Of a DNA stretch of 64,000 nucleotides, positions 1-64,000 are shown piece by piece. Position 1 is the first letter of the stretch, and each line of letters begins with the position of its first letter. A program made the position numbers and the translations under genes. Where the stretch lies: NCBI GenBank assembly GCA_965112735.1, contig OZ218963.1, positions 2,170,001 to 2,234,000 on the forward strand. The letters run 5' to 3'. The stretch comes from Phaeosaccion multiseriatum. Taxonomy: Eukaryota; Protista; Ochrophyta, other classes. The notes under the pieces were generated by a model that did no database searches, had not been told where the DNA came from, and was given only the letters and a program-made list of their open reading frames with translations.

Positions 1-254
1 CCTGGAGATGGATTACAAAAGCATTGGTTCTTTTATAGAGGAATTAAGCTGGGAGAAGACGAATTGTCCACTCTTGCTTTTCGAGGCGGGGTGAAGAGAA
101 GGGAAGGGGGGGGAGTCTTTCATGGAGGGTGCCGCTCTCCGGTCAGCAGTGATGCGCTCTATTTGGCTGCGCCGCGCCCTTTGCCATGCTCCACACGACA
201 AACATCCTTGGAAGCTCACGACTTGCCCCAGCAAGCACAACATGGAGAACGGAC

Positions 255-494
255 CTGGCTTGTAGGGTCGTTGGGGTTCTTGGCGGCGATGGCCTCGAGC
301 TGCTTTAGCCGAGCAGTGCTGAATATCTTGCCGACAAAGGCCCGCTGCTGCTGCTGCTGGGCAGCTGCTCGTACTGAAGGCCACCCTCCCGTTCCCCCAA
401 CTCCCGCTACTGCGGCTGCCGCCCCACCTCTCCTCGTCGCTGCTGACGCTGCTGGTGCCACCCCCCCTCCGCGCCCCGCCAACCCGCGGAGCAT
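255..494 (-). CDS. First coding exon of a probable mitochondrial i-AAA protease (YME1/FtsH-like); gene probably continues off the left edge
   Basis: ATG at 494 gives MLRGLAGRGGG...RAFVGKIFSTARLKQLEAIAAKNPNDPTSQ, then a CAG|GTCCGT donor at 255/254. The Arg/Ala/Gly-rich start resembles a mitochondrial presequence. LxxLExxAxxNPxDxxxQ resembles the N-terminal motif of YME1-type proteases. The AAA and protease domains are not in the window. Confidence 0.45.
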
Positions 495-965
495 CTCAAC
501 AGGGCCCGCTACTTTTCGAGACGAGACGCACAAGGAGTAACCCTCTCCTGATTGCTTATTGCAAGGGCTTCTTTTCAGTAAAGAAGAATGAAGGGGAGGA
601 AGGGGGGTGGGGGAGGGAGAGAAGAGCGAAGGAACAGAGAATCGAAATCGAATAGTTTTCTCGACATCGAAACTTCCACTTCCTTTACGAGTCTATTTTT
701 CATTTTTTTTTTTTTTTTTTTTTATTTCCACCCTCTCTCGATCTCTCTCCCTGACAATGTACGATAAAAGTGTTGATAGCCACACCGAATTTGGGAAGAA
801 GACGTGTATTGAAGTAGTGCACTACGCACCCGTGGCCTAATATCCTACTCTGCTCCTATTACTGTGTGGCTTCACCCATGATACAGCGGGACACATGTAC
901 CAGGGCCAGGGCTTCAAGGGGCCACAGAACACCACAGGGGCTTCTCGTCAGCCTGCTAAAGTCGC

Positions 966-1865
966 TCACTTCTTCTCCTTCTTCGCGGCGATCTTAGCCT
1001 GTTTGGCGTCCCACTGAGCCTTCTTCTCGGGCGACATGGCGGCGATGCGCGCGTCCTTCGCCGCCTTCCACTCAGCCTTCTCCTCTGCGGTCATGTTCTT
1101 CCGCGCCTCGCGTCTCGCGGCCTTCCTCTCGGCCTTGCGCCTGTCCCGTCTCGCCTCGAAAGCCTCGAGCTCCTCGGGGGTCATGGCGGCAATCCTCGCC
1201 TCCCACGCCGCCGCGCGTGCGGCCCTCTCCTCGGGGGACTCGTTCTTCATGACCTCCATCCAGGCCTTTCGCCTCTCCTCTCTCTTTCCGTCCTTGTTGT
1301 CGTCGTTCTCGTCGTAGGAGGCGTCAGATCCCTCATCGGGCTCAGAGTCGGAGTCCTCCGCATCCTTGGCTGCCCTCCTTGCCTTCCTCTCCTCGGGCGT
1401 CAGCTTTCCACCTAGGTGCCCAAAGACAGGAATGAGGCAATGGGAAGTGGGGGGGCAGAGGCGGGAGTGGGGGGAGGGGGGGTGGAAAAGGCCAGGGGAA
1501 GGCCAGGGGAAGGGGAAGAAATATTCGCAAATTTTGGGCTGAGTCGACGAGCGAAGCGGTGATACTTCAAAGTTGTGCCAGGAGCCGCCGAGGAGTGTCA
1601 TCACACTCCGAATGGAAGGACCGAGGCACAGAGTTGACAGAGAGGGAGGGGTGCGAAGAAGGGGAAACCCAACACAAGTTTGCAAAGAACAGAACACTTC
1701 AAGGCAAAGGAAGGAAGGATGAGGAGCGGAGAGGAAACGCTGCACCGCTCCAAATGGCCACAAGCCCCGCCCTCCTGGTGCTGCTTCTGGGCTAGGGCCG
1801 GTACTACCACCGCCGCCGCCTCTGCCACCGCTTCCTCGCCCCTTCCTTTTCCGCGTGGATTCCAT
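966..1865 (-). CDS. Hypothetical highly charged helical protein with [LM][ST]PEE-type repeats (exon structure 5' of ~1411 uncertain)
   Basis: GC-rich coding-like 3' exon ~966-1411 (GGKLTPEERKARR...MTPEELEAF...MTAEEKAEW...MSPEKKAQW...KKEKK*). It is preceded on the minus strand by a pyrimidine-rich intron-like tract ending TAG. Candidate ATG at 1865, but I could not phase the upstream donor. Confidence 0.5.
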   Translation of the reverse strand: MESTRKRKGRGSGGRGGGGGSTGPSPEAAPGGRGLWPFGAVQRFLSAPHPSFLCLEVFCSLQTCVGFPLLRTPPSLSTLCLGPSIRSVMTLLGGSWHNFEVSPLRSSTQPKICEYFFPFPWPSPGLFHPPSPHSRLCPPTSHCLIPVFGHLGGKLTPEERKARRAAKDAEDSDSEPDEGSDASYDENDDNKDGKREERRKAWMEVMKNESPEERAARAAAWEARIAAMTPEELEAFEARRDRRKAERKAARREARKNMTAEEKAEWKAAKDARIAAMSPEKKAQWDAKQAKIAAKKEKK

Positions 1866-2249
1866 TTTCACTCAAAGATACGGGCGAGTCAACAAAAAGC
1901 CTCTTCACCAGTTGTATACCCTCTTCCACCTCTTTTCCTCGCCCACAGCCCCGCGGGCTCACCTGGCATGATGTCTTGAGTGGTAAAGTCTGGAAGTTCT
2001 CGGTCTCGTGAAGTTGTGAGAGCAAGATTACAAAGTGCAACAGATGAGAGAACCGCCGACCCCCCGGGGTCGAGGTGCATATTTTAAGGCAACGAACTAG
2101 TTTGAATGTAAGATTGACATCCTCGATTCCTGCCCCTTCTCGGCCACAGGATTGGTCGGTGTGGTATCTTACAGAGCTATACCTCAAAGCACGCTCCTGC
2201 GCCAGCCCCACCCCGCCTCTCCATTTATCCCCCCCCCCTCTCCCTTAAG

Positions 2250-5469
<3,220 letters not shown>

Positions 5470-5582
5470 ATGGTTACAATCCATAGAGAAGGAGGGCGTA
5501 GGGCTTGAAGAGGAGAGAGGGAGGGATATGGGAACTGTATGGAGGATTAGGAGTATGCGCAATGGCGCATTGTTCGACATTG

Positions 5583-5807
5583 TCGACCCCTGATGCGCTA
5601 TTGAGCTATCGCCGATAGCTGCGCTTTTGGCAAGCAACAATAGCTGATATGTGCCGTCTGACACTGGCAAGACGCTAGGAGGCTAGCTCAATCATGTCTA
5701 ATCGTCAGAGGCGCAATAGCTGAGGGGGGGGGGGTCGGGGCGGGAATAGCTGATAGCGTGCCCTGGCGCCGGCGATAGCAATAGCTCAATAGCGCATCAG
5801 GGGTCGA
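5583..5807. mobile_element. MITE-like non-autonomous DNA transposon with perfect terminal inverted repeats
   Basis: 5583-5609 TCGACCCCTGATGCGCTATTGAGCTAT is the exact reverse complement of 5781-5807. It can be read as a TCGA target duplication + 23-bp TIR starting CCCC. AATAGCTGA is repeated internally. No convincing coding content; lies between two genes. Confidence 0.7.
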
Positions 5808-6001
5808 GCAATGGGGGTTAAAGCCCCTGGGAGCTGAAACTATAAATCAAAATGGAGTTGTGTTTTTTTGAAGGGGAGAAATAAATGTGGGCCTTCCCCC
5901 CAGCCTTTTCCAAGCTCTTTTCTTCGCGTGTTGGTAGTACTGTACTTCCCATGTTTTTTTTATTGCCAACGGCAATTTTGATGTTTTGAGGCAGAGAACA
6001 C

Positions 6002-9000
6002 ATGCAAAAGCAAACCAGAATGAAAAAAAAGCAGCACCAGCAGCATCATGGGAGGGGGGGGGGTGCTTCCTTGCTTACCACCGCCCTTGTCGTTGCAGCG
6101 AGTCTTGGCAGCCTCTGCGTGGAGGGCAGCAACCCCCCTCCTCCCTCTTCTCCATGTTCCCTCACCTTGACAGTCACGTCCTCTCAAATTCACGCAAGCG
6201 CGTGCAACAGCGAACAGCAGGTCGGCTGTATCGCGCGCCTCCCAGATCACTACATCGTGGCCACTCTCGGAGGGCAGCAGCAAAGCGTCGCGGCAGAGAC
6301 CAATCAGGTGGGGTACAGAAGGTTGGATTGCCTTCTCTCATTTTCGCTGTGCTTACCTCTTCTCTCCCCTTTCTCTCCCATTCTTCCTCTTTCTCTTTCT
6401 TGCTGCGTTTGCCTGTGCGTATATGTATCTCTCTTTATCTTCTTGCGTGCGTGTGCGCATAGGTGCTGGTGGAGTGGAGTGCCGAAGAAAATGACACGGT
6501 GCATTTCAACTGCCCCGACGGCCTTGACGAGGAGGACGACCATCTCATTGTGGAGGTGAGACATGTGGTCTGAGTGCTCTTGTCATGACTGATTGTCTAG
6601 TGCTTTACTTGCATCTCCATTTCTTCCCCTGGGTTCCGTCTTCGTCTCGCGTCGGTGATGCGTACCTTTCGTGCGTGCTGCGCAGCTGGTGGATGACAAC
6701 GTCGTGGGTTTCCTCGACGGAGACGATGCTGTGAAAGTCACATGCACCGTGTCAGAGTGGAGGCAGGAGGAGGCGACGTTAGTGTGCGGGGGAGAGGATG
6801 GGACGGAGGGGAGTGAGGAGGACGACTACGTGGCTTTCACACTCGTCTTCACCCCCGCTGTGGAGCCCGAGGAGGAGACCAACACCTCCAGGTCAGAGCA
6901 GCATAGAGTAGACACACTATACACATGCCCCGGCAGCGCTTTCTCGCATTGCTCTCAACCCACCACCCCTCATGCGTAGGCTCACACGAATGCCATCTCC
7001 CCTCCCCCCCCATTGCACTCTCCACTACCCCCTCCCACTTTCCCCCACAGCGCCACCAGCGACGAAAGCACCACGACTGCTCCAGATGAGGAGGAGGAAG
7101 AAGAAGATTCCACAGCTGGAACAACTACTGACGAAGCAGAAGAGACTGAGGAGGAGGAAGCTACCTCGGATGCGACTTCTGAGGATGGCGCTGAAGAGGA
7201 GACGACAGAAGAAGGAGGACAAGAAGAATATTCCACATCTGGAACGACAACTGACGAAGTAGACGAGGAGGAGGACGAGGAGGAGGAGGAATCTACATCG
7301 GATGCGACTTCTGAGGACAATGCTGAAGAGGAGACGACAGAAGAAGCAGTAGCAGAAGATTCCACAGCTGCAACGACTGCTGACGAAACAGGGGAGGAGG
7401 AGGAAGCTACCTCGGAAGCGGCTTCTGAGGAGAGCACTGAAGAGCAGACGACAGAAGAAGCAGGACAAGAAGCAGATTCCGAAGAAGGAACGACTACTGA
7501 TGAAACAGGCGAGGAGGAGGAGGAGGAGGAGGAGGAAGAAGGTGCCTCGGATGCGACTTCTGCTGAGGACAGCGCTGAAGGGGAGACGACAGAAGAAGCA
7601 GCAGTGGCAGAGGAGGATGAGGATTCCACAGCTGAAACGGCTGCTAACGAAACAGGGGAGGAGGAGGAACCTACCTCGGATGCGACTTCTGGGGACAATC
7701 CTGAAGAGGAGACGACTGAAAAAGATTCCACAGCTGGAACGACTGCTGACGAAGCAGGCGAGGAGGAGGAGGAAGCTGCCTCGGATGCGACTTCTGAGGA
7801 GGGCGCTGAAGAGGAGACGACAGAAGAAGCAGCGGCAGAAGGAGAAATCGAAACAGAACAGGAGGAGGAGGAAGTTGCCTCGGATGCGGCTTCTGAGGAG
7901 AGCACTGAAGAGCAGACGACAGAAGAAGATTCCACAGCTGGAACGACTACAGACCAAGCAGACGAGGAGGAGGAGGAGGAGGAAGGTGCCTCGGATGCGA
8001 CTTCTGCTGAGGACAGCGCTGAAGAGGAGATGGCCGACGCCAGTACTACGGAGGAGGCGAGCGGCGGAACCGACGAGAATACCTCTGAGGCAGCCGAGGA
8101 GGACGCGAGTGAAACAAGCATTGAGGTGACGACCTCGGACGAAGGTTTGGCCGCAACAAGCATGGAAGAGGATGAGGCACCGCTTTTGACGACGCAACCC
8201 TTCACCATAGTCTACAGTGACGCTCCGCAAAAGGTCCGTCCACCACCCTGACCCTTGTTTGTGTGTGACTCTCATCTGTGACTCCCTTGTTCGCCTCTCC
8301 TTTCACTTGTTGGTGTGGCGTGCTCATGCTAATGTCACGTCCCCCCTCCCCCCTTCTCGAAACAATCAACCTTTCAGGTGCTGCTGTCCGTGTTCCGTCT
8401 GGACCCTGAGGGCTGCCATCTGGACGGGGTGCAGGTGTTCGACACGCCGACGACAGAGGAGGTACGACTGCCTCTCTCTCTTCCTCTCTCCCCCTCCCCC
8501 TCTCTCTCTCCCACTCCCTCGTACAGATGCGCGTGTGTGCACATACAGGACTCTTTCACGGCATTGGAAGCATATGGGGACTCTCTTTGTAGCTGTCCCT
8601 TGAAATGAGGGAGGGCAGGGGGCGAATAAGGACAACCGATGTTAAGCCTATCTTCTCCACTCACCCCTTCCGCCCTTCTTTTCCCTCTCCTCCTCCTCAT
8701 CATCATCATCATTAAACGCGCCCTCAGACGGAGGAGTCATTTCCCGAGCTACTCCAGCTGCAGACATTCGCTGGCGAGGCCACAGCAGACGAGCTCAAGA
8801 AGGTAGGTCCTTTCCCGTGACGCCCTATCTCAGAAGCTACTCGGGGGATTCGATCTCTCACAGTGCTACGCTTGGTGTTCTGCTCTGCTCCACTCTGCTG
8901 TGGTGTGCTGTGTCACTAACTGCTGTGCTGTGCTTCGTAGGACTCGTGTGGCTCTGACTTTTCGGCCGTTGCCGGACAAGGCTGCAGCTCTCTGCGCTCC

Positions 9001-9152
9001 TTTGAATGGCAGGTGGCCCAGCATGGTGGGAGTTCCAACCTTGACACGATCAGCACCGTGACTTTCGAGACCGAGTGTGAGGAGGGAGATGCTGCTGCTG
9101 CTGCGGGCAGGAGGAGCCTGAGGGGAGCAGGGCGGCAGCTGGAGCAGGTGTG

Positions 9153-9186
<34 letters not shown>

Positions 9187-12100
9187 AAGTTTGTGAGAGA
9201 GAGAGAGCCAGGGCAAGAGGGGGTGAGAGAAGGGCCTTGTTACTGATCTTTTTACTCGTCCGGTGGGGGGCTCTTGCGCTTGCCGTGCCCTTGCCCCGTC
9301 CATCCACGTCCAGGCCTTGAGCTTTGCTGCAGGGGCAGGGGGTGAGACAGCCGTTCTGTGCAACGACGGAAGCACCTTCCTCTCCGTCGCCACCTCCTCG
9401 CCAGCAGGTATCGTAGAACGGGGAGGGAAACGTGGCCTGGATAGAGGGTGTAAGAAGTGCATATTGTAGGGACAGACAGAGAGAGCAAACTTCTACTTTG
9501 CGCGCGCCCCACCCCGTCTCTCTCCAGCCGAAACAACATACGCTGCAGGTGGCAAGGAAGCCTCCAATGGCGGCGATTTGCCCTACACTGTCGTGTATGC
9601 CACCAAGGCGGCCCCGGGCTTTGAGGCTGCCGTCAAGGGGCTTGACGGGGTCACAATCACCCCTTACTGCAAATCAACATTCCCCGAGGTGATCCACATA
9701 GATCAGTACAAAGCGAGTGTCGATCTGGACACGGCTGACTCTGCCACTCTTCCTTCTGTGCTTCTTTCAGTAGACGGCTGGCACGGATGCAGGAAAGAGG
9801 GAAGGGGAGGAAATGGAGGAGTTTTTGGTGGTTTGGAGGTTTCGCATTCTCTGGGAGATGACATGTGTCGGGGTCTGAGCGACCCAAACGCGGGGCAGGG
9901 CAGCAGAAGCGGGCTGTGTATGTGATGTGGTCGGGTTCAATCAAAAGAGTGTACGTAACACGACCTAGCCACACTCTCCACCCTTTCTCCCACAGCATAC
10001 ACAATACCCGAGACGCCCTCCCCTCCCGTCCTATCCCATCCTTGTGCTAACCTGCCACGCTTTACTGCACGCTCTCCTACATGCCTTCCTCCCTCCCTCG
10101 CTTGCTTGTTGGTTTCGCTTCCTTCTGGCAGGCGGTCACCGCCATCCTGACCGAGGGGCCCGAAGCGATTGTCCAAAACGCCAACAACAAGGAACCGCAA
10201 GCAGAGGGCGACAAGAGCAAGGGCAAGGGCAAGGTGGTAAGTTTCTTGCCTCACCTGGGTATGACACAGACAGAGAGCGATCACACCGCCTGTTGGGTAG
10301 GGGAGATACCTCTTTTTCTTTTACCCTCTCTACACTCGCAGCTGAATACATGAAGGAATAAATGTGTTTGTTTGTGTGTGCGATACGTGTCTCCGTGTGC
10401 AGTTTGGCAAGGGTCCGGTCCTGTACGCGATTCTTGCGGTCGGTGCGGCGGTGGCGCTGCTTTCCTGTGTCGTGCTCAAGAGGAGAGCAGTCTCCAAGGC
10501 AAGCAGCGCGAGGGACCAGGCCGGGGCTCAAGGTGGGTGTGGCTTGTGGGTTGCATCATTGGGCAGCCTGTACAGCAGTAGTGATGTGTGAGGGGACTTG
10601 GGTGCATACCTGCGTGTGCGCCTCTCCCAACCAATGCTCCGATGATCTTCTTGTCTTATGCTCCACTGTGCACCATCTGCTACAACCTCTCTCTGTACCA
10701 CCCCCCCCCCCCCACGTACGACCACACTGCGTTTGTCTTTCTCTCACGCGACAGACGAAGAAACTAACAACTTTGACTCTATCAAGGCGCCCGTCTCCGG
10801 AAGCGTAAGTGCCCTCCTCCGAGCGTCAAGTCTTTCCCGTCCACGATACGACGATAGCAGTCGTTAGTGCCTCTCCTTGAGCGCTGTTTCTCACTCCCCT
10901 TCCCTCTTATACTCCTTTTTCACAGATGATCGGCTTTGGCTCCAGTCAGCAGGAGAAGGAGGGCGGCAGCAACAGCAACAACAGCAGCATTGAGATTACA
11001 CTCCCCCCGGGCGGTGCCTTTGGAACGGCAGACAACAGTCCTGCACTACAACTCGATGCTCACTCCAATGCCTCCACAGGCCACTCAGGCTTCGCCCCAC
11101 CCTCCGCCAGCAGCAGCGGCAGGAGCGCTCAGAGAGTGTCCAGTGTTCCTGAGGCCGTCAGTGCCGCACTAAGCCCAACGGGTGAGCACGACTTCGACTT
11201 CGAGCAAGAGGAGGAAGAGCAGGAGGAGCAGGAAAAGGGGCAGCAGCGGAAGAAGGCTTCTGAGAGTCAGACCAGGTAAGACACACGACCTGTTCATTCC
11301 GCCGGTGTCTCGCTCTGTCTCCCTCCTTCCTGACTCGCTCTGACTCTTCCCTCCCTCCCTCTCCCGTCTTGCTTCGTTGCCCCGGCCTTTTTTTAACAAT
11401 CCTTTTCAGCGCCGCCTTCGACAACGGAAGTGGCATCTTCAGTGAAGTGTACAGACCGGAGGCGCAGCACATGATGTCTGACACTTGCGTCAGTTATGAG
11501 GGGAGCGACCTGGAGGTGAGTAATCACTTCATCACTTGGACAGGGAGGGCCCTCACTTACTCACTCACTCACGCACTGCACACCCCCTCACTAAACTCTC
11601 TTCCCTTTTTCTCGTAATCGCGTGTGCCTCCTCTCTCCCTCTTCTCACTCTTATAGGACGACGATTTCAGCGTGGCATCCTCCCATGATGAGTCCACCTA
11701 CTTTGGCGACGACGACGAGGACTCAGTCTTCTCCAGCCCGGGTAACTCACCCAAGACCTCGGCCTCACGCTTGTCTCGAAGCAGCAAGGGGAGGCACAAC
11801 AGGACCAAGGACTCGCAGCTCGGAGTCTCGCTGGGGTCTGTTGACTCCAATGCCCTCCAGGTGAGCGAAGGAGAGGGAGAGGAGGAAGAGGGGGGGTGGT
11901 GGTGGTTCGAGCAGAAGGAGTATGATAGATGGTGGGGGAAGGAGGGAGAGAAGGACGGAGGGAGGTAGGGAGGGAGGACGGAGGGAGGGAGCGAGCGATG
12001 GAGCTGGAGGGAGGGGAGAAAAAGTGTGATTGGGAGGCGCGGCCAGGATCCGATGGATTGAAGCGTCGGAGGTTTCACCCCCTCCGCCTTCAACAGCCGA

Positions 12101-13638
12101 AAACAATGCCAAAACGACTTTTGATTCGAATCGTGATGCTTTTGGGCGTGCCTCCGAAGTGCTTCTGGCGCGTAAATACCAAAAGAGATCGTACCGCCCT
12201 GCTCTGTACTTGTTGCAACAACATGGCCTCTCTCAACAGATGGCACTGCGACCACCGAAGAAGGGCGTCGCCGCGGGAGGAGTGGCGACCCGTGAGGCCA
12301 TCGTCGGCAGCAACATGGCACGCGCAGGAGGAGACAGAGTGGGGGGCGGGACCCTGACCCTCGCCTCGCCCACTGGAAGGGCTCCTCGTGCTCCACGCAC
12401 CGGTACCATCGGGAAGCGTGGCGAAAAGGCGTCAGCAACGGCACCAGCAGCACCAGCAGCAGCGTTGGCAGCAGCGGGAGCATCAGCACAGCTCGGCAGC
12501 GTCTCCAACACCGATAAGCCCGGTACACTCCGCATGCTCGACACCAACGGGGGTCAGAGCACGGGCTTCTTCGGCTCCCTGGGGAGGGGTACGATGGGTA
12601 CTGAGGCCTCAGGTGCGGTGTGTGGGGAGGAGGCAGTGGGTGGTAGTGGTGGTGGTGGCGGTGGTTCCAGCTGGCGTCAACGTCTGCAGTGATCGTTTTG
12701 TGGAGAGACCCGTGCATGCATGTCGAGTTCGAGAATACATGCCTTGTTGCATGTGAGTGTACGTGTGTGCGTGCGTGCGTGCGCGAATGGGAAAGCACAC
12801 ACACAACACACAAGTCTTGCCCCTCATGGCCCCTCTTGTCTCTTGTCTTGCCCCTCTGTGAATACATGCACATGCATTGATTTCGATGGGTCCTCAGACG
12901 CAGGAGGAACGGGGTTCTGGGACAATCTCTCTCCTCTCAACGACGCCACAGGAAACAACATCAATAATCTTGCCCCTTCCGGTAAGCCGTTGCAGACACT
13001 GACGTAGTGACCAGGGGGGGGGGTGGGAATTTGGGTTGAAGTTGAAGTTGAGGCTCTGGATCGGGATTCCCCTTCTGTAGAGTTGGGTGTGATGGCGCGA
13101 GGAAGTCATTTCTTCTCTGTTCTCCTCTCCCCGCCGCATCACTCTCCTTGTTCAGTCAGACAGAAATTGAAGTGCTCAACAAGGCTCAACAAGTGTTTTT
13201 TGTTGACTCCTACAACCCCTGCTCTGAGCTGCAGTGTGGGTTACTCTCCATCCCTCTCCCCCTCCCCCGCTCCTACCCTGCCCTACGCACGGCACTGCTT
13301 TCAGTTGCCCTGAAAGCAGATATGCCGCAAAGGAAGCCCTCCCTCCCTTCCGCAGAACGGCCCCTTTGTCAACGCTCCTCATGTTTAGCACACAACATGT
13401 ATTTTTTGTCCTCTTCCAATGAACGAATCAATGAACTGGTACCCTTTCCTCTTTGTCCTCTGCTGCTGTTGTTGTTCCTCTGTGGGCACACCGTTCTCTT
13501 CTCCGAGTAGGCGGCTTCAAGGTGTGGATGAACACCGTTGGCAACAAGAGCGACGAAGACGACGACGACGACGACAACGAGGATAATATGATGACATCAG
13601 AGGCGACCTTGAGCAAAACTCTCGACTCCTTCGACTAA
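6002..13638 (+). CDS. Predicted type-I single-pass membrane protein: signal peptide, C2-like domain, acidic E/T/S tandem repeats, Cys-containing ectodomain, TM helix, Ser/Asp-rich tail (multi-exon)
   Basis: Exons 6002-6307, 6463-6555, 6686-6891, 7051-8233 and further GT-AG exons, ending in exon 13511-13638 (..LSKTLDSFD*). Signal-like SLLTTALVVAASLGSLCVEG. TM VLYAILAVGAAVALLSCVVL followed by KRR (~10415-10485). Exon choice between ~11900 and 13500 is less certain. Confidence 0.7.
7051..8233 (+). repeat. Coding minisatellite: about 8 imperfect ~35-48 aa acidic units (EDSTAGTTTDE..EEEE..SDATSE..AEEETTEE)
   Basis: Recurrent DNA cores CTCGGATGCGACTTCTG, GATTCCACAGCTG and GAAGAGGAGACGACAGAAGAAG within one large exon. 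Confidence 0.9.
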
Positions 13639-14440
13639 CTGGAATGTAATCGGAGGATACATGCAAAGAGAGGAGAGGGAGAGAGAGAATGGAGATGCTT
13701 GGCGGTGGAGAAGGAAGGAAGCCTGGCTTGGGTGGAGAAGAGAAGAGCCTGCGTGAGTAAGTATGTGAGTGTGAATGAGTGAGTGAGTATATGTGTGCGT
13801 GCGCATGTCTGTGTGCATGTCTGTGTAGACCTAGGGGACAAGGGTGAATGAGGTCAAGCCTCACTCTCTACTCGACCGAGTTCTTTTTGCAGCCTGTGAA
13901 GCAGCTTCACTTGCGCGTGTTGGCTTCTCCCCCCCCCCCCCCGGGGATCACAAAGGAGTGTGTGTGTGTGTGTGTGGAGGATGCGTGGTCAGCGAACGAT
14001 TTTACTCGTTATGTTCAACTTACTTTACTTTGCGGGCTGCAGGGAAATGCGCCATGCTGCAGGGTGGTAGATATCCGCGCCCCCCCCCCCCTGTTGCTGC
14101 TGCAGCTGCTGCTGCTTGCTATTGCTGCCGAGTACCGGAGCACAGCCAGACAGCCAGCGCGCTACTCAGTGTTATGCCATAATTATACTTTCAATAGAGG
14201 GACGTGGGCCGAAGACGTAAGGCACTTTTGAGTCGGTCTGAGTGTGTCAGGCCTGCCAGGCCTGCCTCGGAGTTGCGAACGTTTCTGAAGTCAACAAGGG
14301 ATAACGACCATACAGTGCCATCGCGACCCAACGGGCGCCGATTATCGGGTGCCCCTGACTTCCAGACTTCGCCCATGTCCTGCTTGCCCGGCCTAGCAGC
14401 AGAACCACGAGGAGAAGAGGGAAGCTGATAACCCCAGGCC

Positions 14441-15891
14441 ATGGGAGGTGTTGCAAGCTCGGTGTGTGGCCATGGCGGATCGGGGGAGGACGAATTTCTG
14501 TGGGAGGAAAAGAAGAAGATCTTCGAGGATCGACTTGCCTTCTTCGGAGGATGGACTGTACGCGATGCCGAGCGCCTCCTCGAAAGGTGAGGTTGTGATA
14601 ATATGTGGATATAGTTAGGGCCAGAAGGTATCGGGGTCAAGGGCCACAGGCCTGCTACACAACCTATTTTTTTTTTGTCAACCTCCTCCCTCTCTCTTCC
14701 TGTTGACGCTCTCTTGCTGATTGGATGGGAGGGCCGCAGGTATCGTCTGCTTGGGAAATTTGAAGCCACTCAGGACGTCTCGGCTCAGGCAATGGCAGCG
14801 GCAAGCAGGGAGAATGACTCCAGCGAAGGTAGACGCTGCGGAGACAGAGAGAGGGGAAGAGGATGGGGTTAGTGATGTGGGTGGGGTGGCCTCAGGGGAG
14901 ATCCCTCTGATAGCATGCGGATAGAATGCGGCGGCTTTAGGTAGCTCTTGCTTGTATCGCTCTTGTTCGTTCTACTGCGCTGATACCTCGCTCTCCCTCT
15001 GTCTGCCTGATGTACAAAAGAGCGTCTGAGGAGTCGCGCGGGTGGGCTGGAGTCGGGCTGGGAAGTGGGCGAGCTTCTCCCCCAGGTAAGGAACGGGTAA
15101 AGGGCTTCGGGAGAGGGGGCAGGGAACATGAATCACGTTGAATGGAACGACTCACATCCTCTCGCCCCATCCGTTCCTGCCCCATTCCCCCCCACCCCAA
15201 AGGAGTTTTCCTTCGTCAAGACAGACTGGAGTCAGTTCTTCTCTCTGGTTCTGGAGGTGGAAGAGGAGCGCAAGCAGGAGAAAAGGGAGGCTGCAAGATG
15301 GCACGACTCCACCAGAGGATTCGCTATGCATGCAGATCAGGTCAGACCACTCACTTACTCACTCACTTCTCACTCCCTCCCTCCCTCCCTCCCTCCCTCC
15401 CTCCCTCCCTCACTCACTCACTCACTCACTCACTCACTCACTCACTCACTCACTCACTCACTCACTCACTCACTCACCCACTCACTCACCAAGGAGGAAT
15501 GAGGGACTGACGGTGATCTGTGGTGGGGTGTGCCTGCTCAATCAATTTTTAATAAATATTTGGACGTCTCGGCAAGGCGTATCACATCTCCTCTCGCCGG
15601 ATGTTGTGCTCCGTGTGTGTTGCTGATGTGTACACCCACCCCCACGCTCTTTGAAAAGAAGTGGATCTCACCGCTTCTTCTGTACCAAAGGAAACAAAGG
15701 TCGGCTCATTCAATCAATCAATACGCTTTGTGAATTGATGCATACCCTTGCCGTTCGTTCCTTCCCATCCGACGAAAGGTCAAGCGTGTGGAGATGGAGC
15801 AGTGGATGCACGGCACTGGATACAAGCACCAGTGGTATGAGATCGATCGCCACACGGACGATGAGGCCTCTGAAGAAGAGGAAGAGGAGGG

Positions 15892-15933
<42 letters not shown>

Positions 15934-18900
15934 CGGCGATGACGACCAACAGGAGGTAAAGTTGAGGCATGCAGGAGAGACAGACAGCAAAGCACGCAAG
16001 AAGGTGTGGTTGGTTGGGACACGGGAAGCAGACAACGAAGGAAATCATGGCTGATCATGTGTATTGCCGGCTTTGAAATTGACCCCCCCCCCCCCCTACA
16101 TCCGCATCTGTGTGCATCCATACGTGTGATGTCCCTCTACAACAGGCTAGCGCGATGCGGGGGGCTCATTCCAAACGACAGCAGCAGGAGGAGAGAGAGC
16201 GTGAGGCAGAGGCGGAGAAGAGTCAGGCAAGTGAACGCCCCCCAACTGGGGAGTGAGGGAATCGACCTGGGGCGGGGAAGGACGGGCCGCTTCACGTTAC
16301 GCTATAGCTTGATAGTCAGCCACAGAGGAGGAGGATCCCCCCTCGGTATTGAAAGGCAGGATGTAGACCTTTCCCCCTCCGATTTTATACATGCTCAGGG
16401 TGCTGTGGCCCTCTCTTTTGGGCCTCTCGTTCTTTTCGGGCTTCTCAGTACTATTATTGGGCCTCTACAACCCCACACCCCCCACCTTCTCCTCCCTCTC
16501 TCCCATTTCTTCCTTTTTGTCTTTCTCTCTCTCTCTCTGTCTGTCTCTCTCTCTCTTCGTTCTTCGTTCCGTGCGCGCAGTCTTTTCGTCGCCCTCCCCC
16601 ATCCTGTGATCCTTCCTGTGTGTCCCCGGTTTTCTTCGGGTATTCCTTCATCAAAGAGAAGCAAGTCAAGGAGCGAGCGCAGAGGGAGGCCCGGGAGAAG
16701 CAAGACCGCGAGAGCCAGGTGCGTGGGTGCGTGGGTGCGTGGGTGCGTAGCGTGGCGTGCGGCTCGTCCTCTTCCCGGCGGGGAATGGCAGAAGGAAGGG
16801 GTTTTGCTTGGTTGCTTGCTTTGTTGTGTCGGATTTTTTTTGGTCACTAAGTGTGACCTTCCTCCTCTCTCCGCCCCTCCCTCCCTCCCTCCCCCCGACG
16901 ACTCTATTGCCGCACACACAGGTGGTCCGCACGGTTAGGGCCCGTATCAAGGCTAAGCTCGAAAAGCTTAAAGTGTGAGTGCGTGTGATTCTGAATCTTG
17001 AGTGTTAAGAGTGAGCGTTTCTTTTCTCTCCGTACTCCATGCCTCCATCTCTTCTACCTCTCCTCCGTGCCCATTCTCACCAACCTCTTCCACGCGTAGT
17101 TCTTAGGTTGATTCCTGTAATATATTTCCCCCTTCCACCCTACCTCACCTGCCCTTCCACCCCCTCCTTGCTCTGTGCATCCTCAGAGACGCCGGTGCCC
17201 GTCGAGAGGCCCGACGCTCGAAGCTGGAGCAGACCAGGAACGAGCAACGCGTAGCCAAGGCCAGGAGGAAACAGGACCTTGACATGGCGAGAAAGGTCAG
17301 GCAGGAGGTGGCAGATGATGGAAGATGGTGGCAGATGGCATGGCAGATGGTGGTTGGCACGGGATACACGGGATACAGCCGCGGCCCTCTGAATTTAGAG
17401 GAGTATGGGTATTTGAGAGGGATCACTGCCTGGGCATAGTGAGAATGCCTCAATGCAGGGGCATGCAGGCAGACCTTCATAGCGGGGTAGCGGCGGGCAG
17501 CACATTGCAAGCCCTCACAACTGTCCTCAGAGAAAGAATGTGTGGTGTGCAGCTTACAGCTATCTATCCATCTATCCATCCATCTATCTGTCTTTCTATC
17601 TATCTATCTATCATCTATCTATCATCTATCTATCTATCTATCGTGCTTAACATCCATGTCGTCCTACGCTCACAGTCTATGTTGTCGATCCTGCTGAACA
17701 TTTCTTTCTGTCCATCTGTCTATCGTGCGGAACATGTCTGTCGTACCGTGGTCTCAGGTGATGCCTCCCAGCGAGTTTCGTGACGTGGAGCGCCAGTGGG
17801 AGGCAGACGAGGCGGCAGTGAAGCTTGCTCAGAGGTATACCATACCACCCCTTTCTCAGCCTCAGCAGTCCCCCATCTCTCTCTCTGCCTTTCAACTCCT
17901 CTCGACACTCTCCATATCGGCTTATCAGCTGCCCTTCCCCCTCGCTCTGCCCTTTTGCCTGCACCCCCTCACTATCGCCTCAACCCCTCCTCTGAGCGCT
18001 TCACTCTTCTCAAGTCTCGTCTTCTCCCCTACTCTCACGCCTCCTTCGCTCGGCCTCTTTCTACCTGCGTATTGCATTGCAGTAATACAAAGTTCAGAAC
18101 CACATCCCACTCCCCTTGCTTACTCATTCCCTCTCTCCCCTCGCTCCCCTCCCCACTCTCTTGTTCCAAACATTGTCTCTCTCTCTCCTCGCTCCCCTGC
18201 CCCTCCCCTCCATTCGCTCGCCTGCGGCACTGCTATGGAAGGGCCGAGCTGGTAGAGCGTAAGAAGAAGTTCGCACACCTCAACCGAGAGGACACCGACG
18301 AAGTCAACGCCTTCGAGCAAGCAGTAGACGAGTGGGATCGAGTAGGTAGGATGGGGTGAGGTTGGATGGGTTGCGATAGGTGGTGAACATCTCACAATGC
18401 AGCCCTGAACATCGACAGCTTAAACGGAGAGGGACAGAGTTTGAGAGTCGTCATTGTGTTGGAATCGAAGGCTCCTCTCCTCTCCTCTCCTCTCCTCTCC
18501 TCTCCTCTTCATGGCGACTATGTCCTCGATCCTCTTTCTCTTTGTTTGTGCATGTGGCTCTCTCTTCCTCCCAATTCTTCTCTCCTCCTCATTGTGCAAC
18601 CTCGTCGCTTCGTCTTTCTCTTTTGCTTTGTCGTCGGACAGAGAGCACCTCCGGGCCACGGGGGGCGGATTTGGAGCGCATTTCGCGCCAAATGGTGTGG
18701 ACAGTAGTGGAGGCGATGGCTGTGGCGGGGGACGAGCTCGAGGACACACAGGCACAGGTGCGGTGCGTGGGTGCGTGCGTGGGTGCGTGCGTGGGTGGCT
18801 GCGTGCGTGAGTGTGTGCGGGGGCGGGGCAGGGAAACGGGGCAGGGGCGAGAGGGGGAGGGAGGGTAAGGGAACAAACCTTTCTTCGAAGGGGAGGGGCG

Positions 18901-20395
18901 TTTGAAGGACATCGAAGAGGCGAGGCGGGGCCTCTGTAATAAGTATTAATAAGTAACCAAGCTCTGCTCTGTCAAGTCCATCTCCTCATCGCTATCGTGT
19001 TTGTCGCTCACCCAACAATGCCTCCCTCTCTCTCTCTCTCCCCTCTCTCTCTCTCTCTCTCTCTCTCCCTCTCTCTCTCTCGTGTAGTTGGTGGCCGGCC
19101 AGGAGGAGATGAGAAGAGAGGCAGGGGCAGGGGGGGGGGGCGTGCAAGTCAAGTCTGCCATCAATGCCTTGGAGGGACAAGTCCGAGCCAAGGAGAGAAA
19201 GGTAAGCGCTGAGTAGGTGGAGGGAGGGAGGGAGGGAGAGAGTATAGCTAGTACTCCCCTGTCTTGGCAATAGCCTCCCTGTGTACCCAGTTCTGCGTCC
19301 CTACTGCTTTCACATCTTGTCTCTTCGGTGCCCCGTACGCCTTTAAATGCTCCCATCAGCTTTAACTGACAGTCTGACACTACATCCGGCCCGATCCTTC
19401 CTACTCCCTACATACTGACCAAACCCTAATTTCACCCCTGATTCTCCACCACATACATACATACATACATACATACATACACATACACATACACACATAC
19501 ATACATGCATACATACATACATGCATACATACATACATACATACATACATACATACTTCACACGTACGTACATACATATATATACGTATGCTCACTTCCT
19601 TTTGCATGAATGGCCCGATCTTTTGTTTGCAGCTGGAAGACCTCCTGATAGAGCTGGGGGAGGCAGAGGTCCTGTTGCTGCGCGCGGAGAAGATTCGCGC
19701 AGAGGAGGACCTGATCATACCCCTCTATGCTCCGCTGGCGGCGGGTATGAGGGGCCAGGCGAGAGGGGCGGACCTTCCACCGTCAAGTGAGGGAGGAAGG
19801 AGGAGAGAGGGAAGAGGGGACAAGTGCGAGAGGAGAGAGCAAAGAGGGGATTTGCAGGAGGCGATGGTAGTAGTAGTAGTAGTTGTGGTGGTGGTGTTGA
19901 TGATGCTGCTGGTGGTGGTGGTGGTGGTGGTGGTGGTATTGTTGATGTTGCTGTTGCTGTTCTTATTCTTGTTTCTCTTCTCGGTCTCCTCGTTCTCATT
20001 CTCCGTCTCGTCCTGTGTGTCGTTCATGATACCCCCCCCCCCCAACGCACACAGGTCCTCCTGGTCCAGGGGCCTTCACCGCTCCCTTATTCGACTTGTT
20101 AACTGCTGTCGGAACGGTGGCGGAGGACCGAATGTGGGAGAAGCTCAGCTTCCTCATGACGCTCTTCGACGTCAACGACAACAAGTTTATGGATAAGGAG
20201 GAGGTGAGAGAGAAGGAAGGAAAGGGAAGGGAAGGGACGGGGGGAGGCAAGGGGGGGCTCTCCTGTTTTTTCGAGACAGATAGGTAGATAGGTAGACAGA
20301 CAGACAGATAAGACAGAAAGATGGGTAGATAGATGGATATATAGACAGATAGACAGACAGACGGATAATACAGATCGACAGATAGATAGACAGCC

Positions 20396-20450
<55 letters not shown>

Positions 20451-22424
20451 AAATACAGATAAACAGATATACACGTAGAACCTCTCAGCAGAACAGTACC
20501 AAACACGGCACAACCGCCTATCCCTGCCTGTCTGCATACTGTTGCTGAACTGTTGTTGTATTGTTGTTGTTTGAATCCTCTCTCGACATGCTGTTATGTC
20601 CACCCCCCCCTTCCCTGCCCCTGCTGTCCCGAATGAACCCTTTTCCGTAACCGTAGCCTCTTTTGTTCGTTCCTCTCTGCCCTCCCTTCCTGCTCTATCT
20701 AAAAAAGATTTGCATCCAAATGGAGACACTTGCTCGTGTGCTGACCCTGCTGGGGATGGTAGATATGCCCACTTCCTACGAGGAGGTGGAGAGCGTGGTG
20801 CTGAGAGCTTTCATGGAGCACCGCCTCGACCATCGGAAGGTACGAGGGAAGAGGGGAGGTGGGAGGATGCGTAGTAGGATGAGTAGTAGGATAGAGGGAG
20901 ATGGAGAGTGGATCGAAGCATGAGTAGCAAGTAGGATGAGTCATGTCGTTTTTGTCGTGATGTACATACCCCCAAAGTCTAGTCTGGTGGTGTGCATATA
21001 ACCAAGAGAAAATGTTTTGTTTTCGGTTTGCTTGTTTGTCTGCCCCGCCCTCCTAATTCCACCTCTGTGTCGCCTCCTTCCTCCTTCCTGCCTTACGTTT
21101 TTGTAGGGCATGACAACCTTTGAGCTTCGCAAGTGGCTTGCCACCATTGCCTCCCGAAGCCGTCCGCTTAGTGAAGTGTTCGGCGCTGACTGGAGCTACG
21201 GCCAAATGAGTACGGTCATGCGCTTGGCCATGGGGCCAGTGCATCAGATGGAGATGGGGTGAGTCATACTCATCTATACAGTGGCATTGATTGCACTTGG
21301 GGAGAGGCGTATGGGCAGGCGTGTGGGTAGGTATATGGGTAGGCATATGGGCGCGCATATAGGCGTATGGGCAGGTGGGGCCGGTGTATGAGATGGAAAT
21401 GGGGTGAGAGCTCTAGTCATGTCATACGAGTTATGTGGCATTCATGGCATTTTAGCAGGATTTTGGGTAGGAATATGGGTAGGCATGTAGGCAGGCACGT
21501 AGGCAAGGCGTGTGGGCGGACGCATAGGTAGGTGTATGGGTAGATGGGACATCGATTGCACGTGGGCAGGCAAATGACGGGGGGGGAGGGGGGCGAGGCG
21601 GCGAAGCTTCCATCCAAGGCGAGGATAGGCTGACGAGGGGAGCATAAGGAGGAAAGGAGTTTGAATATGTGTGTGTGGGGCCTTGTTGGAACTGCTGCAT
21701 TGATGGATGTGGTTGTTACGCCCCTGGGCAGGCATATGGGCAGGCACACATGTCGCCCCGCGCGCTTTGCTGGGCAACCCTCCTGCCCCCCCCGCTTGAG
21801 TCTTTTACACACACCCACCCACTCGGCTGAATACCAACATACCCGAATGAATCCGCACCGAATGCCACAGGATGATATCTATGGTCGATCTTAAGTATAT
21901 GGCCGCGCGAGACGCCATTGCCTTCAAACCGCAGCTGAAGAGCGAGGAGAAACAGCTGGTGAGGGGGAGAGGAAGGGAGAGAGGGAGAGAGGGAAAAAAA
22001 TGGTGGGAGGGGGAGGGAGAGGAAGGGGAAGGAGGGAATGAGATCGTAGGAGGGAGTGGGAGATGAAGGGGGAAGAAGGAGAGAGATCGTGGGAGTGAGC
22101 GAGGGAAACTCTAGATGAGTCTTGCCTTTTTGGAGAAGAGAGAAGGAAAACTTTCCATTCTGGTGCGCTTCTGCTTCGCTCCTCTATGCCCCGTTGTTAC
22201 GACTCAAATTTCGACTTTTAACAATTGATACTCACTTGCTTCACCCCCGGCCCCCTTCCTCCTCCTCCCTGCTCCTGCCGCAGATACACGATCGAGCGAT
22301 GTCACTGGGCGATGATGACCCCCTCAAGGCGGACTACTCCAAGTTCCTGGCCAAGAGGACGAGCACGCTTAACTCAGACTCCATTCCCCTCAAGCACGGA
22401 AACCTGGAGAACTATTGTACATGG

Positions 22425-22465
<41 letters not shown>

Positions 22466-23830
22466 TGGTGTGTGCGTGCGTGTGTCTGTCTGTGTGTATG
22501 TGTGTGCGTTCTTGTGTGTATGTGTGTGTGTGCGTGTGTGTCTTGTGTATATGGGATATCTTCTTCTTCAACTCTCACAACTCCAACGCGTCAGTCAACT
22601 TCCTCTTGACTCCTTCGTCTTCATCGCTATCTATGGGGAGTGCGAGCGCGCTAATTACCACCTCCAATCACATGCACACGCACGCAACCATATGCTTCTA
22701 AACCCCACGCACACATCAAATGCATGTCTGCCATGTACACCGCCTCTGAATGCCTACAGGGACCTCACAATGGAGCGTGTGGCTGTGAAGCTCCAGAACA
22801 TGTACAGAGGAAAGCTCGCGAGAAAGGCAGCGGAAAAAGTCGCCACCCGCCAAGCCTTCTTCGCCGCGAGGTGTGTGTGGGTCCGATCGGTCTGGTCTGT
22901 CCTGACACATCTGATTGACGGCCTGGTCTGTCCTAACCCCTCTGATGGATGGCCTGGTCTGTCCTGACACCTCTGATGGATGGCCTGGTCTGTTCTGACA
23001 CCTCTGATTGACGGTCTCGTCTGTCCTAGCACCTCTGATGGATGGCCTGGTCTGTTTTGACACCTCTGATTGACGGTCTCGTCTGTCCTGGCACCTCTGA
23101 TGGATGGCCTGGTCTGTTCTGACACCTCTCATGGGTGCCGATGTCGATGTCGAGCCTTGTGTTGTGTTGTGTTGTGTTGTGTTGTGCCCTCTTGAAGGGC
23201 TCTCCTCGTCACTGCCCAGGCGCTGCTCTATCTGTGCCGAGTCCTTCCTTCTGCGAACCTTTTTTTCTTCACAAGAGCTCCCTCTTTGTGTGTGTGCGTG
23301 TGTGTGTGCGTGTGCGTTTTTCGATAAAGTGTGTCTCCAAGGTTCAGCAACCAACACCCCCCTTAACCCTTTCTTGTCGATTGATTGAATACACAATCAA
23401 TCCAACGGTACAGAGATGTGGCGCAAATGGATGCACGCACTCGACTTGAGGCGGAATTTCGGGCCAAAGAGGCGGAGACGGGTGTGAACAGAATGAAGTG
23501 GGATGCTAAGGTGAGGGCGGGGGGGGCGGCGGAAGGAACGGGATGGACTCACTCGTGGCGACGGTGCTGGTGCATACACACACACGCACATCATCATCAT
23601 CCCCTCCCCTCTCTTCCATCCCCTCCTCTCTCTCCCCTCCCCCCCCTCCTCTCCTCTCACTCCCCTCTCTCCCCTCCCCTCCCCTCCCCTCCTCTCTCTC
23701 CCCTCCCTTCCTCTTTCTCCCCTCTCCCCCCCCCCCCTCCCACCCATCTCTCATTGTCGTTGTCTCGTTGGTCACCCCTCTCCGGCTACTGCCTCTGTGT
23801 GCCTGTCTGGTCTTTGATTGTTTATCTGCC

Positions 23831-23863
<33 letters not shown>

Positions 23864-26800
23864 GCCTGTCCGCCTGCCTGCCTGTCTGCCTGTCTGTCTG
23901 TCTACCTGCCTCTCTGTCTGTCTGACTGCCTGTCTGTCTGTTTGTCTGCCTGTCTGTCGCCATGCGGTGTTAGGTGCGGATGAGGCAAGCCAAGATGCGC
24001 TCTGCGGGAGACTTCAGAGACAGAGACGCCACGATTAGAACCATGATGGAAGGTGAGGGGGGGGGAGGGGCATCTCTCTGTCAGCTGTCAGCTCTACATT
24101 GCTCTCTGAACTCCTTGCTACTCCCACCCTCCGCTAGACTGTGTCACACATTTTTGCCCCCCCCCCCCCCCTCCTCTCAGAGAGTGTCACCGCTGCACAG
24201 GAAGGGGTGGCAGCCCGCTTCGAGGAGATTGCCAGGGAGAGAGGCTTCCTCGACGAGCCGCAGGAGGGCAAGAAGCCCCCGGCCAAGAGAGGAAAGGGGG
24301 CGCACAAGGGGCCCAGAGAGCCGCAGACAGAGGAAGTCAAGTGAGTGAGACACACGTGCCATAGTACAGTGCTGGAACCTGAAGATGCCTCACTGTTTCA
24401 CTGTCTCACTGCCTCGATGCCTATGTGTGCCTGCCCCTCTGTGTGCCGATGAGAACAGCGACGGGTTGGATGAGTTCTCTTCTCTGTCGAGCACCGTCCA
24501 AGCGCAGGCCTTGAGCACGGCGAGTCAGAAGGAGAAACTCGCCATGAACATCATGAAGAAGGACCTCGGAAACCTCAAGAATATGCTCATGGGAAGGTAA
24601 CGCACACGCACACACACACATACACAGGCACATGCACACGCGCACACGCACAACACTCGCACATGCACACAAACACAAACATACATTTAAATGACATGAT
24701 GTGGAGAATAGAGAGCCAACAAGGAGCCTACGATGGGTCCAGAGGCACCCCCTCCCCCCCCCTCCCCCCCCTTCCAAAGTCAAGTCACGGAGTTGTATTC
24801 AGTGCAGCTCAACAATCAAAAGAGCCCAAAGCTCACGCACTAGCAACCCATACTAAGCACCGTTTGTATCGCCCCTTCTCCTCGCATCCACGTGCTGTAA
24901 TTCTGCTGCTCCTGCTGCTACTGTATCACCAACTGCTCCGGTTCAGGGATGTCCTCGTGGACATTGTTGGCCCTCTCTCGACCGCGCGGAAGGACGACGC
25001 CGCTGGAGCCGTAGCTGGGACAAAGCGCAAGCGGGTGGAGGAGGTATGTTCCTTCCAGCTTGCTTGCTTGCTTTCCTTCCTTCTTTCTTTCTTTCTTATC
25101 CTTGTCATATCAGACGGCCTGCCCCCTCTTTCCCTTTTGTCATTCCGCTCTTGCATGTGTGTGAATGAAGGAACGAAACTTCTCGCTCATCTTTCTCTCC
25201 CTCTCTCTCTACCTTGGCTCGCTCTCTGAACTTGCGCGCAAAGGAGTCTGTGGCAATCAACCTCACAGCCGCTCGAGAGTCCCTCATGAGTCTGGGTCTC
25301 TTCCCTCCCGAGCTCTACAGCCACGCTGGAGAGACCAAAAGGGAGCGCTCCACTCGCATGCGATTGCGCTCTGCTGATCCGCCCTACCAGGCCTTGTACA
25401 AGAGGATCACAAATTGGGATCCCGCGCTGACCAAGGTTAAGGTCGAGGTGAGTGCGGGCATGGGGGTGGGAGGGTAGGGGGAGGGCTTCAAAAGAAGAGA
25501 GAGAGAGGACTGTGTCACGGGGGGCCGCGGGAGGTAGGCTGCCCTCTGGCTCCTCTTTTGTCTACTCTCTCAGTGTACTCTCTCGTCTACTCTCTCTACT
25601 GGGCTTTCATGTTTGCCTTTTGCAAAGGGCAGCATGTTGTTGCCGTGATTGATTGACGGTGCTCTCCCGCCTTTGCCCTTGTCTCTTTGGGCTTGTTTCC
25701 ACTTCGACGCAAACGGTGGGCCACGAATGCCCCCATCTCTCTCTCTGCATGTGTGTGCGTGTGTGCGTGTGTGCGTGCGTGCAGGAGCTCTTGCTGGAGC
25801 TGCCGTCCAAGCGATTGCTCATGAGCTACGTGCAGGGCTTTCTGGACAGAGCGCACCCCCCGGGGAGCATGACCGATCTGTTGCATGACTTGCGGGTACG
25901 TTGGTTGTAATCGTCTCGTCTCACCAGTCCTTATGTCTGAACCAGCCTCTGCCGTCCGTCTCGTCTGATCCTCTGAACCCCCGCCTTTATTGTTTGCATC
26001 CTTACTTGTCTTTATGTGTCCATATCCCACATTGGCCGGTGCTGTTGTCGTGCTTAGTAAAAGCCGCCCTCTCCACCCCACCCCCCTCCTCCTCCTCCTC
26101 CTCCTCCTCCTCCTCCTCCTCCTCCTCCTCCTTAAAAGGACCATTTTGGGATAGTGCGAAGCGCGGACAAGCTTGCCGAATATCTCGTCAACGTTCTTCA
26201 GTCCGACGTTGAGTTCGGCATTGTCCGTCAGAGTCTGGAAGAGCTGCAGGTGAGAGAAAATGGCAACGAAGAAAGGCTTGTTGAGTAGCAGCTTCTCTTT
26301 CTCACCATCTTCGATCTGCTTTGTCTCATTTATCTATTCCATCCACCTTCCCACCCACCCATCCACCCATCCATCCATCCACCCATCCACCCATCCACCT
26401 ATCCACCCACCCATCCATCCATCCTTCCATCCCTCCCTCCGGTGCCATCCCCCCCCCCCCCTCTCCCCACCAGGGCCAGCAAGTAGTGGTGCTGAGGCGT
26501 CTGGTGCATGAGGAAGCAGAGGCAGGGAGGGAAGAAGCTCGGAAGGACTATGCAAGAATAGAGACCCTGGCGGCTGTACAAAAGGTTTCTGTGAAGGACA
26601 TGGAGATGCAGCAGGTGGAGAAGCACAAGGAGGAAGTGGAAAAGAGAGAAAAGAGTATAGCGGGTAAGTAAGTGGAGGAGAAGATGGAGATGGGGCAGAT
26701 CAATTCGAGGGGTGGTGGGGTAGGGTAGTGGTGACGTTGTGTGGTGTGAGGAAGGGCACATACCGCCTTTCCCTCTCCTCCTCGGTCCCTTTTGTCCGGG

Positions 26801-29800
26801 AGTATGTCTGTCTGTTGTCGGCTTGGTCTGCTCGCCACGATGACTGCTTTTCAGGAGCAAGGCCTTCTCCAGAAAGTGGTACGCTCCTCATTCGACTTCG
26901 GACTTTGCGCTTGTTCGGGTGGCTGATGTCTGGAACTGTCTCTCTCCCCACTCCCTTTGATGCAGCTGCCCAAGGGGCCATTTCGAGTCTCGCCAAGAAG
27001 CTTCACACCGCGGAGGCGGAGCTCAAGGAACTGAGAAGAAAGGTTCGGCGCCCACCCGCTCACTCACTCCCTGACTTACTGAACCACTCACTGACTCTCT
27101 GTCTCACTCACTCACCTTCTCACTCAGTTGCTGACCTACTCCCTACACACTTACTCTCTCAATCACTCGCGTACTCAGTCACTCCCTCCTCACCTACGGT
27201 TGATCTACTCACTTACTCACTAACTCTCTCAATCACTCGCTCACTCACTAACTCACTCACTCACTCCCTCACTCACCCACTCACTCCCTCACTCCCTCAC
27301 TCCCTCCCTCACTCCCTCCCTCCCTCACTCACTCACACACTCACTCCCTCACTAATTCACTCACCCACTCACTAACTCACTCACTCCCTGACTTATTGAA
27401 CCACTCACTGACTCTCTCTCACTCACTCACCCACTCACTCAGTGGCTGACCTACTCCCTCACTCTCTCAATCACTCGCGTACTCACTCACTCCCTCACTC
27501 ACCTACGGTTGATCTACTCACTGACTCACTAACTCTCTCAATCACTCGCTCACTTACTAACTCACTCACTCCCTCACTCACTCACTCCCTCCTTAACTCC
27601 CTCACTGCCTCCCTCCCTCGCTCACTCACTCACCTACACTACTAACCTACATAGGAGGCAAATTCCTTCGCTCTGAAAGAGCAGCGGGAGGGCCGAGGAT
27701 ACGTTCCACCAATTTACCCCTACCATCGCTACAACTGGCTGAGGTGTGTACACCCAACTGGCTCAGTTATGCTACTTGTCCTCCCCCGCATAGCCTTACC
27801 CCCCACTCTCCACTTGGGAAGGGATGAATGTACTCAAGTGTCCGCACGTAGACGGAGTGTGCTTTCCATGTACTGCTTCAGAGGCGTAATTTAACACAAC
27901 GAATGGCCTGGAATCGTGTTGCTTAGTGGGGTTGCGCGCCTCTCTTTCTGCTGATTGTGGTGTGTGCTTTTGGTGCCCCCCCTCCCCTCTTCCCCTAATT
28001 CTCAGGCGGTATCAGGTGGCCATGGAGGCAGCGGATGAGAATGCGGCCGACAGGAAAGCGAAATACTTGGAGGTATGGTCGATTGACTCACTGTCTGACT
28101 GACAGACTGACTGACTGTCTGTCTGACTGACTGACTGTCTGACTCACTCACTCACTCACTCACTCACTCACTCACTCACTCACTCACCCACTCCCTTACT
28201 CACTGATTGGCTGACTGTCTGACTGACTGACGGACTGACTGACTGACTGCTTGTAAACATTGCAACCACGTGGTTGCTCCGTCCGGGTCCTATCGGATCA
28301 TCGATGTCTTACGAATCACTACTCACTGGTCTATCTGTCTGTCTATCCATCTGTCTGCCTTTCTGTCTATATATGTATGTATCTATCTGTCTATCTATCT
28401 ATCTGTCTATCTGTCTATCTATATATCTACGTATCTCTCCACTATCCATTTTTTTAATCCCCTGTGCTATCAATATCAGATCATCAATGTCTGCAACGAG
28501 TTCCTGGGCCTGGCCACGCAAGCCGCACAGACCATCGTCGATGAGCTGCACATGACCAAGGAGGACAAGAGCATCAAGCCTGTTGACGACTGCAGAGAGG
28601 CCGACGGGAGGGCCTTACAGGGCAATCGGGGTTGCAACGGAGTAAGGTTCAAGTTCGAGGCCTTCAACATCCGATTCAAGTTGGTAAGTTGGTGCGTCAC
28701 GGCGTCACGGCTTCACAGGTTCACAGATCGTCGCCGTACTCGTCAGGGCGAAGGGCTGCAGCAGGCAGATTCCCTTTGGGAAGGAAAGTGTGGGAGAGAA
28801 GGGGGCAACAGCACACCTTGAGAGACAAGTCCTTTGTCACACACCAACACGATCACTCGTTCCATGGTGCACGACAAAACCTATGTGTCATACCTTCCTC
28901 TCTCTATGCTCCGCGCCCCCTTCTCCTTCCTTCTTTGCCTCTCTGTTCCCCACACCCTTCTCCCTTCTCCTTCCCTTCAATGCCTTCCAGTGTACGGACG
29001 ACCACGGAATCTTCAACGGCAGCGACGAGTTTGCCGCCAAGGGCCTGGGGGGCAGGGAGCGCCTCAGTGCCCTCGCGTACATGAAGGTCAGTAGGGGGGG
29101 GATCCGTTTCGGAGCTGCCCAACGGGACCATCCTGAGGTTCGGCATTTCCCCCTCCTTCACTGCCTCATGGCCTTGCCACGCTTCACCTTACCTAACCTC
29201 ACCTCACCCTCACCCTCACCTCACCTCACCTTACCCTACCTTGTCTTGCCCGAACAGGCCCACGAGAATGGCGTTGTGGCCCCTCTGCTGTGCACGGTGT
29301 GCTACTACGGCATCAAGGTGCTCTGCGTGGCCATTGCCCCCATTCGGAGACCAATCTTTGCCAACAACGGTGAGAAGGAGGGGCGGGCGGGCAGACGGAC
29401 GGAAGGACAGGCAGGCAGTCCAAGCCATTCATCTTGCCTACCCTACCCTACCCTACCCTACCCGTCTGACGACTCAAAAAGCGGCCCTTCTGTGATCCGC
29501 CGCTTCGGTCACTCCGAATGTGCAACTAAACTGAACCTGCTCACTGCCTCTTACCTGGACTACTCCCCCAGCAGCCGATACACGAACGTGTCTCTCTCTC
29601 TCTGCCCCCCCCTCCTCCTTCTCCTTCTCATTGTCTTGGTTGCTCTTTGTAACATCCCTCCCTCTCTCTCCCTCTCTCTCTTCTCTTGCTTCCTTCCTCC
29701 TCCTCGCCCCCCATCCCTTCCTTCCTCACTCCCCCCCTCCCTCCCCCCCTCCCTCCCTACTCCATTTTCTCTCTCCCTCTCTCCCCCCCTCTCTCTTTCT

Positions 29801-32276
29801 CTCCCCCTCTCTCTCTTGTGCCACAGGTAAGCTCCGGCGAGTTCATACAGAGCTACGGCACGGTACTGAGGACCGCGGTAAGCACATCGAAGGCGCCGAC
29901 CGAAGCATCAACCTCAAGCTTCAGAGCATCGCGAAGAGACTCAATCTCAGCCACCACGGTCAGTTCCATCGATTCGCCCCCTCCCACCCCCTTCATCCAA
30001 GCGGAGTCTCTTGTGAACAAAGAAGATGTGTTCGGTTCCTTTCTCTTGATTTTGTCTGTCCCCTTTCGTGCTCTTGGGGGGGGGGGGGGCTATGTCTGGT
30101 TTTTGTCCCCTCATGTACAGAGTCCTCTCCTCCTCCTCCTCCTCCTCCTCCTCCTCCTCCTCCTCCTCCTGCTCCTCCTCCTGCTCCTCCTCCTCCTCCT
30201 CCTCCTCTCCCCCTGCTCCTGCTCCTGCTCTTCCTCTTCCTCCTCCCCCTCCTCCTGCTCCTCCTGCTCCTCCTCCTTCTCCTCCTCCTCCTCCCCCGTC
30301 TATCGGCAGGCGTGAAAGGTTCGCAGGAAATGAACTCCAAGCAGCTTTGGGCGTCTGCAGACCTGAGGGGCTTTAAAGGAGATGATGGTAGGTATGGCAT
30401 GGTATGGTATGGTATGGTAGGTATGGTAGGTATGGTAGGTATGGTATGGTAGGTATGGTAGGTATGGTATGGTGGGTATGGTAGGTATGGTAGGTAAGGT
30501 ATGGTATCCAAGGTATGGTATGGTAGGTATGGTATGGTAGGTATGGTAGGTATGGTATGGTAGGTATGGTAGGTATGGTAGGTATGGTATGGTAGGTATG
30601 GTATGGTAGGTATGGTAGGTATGGTAGGTATGGTAGGTATGGTATGGTAGGTATGGTAGGTAAGGTATGGTAGGTATGGTAGGTAAGGTATGGTAGGTAT
30701 GGTATGGTAGGTATGGTACGGTAGGTATGGTATGGTAGGTATGGTATGGTAGGTATGGTATGGTAGGTATGGTAGGTATGGTAGGTATGGTAGGTATGGT
30801 ATGGTAGGTATGGTATTGTAGGTATGGTAGGTATGGTAGGTATGGTATGGTAGGTATGGTATGGTAGGTATGGTAGGTATGGTATGGTAGGTATGGTAGG
30901 TATGGTATGGTAGGTATGATAGGTAAGGTATGGCAGGTATGGTATGGTATGGTAGGTATGGTAGGTAGGTATGGCAGGTATCTCGCTGCTACTTCCCTGT
31001 GTGTTTGCACTCCTCATCGCACGTATACACCCACATCCTCGCACGCACACACCATACGGCACCTTTGACCCGTGCCTTGTCTTTCTAGACTTACGCGCTT
31101 GTTGGACACCTCATTCCGTTGATACCTATGCTTTCTCGTCTCCGTTTCACTTTTTCCATTCCCTTATGTTTTCCTTTCCTTTCTTTTCCCTTCCCTTCCC
31201 TTTCCTTTCCTCTCCTCCCCTCTCCTCTCCTCTACTCTCCTCCCCTCCCCTCTTCTCCCCATCCCTTCCCTTGCACAGGAAACTACTACCTCCTCAACTT
31301 TTGGCGGGCGCTTCCTCCTGAAGACCACCGAGCCACCCCTCACCTGCCCACGGCCACGAGAGGACAGAGCATCTTCTGGAGGGGACTCAGGTGCGCAGCG
31401 CGGTGGCCCTTTACTGGTGGTTTGTTGTGCCTTTTTGTGCCGTTTATGTCGACTGATTTGATCTTTCCCGAAACGATCGATACCGGCACTAACTCTCTGT
31501 CTCTCTCTACCCGAACCTCTCTCCCTTCCTCGCTCCCTCCCTCCCTCCCTCCCTCCCTTCCTCCCTCCCTCCCTCCCTCACTCCCTCCCTCCCTCCCTCC
31601 CTCCCTCCCTCCCTCCCTCTCTCCCTCCCCCCCTCTCTCCCTCCCTCTCTCTGCCTCCCTCTCTCTCTCCCTCCCTCCGTCCCTCTCCCACCCCCCCTCC
31701 CCCCCTCCCCAGACCCGAGTTCGTTAAGCAGCACCACACCCCTCTATCTCCGGATGCCAACAGCCTGGCGCTGCACGAGGCTCCTGACTGGGAGAAGCAG
31801 TGCGAGGATACGTATCAGGCCACAGCGCTACTTGTGCAGAAGCTTATCCCGGCCTTCGCGGAGGTAAGAGAAAGAGAGAGAGGACGGGAGGGGGAGAGAG
31901 AGAGGCTTGAGCCATGAGGTGTGAGGGGGTGTGGAGCAGGCAAACTCCTCCTTTATATCCGTGCCTCCGTCTACCGTCCATCTTGTCTTCCCCCCTTCAG
32001 CCCTTCACACCTCATTCCCCCCTCGTCTATTTCTGATTTGGAGTATTGCTTACACTTGCACGCGCGCACACACAAACAGGAGCTGGCTAAGAACGGGGAT
32101 GCCATGGCGCAGGTCAGCGCCGGCGCCAGCGTGGGGTACGAATTGAAGCTCACGGGCGACATGCACTTGGCCGGAATCGGTAAGACTCAACGCGGCAAAG
32201 CTCCTCTCCTCAGCAACTAGTGCTAGAAAGTACCCACCTATGTATCTACCTGTCTACGTCGTCGTCGTCGTCGTCG

Positions 32277-32328
<52 letters not shown>

Positions 32329-35300
32329 AGTATTTACCATTGCTAGTATTGTTCTTTGCGCCTTCTTTCACCTTTCATCTCTCCTTTGGAGACAAGACGC
32401 CCTCCCTTCCATCCTCTTGCAACATCGCAATAACGCATCCCGTCCTTCTCTATCCTACCCATGTTGTGTGTAAAGGTATGCGCCATTTGGGACTGCTGCG
32501 AGACCTGTACTGGAGAGAGCTCATCGGTTTCGAGGTCGACGTTGCCTTCCACAGCGACGTACTCAAGACCAGAAGAGACATGCGGCGCCTGCTGAGGAGA
32601 GGAGACCAGGTCCGGGGTGTCAGGACAACGCGTGGGGGGTAAGGGGTGGGGGCGGGGGGTACGAACTCGGCGCCTGGCGTCGGAATAGCACCGCTTTTCG
32701 GTCGCTCTTTCTCTTTCTCTCGCTCCGTCACTCTCTTTCACTCTGTCTCTTTCTTTCTCTCTCTCTCTCATTGTCACTCTCTTTCTCTCTATTCTTTCCT
32801 CTCTCTCCGTCTCTCTCTCCGTCTCTCTGTGTCGCTCTCTTTCTCTCTGTCTCGCCATCTCCCTCTGTGACGTCTCTGGCTTTCGCGCGCGCTCTCTCTG
32901 TCTCTTTCTTCCTCTCTCTCTCTGCGTGTGTGCGTGCGTGTCCCCATCCCGTATGCCTGCAGGTGATGGTTGATGGGGCCGTGTACACCATCTCGTCTAA
33001 GAAGGCCCACCGCTACGATGCAAGTGCCATGACCCTCACCTCCAAGGTTGAGCTGGGCAGTATGAACGGGGCTCCGGTGTGGAAGGGACTCGTCAGTCCA
33101 GCGGCCCGGGGCAGGTGTGTGTGTGTGTGTGTTTGTACCCGTGCGTGCTTGTGGGTGTGTTTGTCCATGTGTGTACGTGTATGTGTGTGTCTATGTGTGT
33201 GCGTGTTTTACGTGAGAGAGTCCCAGCTGCGGGCCTTGGATGAGAGGCAAGCGTATATAGCGTTGTGTATCGTTCCTTAGATGAGAGGCAAGCGTATATA
33301 GGGTTAGGCAAGCGTATATAGCGTTGTGTATCGTTCCTTAGATGGGAGGCAAGCGTATATAGCGTTAGGCAAGCGTACATAGCGTTGTGTATCGTTGGCA
33401 ACAAGGAGGCTGCGCATGCAGCGTTGCGCGCAAGATTTGAGTGTGTGCGTGTGTGGTTGTCTTCTCTCTCTCTCTCTCTCTCCGTGTGTGTGCTTGTGCA
33501 CTCTTCTTCTTTCTCTCCGTGTGTGAAGTGTGTTTGTCCAGCAAGTGCGTGATGAGAATGAGAACGCAGGGCGAGGCGCCCTCCGTACACCCCCCATACT
33601 CATATCTAAATGGACCAAACCACAACTTGCCTCCCCCCGTCGCTTATTCCTTTTTCAATGTGCATGTGTAACTGCAACACCCCTGCAACGAGCAGGACGA
33701 GCGCTATGCTCCGCGAAGTGATCCTCGCTGAGATGGTGGCGCGCACCGTCAAGAATATGATTAGGCACTACCTCAGAGCCGCCAGCAGCGCCACCAAGGC
33801 CACCTCCAAGCAGGCGGGTGCCGTCTGCCTGTTTGTCTGTCTGTCTGTCCTGTCTGTCTGTCTGTCCTGCCAGTCTGTTCTTCTGTCTGTCTGTTTGTCT
33901 GTGCTTTTGTGTGTGGTGTGGAGGACTCAAAGAGAACGAGGACTCAAAGAGAACCGCCAAACTGACCTTTTGCATGTGTCTCACTCCACTCACTCCACTC
34001 CACTCCACCCTACCCTACCCCACTCCACTCCCCTCTCCTCTCCTCCCCTCCCCTCCATCCTACCCTACCCCACTCCACCCCACCCGACCCTGCCCCTCCA
34101 CACTCTGGTATAAGAGCAGGCGCAGCGATTTCTAGTGGTGGAGTTCTTGAACATTCTGACGGGCAGTCACGAGAGGTCGGACCATTTTTGGCGGGAGGAG
34201 CTCGCTGGAAACCTCATGGGAAGGTTCGGAGATCGTGCGCTGGACCCAGAGGAGGTGAGGAGTGTCAGGGCAGGGGGGGTGAGAGGTGAGGGGCGTCAGG
34301 ACAGAGGGTTGGGGGGGGGGGTGTCAGGACAGAGGGCATAAACCCCTTACATACACGCCAAGTCGGCCTACCCCTTCTCCAAGACATACATAGAATGTAG
34401 TGCGTCGCTTCTGTGGCGCTGTGTGGCGGGCCATCCACCGGCTTCTCTCGCCCATTTCTAGATTTTAAAACATCGCCCGTACCCTCTCTTCCTATGTGCT
34501 CGAGCCCCTCACTTCTCGACGTCTCCCCCCCCTCCCCCCGCCCTCTCCCTGCCTCGCACCCGCCCATGCGTCCCCCGTCCCCCATCGTGATATCTGTCCG
34601 CCCCCCCCCCGCTCGTCCACAGTGCTCCAACCTCCGATTGCGGCTCCAGCCAAGCCTCCTCTACGTGATTCAACGCCTGCAAGACATGCTGGGCTTCACG
34701 CTCTCGGCCGCCTGCACCAGCCACCTCAGCGACCACCACGTGGGTTTCTGCTTCGCGACGGTGGACATTCAAGCCCCCCCCGTACGCGTCATGCACAACA
34801 TGCCCATGCTTGACTTTGCTGAGGCGTGCATGCTGAGCATCAGGGCAGGTGTGTATATGTATATGTGTGTGTATACATGTGTGTATACATGTGTATACAT
34901 GTGTGTATATGTGTGTATATGTGTGTGTTTGTGTGGGTGTGCGTGTGTGCGTGCGTGCGTTCGTGCGTGCCTGTGCCACGAGGTCCTATGAAGTACTGTT
35001 TTTGACATTCGCTACCACTCGACTCATTGCTCGGGCTCTCTTTCTCCCTCCATTCCTTTCCTTTCTTTCATTGCATTGCGTTCTTTCACTGGCTTATGCA
35101 GACGAACTCCGCAGAGAGCACCACGTGTCTCTCGTGCAAGGAGACGCTCCGCTTGTGTATCTCACCCTGCAGGAGAGGAGAGGAAGCAAGATTGCTGTCA
35201 ACCACGGCCAGGTCAGTCAGTGAGTCAGTCTGCTCAGTGGGTTAGTCTGTCAGTCAGCTAGTGAGTCGGCCAGTCAGTCAGTCAGGCAGTTCAGTCAGCT

Positions 35301-38300
35301 AGTCGGTCAGTCAATCAGTCAGTCAGTCAGTCAGTCAGTCGGATAGACAGACAGATACTCAGTCAGTCAGACAGTCAGTCAGTCAGTCAGACAGACAGAC
35401 AGACAGACAGACAGTCAGTCAGTCAGTCAGTCAGTCAGTCGCAAAGGAAGAGATCAGTGATCCCCCTCCTCTCCTCTAAATGTCTTCCTCTCTACTCGCC
35501 TCTGCTGCTCCCACTGCTCCAGGGTGGTATGGCCATGTCTGGCTACTATCGCGAAACCGTCAAGCTGGAGAGGAACGGCCCGATCCTCAACGACCTTCTG
35601 AACAGAGCTGCCCGGTAAGGAAGGAAGGGCACAGGACGCGGAAGACAGTAGAAGGCAGTAGAAGGCAGCAGACGTTTTGCCTCTAAAGAGAGAGACGAAA
35701 TAGGGGCTTCGAAGCCGGAGAATACGATGACATACATACCAACACACACACCCTCACCCCCAAGTTGTCCTACAGTAGTAAGTACCGGACGCGCCCACCC
35801 CTCACACACCAATCCTCTGTCCTGCAACGTCGTCTCCCCTCTCCCTCCCCCCCCCCTCCTCCGTTCCAGCTTCAATCCCGACCTGAAGTCTCGAGTAGAC
35901 CTCAAGGCCAAGGGAGAGGTCAAGAAGCTGGAGCTGCAGAAGGGTCAGGTGGGTTTCCGAGTCGCCGAGGCGACATGACGCCAAAACAAAGGGGCATTCT
36001 TTTCCCTGTTTGATCTCATCTTTCTGCCCCTACCTCATCCTTGCTTTCCTCGTTCGTCCTCTCCCTCTCTCTCGCCTGGGCAGATGGAGCCCGCCGACGC
36101 ATGTCTGAGCTCGAAGGGTAAGCAAGCTGTTGACTCCGCTGCGCCAGAGGGAGAGGGAGGGAGAGGGAGGGAGGGCAAGGGGGTGTACGGGGCAGCGGAA
36201 GGAGGCCCTGGGCCTGTCGCATTTCCAAGAGAAAGGCTTTGCTGCTGCTGGTCTTTCACTCTCACTCTTACTCCCTCTCCTTCCCTCTCTCCCGGTCCCT
36301 CTCTCTTCGCCTCCCTCCCCTCCGCTTTGTCTCTCCATATGTATCCATGCATCTCGCTCTATCTCTCCAATGCTCTGGTCGCGGTTGTGTCTTACCCCGC
36401 CCACCCCCGCCTTTTCCGCTTTTCCACTTCCTCTCTTTCTCCTCTACAGCAAACCTGAGCGCAGCTGCCCCATTCGGCATTGAGGCGTGGGCGAAGGTAA
36501 CGGGAGCACGGGACACGAACAGAACCGTCGCAATGACAGGACGATACAGCCTCTCCGCGAGCAGGTGCAGTCGCAGTTAGGCGATACACCAGTTAGTGAT
36601 ACGGCAGTTTCACACACTTGTTGCTTCCATTGTACCCTCTGCAACCACGCATGGGATTTCGATGTCATCCCTCACCCCCAATACACACACACAAACACAA
36701 ATCCCCCCCCCCCTGCCAGAGAGAATCGCTGGACGTTGTCACTGAGTACCCGTGAGGGCATCGAGCTGGCCGTGGCCGGGCCCGTGCTGGAGATGGAGCA
36801 GTGGGTGCACCTTGTTGGTGTGTGCGACGGCACCACAGCCACGCTCTTTGTAGACAGCAAAGTGTGCGCAGAGGTGTGTGTGTGAGAGAGAGAGGGAGTG
36901 TGTCCGGTTCAGCTGAAGTGAAGTGGGGCGCCTCGGTACATAGGAGCTGGGACAGTTGAAGGAAGGTGGCATAACGCAAAGATGCCTTTGCTTGAAGGAA
37001 TGGTCTGACGTGCTTGGAATGAATCAACGCTGTCCTTGCTGTTGCGTGTTGTGCGCTCTGTGATGATGATTGCGTAGGTGGACGTCGAAGGGGAAACGCG
37101 GCGTCGGGCAGTAGAGCGTAGGGAGGAGCGCCAGGCGAAGCTGGATGAGCTCGACGTTTCTGAAACCGCCGATAGGGAGGCGCTAAGGAGCAGCACCGAG
37201 CAGAAGTGCACAGCCTTCTTCAAGACCAAGGAGGGCAAAGCATGGCTGGGGAAGGCGTCGAACAAAGCCATTCAGAAGGCGGAGATGGAGGTGCGTTTAA
37301 GACGGAGGGAGGGAGGGAGGGAGGGAGGGAGGGAGGGGGGTGTCGCTCTCTTGATGTACTGCTCACGGCATCGTATGAGTATGAACATGCCTTGCCTGGT
37401 AACAAGCAACCGTATCACCAACACCCTCACGACGTCCTCGCTCGTGTGTGTGGGGCAGATAAAGCTGAGGGGTGGAAGTCCTACGCCAGAGGAGATTGTG
37501 GACGGGGACAGGAAGAAGCCGACCAAGGCAGAGGCAAAGGCTCAGGTAGGGAGAGAGAGAGGAGAAAGAGAGGGGAGGAGAGAGAGAGGGGAGGGAGGAG
37601 AATGAAGAGAGAGGAGAGAGGAGAGAGCCAGGGGATGAGAGTGAAGACAAGGCGGAAGAGAGAGAAGGGGGGGAGAGAGAGAAGACTGGCAGAGCAGAGC
37701 AGCATCAGGCGCATGCACTCCCTTTCGCTTAACCTGGAGAAGGCATTTTTTGGCCCCTTTGCATCTCTCCACCGGCTCTCTCATCTTGTAGTTGGAGTAG
37801 TGTGGGAAGGAGGAGGGTATAAAAGGAGTGGCACACTTGTGGTAGTAAGAATGTGGGCGGAGCCTTACGTAGTAGCACGTAGTGGTAGTGTCTCCCTACA
37901 TCTTCGCATCTCCACACCTCCTCTTGTCCCTTTGTCCTTCTCTCTTCCCTTCCCTCCCCTCTCTATATAAGGTTCGAAGAGACTACGTGACGGAGGCGTA
38001 TATGGAGGGATTGGCCAAGCTCACTGCGTCCTTCAAGTCCAAGCGGGACGAGCTCGATGATAGCTTCAATGCGGAGATCGACGAGGTGGGTAGGTTGGTT
38101 GGCTGTTGGTTGGTTGGTTTGCTGGTTTGTCTGACGGTTGGTTGATTAGTTGGTTGGTTGGTTGGTTGGTTTGTCTGACGGTTGATTGAGTGGTTGATTG
38201 GTTGATTGGTTGGTTGGGTGGTTGGTTGGTTGGTTGGTTGATTGGTTGGTTGGTTGGTTCTCTGACTGTGTTGGTTGGATGGTTGGTTGATTGGTTGGCT

Positions 38301-41300
38301 GAGTCGTTTGTGGGTTGTTTTATTGATCGCTTGGTCTCTTGTCTTCTTTCATTTGATAGCGTTCGTCTCTTGTTCCGAAACCCCTTTCTGTTGTTCAATT
38401 CATCTCCTGCATCAACCCCGCCCCCCCTCCCCTCCGGATCACGAGTAGGTTAAGGAGCGCATGGGCAAGCCTCTCTGTGTGGGAGCTGCGTGCAAGTCAA
38501 AGGCCGGCAGCGGCAAGTTCTTTTGTGGGGACATTTGTCACGTAGCTGTCTACACCACCGCCCTCAGTCCCGACGGAGTGAGGAAGCACTACTTGTCAGG
38601 CTGCAAGGTAAGGAAAGTCTGTCGTGTTACTGTCATGTATGCCTCGAGGAGAAGAAGCAAGAAGAGGGAGGTGCAGTGGGCGTCAGCGATGACAATCTCG
38701 AGCTGAGCTGAGCTACTGAGCTGAACCTTCCCACTCCCCATCCTCCTCCTGAGCTACTGATCTGGACCATCCCACTCCCCACCCCCCTCCTACGGCGGAT
38801 AGTCACATCGCCTCTTGTACACTTCTTCGAGTTCATCTCACCCACCCCTCATATGATGCACTTGCCACCTCCACCTCCTTCCCGCGCCCACCCACACACT
38901 CACCCCACACCCTATGTCAGCCTCGCATGGAAGAGACTGATCGCCTCTACGCCCTTGCCAGTGCGAGGTACGAGGCCGCCCTCGCCTTCGCTCCCGACGA
39001 CGATGACATCATCAAGCAGTATGCACGAAGCATCGTGCAGGTATGTATTTAGTCTTGTGTGTATGCATGCATGCATGTATGTATATATGTATGTATGTAT
39101 GCATGTATGTATGCATGTATGTATGTACGTGTGTATGTATGTATGTATGTATGTATGTGTGCATGTGTGTATACTTGTCGTGATGTACGTATGTATGTGT
39201 GTATCTAGGTATTTTTGTGTGCTGCTTGACTGGCCCTGAGGGAAAGCGAAGGGACGCACACGCGCACACACACACGTATACACACACACGTATACACACA
39301 CGCACCGACAAGACATAAGACGTATTACGTAACACCCCTTCTGTCCTCCCCCCCCTCTTCACTCCCTCCCTCCTTCTGTCACTGACTGTCTGCCTGCCTT
39401 TCCTGTGTGACTGTGGCGCTGAAACCTGCGCAGTATCTGGAGCTGGAGTCCTCTCAGGGCGTCAATCCCAAGCGTTCGGCCAAGAAGGTCATGGATTCCG
39501 TCCAACGCTTTCTACGCTTCAAGGTAACAATTGGGGGCTCTCTGCTCGCTCTTGTCGCTTTCGCTCGTTACTTTCATCCCTTCTCACTAATACAACCACC
39601 CCTTGCTATCCTCATCGTCCATCGACCCCCCCCCCCCGTATCCTCGCCCTCTCCCTCTCCCTTTCCTCGCCCTCTCCCTCTCCCTCTCTTCTCCCTCTCC
39701 CTCTCCCTCTCTCTCCACCCCCCCTCTCCCTCTCCCTCCCTCTCCCTCTCCCTCTCCGTCTCCCTCCTCAGAGCTGGGACGGGCTTGCTGAGGTGTTCAG
39801 TCAGCTTCCCTCAAGCCCCGTGTACGCACACGCCTTCTGCACGTTCTTCAGAGCGGCCATCGACGCAAGCCCAAACTACTTTGCAACTTCGAGGTGGGTG
39901 CTGCTGCCAAGGGGAAAGAGAGAGAAGGAGAGAAAGAGAGGGTGGGTGAATTCAAGGGTAGAGAGAGAGAACGAGTGAGAGAGGGAGAGGGAGAGGGAAA
40001 GGAGATAGAGAGAGAGAGAGGTTGCTTGCACGGATAAGGACACACACACACATACACAGTGAGAGGCAGAAAGAAGAAGCTTTCCCATCTCCGCCCTCCC
40101 CTGCCCGTCCCTCACTGTGCCCCTCGAGTTTCTTGTCCCCCCTCCACCTCCATGTGCTTGCATCCCCCCCCTCCCTGCGCCCCGCCACGCTGACCTTCGC
40201 TCCCTCCTTCCCTCCCTCCCCTCCCCTCCCTCCCTCCCAGATACCTACCCCTGGCCAGTCTAGCGCACATGCCTCGCAAGTTCTACCTGCACATGCCCGA
40301 GGCGTCTTGCCTCATGACGGACGTGGCTGCGGAGGTGTTCCGGCTTGTGCTGACCGAGCTCGAGCTCGCACATCACTTCGGAGGGATTGACCTTTCCTGG
40401 CTGCCTCAGGTCAGATCGTTCGTTCGTTTGTTGGTTAGTTGGTTAGTTGGTTGACTGGCTGGCTGGTTGGTTAGTTGGGTTGCTGTTGGTTTGGTTGGTT
40501 CGGTTGGCTCGTTCCCTTCGTTGCTTCCTTCCTTCCTTCCTTCCTCCGGTCCTTGCTCTTTCTCCGGCCAAGGACGAGGTGGGGCCATCCTGACCCCTAC
40601 TCTCTTCTCGTGCTCTCCCCTCTCTCTCTCTACCTCTACCCCTACAGGTGAAAAGCAACAGCATGGTGGTGTCCATGGTCCTTCAAGCAGAGGAGGACGA
40701 GGTGAGTGAGGAAAAGGGTGAGAGGGTGAGGGGGAGGCAGTAGCGACTCACAGCACCACAACGGGTCCAACGTGGTCCCACACAGGATGTCCATCATCAC
40801 CTTTATGCCTTACGATCGTCGCCTTTTAACAAGTCGTCGTGAAAGGGCCTCTTGAGCTGCTTTTCCCTGTTGCTGCGTTTGTCATGCCTTTCTGCTCCTC
40901 TTGCCGTGTACCACACCACCGCTGCTCCCATTCTAACCCTCACTCCACCCCACCCCCCACTCTACTCTGGGCTTGTACTGCCCGTCCCCCCTCCTCTCCC
41001 TCCCCCCTCTCTCCATCCCTCTCTCCCCTTCTCTCTCTCTCTCTCTCTCTCTTCCTGCCTAACTTGCCTGTTTTGTCCGTCTTAATCATTCTTACGCAAA
41101 GGATGGTCGTGTGATTGACCTCAGCAAGCATCACCTCGACTGCTCAGACGTAACCGACGCCGACATCCGCGTCGTTGTAGACCACCGCCGCCTCGCTTCT
41201 GTGCTCAATGTGGAGGGCTGTCCCCTTGTAACGGATGAGTCGCTGGTCTACGTGGGGAGGGTGCTGCGCCATCTGCAGGTATATCGGTGCATTACGGGTG

Positions 41301-43238
41301 GCGGTGGTGATGAGGAGGGCAAGAAGGAGGCTAGTGGGAAGGGGGTATGTATGTGGAGGTTTCAGCAGGGGGACAAGGGGAGAGGCCGACGGTATCCTTT
41401 CATCCATTCTCCCCTCTCTTTCTCTTGTTCACGCGTCATCTTCCTGCCTGTCTGTCTTTCTCTCTCTCTCGCCTTTCACTGTCTCTCTCTGCTTCTCTGC
41501 TTCTCCCGCTCCCCCACCTCCTCTGCCTTTCACTTCGTCTTCCCTCTTCTCACCCCCCCCTCCCTGTATCACCAACTGCTGCATCACCGCAGGTGCTTGT
41601 CCTTGACTCGTGTACCCTCGTCACTGACCGAGGCCTCTCTCTGGCCCTCAAGGGGTGCCCGGAGCTGCGAGTGCTCGGCCTAGCAAGCTGCTTCGCTCTC
41701 TCCCCAGAGCTTCTAGTGCAGGCCCCCGTCAAGTGCAACAGGCTGGTGACCGTCAATCTCAGCCACAATCCCGCAGTCTCAGACGGCGCCGTCGCTGCCC
41801 TAGCCGCACAGGTGGGCACATAGACAGCACGACTGATGGGATGATGGTGGTAGTGGTGTTGGTGGTGTTGGGTGTTGGAGGAGGCAGTGAGTGGTGCTGG
41901 TGATGGTGAAGGTGGTGGTGTTGGTGTGGGTGACAAGGGTGTGGAAGGCGAAGACACTAGGTCTCGGCCATTTGAAGACTTGTGTGCCCTGACGGGAGAG
42001 CGATCCCCATTCAGGACACACTCAGGACACACTCAGGACACTCAGGACGTGAATTGATTGCAAGAGAGGGTGCTGGCATATCACCATGTCAGGCGTCGCC
42101 TTGAGCTTCTCTCTCATCTCTCCCATGTCCCTAATCAAGCATCTTCTCCTTCCTCCTTCTCTCTCTCGAACTCTATCCGCTCTCTCTCTCTTGCTCTCTC
42201 TCTTCCCTCTCTCCCTCTTCCTCTCTTCCTCTACTCTCTCTCCATCTCCCCCTCCCTCTCCCTCTATTACTCTTCCTCCCCCCCCCCCTGTCTCTCTCTC
42301 ACTCCCTCTCCCTCGCTCCGCATGGTGATATATACCCCCAGTGCCGCTCCCTCGCGTCACTGCACCTGCGTTATTGCGTGTATGTGACCGACGTGGGTCT
42401 GCATGCGTTGGCGGTCGATTGTAACCAGGTAATTTTATGTAGTCTTTTACATGTAATATGTGTATGTATATACATTATATACATGTATGCTGCCTTCTTT
42501 TCTCCCTGTGTGATTCATTGTTTCCGTTTCGTCCGTCTTTTCGTTTTTCTCCCTCTCTCTCTCTCAAGGCAACATTGACTTCGCTGGACGTGAGTGGATG
42601 CCCGCTCTTGAGCGACCACAGCATTGTCCCTCTCGGCGAATTGTGCACCAAACTCGAGGTGCGGACGGGGGTTTGGATGGGGCGGGGTGGGTGTGGGGGG
42701 GGGGAGGGGGGAGGAGTATGCGGTTGAGCCACCGCACGGCCTGTCCTGCCCTTCCCGTCCTGTCCTTCCCGTCCTGTCCTCCCCGTCGTCGCCAGTCATT
42801 GATTGATGTACCCTGGACTGGACGGAAAGGCTTTATCCATCAGCTCCTCTGCTCATTTCATTGGTGTTGGGGTGTCGAAGGATCTAAGAAACTGCAACTG
42901 CAACTGCAACTGCAATTGCACCTGCAACTTGAAAACTGCCGACTTGAAACAAACTCCTAGGTGCTGAATCTGAAGGCAGTGAATCGCCTCACAGAGGTGG
43001 GGGCAACAACCATCACGCACAACTGCTGGGGCATCCGCAGCTTCAACATTGAAGATTGCTACAATGTCGTGGACCACAGTTTCCTATACGACAGCCAGGA
43101 AGACGGCAGGAGGGCAGTTGATCAGCACATGCTGGTGAGAGCATGATGGAGGGATGGAGCGGAAGGGCAGGCTGGGGAAGAGAGAGGAAGCAAAGAGGGG
43201 AGGGAGGGTGCGCGTGCGTGCAGGTGTGCGTGCGGGTA

Positions 43239-43270
<32 letters not shown>

Positions 43271-45441
43271 TGTGTCGCGAAAGGGAGTGAGTAGAGGGCC
43301 TTCCATGGAGAAAGAACTCGCCCCCGTCACTTTTCCCACCCCCCTCACTCCCCACCACCCGTTCCTCTCCTCCCTCCACACACAATAACACCAGGAGAAT
43401 CTGACGGACCTGAACCTCAGTGACTGCCACAAGCTCACTGAGCGCACAGTGGACGCCGTCGCCAAGCGAAGCCCCCACCTGCGGTCCTTGAACGTGTCGG
43501 GGTGCTGCAACATTGGAGATGCTGCGTGTGGCTTCCTCGTGTTGGATAGGAAGAGTGGACAGCGGCGGTGTCAGCAGCTGGAGGAGGTACGGCAAGTTGA
43601 ATGAACGAGTGAATGATGGAGGAGGGAAGGGCTCCTCTGTACCCCCCTTTAACCCCCCCCTCCGCCGCTGCTGTGCTGTTCCCCTCAGCTCAATGTGGCC
43701 TATTGCCTCAGCATCAGCGACGTGGGTATCTCTAGCCTTGCCTCAGAGCTCAAGGTGCTAAAAAAAGTGGACCTCAGCGGCTGCGTGCAGGTACGCTTTC
43801 GGGCAACACGGATGTTTCCGTTTCAGTTCCAGTTTACTCACGGAAAGTGGAGGATGGGTACAAGGTATCGATGCGCTACCAGAGCTGACTAACACTTTTC
43901 GAAGACATGTGAAGGGAGAACAGGGAGAGACGTTTGCGTCCATCCACTGCCATCCGTGCGCCACACAGAGGCCAAGAACGCGACCTTGACCTTGACCTTA
44001 GCGAAAGCGAAGAGCTGAAACTGCAACTGGCTTGCCGGGCTTGCCAGCTTTGCCCGTTGCTTTGCCTTGCGTATGATGCAGCGCGGAATGTGACGGATCT
44101 CTAGCTTATGGGCCTCTCCCTCGCTCTCTTTCTCCCTCTCTCTGTCACTGTCTCTGTCTCCCTCCCTCCCTCCCTCTCTCTCTGTGTGTTTGTGGCCTGT
44201 TCTTTGCCTTGGCTGGCCCTATTCTGCTTTGTGCTCTCAGGTGACGGACGAAGGCATCAGGACGCTGTGCAGAGGCTGCCTGCAGATCAGCAGCCTCAAC
44301 TTGAGTCAGTGTAAGAAGCTCACTGACATCACCATGTGCCACCTCACTGAGTATCTGTGGTAAGTCAGGAAGAGAGAGAGGGGGGGGGGAGGAGAGACAT
44401 ATGGGAGAGAGAGAGGGAGACGGAGGGAGAGAGAGGAGAGAGGGAGTGAGAGTGACTTGAGTGAGTGAGAGTGAGAGAGAGAGTAGTCCCAAAGCCCAGG
44501 GCAAGGGCGAGGGTGAGTAGAGACGGGCATTGCCGAGACGACACATTGCCACGCATCTCCCCCATCCTTCCTTCCGCTGGCAGACACACTTGTAACGCTT
44601 GTAACGCTTTTTTTGCAGAGGGAAAGGGTTCGTCCCCCACGTGTTGGCCATGCTCCTCTTCCCCTTTTCCCGTCACTTCATGTCCTTACCCCCTGCCCCC
44701 CCACCCCCCCCCAAATATACATTCTCTTTGTTGTCGTCCGCTTGTTTGCTCACTCCAGGGTGGAGGAGCTGAACATCAGTCAGAACACGCGCTTCACAGA
44801 TGACGGCGTCGAGGTGCTGTCTGTAGAGTTTGAGGGGTTGCGGACGCTCAACTTGTCACGCTGTCTACGCCTCACAGACCGGTCTCTCGACGTACTGGGG
44901 AGGTACTGTCCCAATCTGAGGGTGAGTGAGTGAGGGAGTGAGTGAGGGGGATGAGGGGGGAGGACAGGAGGAGGGAGGGAGGGCCGTGGGGTGAGTGAGT
45001 GTCGGTCAAAGACGAGAGATATAAGCAAGGCAAGGCAAAGCAAAGCGGGTGGAGTCTTCTCTTTGGTTCAGTCGGACCGGTCTCACGGACAGGACCTTCT
45101 CGCTTCACGCCTCCAAACAACTCAACAGCCTCTCTATGGCCTGCCCATGCAACGACGACGTCGTACACACAACATGCAGACAGCCGGGACACAGTCGACC
45201 ACCGTTGTTGCCCTACGCACGCCGCTCCTTCCTCTACACACACACACACACAATGCTACGCACGCTGCTCCTCCTCCCCTCCTCCTCACCCCCCTGACCC
45301 CCCCAAAATGTACGTGCCCCTCCGTCCCTCCATCCCTCGCCAACCACACAGGAGCTGTCTATGACTGACGTTCCGCTGGTCACGGAGGACGGCAAGAAGC
45401 GAATGATGAAGACCATCCGGGCGCTTGACTTGGGGGGATAA
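14441..45441 (+). CDS. Giant multi-exon protein: MGxxxS/Cys N-terminus, EF-hand, IQ, coiled coils, CLU domain, split LamG, TPR-like helices, C-terminal LRRs
   Basis: ATG 14441 ([10 protein letters not shown]...); dozens of short GT-AG exons on +; stop TAA at 45439-45441 (..IRALDLGG*). Motifs: [22 protein letters not shown] (EF-hand); [15 protein letters not shown] (IQ); [18 protein letters not shown] / [27 protein letters not shown] / LRPEFVK..PLSPDA / [14 protein letters not shown] / EMVARTVKN (CLU); FGIEAWAK / [15 protein letters not shown] / [25 protein letters not shown] (LamG); LxxLxLxxCxxlTD repeats. The junctions I checked are in phase, but not all were checked, so a split into two genes cannot be excluded. 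Confidence 0.72.
20168..20203 (+). other. EF-hand Ca2+-binding loop ([12 protein letters not shown]) within the giant gene
   Basis: D1, N3, N5, D9, E12 pattern preceded by [10 protein letters not shown], as in calcineurin-B/NCS-type EF-hands. Confidence 0.75.
22782..22826 (+). other. IQ calmodulin-binding motif ([15 protein letters not shown]) within the giant gene
   Basis: Matches [IL]QxxxRGxxxR. Confidence 0.75.
22889..23130 (+). repeat. Intronic 31-bp minisatellite, about 8 copies
   Basis: Unit approx. TGGCCTGGTCTGTCCTGACACCTCTGATGGA, with a variant containing TTGACGGTCTCGTCTGTCC; head-to-tail with no spacers. Confidence 0.9.
27058..27645 (+). repeat. Intronic (TCAC)-rich region containing a ~315-bp imperfect tandem duplication
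   Basis: CCCTGACTTA(C/T)TGAACCACTCACTGACTCTCT...GCTGACCTACTCCCT...CACCTACGGTTGATCTACTCAC occurs at ~27069 and again at ~27386. Confidence 0.85.
30388..30981 (+). repeat. Intronic (GGTAT/GGTA)n satellite, ~600 bp
   Basis: Continuous GGTAGGTATGGTAT mix beginning exactly at the GT donor after ...GATGATG (30387). Confidence 0.95.
33238..33395 (+). repeat. Intronic degenerate minisatellite (GGCAAGCGTATATAGCGTT core, 5 copies)
   Basis: Repeated AGGCAAGCGTATATAG(C/G)GTT, alternating with GTGTATCGTTCCTTAGAT. Confidence 0.85.
35212..35440 (+). repeat. Intronic (GTCA)n/(GACA)n microsatellite
   Basis: Directly visible; starts at the GTCAGT donor-like site. Confidence 0.9.
38086..38300 (+). repeat. 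Intronic (GGTT)n microsatellite
   Basis: Directly visible just after the GTGGGT donor. Confidence 0.9.
41102..45441 (+). other. Leucine-rich repeat array (cysteine-containing, FBXL/AMN1 type) at the C-terminus of the giant gene
   Basis: More than a dozen repeats, e.g. [78 protein letters not shown]. Confidence 0.9.
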
Positions 45442-45455
45442 AAGTAATGAATGGC

Positions 45456-45505
<50 letters not shown>

Positions 45506-45893
45506 CGACTCCTGGCAGCACCTCTGTGGCACAAGCTTTCGTCACCGAAAGCCGCTTCGTTTACGCAACTGGAACTGATAATGATAGAAAGGGGGGGGGG
45601 TAATTACGCCTCACACTCACCACCTCTTCGCGCACTCCGATATGGCGAACAGAAAAGCAGCGCACAGCACCGGAGAAGAAAGCCTTCCGATTCTGTGTCT
45701 GTGGCACAGGTATGTCCTGTATGAGGGGCTCACCACGGATGAGCGGAAGGCGTGCCACTGCTCTTCCCAATCCTCTGCTCGTTGGCCTCCCTCAAAATTC
45801 TTTCTTCTGTTACGATTTGCACTGTAATTGTACTCCAGTACGCGGGACTCATATCTTGTTCCATATCTCGGTCCTCTTCTTCCAGTCCTCTTC

Positions 45894-45933
<40 letters not shown>

Positions 45934-46202
45934 GTCGTTTGGCGAAAACCTTTCGATCAGGTAAAGCACGCCAGGGAGGTAAGGCAATAAAGTTTCCCGA
46001 GGGGGAGAACTCTTCCTCGTTGAGACCACACATTGCCTTTTTGGGGTAGAGACAGTAAGGGAATTGAAGGGAGAGAGGAGGAGAGCACAGGTTGAAGAGT
46101 GGAAGCTGCGGCAGCACTAAGGACCCAAAAAGAAGCGGCTAGTTTCCTTTGAGGGCACCCACAGGGACGCCCAACTTGATCATGAACACACCTCATTCCT
46201 GC

Positions 46203-49200
46203 ATGAGGAGGAGCCTGGCTTTGCCCGCGGCGGTGCTGCTGGGTGTTGCCGGAGGTGCTTCCGCCTTCGTCGTCCCTGGACCCATGGGAGTAAGGCACAC
46301 TGCTGCCCCTGCTTCCTTGCGGGAGAGGGTCATGGGCGCATCGAGGGTCCACGCCTTCGCCACCTCATACAGTTCCTCCATCCGACTGGGCATGAGTCTG
46401 ACAGCCGAGGAAGACGCAGAAGCAGGAGCAGCGTCTGCGGTGGAGACGCCTGATGAGGCTGCGGTGGCAGACACTGTGCCTCCCATCGCTAGCGAGGTAA
46501 GCCCACCACGTCACTCGGGGGGGGCCTCCTCCTGCGCTTTCATTTCACCTCTCGCCTCGCTACCTGCGATGGAAGACTGTGGCTTTGTTCAGCTACAACG
46601 ACAAAGTCTGTTTCACCCCTGCTTCCCCGTGCCCTTCATCGCCTCACACCGTTTTTGTTTGTCCCGCCTCGAGTCCCTTCTTTGCCTTGGGAACTCGTTT
46701 TGTGTCCTTTTTTCCTTGACTGATGACTTGGCTCGGAGCAGAGCGAAGCCGACGAGGGAGAGAAGGTGCTCACGAACCCTCTGGTGAACATCAATGAGGG
46801 GGACAGCCTGGCGGGAACTGTGGACAACGTGGTGGAGTACGGCGCCTTTGTGGACGTTGGAGCCGAGATCAACGGGCTGGTCCACATCTCGCAAATGTCT
46901 AATGAGTTTGTGTCAGACCCAAACACCGTCGTGGCGCTAGGGGACGCTGTGTCGGTGAGTAGCGAATAGCGGAGTGGTATGTGAAACGGGCGAAAGACCA
47001 GGTCTTTCTTGTCGATGCTTGGCCGGCCCCCCATGTCCAGTTTTGTCACAGCTCTGCATTCGTCCGCATATGGAATGTGCGTAAGGCTCTGCCTGACAGA
47101 CTCGAAGAGCCTGTCGAATAGTACCAATGCACCCGCATCCGGTCTTGCCTGCACCCTCGACACTTGACCTACTCCTCCTCCTCTCCCATCCCACCCTTGC
47201 TGCTCTTCCCACTCTCACCCCCGGCCTTCTTGAACACCCTTCCCTGCCTCGTACCCACCCAACCCACCCAAAGGTCAAGGTAATGGCCGTGGACAAGGAG
47301 AATAAGAAGCTTGTGCTCTCTATGCGCACTAACGAGCGTGCCGCTCCCCGCGAGCAAGGCGACGTCGGTGCCTACCTGAAGACCTTCGAGGAGGAGCCCG
47401 ACAAGGTGTACAACGTTGCCGTCAAGTGAGTTGTGAAGCTGAAGGAGGAGAGGAGGGAGAGGGAGGCTGGGTCTGCGGGCGGGCGTGTGATGGGAAGGAA
47501 GGAAGTAGGAAGCTTCAAGAATGTCTTGAAAGGTGTTTTGAGGTACTTCGCTCCCTCCAAAAAGCTCTGGTTTGGATAGTCCGGCGAACTGATTCTTACA
47601 TTGGGTCCACGTATTTCTTAATTTGTTCGCCGCATTCTACCAACTTCCTTCTCCCCTGCAACAACCAACCAACCATCCGCTCTCTCTCTGTCTTGGACCC
47701 CACCCCCCTCAACCCACCCACCCACCCACCGACCTCCATCACAAACAGTAACGTGGTCCAGTACGGTGTGTTTGTGACTATGGACGAGAACGTCACCGGC
47801 TTTGTGCACAACACGCAGCTGCGCACCGCCGACGGCGGCCGAGTGCAAAACGTCGAGGACAGCGTCAAGGTGGGGGATATGCTGAACGTGCGCGTCCGGT
47901 CGGTGGATGAGACGCTGAGGCGCATCAACCTCACCACCCTCGAGGAGGGCAGCGAGAACAACAAACCCAAGGTACATAGGTTACATATGCGTATATTTAT
48001 ATGGATGTATGAATGATTGATGGCAAGAAGGCGAGTCAGGCAGTGATTCCGTGGTGTGGGCGTTACGATCAATGGCAGGAAGGCAGGCCGTGACTGGGTG
48101 GATACACGAAGTTTTTTTTGGTGTACAAGTGTAGGTATGCGTCGAGAGGGTGGGCAGAGAGAGGGAAGGGCCGTATTTTCGATGACGGACTTGGAGCGTA
48201 GGGGCTCACGTCAGTGTCCCCCTTTTTTCTCCTCATTGTTATCTGCCCCTACGCTACCCCTCTCCTTACGCTCCTCGCTTCCCCCCCCCCCCCCCCTTCC
48301 TTTTCTTTCGCGATACGACGTGACACTGTGACTATTCCGTCATCATCACCATCACCACAGGACCTCGGACCCTTGCTGGAGCTGGACCGGGATGTGCCGC
48401 ACAAGGGCACCATCACTTCCGTGGTGGACTACGGCTGCTTCATGGAGCTGGCCGGAGTGGAGGGGCTTCTGCACATCTCCAAGGTCAAGAAGTGAGTCAG
48501 TCAGTCAGTCAGTCACTAGATTGGTCACGCTGGTCCTGTCGGTCCAGTCGGGTTGGGCGGGGAGGGACTTTGTGTCGCTCGGAGGAAAGCAGGGCCCCAG
48601 CAGGTCGCAGAAGGAAGGACGTTTTCTCTTTTTTCACTCTTACAACTCTCGCACTGGTCCGGCCACGCACCCACCAAGGCGGCGTCTCATCTCCTTGTCA
48701 CTCTGTTCCTGTTTTATCCTCAGTGGCGGTCGAGTGAGCAGCGAGGAGCTGATGGAAATGTACTCTCCGGGAGACGAAGTGGAGGTGTACATTCACGAGA
48801 TCAACGAGGAGAAGAACAACGCAGGCTTCAGCACCTACAAGGCCACGGAGCGTCGCCCCGCTCCGGGTGAGTCTTCACATACTTGATTGAGCAGGGAGAG
48901 CGGCCGCGAGCCCTCGTTACCCTTTTCTCACCGCTTTTCGCCTCTCCTCTTCTCTCTGGCCTTGCTGTCTTTTACGTATGTATGGACGTGTCCTTCGTCA
49001 GACTTCTCCGACGCGCTGGAGCTGTCGCCCAACGACTGGATCACCGGCAAGGTGGTGAGCACTACCGAGTACGGCGCCTTTGTGCACATCGGCAACAACG
49101 TGGACGGCATGGTGCACATTAGCGAGATGGTAATGGATGGGGTCCAGCCAAACAGCATCGACGAGGCAGTCCAGGTGAGTGTGTGTGTGTGTGCAGCGAG

Positions 49201-51352
49201 ATGAGTCAGAAAGAGAACCCTTTAGCGAAGGAAATGGAACGGCCTTCTTTTCACTTGTTGCCCACTCCTTGTGAATGAGCGAACTCGGACCTTCTGCATG
49301 CGGTGCGTGTGCTTCCCTTTCCTCATTCATGCCCCCCCCCCCCCCCTCCTCTCCACAGATCGGCGACGAGCTGCGAGTTCGCGCCGTGCAGGTGGATGCT
49401 GCCAACGGCCGAGTGCGTCTGTCCATGCGCGAGGAAGGGGAGCGAGAGGCGCAGTCCGGCACCAGGAGCAATGACGTGTCTTCCTTCGACAACTTTGACC
49501 CCGAGGTGAGTGCATGTTTGTGTCGAGGGAAAGTAGAGGGACAGCTTTAGGTGTGGAGATCAAGGATGGTGTTTGTGTTTTTGTGATTGAGAAAGCCTTA
49601 TTCGTGTATTGTTTTGAGCTCGACAATTGTTTATCCACCGCAACGCAACCGCTTCGCTCGCTTTGCCCTGAAGCACCTGAAAGCACATCAGGAACAAACC
49701 GTAGTTACCATTCTTCTGGTCCATCCCTCGGGAACCCTCCTTTCTCCCTGTCCCCTCACTTGCTACCACGAACTTATCTGTCCCACGCTCAATAGGAGAT
49801 GATCGAAGGCACGGTCCAGCGTATCACCAACTTCGGAGCCTTCGTCAACATCGCCCCCAACTGTGATGCTCTGCTGCATATCAGCCAAATCAGCGACGAA
49901 CACACGGATCGCGTGGAGGACGTGCTGGAGGTCCGTGAATGCATAGTTTCAGTGTCACCTTCATTTATCATCCACCCTTTTAAGCATCATACCATGCAAC
50001 CAACTGTTTTGGGTTTGAGCTTGAGTTGTGACGATGTGATCATGTGGTGTGTGGGAGTGAGCTTTGTGTCGTTCGGTCGGTCGTTGTGGCAGTGAGCGAG
50101 AGGGGAGGGAGCTGTGTTCTGCTTCCAAGACAATGGACAATCACATGACAAAGCTTCTTTTTGTATGTTCTTCCTTCCTCTGTGCCGACCTTGCCCCTAC
50201 ACAAACACAAACAGGTTGGGCAAAAGGTCAATGTCAGGGTCATCAACGTCGATGCCGATACCAACAGAGTCGGAGTGTCGATGAAGGACTTCAGGGCCGG
50301 GGGAGAGGGTGGGGGAGGAGGAGGCCAGCAGAGGCGCGGAGGGGGAGGCGGCAAGAAGGATGTGTCGGCCTTTGTTGACTTTGACCCCACCAAGTTTATC
50401 CCCGGTACTGTGGTGAGCACCACTGCCTTCGGTGCGTTTGTGAGTGTGGCAGAGGGTGTGGACGGCCTGGTACACATTAGCCAGATTGCCAATGAGAGGG
50501 TAGAGTACGTGGAGGACTTTGTGCAAGTTGGGGACTCCGTGGAGGTGAGTGAGTGAGTGGTGTGAGTGAGTGAATGAGGGAGTGGTATACGTCAGGGAGG
50601 GAGGGAGTACGCGGACGCCGATACTCGACAAGGCCCATACAGGCTAGGCCGCGGCAGGCGGGCAGGGAGGAGGAAAGGAGCGATGGATGTTGCCTGAGAG
50701 CGGGCGCCGCTGCAGAGTGCCGTAGTGATTTGCATGCAGTGCATCGTTTTGTTCATGGCCTTACTTGGATTGTCAGTTAGTCCACGTTGGAGAGCTTTCC
50801 GCTGAATCAAAATGCCCCCCCCACCGTCCCCACTTGCTTTGTTCTGCTCTTCCCTCTCTTATCTTGAATGTCTGGATTTTGTTTCAGGTGCGTGTGCTGC
50901 GCGCCGACCCCGAGACTGGCAATGTGAGTTTGAGTATGGTGGAGGGCCGAGAGGACGAAGGCCAAGACAGCTACCAGCCAAGAGAAGAGTCACGCGAACC
51001 TCAGAATGAGGTTTCGTTTGGTGACGACGACATGTATTCCTTCGGCGATAGCGCGGCGGGGTATGCGGACGACCCGGTGGAGTCTAGCGAGGAGGGGGGT
51101 GCCGACAAACCCAAGAAGGAGCGGAAACCACGGGCAGCAAGCCCGTTCCCTGAGCAGAGCGACGAGCAGGCCGCCAGGAGTGGCGCGGCAGGAGGAGCAG
51201 GAGGAGCAGGACTAAACTACTTCACAGACCACTACGATGAGCCAGACTGGCAGAAGTACCTCGACGATTTTAACCGGGATCTTGACGAGAAGGAAGGTGC
51301 CTTCAAGTATAAGTTCGAGGAAGCGCCTAAGACATCGCAGAAGAAGAGGTAG
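46203..51352 (+). CDS. Plastid-targeted multi-S1-domain RNA-binding protein (ribosomal protein S1-like, six S1 repeats)
   Basis: [25 protein letters not shown] is a signal peptide + ASA-F motif (alternative ATG at 46182). Six spliced S1 motifs: [119 protein letters not shown]. Acidic tail; stop at 51350-51352. Confidence 0.88.
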
Positions 51353-52239
51353 GGGAGGCGTGTGGAAAAGGGCATTAGATGTATGGATTGATTGATTAGA
51401 GATTGAGTGGATTTGGAATAGTTCCTTTAGAAAGAGGCGACACTTTTACTACAACTGTATCACTGTAACAGAAAGGTCTTTCTGCTCTGTAATTAATCAT
51501 TTCGAGAGTGTACAATATACTTGATGATTGAGGGGTGTGCTTGTTTCTTTTCGCCCTTCGTTCTCCCGAGGAGTAGCGAGCATGCTTCTTCTTTTCTGCT
51601 CTTTGTTCTCCCTAACTTTTCCTGCTCTTTAGTTCTCCCGAGGAGGAGTAGGCGAACATGCGAGTGTCCGTCTCTGCCACCACGATGAGACGCGTGGACA
51701 GTCTCATCATCCTCTGCACAGAAACCCGATTGTGTAGACATAGATCCCCCCCCCGTTCCGTATCCCTCAGCCTGATACAAAGCATTCTGGCCTCCCTTCC
51801 TTCGCAAAGTGCCCTCCTGTCTTCTCTGTTCTCATCTCATACATCTTCATTACAGTATGTACCGTGCTCGCATTTGTCCACCTCTTCTCTACTTACGTAC
51901 TCTCTCCCTCTCTCGCCTCTACCTTAAAGCGAGTACCTGCTATTACCACTTACATGTAAGCTGCCGCTTCCGCCACCCACATTGAAGTAAAGTAAAACGA
52001 GAAGCCGTAGGATACTCTCGTCATCTAATCCGCCACGCACAGTACGGAAGGGACTCTCTGGGTGGTCATGACCGAGGAGAACGACCCTTCTCTCCCTCCT
52101 CCGAATCCAAAAGTACCGCTTTTCAAAAGCTGTCAGCCAGGGCACACGAACACGCAAACGCGCAATTGCAGCTCGTTCGGCCCGACCGCCCCCCCGCCCC
52201 CGGACCAGTGGGTCTTCATTTCGGTTTCATCCTTCTATT

Positions 52240-53652
52240 CTACTCCTTCCCGACACTCTCTTCAGACCCTGACACGGAGGCATCTACGCAAGCGGCACCG
52301 CCAGCTCCGTGCTCTTTAGGGCAGAGCACCACCCGGCCTTGCGCCTCCTCCTCATCCTCCTCCTCCTCATCCTCCTCCTCCTCCTCCTCCTCCTCCTCCT
52401 CCTCCTCCTCCTCCTCCTCCTCCTCCTCCTCCTCCTCCTCCTCCTCCTCCTCCTCCTCATCCTCAAGCCCATCCCAGCCCTCTTCAGAAGACTCGTCACC
52501 CTCGTCCTCGCCGGAAAAGTCTTGAAAAAAATGGCCATCCCTCTCCTCCTCGTCGTCGTCAAGGTACGACTCTCCTGAACATTGTCTGTTGATCACGTCT
52601 CCGACTGTCTCTCCCTCTCGGTCAGCCCCTCCCCCATGCCTCTCGTCCCCTCTGCCCGATGAAAATGCGCCTTCTCTTGACTCCATCATCATCTCGGTCT
52701 CATAGAGACGGGTCCGGCCTCGCGGCCCAGGACTAAGGCTCCGGCATTTGCTTCCTCCTCTCCACGTGCCCATTGCTTCGGACACGGAGCCGCGCCGTGT
52801 CAGAGGCAAGGGCCCCCCCCTTCCTCCTCCTCCTCCTCCTCCTCCTCCTTCAGCTGCGTCGCTCCCACCCTCCGCCAAGCTTTGACCAGCTCTCCCCTCC
52901 GCACCCCCCACGTCTCCCTCTCCTCCCCCCGTCCCCCTTTCCAATAACGTATCCGGACTATCTGAAGACTCCCCGCGTCTCGGCGGCGGAGGGGGCGAGC
53001 TACAGGACGGTGATGACGAAGGCACCTCTTCCCTCCTCACTGTAAATACTCTCCCTCGTTCTTCATGCCGACGATCCTGCTCCTGCTCTTTCTCCTCTTC
53101 CCCATCCACCTGGCCTGACTGGTGTATGAAATCTGAAAGGGCCTCAGCAGTTGGTGATACTGCATCAGCAGTAGCAGGGCTCGAGACAGTGGAGGCTGTG
53201 GCAGGCCCTCGCACGCATTCCCCCGCTTCTTTGGTATCATGAGGGGGGGGCGTAAGACAGCCTGACAAGGTCCCTCCTCCGCCATCGCCATCACCAAGTC
53301 CCTGTGCCCCGCTCGCGCTCACCCCCTGCTCCGTTCGCGACGCTTCCCTTGCGCACCTCCTGCCGCCGCCACTACTGTTGTTGCTCCTGCTACTACCGGG
53401 CACGATGGGATCAAGTTGGGGTCGCCCAATCTTCTCTGCCTTGTGCTGCTTGACGAACAACACTCTCTTCCCTCCTTCTAAAAGGTCCGCCACACACTGC
53501 CGATCGAGAGATGAGGCCTCTGATGCTTCCCCGCCCGTACTACTTCCCTCTCGCATACCTCCTGCACTGGAGTTTCCTCCCTTTCCGTCTTTCGGTTGCA
53601 GGGGTTGTAACTGACTGACCCTCTTCTGGGCCGCTCCCCCCCCCATGCTGCC

Positions 53653-53685
<33 letters not shown>

Positions 53686-55855
53686 ACAACGGTTGGTCCG
53701 GCTCATGCTATCTGATGAACGCTGGTGTGTGAGGATGTGCCTCTTACTCCTTTGACTGTGCGACGAAGAAGAAGTCCTCATCCCTTCTCCTCTCCCACCT
53801 GCTGCACCTCCTTTCGTACCCACGGGATAGGCCCCCTGCGCCAGCCTCCTGGTCATGCTCGCAAAAGCGTCGCTCATGGCTTCATCCGGCCAACGGAAGC
53901 ACGCCTGTAGAAACATGCCCACGCAATCGCGCACCGACAAGGGGCGAGCGTTGTTGTGACCGCCCTCGCACCTAATCAAGTACATTGGGCCTATACAATT
54001 TTGAGCAAAGAGAGCATGGCAAGGGTTGGGGTGGGGTGGAGCGAAGGCAGGCAGGGTAGGGAGGGAGGGAGGGAGGGAGGGAGGGGAAGGAGAAGGGGGG
54101 GGGGAGGTGCAGGGGTGAAGCGTGGGGGACACAAGAAGGGAAGGGCGGGTGTGGAGGCTGAGGATCATGCCCCATCGCCATTTGAGTAGCGCTTAGGTAT
54201 TAAAAGACGGGGTCCTCCTCCCCTCCCCAACAAACAAGTCTCATGTCACCGAAAAAAGTCGGCAAAAGCCCCTCCAACGATTCCTTGACTTCTCACTCCG
54301 CCCTCATGACCGCTGCGGAAGAGAGGATGACAGGAAAGAAACCAAACAGAGAAAGGAAGGAGAGAAGAAAAAAGGCGCTTTGCGACTGACTGACTGACTG
54401 ACTGACTGTCTGGCTGACTGGCTGACTGACTGGCTTACGTCACCGACCTACGCACTTACCTCCATACATCTCTGCAATCATCTCCCCATGAGTGCAAGGC
54501 ACCATTTTGTCAGCCTTGGCAGCGATAAACAAGCCAGGGCACAGGATCTTGGGTGCGCCTGCCAAAGGCTCGAGACGCTTCAGGTCGGCATGTGTTCGCT
54601 TCCTGACGCTGCGGCGGATCAAAGCGAGGGCGGCCTTGAGGGCCACTGTGGGCACGTTGATTTGGCCCATCTTGACCAGGTCCAGGGCCAGCAGGCGGAA
54701 GGACGCGAAGGGGGAGTCAAGCACCAGACCGGAAACCTTTGAAGAGCCGTACGCCGCCGCATAGAGCAGAGCACTGGCAGCGCCCATGCTGCGGCCCCAG
54801 AGAGTCACTCGCCCCGCCATCTTCTTCTGTTGTGTTCGTCAAGGTGAGTAGTGGGCGGGGCGAGGTGGTGCAGCAGTTGGTCGTGTGAGAAGGGGGTCGC
54901 ATAGGCGAGAGAGGTTGAGCCGCGCGGATAGTCGGCAAGAGCGAACCTGTTTCATACAGTCACGCTCATCTCCACCACCTTCCTCCTGACGTACGCACCT
55001 AAGAATCCCCCTCCCGCCCCCCCTAACGCCCCACTCTCCCGCTCTCTTGTCTCTCTCCCTCCCCCGCCCCCGGCCTCCGCTCCCTTCCCCTCCACCCCTC
55101 CCTTCCTTTTACACGCTGGATACTCCGCTCCATTCCCTTCCTCCCTTCCTTCCTTCCTTCCCGCTTACATGCTGTATATGGGCGAGTACGTCAGCAACAT
55201 CGTGGTGCTCAAAGCAGCCGAGCGTTACAAAGTCTCCCTCCGAGCGGCCTGACCCCGCGAAGTCAAAGGCCACCACCGTGCACCCCATCTTGCCGAGCAT
55301 ATTGAGTGCCCTCGTTCGCACCACGTCCACCCGGGCGCTACTGTTGCCGTGAAGGTACACGACGCAGGGGAGAAGGGAAGGGTCATTGACGAAGGAGGGC
55401 CGCCACTGGCTCCCCTTGAGGCATAGGCCTCGGCGGTTGACGACCTCGAAATCAGTTCGACACATGGACGACCCACCGCCGGTGTTGACAACGTCGGGCC
55501 CCAACTCGTGCGGCGTGTACAGACACCGAGGAGGTCTGGTGATGGCCGCCACGAGGGAGTCGTAGCCATCTTGAATCTGACTGATGGTGCCCTTCTTTTT
55601 ACGGCTGCCGCACTCTTCTTCCTCCTTGCTCGTTCCTTCCGTATTTCCACTTGTGCTCGTCCGTGGACGGACCCCCCCGCCCCCCTTCCCCCTCTGCCGG
55701 CCCGAAGGTGCTTGTCGCGCGTTTGCAATCGTTGAGGGCAGGCTAAAATATGACACATCATGGCGGGCCTCTCCCCCCCTTTGGTGATTCCGTAGCTTGA
55801 ACCGATGCTTCACTCTGTCGTGATGTGAACAGTAATGCGCAAGGCAGTCCTTCAA
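52240..55855 (-). CDS. Alpha/beta-fold serine hydrolase with a long low-complexity C-terminal tail (start codon not identified)
   Basis: Exons ..-55169, 54826-54460 and 53990-52240 splice in frame. Motifs: RPPRCLY, CVVYLHGNSSARVD, AFDFAGSGRSEGDFVTLG, nucleophile LWGRSMGA, LVLDSPF, AKADKMV (Asp), EGGHN (His). Confidence 0.88.
52345..52462 (-). repeat. (GAG)n trinucleotide tract encoding poly-Glu in the hydrolase tail
   Basis: (CTC)n on +, in frame with ORF 52240-54168. Confidence 0.85.
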
Positions 55856-55862
55856 GCCGCAG

Positions 55863-56112
55863 GGAGGAGGAGGAGGAGGGGGGGGAGGAGGAGGAGGATG
55901 GAAGAGAAAGAGGAAGAGGAGGATGGAGGAGGAGGAGGAGGAGGAGGAGGAGGAGGAGGAGGAGGAGGAGGAGGAGGAGGAGGAGAGGAGGAGGAGGAGG
56001 AGGAGGAGGAGGAGGAGGAGGAGGAGGAGGAGGAGGAGGAGGAGGAGGAGGAGGAGGAGGAGGAGGAGGAGGAGGAGGAGGAGGAGGAGAAGGAGGAGGA
56101 GGAGGAGGAGGA
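55863..56112 (+). repeat. ~250-bp (GAG)n trinucleotide tract between the divergent hydrolase and hisG genes
   Basis: Directly visible, with one phase slip near 55985. Confidence 0.95.
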
Positions 56113-56671
56113 GAACGAATGAGGGGCTGAACGAGGAGCGCGGCGAATGATTGAAGGAGGGCGAAGGACGCCGAAGTTGAGCCCCTTAGAAAAAAGGAGG
56201 GGCGATGCGTACCTCACAATACACGGTGCTTATCCTGTCGCATTTACAGCATACGCCCTGGAGGCGACAGGAGGACACCTGCTTCAGCTGCCCTGGCCTC
56301 TCTGTCACTGGCGCATCGTTTGGGAAGGTCGTTCCGGGGAAGAGGGATGTCGACATCTCCCCCGCTTTCCGCCCCTCTTCCTCTCTACCAGGTCTGGGAA
56401 GAGACAGCCTTCTCTTTACGGGTAAAGTCTGCAAGGAAAGGACCCATCAATCCTGTTCTCTCTCTCGGCCCAAACAAACAACGAATCGCGATATTGTAAA
56501 AAGGGAAAAATGAAAAATGAGGGGCAACAATTTCAATTTGCCCGTTCACTGACATCCAAACTCTCCAATCCCTCCATCCCTCCCTCCCTCCCTCCCTCCC
56601 TCCCTCCCTTTATTTCAACTCTTCTCTTCTCCCTCTTTGCCCAGAGCTTAGTCCGAGGCAACCCAGAATAG

Positions 56672-58863
56672 ATGGCAAATAGTACTATTGTGGCAAAGAT
56701 GATCCCCTCCGACCACGCGATTTTCGCCGTGCCCAAGAAAGGCAGGCTCTACGACAAGGTCATGAAGCTTGTGGCCGGAGCTGGGCTGGAGCACACACGG
56801 GTGAGGTAGGGGTGAGAACGGGCTGATTGAGAGGCAGCCTTGGGGGTAGCTTTGATGCATGTCTTCAATGAGAAGGTCAGAGATGAGATTGAGAGAAGGC
56901 TTAGCAGATAGGTGTGGATCAGTTGTGTCCCTCCAAATGTTGAGAGCACAGCGCTTGTGCTTTCGTCTCAGCAACACCCCACGGCCCCAACGCGGATGCC
57001 TCCAATTTCTCGGCTCCACTGCTGCTGCTCCTGCGGCTAACTGCTGCTACCCCCTGTCCCCCCCCCCCCCGACCTAACGCGGATCCACTCCGATACCTCC
57101 TCACACAGCCGGATCGAGTGGATATCGCGCCTTGCACCAACCTCCCCGTGACCCTGGTGTTCCTCCCAGCTCACGACATTGCGTCGTACGTGGGGGAGGG
57201 CAACGTGGACATAGGCATCACAGGCACGGACGTGGTGCAGGAGACAGAGGGGGGTAACGAACAGCTCCAAGTTGCCATGGAGCTGGGCTTCGGCAAATGC
57301 AGACTCTGCGTGCAGGTGAGGAACGTACGTCGCTTGGCGCGCGCCGTCTGATACGCGTGTCATCGTCGATGCCGGTACATTTCGGGAATGAATAGTTGGA
57401 ACCAACGTTCGTGTTTGTCTGCTGCTGTCGCGTCCACTCCCTTCCCTCCCTCCGCGGCTACCAGGCCCCCGTTGTGAGCAAAGTCACTGACGTGAGCTCA
57501 CTGGCGGGCAAGCGTATCGTCACATCCTTCCCCGAGCTGACAAAGAAGTTCTTCAAGGAGCACGAAAAGGAAGGCGTGAGCACGAGTGAGTCTGGGTTGG
57601 AGTGCTGGAAAACGAACTCGTCTCTGTCTCGTCCCCCCTCTCTCTGTCCTGACTTCTTGTCTTCTCTTCTTTTCTCCTCTTGCTCTCCTCCGCCTCTTCC
57701 TCCTGCTCCTCCTGCTCCTCCTGCTCCTCCTCCTCCTCCTGCTGCTGCTGCTGCTCCTCCCACCCATCTTCTCTCCAGACGTCAAATACGTATCAGGATC
57801 AGTGGAGGCGGCATGTAGTCTGGGCCTGGCGGACGCAGTGGTGGATCTCGTCGAGACAGGCACCACCATGAAGGCTGCTGGGCTGGAGGTTGTCACTGAT
57901 GTGCTGCACTCTCAGTGTGTGCTGCTCGTCAACAAGGAGACCAAGCACCGCGACCTGGTTGACGTGATTGTTCAGAGAATCGAGGGCTGGATGACGGCGG
58001 AAAAGTACGTCATGATTAGCTACAATGTGGAGAGGGACAACCTTGTCAAGGCCATTTCGGTGAGTGAGTGAATTATGAGCGAAGTAAAGAAGAGGTTGAG
58101 GTTGAGGCTGGTAGAACTAAGCCTCAGAGGCGAATCATGCAACCGAAGGCCCTCTCCTTCCTCTGCCCCCCCCCCCCCCCTGTCGGCGGCAAGAGGTTCA
58201 CTCTCTACAGTTTAGATAGCGCCACCAGGGTATCGCACAGAGTGCAACACAGAGCCTCGCACGCGTTCCCCTCCTCCCTCTTGTCCTGTGCACTTTCGGC
58301 CCAAGGGGAACAAGACTTAAATGTTTTTTTCCTTGCTCGCAGCTCACTTCGTTGCACCACCCACACCTCCTCCCCCCTCCGACCAACTTGGGCGATACAG
58401 ATTACGCCGGGGAAGCGCTCTCCCACTGTGAGCTCCCTCGAAGACGGGGAATGGGTAGCAGTGCAGGTAAGTTTAGCTCTGAGCAGTTTTTCAGTGTTCA
58501 GTATCGAACCCACAAATGGGGCCGATGTCGAAAGTTTCTGTGCTTACACTGAGTACATGAGCACCGAGCACTGGCACTGAGTACTACTCTACTCACGCTC
58601 AAAAGCCCACATGGGAGCGGAACTTGAAACGTGGAGTTACTGTGTCTCTCCTCGGCGACCCTTCCGGTACCAGGCATGCCACCCAACTCACCCCTCTTCC
58701 TCTTCTCTCGTCTCTCTGTTGTGTTGTTGTCGTTGCTTCCCGGCCTCTCTCGCCGCCGCAGTCTCTGATATTGAAGAAGGACGTGAGCCTGATCATGGAC
58801 AAGGTGAAGGCTGCGGGTGGCTGCGATATTCTCATATTTGCTTTACAAAACACGCGGATGTAG
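56672..58863 (+). CDS. hisG: ATP phosphoribosyltransferase (long form, HisG/HIS1); 6 exons
   Basis: Exons 56672-56800, 57109-57315, 57465-57585, 57779-58059, 58401-58466 and 58762-58863. Motifs: FAVPKKGRL, FLPAHDIASYVGEGNVDIGITGTD, LGFGKCRLCVQAP, RIVTSFP, YVSGSVEAACSLGLADAVVDLVETGTTMKAAGL, ITPGKRSPTVSSL, MDKVKAAGGCDIL. Confidence 0.97.
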
Positions 58864-59724
58864 AGGCGGACGAGAGGGGCGGCTTTGTGAGAACTCTCCT
58901 CTGCTGGGAGAGAGAGAGAGAGATCACATGTAATGTATGGAAGAAGTGAGAGACCATCGGTTGGAAGCGCTACATACTTTAATTTTTTTAACACTCGATT
59001 TGCGTAAGAATCGCCCAAATCCCCCCAAATAAAAATAGCTCCTTCTTTCCCTCTCTTTTCGGCTTTCATACTCAGTATCCTATGTGCGTAGGTGGTCGTT
59101 TAGGACTAGCATGCGATAAGTTAATTGAGGGAAGGCTGGCTGCTAGGCTGGCTTTGGGGTTGCTGTTACCTTGTCCATGTGTCTAGTTCCATCCTATCTG
59201 TAGGCGACAGCGCATGTCGTTATACAAAATAGTGACACCCAAACGATCTCCCCCCCCCCCCCCCCTTAGCGAGTTTGAACATGCGCATCGTGTTGCCCTC
59301 GTCGAGACAAGTTGAAGGCGGCGGCGGCCGGTATTGTTGCCTCCTGCAACCTCCATCAAGTTCAGTTCTGTGGCCCTGCAGCGTAGGAGGCCTAACAAAC
59401 TGAAACTCCTGTTCCTTACGTAAAGGCCATGCGCCTTACGTTAGGGCCATGCGGGTCTTACGTAAGGGTGTCTTGCAGCCCAGAGGGCCCTCCCCCCCTC
59501 CCCCCCCCCCTAAAATGCCTCTATCGCCGAGTTGAGCAGTTTTGGTTACGCGGCCCAAATGTTTCTCTTATTTCCTCTCCACTTTGAGGCACTTTCCGAA
59601 AGGGCCCTCCGAGTGGTATGCGAAAGTCACACTGCGCGCTACCCTAAGGGTGCATACGCCCCACTGACCATCTTGCCAACATAGCCCGATCTATAGATGC
59701 ACGAAAGAGAACACGCAGAGAGAG

Positions 59725-60890
59725 TCAAAGGGTGATGTCAAATGTACTCATGTACCATACCAGCCTGGCCTGGCTGTCTCTGAAGTACCCTCCTGCTTCA
59801 AGGAGCAGCTTGCTAAGACCATCGAGACGACAGGGCAGCTTCGTGGAGCTGCCCTTGCAGCAATTCCAAGGAGAGAAGTGGCACGTATTTAGCGTCCACG
59901 GGAAACCAAAAGGATCCGCCCTCAGCAAAGGCAGAGGAGCATCCTTGCGTAATTCTTGCCCTTGTAAGGCTGGCAATCAGCACAAAAGATCTTGAGGCCA
60001 GTGGACAAAAAGCTCGCCAGCTGCCCGAAGGGCGCCGAAGGGGCTGTCGCCGCTGGCAAGCACGTCGGCAGTACTCATACACCGGAGTGTGTCTGCGTCA
60101 TTTCCGTTTGTGTGAAGCACGCGGTGACACAGTTGGGTTGTGCTCTCAGTCACAAACGTGCTGTGGCGCACGCCAAAACCACACACACCGCCCTTTTCCC
60201 TCTCTGGACAGTGGTCCGGCCGCTTACGTTCATGACACTGGCGAGTCTCTTCGGCGCTAATGACGAGATTAGGGAAGTTGTTGAATGTGTTCGTTGCCAA
60301 GTCCGGACAAAATGCCTTTGTCTCCGTGAAGTAGTGAAACAGCGGCGGGCCATGCGAACCCTCCATTGCTTGATTGATGAAGCTCATCAACTTGTTCATG
60401 ATACCGCTCAGTTCCACAAGCCTTGCTTTACCGTGTCCATCGAGCGCGTCCCCGAGTCAAATGTAGAAGGCCACGTTCAGCCCCCCCCCCCCCCTAGCCA
60501 CAGTCTGGGAGATGCTCATAGCCAGGTCGAGGGAGTTCGTTGAAAGCATATCTGATGCGATACAGCATCTTCATGTACGGTGAAGCGGAGGGGGCGCCAC
60601 AGCAAGCCTATTCCAGGGCTCCCCATCCAAGAGCAGGTCGGTGCATTTATCAGCATCGACTCGATACCTTCGCGTGTCCCTGTTGCGCCTTGCAGCTGCT
60701 TCATCAATTTGGCGTGGTTGCGCTTGGTAATGATCAAGGGATATTCTGTACCCATTCCTCGGGTGAGCTGGTGTGCTCTTGCAGGTCGAAAAACTCTTTC
60801 CAGTCCTCGTCTGAGCTGTGGTAACCCCCCCCCCCGGTAGACACCTCCCATGCCGCCTTGCCTCCTCTGTCACCCTGGTGGTTCTTCCCA
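59725..60890 (-). pseudogene. Possible degenerate coding sequence of unknown family
   Basis: A nearly microsatellite-free stretch whose protein-like fragments (SDEDWKEFFDLQEHTSSPEEWVQNIP / LIITKRNHAKLMKQL / VELSGIMNKLMSFINQAME..FHYF..CPDL..FPNLVISAEETRQC / LSKLLLEAGGYFRDSQARLVWYMSTFDITL*) switch frame repeatedly and contain stops. No family recognised. Confidence 0.3.
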
Positions 60891-61105
60891 CGAATGCAAG
60901 AGACGAGTATCAGCGGGGGGCATCCCCACCTCCTCAAAAGGAGAGGAAGGAAGGAAGGGGGATAGATGGGGAGAGGAAGAAGAAAAAAGAAAGAGGGAAA
61001 GGAGAGAGAGAAGTTTGGGTTTCGCCTTCCTTTCCATCCTCTCCTTCCCCTCCTTCCCTCATTGTTAACTCCGTCCACCTTGTCCATAACTCGCAAGGGA
61101 CGACT

Positions 61106-63085
61106 ATGGCGGCCATGATGTTGCGGGACGCAGCAGGTTGCAGCTGCGGGTGTATATAAAAGTTGAGGTTAGTAGAACGGGGAAGGGTAAGAGGGGGAGA
61201 CGAGAACCAGGCGAAGTGGGGTGCTTTCCGTCGTTTGGAGCCCCTCTGAACGCCGCCCCCACAATCTTCTATCCCCTTTCTCAGGAAGTTCATCAGGCAG
61301 GGCCATGAGGCGTTCGCTCAAAAGGATTGATGATGATGCAGCCGATGCAGCAGTAGCAGCAGAAGCAGTGGAAACAGGAACGGAAGCAGCTGCTGCTGGG
61401 GAAGACTCCAAGGGTGTCTCCGCACCTGCAGCAGGCGATGAGAGCGAAGAGGAGGCCTTGGAGCGTCCGCCGCACCTGTTACCGACAGTGGAGGCATTTA
61501 TGGCACTGAACTTACGCTCAGACTTTAGCGACGACTCCTCGTCATCCCCACTCTCACTCGGGACTGGAACATCTCCGCCGTTTCTGGGGTGAGAGAGTTG
61601 TCCTTGTCTTTGCCGTTGCCGCTGACCCAACTGGACTGACCCAGGACGTCTGACACCTTCCGTCCGCTGCCTCCCCCCCGCGTGCTTTCCCTCGCCACAC
61701 TGCCGCGATTGGACAGTCGAGACAGCTCAGATGGGATGAGCCCGTTCCCGGAGGCGCTCAGACTGAGGAGCGTCCGGGTGGCGCAACAGCCCGCTGGGTT
61801 AGGAGGAGGGTCCGTCGCTGGTGGCTTCGTGCGGGAGCCGCAGCAAGAGGAGGGAGAGGGGAACGGGAAAGGCGTACCAATGAATATCTTTTTTCACCAT
61901 CAGTCGACGCGCGACGAGCCCAAGCAGCCCCTCCCCCAGCAACTGGGCGTCAAGAAGTCGATTTGCGGCGAGGGGGGGCTGTCGGTGCACCCCATTCCCC
62001 GTTTCTTCCAGCTGGAGCGGAGCAACTTTGCCATAGCGGCGGTGGGAGCTGAGCAGCTTCCTGCTCTGAAAATGGCGTTGGAGGGTGCTATGAAGGACGC
62101 CGAGTTGGATGTGGTCAAGTTTAGGGCGGACAAGTTCAACTGGACGTCGACATACTTTCAGGGCTGCAGGTACCTCAAGCTCAAGGTTCGGTGCTTTGTT
62201 CACCTCAGCTCCATCTGCGTTGAGCTGCAGCGTTACGACGGAGACGCTCTGACCTTCCACATGGTGGTGTCTCGTTTTGTCGCCGCCTTTCGTGGCGCCT
62301 ATGCGGAGGTGTACCCCATCGTCGGTACGTACCGCTACCCTTCAGGCGGTCATGTAAGCGCAAAAGCTCCAGCAGCAGCAGCAGCAGGAGGAGGAGGAGG
62401 AGGAGGTTGTGGTAGTGCGCTGCGGGGCGCCTACGCTACTTGCGGCAACAAGCTGGAACTCAAGCTGTATCCGGAGCGCCCGACGGCGGATGAGAGCAGT
62501 TACTTTCCCTCTCCGCCCCCTCCCCCAACATCGTCGTCGCCGTCTGCTGCGGCTGGTCAGGCCGAGAACGCTGCGAGAATGAATGTGGAGTGCCTTCTGA
62601 CCATGGTCCGGAGCAAGTTCCTTGATACGCAGGCGGAGGGAGTGAAGTGCCTTGCGGGCCTGTCGGAGAGGGCAGATGTCCGCGGCCTCTTGTCTGCGTG
62701 CGAAGGAGAGCTCAAAACTGCGCCCGAGCTGGCACGTATGCTCAAGTGCGACACTCCCCCCGCCATTCAGCGATTCGCGGTGGTCGTGCTCGCCAACCTC
62801 TCGCAAGACGATGACAGCGATATGAAGCAAGTCATGCTGCGTCGAGAACACGGCATTGTCACCGCCCTTGTCGATGTCCTGTTTACGGAAGGGGCCGAGA
62901 TTGGCGCCCAACGGGAGTGTGGGCGGGCGCTCGTGAACCTGGCTTCGCGGAGGGCGGCAGCCGAGACCATGAAGGAGACCTATGCAGAGGCCATGGATCG
63001 CCTGCTGGGCCTTCATCCTGACCGTTTTGAGGACCGGGTACTGCGCACTCGCTTGGAGTCGTTCCAAGAGCTGCTGCGGGTGTGA
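61106..63085 (+). CDS. Hypothetical protein with a KA1-like domain and C-terminal armadillo-like repeats
   Basis: Phase-consistent model: 61106-61136, 61285-61588 and ~61717-63085. KA1-like LKLKVRCF..ICVELQRYDGDALTFHMVVSRF. ARM-like LLTMVRSKFLDTQAEGVKCLAGLS, IQRFAVVVLANLS, AQRECGRALVNLA. Confidence 0.7.
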
Positions 63086-63399
63086 GGGGCAGCCACGACC
63101 ACGGACCACGACCATTTACCGCTGCCTCGGGCACTTCAGTATCATTTTCCTTTTCCCCTCCTGATGCATGTTTTCTTCAATTCGCAGTTGTTCCGTCACA
63201 TGTCTCTTTCTTACCCCCATGGAAGGGAAATGAGCAGTTCATTCTGCAGTGTTGAAAAACCATGTTACATTGTTACACCATCGAACTCTCTGACTTTCTG
63301 TACCATCTTCACACAGCTTGCTGGCTGATGCAGTCGCTGCTTGCTGGCTGATGCAGTCGCTGCTACTGCCCGAAGCCAGGGAGAGAGAGAGAGAGAGAC

Positions 63400-64000
63400 C
63401 TAGAGACACCGGATCACCTCCTCAGCCGCCTCGGAGAACTCTGACCCACTCAGCGACCTGATTGTGTTGGTAATCTCCACGTCGGCAGCTGTGGACTTGG
63501 CCACCGTCTCCACTTTGGACGACTCCGAGTCCGCGGCCAGCAGGGTACCGAGTGCCACTAATGCCCTGTACTTGCCGTCATCCTCCATAGTGCTCGAGCT
63601 CAACACCTCCTCAATCACCGCCACGAGCTGCTGCACCACCGATGCCTCTGAGTATTCCGGTACATCACCACCGCTGTATGCCCCCGCCCCCCCCCCCCCC
63701 GCCACCACGACAAGCCAGTGCCATGCGCTCCACCTCCGGCGATGTGACGGCCACAGCCAAATTGAGCAGAAGCGATGCGAGGGAGAGGCGAATGGTCTTG
63801 TTCGTGCTACCCACGTGCTCGGCAAACGTGTCAAGCAGGGCCGGTGCGAACCGCATCACGAGCTGGCGAGGGGTGGCGGCCTTGAGCAAGTTTACAAAGA
63901 ACCGGATGCCGCACAAGATCACGCCCACGGACTCCCGCCCCTCTCCGCACCGCTCAAGCACGGCCTTGACGAGATTGGGCCCATCAGTGGGGCCACCCAT
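63400..64000 (-). CDS. 3' end of a PUL-domain protein (PLAA/Doa1/Ufd3-like); partial, with an apparent frameshift in a G-run
   Basis: IRFFVNLL...NKTIRLSLASLLLNLAV (ORF 63665-64000) and KYRALVALGTLL...EVIRCL* (ORF 63400-63834) are PUL-domain hallmarks. The frames switch at the homopolymer 63681-63700. Confidence 0.75.

What the first reader, a model, noticed from the sequence alone, without database searches (positions are those of the whole stretch)
14441..45441. 31-kb gene encoding a putative membrane-anchored, Ca2+-regulated CLU-LamG-LRR giant protein
Seen: one collinear series of + strand exons encoding, in order, an MGxxxS/Cys N-terminus, long charged helices, an EF-hand, an IQ motif, a CLU domain, a LamG fold, TPR-like helices and more than a dozen Cys-type LRRs. 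Known: canonical Clu1/CLUH is CLU + TPR and binds mRNAs for mitochondrial proteins; it lacks EF-hand, IQ, LamG and LRR modules. Inference: this is a non-canonical CLU-family scaffold that may link Ca2+/calmodulin input at a membrane to ligand recognition (LamG/LRR) and RNA or organelle positioning. It is the best candidate for an undescribed system in the window, although related CLU+LRR hypothetical proteins may already exist in protist databases.
Basis: partly seen in the sequence, partly recalled or inferred. Interest (0 to 1): 0.75.

Follow-up and report, generated by a model that had tools for sequence, protein, structure and literature searches.

The report
Giant lipid-anchored CLU-LamG-LRR scaffold gene
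This is one real 31-kb, roughly 60-exon gene for a protein of about 3,000 residues; the same architecture is conserved across stramenopiles (algae, water moulds, labyrinthulids), is in the databases only as "hypothetical protein", and has no described function.

Summary
ATG 14441 (in-frame stop 12 nt upstream) to TAA 45439-45441 bounds one + strand gene.

Modules, in order:
- MGGVASS N-terminus (N-myristoylation consensus)
- acidic and charged helices
- NCS-like EF-hand module with one canonical loop
- IQ motif
- CLU domain
- CLU-central domain
- LamG domain split by a charged insert of about 130 aa
- helical region
- about 17 FBXL-type Cys LRRs

Full-length relatives are collinear with the window, 32-63% of their residues aligning with no order inversion. 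They come from Aureococcus, Triparma, Phytophthora, Pythium, Saprolegnia, Albugo and Hondaea. Most start MGxxx[S/T]. One relative encodes all modules in a single uninterrupted 9.15-kb ORF, so this is one gene.

The family is already in databases, unnamed or misnamed (F-box protein, calmodulin). I found no paper on it, and this scan's notes hold no earlier finding of it.

The closest solved structure to the family's CLU domain is Toxoplasma CGP (Z 17.1), a giant scaffold of the preconoidal ring.

Function is inferred, not shown: a lipid-tethered, calmodulin/Ca2+-responsive docking scaffold. The RNA and flagellar ideas have no support. The IQ motif is family-wide. The Ca2+ loop is canonical here but degenerate in Phytophthora and three other relatives.

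The joined spliced protein was neither searched nor folded; all searches were exon by exon.

The parts
14441..14586 (+). Exon 1: start codon and MGGVASS N-myristoylation-type N-terminus, followed by a conserved motif (F-F-x-x-W-x-x-x-D/V). In-frame TAA lies 12 nt upstream.
   Evidence: Relatives start MGVASS, MGAELS, MGTALS, MGNRLT, MGQDVS, MGSAYS, MGVGVS, MGAEVS.
15203..15340 (+). Conserved N-terminal motif exon (W...WH..G-F/Y-AM).
   Evidence: tblastn to P0039 residues 78-119 and P0099 residues 76-127, both E 5e-5.
15779..16003 (+). Acidic exon (IDRHTDDE followed by a poly-D/E run).
   Evidence: matches the HEIDGHTDD acidic stretch of oomycete and other relatives (E down to 1e-7). These matches are composition-biased.
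16581..16718 (+). SPVFFGY motif exon and the start of the charged helices. The 5' boundary is approximate.
   Evidence: hit by ten of the N-terminal queries (P0039 E 7e-7).
17187..19744 (+). Group of charged-helix exons: about 17187-17295, 17772-17834, 18242-18345, 18642-18757, 19088-19201 and 19633-19744.
   Evidence: Own splice and coding model. Homology covers 18641-18760 and 19630-19755. The other exons rest on coding score only.
20070..21258 (+). NCS-like EF-hand module in three exons (20070-20203, 20708-20839, 21107-21258). The canonical loop is at 20168-20203; the second loop is degenerate.
   Evidence: The family profile matches NCS-1, KChIP and recoverin at E about 2e-6. Pfam EF-hand_6 scores E 0.008 in the Aureococcus orthologue.
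21871..22426 (+). Two conserved linker exons ([12 protein letters not shown] ... PLKHGNL).
   Evidence: up to 19 homologues support 22281-22427.
22760..22870 (+). IQ-motif exon ([12 protein letters not shown]).
   Evidence: Pfam IQ E 0.002. The motif is conserved in all nine aligned relatives that cover the region.
23414..28072 (+). Charged and helical linker exons, including 23414-23510, 23974-24052, 24181-24340, 24492-24596, 24947-25043, 25244-25447, 25785-25895, 26139-26249, 26474-26663, 26966-27042 and 28006-28072.
   Evidence: Homology covers most of them; 24492-24596, 24947-25043, 26474-26663 and 26966-27042 rest on coding score only.
28480..31863 (+). CLU domain in seven exons: 28480-28683, 28991-29086, 29258-29369, 29827-29958, 30310-30395, 31279-31390 and 31713-31863.
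   Evidence: Up to 42 homologues support the first exon. Consecutive query residues in P0010 (639-935) show that the exons are adjacent in the mRNA.
32080..34848 (+). CLU-central (eIF3_p135) and following helical exons: 32080-32179, 32476-32609, 32963-33059, 33696-33817, 34115-34278 and 34684-34848.
   Evidence: Pfam eIF3_p135 E 0.0011 on 33694-33816. Homology.
35141..36873 (+). N-terminal two thirds of the LamG (Laminin_G_3) domain: 35141-35211, 35523-35614, 36450-36564 and 36720-36873.
   Evidence: Pfam Laminin_G_3 E 8.5e-5, profile 53-102. Homology.
37078..38085 (+). Charged helical insert of about 130 aa inside the LamG domain (37078-37290, 37492-37545, 37972-38085).
   Evidence: Relatives carry the same insert: about 174 aa separate the YDGT and FF.G motifs in P0039 and P0044.
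38449..38607 (+). Last strands of the LamG domain ([12 protein letters not shown]).
   Evidence: Pfam Laminin_G_3 profile 118-150, E 0.023. P0010 tblastn E 5e-6.
38921..40409 (+). Helical, weakly TPR-like region (38921-39040, 39772-39894, 40241-40409).
   Evidence: TPR_14 E 0.031. Homology.
41102..44921 (+). FBXL-type Cys-containing LRR exons: 41102-41278, 41593-41811, 42342-42420, 42569-42658, 42961-43134, 43395-43586, 43689-43790, 44241-44359 and 44759-44921.
   Evidence: LRR_6 E 4.6e-7. Motif scan. The family profile matches FBXL2 at E 2.4e-67. No F-box was found in relatives.
45352..45441 (+). Terminal exon: last LRR and the TAA stop (45439-45441).
   Evidence: GTGAGT donor after 44921, pyrimidine-rich acceptor before 45352. 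The sequence fits the LRR register. No homologue support, because C-termini vary between relatives.

Best explanation
Window 14441-45441 (+) is a single gene of about 60 exons. It is the orthologue, in this stramenopile alga, of a protein family of about 2,700-3,400 aa conserved across stramenopiles.

The protein is most likely a cytosolic scaffold tethered to a membrane by N-myristoylation. Its conserved IQ helix would bind calmodulin or a calmodulin-like light chain. In this lineage one canonical EF-hand loop may add direct Ca2+ sensing.

The most conserved part is the CLU domain, a protein-kinase-like fold that has probably lost catalysis. Together with CLU-central it would serve as a rigid docking core, as it does in Toxoplasma CGP. 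The LamG domain, with its coiled insert, and the FBXL-type LRR solenoid (without an F-box) would recruit partner proteins.

Shown here:
- gene structure
- domain content and order
- orthology
- conservation of the MG start and of the IQ motif
- structural similarity of the CLU domain to CGP

Inferred only: lipidation, calmodulin and Ca2+ control, the scaffold role and cellular location.
For: One gene:
- Full-length relatives align collinearly on the + strand from 16.6 to 44.9 kb, with 33-47 HSPs each, no order inversions, and 32-63% of their residues covered.
- With a more sensitive search the N-terminal exons at 15.2-16.0 kb also align in order.
- P0039 encodes every module from MGVASS to the C-terminus in one uninterrupted 9,153-nt ORF. 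P0042 and P0041 are likewise single ORFs.

Domains:
- Pfam on relatives gives CLU at 1e-26 to 5e-41, plus eIF3_p135, Laminin_G_3 and LRR_6.
- The window's own exons give hits to the same families.

Anchor and calmodulin:
- MGxxx[S/T] is present in the window and in nine relatives that start with MG.
- The IQ consensus is present in all nine aligned relatives that cover the region.
- The EF module matches NCS-1 and recoverin-family proteins at E about 2e-6.

Docking core:
- Nearly all invariant alignment columns lie in the CLU domain.
- The AF2 model of the family's CLU region (CLU core mostly pLDDT above 90) matches CGP residues 3259-3830 at Z 17.1, rmsd 4.2 A, 265 residues aligned. The next hits are kinase-like folds at Z 5.9 or below.
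- CGP and PCR10 form the structural core of the preconoidal P2 ring (PMC12819142).
- The human CLUH central domain is classed as kinase-like with altered catalytic residues (PMC10041065).
- In the giant-family members the Asp of the 'LD' motif seen in the other two CLU proteins aligned (L001, P0048) is mostly N, H, R, K or G.

Copy number: a search of the whole genome with the family's CLU region (P0011) found only the window and one C2 paralogue.
Against: - There are no transcript data for this alga. Several exon boundaries come from my own crude splice model, and some linker exons have no homology support.
- Myristoylation, calmodulin binding and Ca2+ binding are predicted from motifs only.
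- The EF loop is degenerate in Phytophthora and in three other relatives, so Ca2+ sensing cannot be the family's core function.
- The similarity to CGP may simply reflect that CGP and PCR10 are the only CLU-type proteins with solved structures. By sequence the family is far closer to the Pfam CLU model than to CGP, which shares only one 73-residue stretch with the family profile at E 1.3e-5.
- The structural model is of a relative's fragment (P0011), not of the window's own protein.
Confidence: 0.6

Rival explanations
1. It keeps the canonical CLU job. The protein would be an mRNA- or ribosome-associated factor that positions organelles or localises translation (as Clu1, CLUH and FRIENDLY do), here pinned to an organelle or plasma membrane and gated by Ca2+/calmodulin.
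For: CLU and CLU-central domains are clearly present. By sequence the family is much closer to the Pfam CLU model, which I take to be built mainly from canonical CLU proteins, than to CGP.
Against: - CLU_N/GSKIP and the C-terminal TPR array of canonical CLU proteins were not found.
- The genome has other CLU genes on C2 and C4, and one of them could be the canonical one.
- No RNA-binding module is detectable.
- The added LamG and LRR modules are protein-binding types.
Confidence: 0.2
2. It is a cortical cytoskeletal organiser related in role to apicomplexan CGP. The giant CLU scaffold would sit under the plasma membrane and assemble actin, myosin or calmodulin-like components.
For: - CGP is the top structural match at Z 17.1.
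- CGP is a giant protein listed as plasma-membrane-peripheral. Its ring also contains calmodulin-like proteins, a myosin and a formin (PMC12819142, PMC12663574).
- A second CLU+LRR family ends in an actin-binding villin headpiece (P0048).
Against: - Apart from one CLU-central stretch there is no sequence similarity to CGP.
- CGP shows no LamG or LRR match to the family profile.
- As far as I know stramenopiles have no conoid (own knowledge).
- PDB sampling bias may explain the match.
Confidence: 0.15
3. It is an F-box/LRR substrate receptor of an SCF ubiquitin ligase, as several database names suggest (EIN3-binding F-box protein 1, F-box/LRR-repeat protein 2 or 13).
For: The LRR region matches FBXL2, FBXL17, TIR1 and SKP2 strongly (E 2.4e-67 to 1e-13).
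Against: No F-box was found by Pfam in five full-length relatives at E up to 0.01-0.1. The match to FBXL2 begins at residue 51, which I take to be after its F-box (F-box position from own knowledge). The database names look like transfers from the LRR alone.
Confidence: 0.04
4. The locus holds two or more adjacent genes (an EF-hand/IQ gene and a CLU-LamG-LRR gene), or a decayed pseudogene.
For: There is no RNA evidence for this alga. Homology is thinner between 14.4 and 20 kb.
Against: The complete module order occurs in a single uninterrupted ORF in a relative and in annotated proteins of many species. A frame-consistent exon path without stops exists from 14441 to 45441. Coding GC3 is 0.72 in the 27 hand-picked exon segments used to train the model, two of which belong to the neighbouring S1 gene.
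Confidence: 0.03

Closest known systems
Uncharacterised stramenopile 'Clu domain-containing proteins', e.g. Aureococcus anophagefferens KAK7254419.1 (2,709 aa), Triparma columacea TrCOL_g2906 (2,843 aa), Phytophthora pseudosyringae PHYPSEUDO_001636, Saprolegnia diclina SDRG_14482 and the Hondaea fermentalgiana 3,397-aa protein
   Same: Same module order over the whole length. They share the MG start (the Aureococcus models start differently), the IQ motif, CLU, CLU-central, the LamG with insert, and FBXL-type LRRs. They are collinear with the window at about 35-40% identity.
   Different: They are only database entries, named hypothetical or misnamed. The oomycete checked (Phytophthora lilii) has a degenerate EF loop. 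Three relatives (P0039, P0041, P0042) are encoded as one uninterrupted ORF, whereas this gene has about 60 exons with microsatellite-rich introns.
Canonical CLU proteins (yeast Clu1/TIF31, Dictyostelium CluA, Drosophila Clueless, human CLUH, plant FRIENDLY/REC)
   Same: CLU domain followed by CLU-central (eIF3_p135). The CLU domain has a kinase-like fold with altered catalytic residues (PMC10041065).
   Different: No CLU_N/GSKIP and no clear TPR array were found. This protein adds an N-myristoylation motif, an EF-hand module, an IQ motif, LamG and LRRs, and by my recollection of canonical sizes is two to three times larger.
Toxoplasma gondii CGP (TGME49_240380, 4,956 aa) and PCR10, core of the preconoidal P2 ring (PDB 9ya0)
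   Same: Giant protein with a CLU-type domain. It is the best structural match (Z 17.1, 265 residues aligned) and has a Clu-central stretch (E 1.3e-5). CGP is listed as plasma-membrane-peripheral, in a ring that also contains calmodulin-like proteins.
   Different: No detectable similarity outside CLU and CLU-central. CGP shows no LamG or LRR match. It belongs to a different lineage and a different cell structure. Orthology is not shown.
Dictyostelium CldA/CldB with LrrB (PMC2906285)
   Same: Non-canonical Clu-domain proteins that work together with a leucine-rich-repeat protein. Here CLU and LRR are on one polypeptide.
   Different: In Dictyostelium the link is an SH2-phosphotyrosine interaction between separate proteins. 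The LRR types and other domains differ.
CLU-LRR-villin-headpiece proteins (P0048, P0049; uncharacterised environmental sequences)
   Same: CLU and CLU-central are fused to C-terminal LRRs.
   Different: No LamG, EF-hand or IQ hit in P0048. They end in an actin-binding VHP domain, and their CLU keeps the 'LD' Asp.
FBXL2-type F-box/LRR proteins and neuronal calcium sensor (NCS) proteins
   Same: The LRR solenoid matches FBXL2 at E 2.4e-67. The EF module matches NCS-1 residues 68-171 at E 2e-6.
   Different: There is no F-box. The EF module lies several hundred residues from the myristoylation motif and has only one canonical loop.

Membership tests
Stramenopile giant CLU-LamG-LRR family (database 'Clu domain-containing protein', about 2,700-3,400 aa) | Collinear homology over the whole length | tested here: met
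   33-47 + strand HSPs per relative, no order inversions, spanning 16.6-44.9 kb. N-terminal exons at 15.2-16.0 kb also align in order.
Stramenopile giant CLU-LamG-LRR family (database 'Clu domain-containing protein', about 2,700-3,400 aa) | MGxxx[S/T] N-terminus | tested here: met
   MGGVASS at 14441. Nine relatives start the same way.
Stramenopile giant CLU-LamG-LRR family (database 'Clu domain-containing protein', about 2,700-3,400 aa) | Conserved IQ-type motif upstream of CLU | tested here: met
   Pfam IQ E 0.002. Family alignment.
Stramenopile giant CLU-LamG-LRR family (database 'Clu domain-containing protein', about 2,700-3,400 aa) | LamG split by a long charged insert, followed by FBXL-type LRRs | tested here: met
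Canonical CLU family (Clu1/CLUH/FRIENDLY) | CLU domain (PF13236) | tested here: met
   Three exons give collinear weak hits. Relatives score 1e-26 to 5e-41.
Canonical CLU family (Clu1/CLUH/FRIENDLY) | CLU-central / eIF3_p135 (PF12807) | tested here: met
   Exon 33694-33816, E 0.0011. Also found in relatives.
Canonical CLU family (Clu1/CLUH/FRIENDLY) | N-terminal CLU_N/GSKIP domains | tested here: not met
   No such Pfam hit in P0023, P0039, P0043, P0044 or P0099 at E up to 0.01-0.1. The window's N-terminal exon gave no hit either.
Canonical CLU family (Clu1/CLUH/FRIENDLY) | C-terminal TPR array | tested here: inconclusive
   Only TPR_14 at E 0.031 on one exon. No TPR family was listed for the relatives.
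Canonical CLU family (Clu1/CLUH/FRIENDLY) | Binds mRNAs for mitochondrial proteins / controls organelle distribution | not testable with these tools
   Needs experiments.
Apicomplexan CGP/PCR10 preconoidal-ring scaffolds | CLU-type domain superposable on CGP, plus Clu-central | tested here: met
   Z 17.1, rmsd 4.2 A, 265 residues aligned, for the model of family member P0011. Profile hit to CGP 3732-3807 at E 1.3e-5. The window's own protein was not modelled.
Apicomplexan CGP/PCR10 preconoidal-ring scaffolds | Homology over the rest of the protein (orthology) | tested here: not met
   Only one stretch of the 2,673-position family profile matches CGP.
Apicomplexan CGP/PCR10 preconoidal-ring scaffolds | Location in an apical ring; needed for gliding initiation | not testable with these tools
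   Described in PMC12819142 and PMC12663574 for Toxoplasma only.
F-box/LRR (FBXL) substrate receptors | Cys-containing LRR solenoid | tested here: met
   FBXL2 E 2.4e-67. LRR_6 E 4.6e-7 in the window.
F-box/LRR (FBXL) substrate receptors | F-box that binds Skp1 | tested here: not met
   No F-box family among the Pfam hits of five full-length relatives.
Neuronal calcium sensor / recoverin family | EF-hand module of the NCS type | tested here: met
   Family profile positions 384-489 match NCS-1 residues 68-171 at E 2e-6, and also KChIP, hippocalcin, GCAP and recoverin.
Neuronal calcium sensor / recoverin family | Small protein of about 200 aa with the myristoyl group next to the EF domain (Ca2+-myristoyl switch) | tested here: not met
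   The EF module lies several hundred residues after the MG start, inside a protein of about 3,000 aa.
Neuronal calcium sensor / recoverin family | Two or three functional Ca2+ loops | tested here: inconclusive
   One canonical loop (20168-20203). The next loop is degenerate. The loop is lost in Phytophthora and in three other relatives.

The most novel reading that the evidence does not exclude
Giant CLU-domain proteins would be an ancient class of membrane-proximal organisers in the stramenopile-alveolate lineage. Under this reading the N-myristoylated, calmodulin-binding CLU-LamG-LRR protein is the stramenopile counterpart of apicomplexan CGP. It would nucleate a cortical platform that controls actin or other cytoskeletal activity in response to Ca2+.
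Probability: 0.12. Interest if true: 0.8.

Novelty: new variant of a known kind. Interest (0 to 1): 0.5.

Why it matters
A protein of about 3,000 aa kept as a recognisable gene from labyrinthulids and water moulds to photosynthetic algae is likely to do something basic. Yet no paper I could find describes it, and databases misname it as an F-box protein or calmodulin.

The analysis gives three concrete handles:
- a conserved lipid-anchor motif
- a conserved calmodulin-type IQ motif
- a structural link to Toxoplasma CGP, an essential scaffold of the invasion machinery

Orthologues exist in Phytophthora, which I understand to be genetically tractable. Localisation and knock-out tests there would be ordinary experiments. 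They could show whether CLU domains act generally as docking cores of large cortical assemblies rather than only in mitochondrial mRNA biology.

Tried and rejected
- The six-frame Pfam CLU search of the whole genome found no hit in the window. This proved a false negative, because each CLU exon is too short and too divergent.
- Pfam on the long stop-free stretch 28688-29827, which holds two CLU exons plus intron-encoded junk, gave nothing.
- Pfam did not see an EF-hand in single exons. The EF module was recognised only through the family profile and by inspecting the loop.
- My first self-trained exon finder overfitted into micro-exons. A stricter version and a homology-weighted version (which over-extends some exons) were used only as guides.
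- phmmer of the CLU fragment P0011 against PDB sequences found nothing.
- Two genome searches with the 2,843-aa Triparma protein failed with tool errors. The shorter P0011 worked.
- Literature searches for the architecture, for 'Clu domain-containing protein' in oomycetes, and for six locus tags found no paper on the family.
- The F-box reading was rejected because no F-box is present.
- Nested or antisense genes were rejected.
- Palmitoylation as a family trait was rejected because the Cys is not conserved.
- The window's own protein is not in the representative library: the best hit to the CLU exon was 55% identical.
- The spliced, joined protein was deliberately not searched or folded.

Full report
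**What the window is.** The window is G000:C14:2170001-2234000 of a 67-Mb, 22-contig eukaryotic genome. GC is about 0.55. The exon segments used to train my coding model have GC3 of about 0.72. Introns are GT-AG with the donor pattern AG|GT(G/A)AG and are full of tetranucleotide microsatellites. Other agents' notes call the organism a stramenopile alga (unchecked). The relatives found here fit that.

**Checking the observation.**
- The + strand between 14441 and 45441 holds many short coding segments whose translations look like real protein.
- The first segment starts at ATG 14441 with [13 protein letters not shown] lies in frame 12 nt upstream, and a GTGAGG donor follows 14586.
- An EF-hand loop, [12 protein letters not shown], lies at 20168-20203.
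- Pfam finds an IQ motif at 22776-22829 (E 0.002) and Laminin_G_3 at 36720-36873 (E 8.5e-5).
- Pfam finds LRR_6 above its cut-off at 43395-43586 (E 4.6e-7), with weaker LRR hits on neighbouring exons and a weak TPR_14 at 38921-39040.
- The last exon (45352-45441) has a clean pyrimidine-rich acceptor, continues the LRR register and ends in TAA at 45439-45441.

**The CLU domain.** This was the doubtful item, because a six-frame Pfam CLU scan of the whole genome hit loci on C2 and C4 but not this window.
- tblastn with the genome's own C2 CLU open frame (L001, CLU E 6e-57) gave six or more weak hits. All are on the + strand and in query order: 28480-28587, 29006-29110, 29847-29957, 30330-30395 and 31278-31346.
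- Their collinear chain scores 164 bits, against 112 +/- 14.5 (maximum 155) for 100 shuffled queries.
- Exon-by-exon Pfam then gave CLU on three exons in profile order (28-60, 110-134, 147-182). It also gave eIF3_p135 (CLU-central) on 33694-33816 (E 0.0011) and the last part of Laminin_G_3 (profile 118-150) on 38449-38607.
- The two LamG hits are separated by exons 37078-38085, which encode about 130 charged, helical residues. The LamG domain therefore carries a long insert.

**Relatives.** A search of 1.84 billion representative proteins with the 68-aa CLU exon 28480-28683 found 22 proteins, at most 55% identical.
- The long ones carry CLU + eIF3_p135 + Laminin_G_3 (P0009), and the same plus LRR_6 (P0010).
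- P0010 clusters with Aureococcus anophagefferens KAK7254419.1 (2,709 aa, 'hypothetical protein'; UniRef name 'Calmodulin'). Its Pfam hits are CLU, eIF3_p135, Laminin_G_3 and LRR_6, plus a weak EF-hand.
- Further word-seeded searches found the same architecture in many Phytophthora species. It also occurs in Nothophytophthora, Globisporangium, Pythium, Lagenidium, Saprolegnia, Achlya, Aphanomyces and Albugo, in the labyrinthulid Hondaea, in Ectocarpus (a partial protein), in Triparma, and in unnamed environmental sequences.
- Source names are 'hypothetical', 'Clu domain-containing protein', or transfers such as 'EIN3-binding F-box protein 1', 'F-box/LRR-repeat protein 13' and 'Leucine Rich repeat'.

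**One gene.**
- Every relative maps on the + strand only, in strict order, from 16.6 to 44.9 kb. Each gives 33-47 HSPs, shows no inversions, and has 32-63% of its residues covered.
- Consecutive query residues across neighbouring exons (for example P0010 639-935 over the seven CLU exons) show that these exons are adjacent in the mRNA.
- A sensitive search places the N-terminal 750 residues of relatives, in order, on exons at 15203-15340, 15779-16003, 16581-16718, 18641-18760, 19633-19755, 20070-20209, 20729-20839 and 21107-21259.
- P0018 runs in one protein from MGTALS through the EF-hand and IQ into CLU.
- P0039 is a single uninterrupted 9,153-nt ORF from MGVASS to the C-terminus, with all modules.
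- P0042 (2,729 aa) and P0041 (2,226 aa) are also uninterrupted ORFs.
- A frame-consistent exon path without stops exists in the window from 14441 to 45441. This is weak evidence on its own, because filler exons can fix the phase.
- No credible minus-strand coding lies inside the locus.
- With P0011 as query, the only other CLU locus detected in the genome is the C2 paralogue.

**Conserved features that bear on mechanism.**
- N-terminus. The window and nine relatives begin MG-x-x-x-[S/T] (MGVASS, MGAELS, MGAEIS, MGQDVS, MGSAYS, MGVGVS, MGAEVS, MGTALS, MGNRLT). This is the N-myristoylation consensus (established knowledge). The Cys at position 9 is not conserved.
- IQ motif. An IQ-type motif ([ILMV]Q-x3-R-[GSA]-x3/4-R) is present in all nine aligned relatives that cover the region.
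- EF module. The family profile matches neuronal calcium sensor proteins (NCS-1 residues 68-171, E 2e-6; also KChIP, hippocalcin, GCAP, recoverin and calaxin). The Ca2+ loop is canonical in the window and in P0039, P0023, P0018 and P0040. It is degenerate in Phytophthora lilii, P0044, P0042 and P0045.
- CLU domain. Nearly all invariant columns of the ten-protein alignment lie in this domain.
- LRR region. It matches FBXL2 (E 2.4e-67), FBXL17, TIR1, Rad7 and SKP2. No F-box appears in five full-length relatives.

**Structure of the CLU domain.**
- An AF2 model of P0011, a 457-aa fragment of this family modelled with a 32-sequence alignment, has mean pLDDT 73.5, and most of the CLU core is above 90.
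- Foldseek's best PDB hits are two chains of 9ya0, the Toxoplasma preconoidal P2 ring, followed by kinase-like folds such as OspG, HipA and WbdD.
- VIA-align gives CGP (chain EA, residues 3259-3830) Z 17.1, rmsd 4.2 A and 265 aligned residues. This is far above the next rows at Z 5.9 or below: mycobacterial ADP-bound kinase-like proteins, OspG, PRPK, APH and SidJ.
- The family profile also hits CGP 3732-3807 by sequence (E 1.3e-5).
[quoted passage not shown] CGP is needed for gliding initiation and ring stability (PMC12819142, PMC12663574).
- Human CLUH's central domain has already been classed as protein-kinase-like with altered catalytic residues (PMC10041065). This agrees with the weak kinase-like hits.
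- In the giant family the Asp of the 'LD' motif seen in L001 and P0048 is usually N, H, R, K or G. That argues against conserved catalysis at this position.
- Caveat: CGP and PCR10 may be the only CLU-type proteins in the PDB, so the match shows a shared fold, not a special kinship.

**Reading.** The gene encodes a lipid-tethered, multivalent scaffold.
- Likely and conserved: an N-myristoyl anchor, a calmodulin or light-chain binding IQ helix, a rigid CLU/CLU-central core, and LamG and LRR partner-binding modules.
- Lineage-specific: direct Ca2+ sensing by one EF loop.
- Precedents exist for CLU proteins outside mitochondrial biology. Dictyostelium CldA and CldB bind the LRR protein LrrB (PMC2906285). 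CGP is a second case. A further uncharacterised family joins CLU, LRRs and a villin headpiece (P0048).
- Nothing here tests RNA binding, organelle positioning or cellular location.
- The proposed flagellar link is not favoured, because Aureococcus has the gene (its lack of flagella is my own knowledge). My capped, word-seeded searches found no diatom or downy-mildew member, but they cannot establish absence.

**Novelty.** The architecture is already in public databases in dozens of species, always unnamed or misnamed. Three literature searches found no description. This scan's notes hold no earlier finding of it. I class it as a new variant of a known kind (the CLU superfamily). The window's gene is an ordinary orthologue of that undescribed family.

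**Limits.**
- Exon boundaries come from my own splice and coding model plus tblastn, and are approximate for several linker exons.
- The joined protein was not assembled for any search or fold, so the window's own protein was never scored as a whole.
- The structural result is for a relative's fragment.

Noticed in passing
window 46143-48013 (+): The next gene downstream encodes an S1 RNA-binding-domain protein (Pfam S1, E 8.8e-14 on 46739-46954). Its predicted N-terminus (about 46182 onwards) has a signal-peptide-like stretch ending [10 protein letters not shown]. This resembles the ASAFAP-type plastid-targeting motif of stramenopiles, which I know only from memory.
   Followed up: partly
window 30385-30981: A 600-bp minisatellite (units of 9, 14 or 23 bp, ATGGTAGGT) starts right at the donor of CLU exon 30310-30395. 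Read in frame it looks like endless GMV repeats and it misled my exon finder. Most other introns of the gene hold tetranucleotide microsatellites (CACT, ACAT, AGAC, CTCA, TGAC, GTCA, GGTT, TGTA).
   Followed up: partly
L001 (G000:C2:3881570-3882217) and G000:C2:1907545-1909389, G000:C4:5009357-5010099: The genome has at least three further CLU loci. The C2:3.88-Mb locus has a complete CLU domain in one 519-aa open frame (E 1.9e-57). In the alignment it resembles the CLU of the CLU-LRR-villin-headpiece proteins (P0048) more than that of the giant family. It keeps the 'LD' Asp that most members of the giant family lack.
   Followed up: partly
P0048, P0049 (environmental proteins, Logan/ENA): A second, uncharacterised architecture fuses CLU and CLU-central to C-terminal LRRs and an actin-binding villin headpiece. 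CLU+LRR fusions are therefore not unique to the family studied here.
   Followed up: partly
Hits: Many Phytophthora, Pythium and Saprolegnia-type species carry the gene, but no downy mildew (Hyaloperonospora, Peronospora, Bremia, Plasmopara) appeared in the list. This could be real loss or fragmented gene models.
   Followed up: no
window 22888-23134: A 31/62-bp tandem repeat (8 or 4 copies, 82-89% matches) lies in the intron just after the IQ exon. Nothing further was done with it.
   Followed up: no
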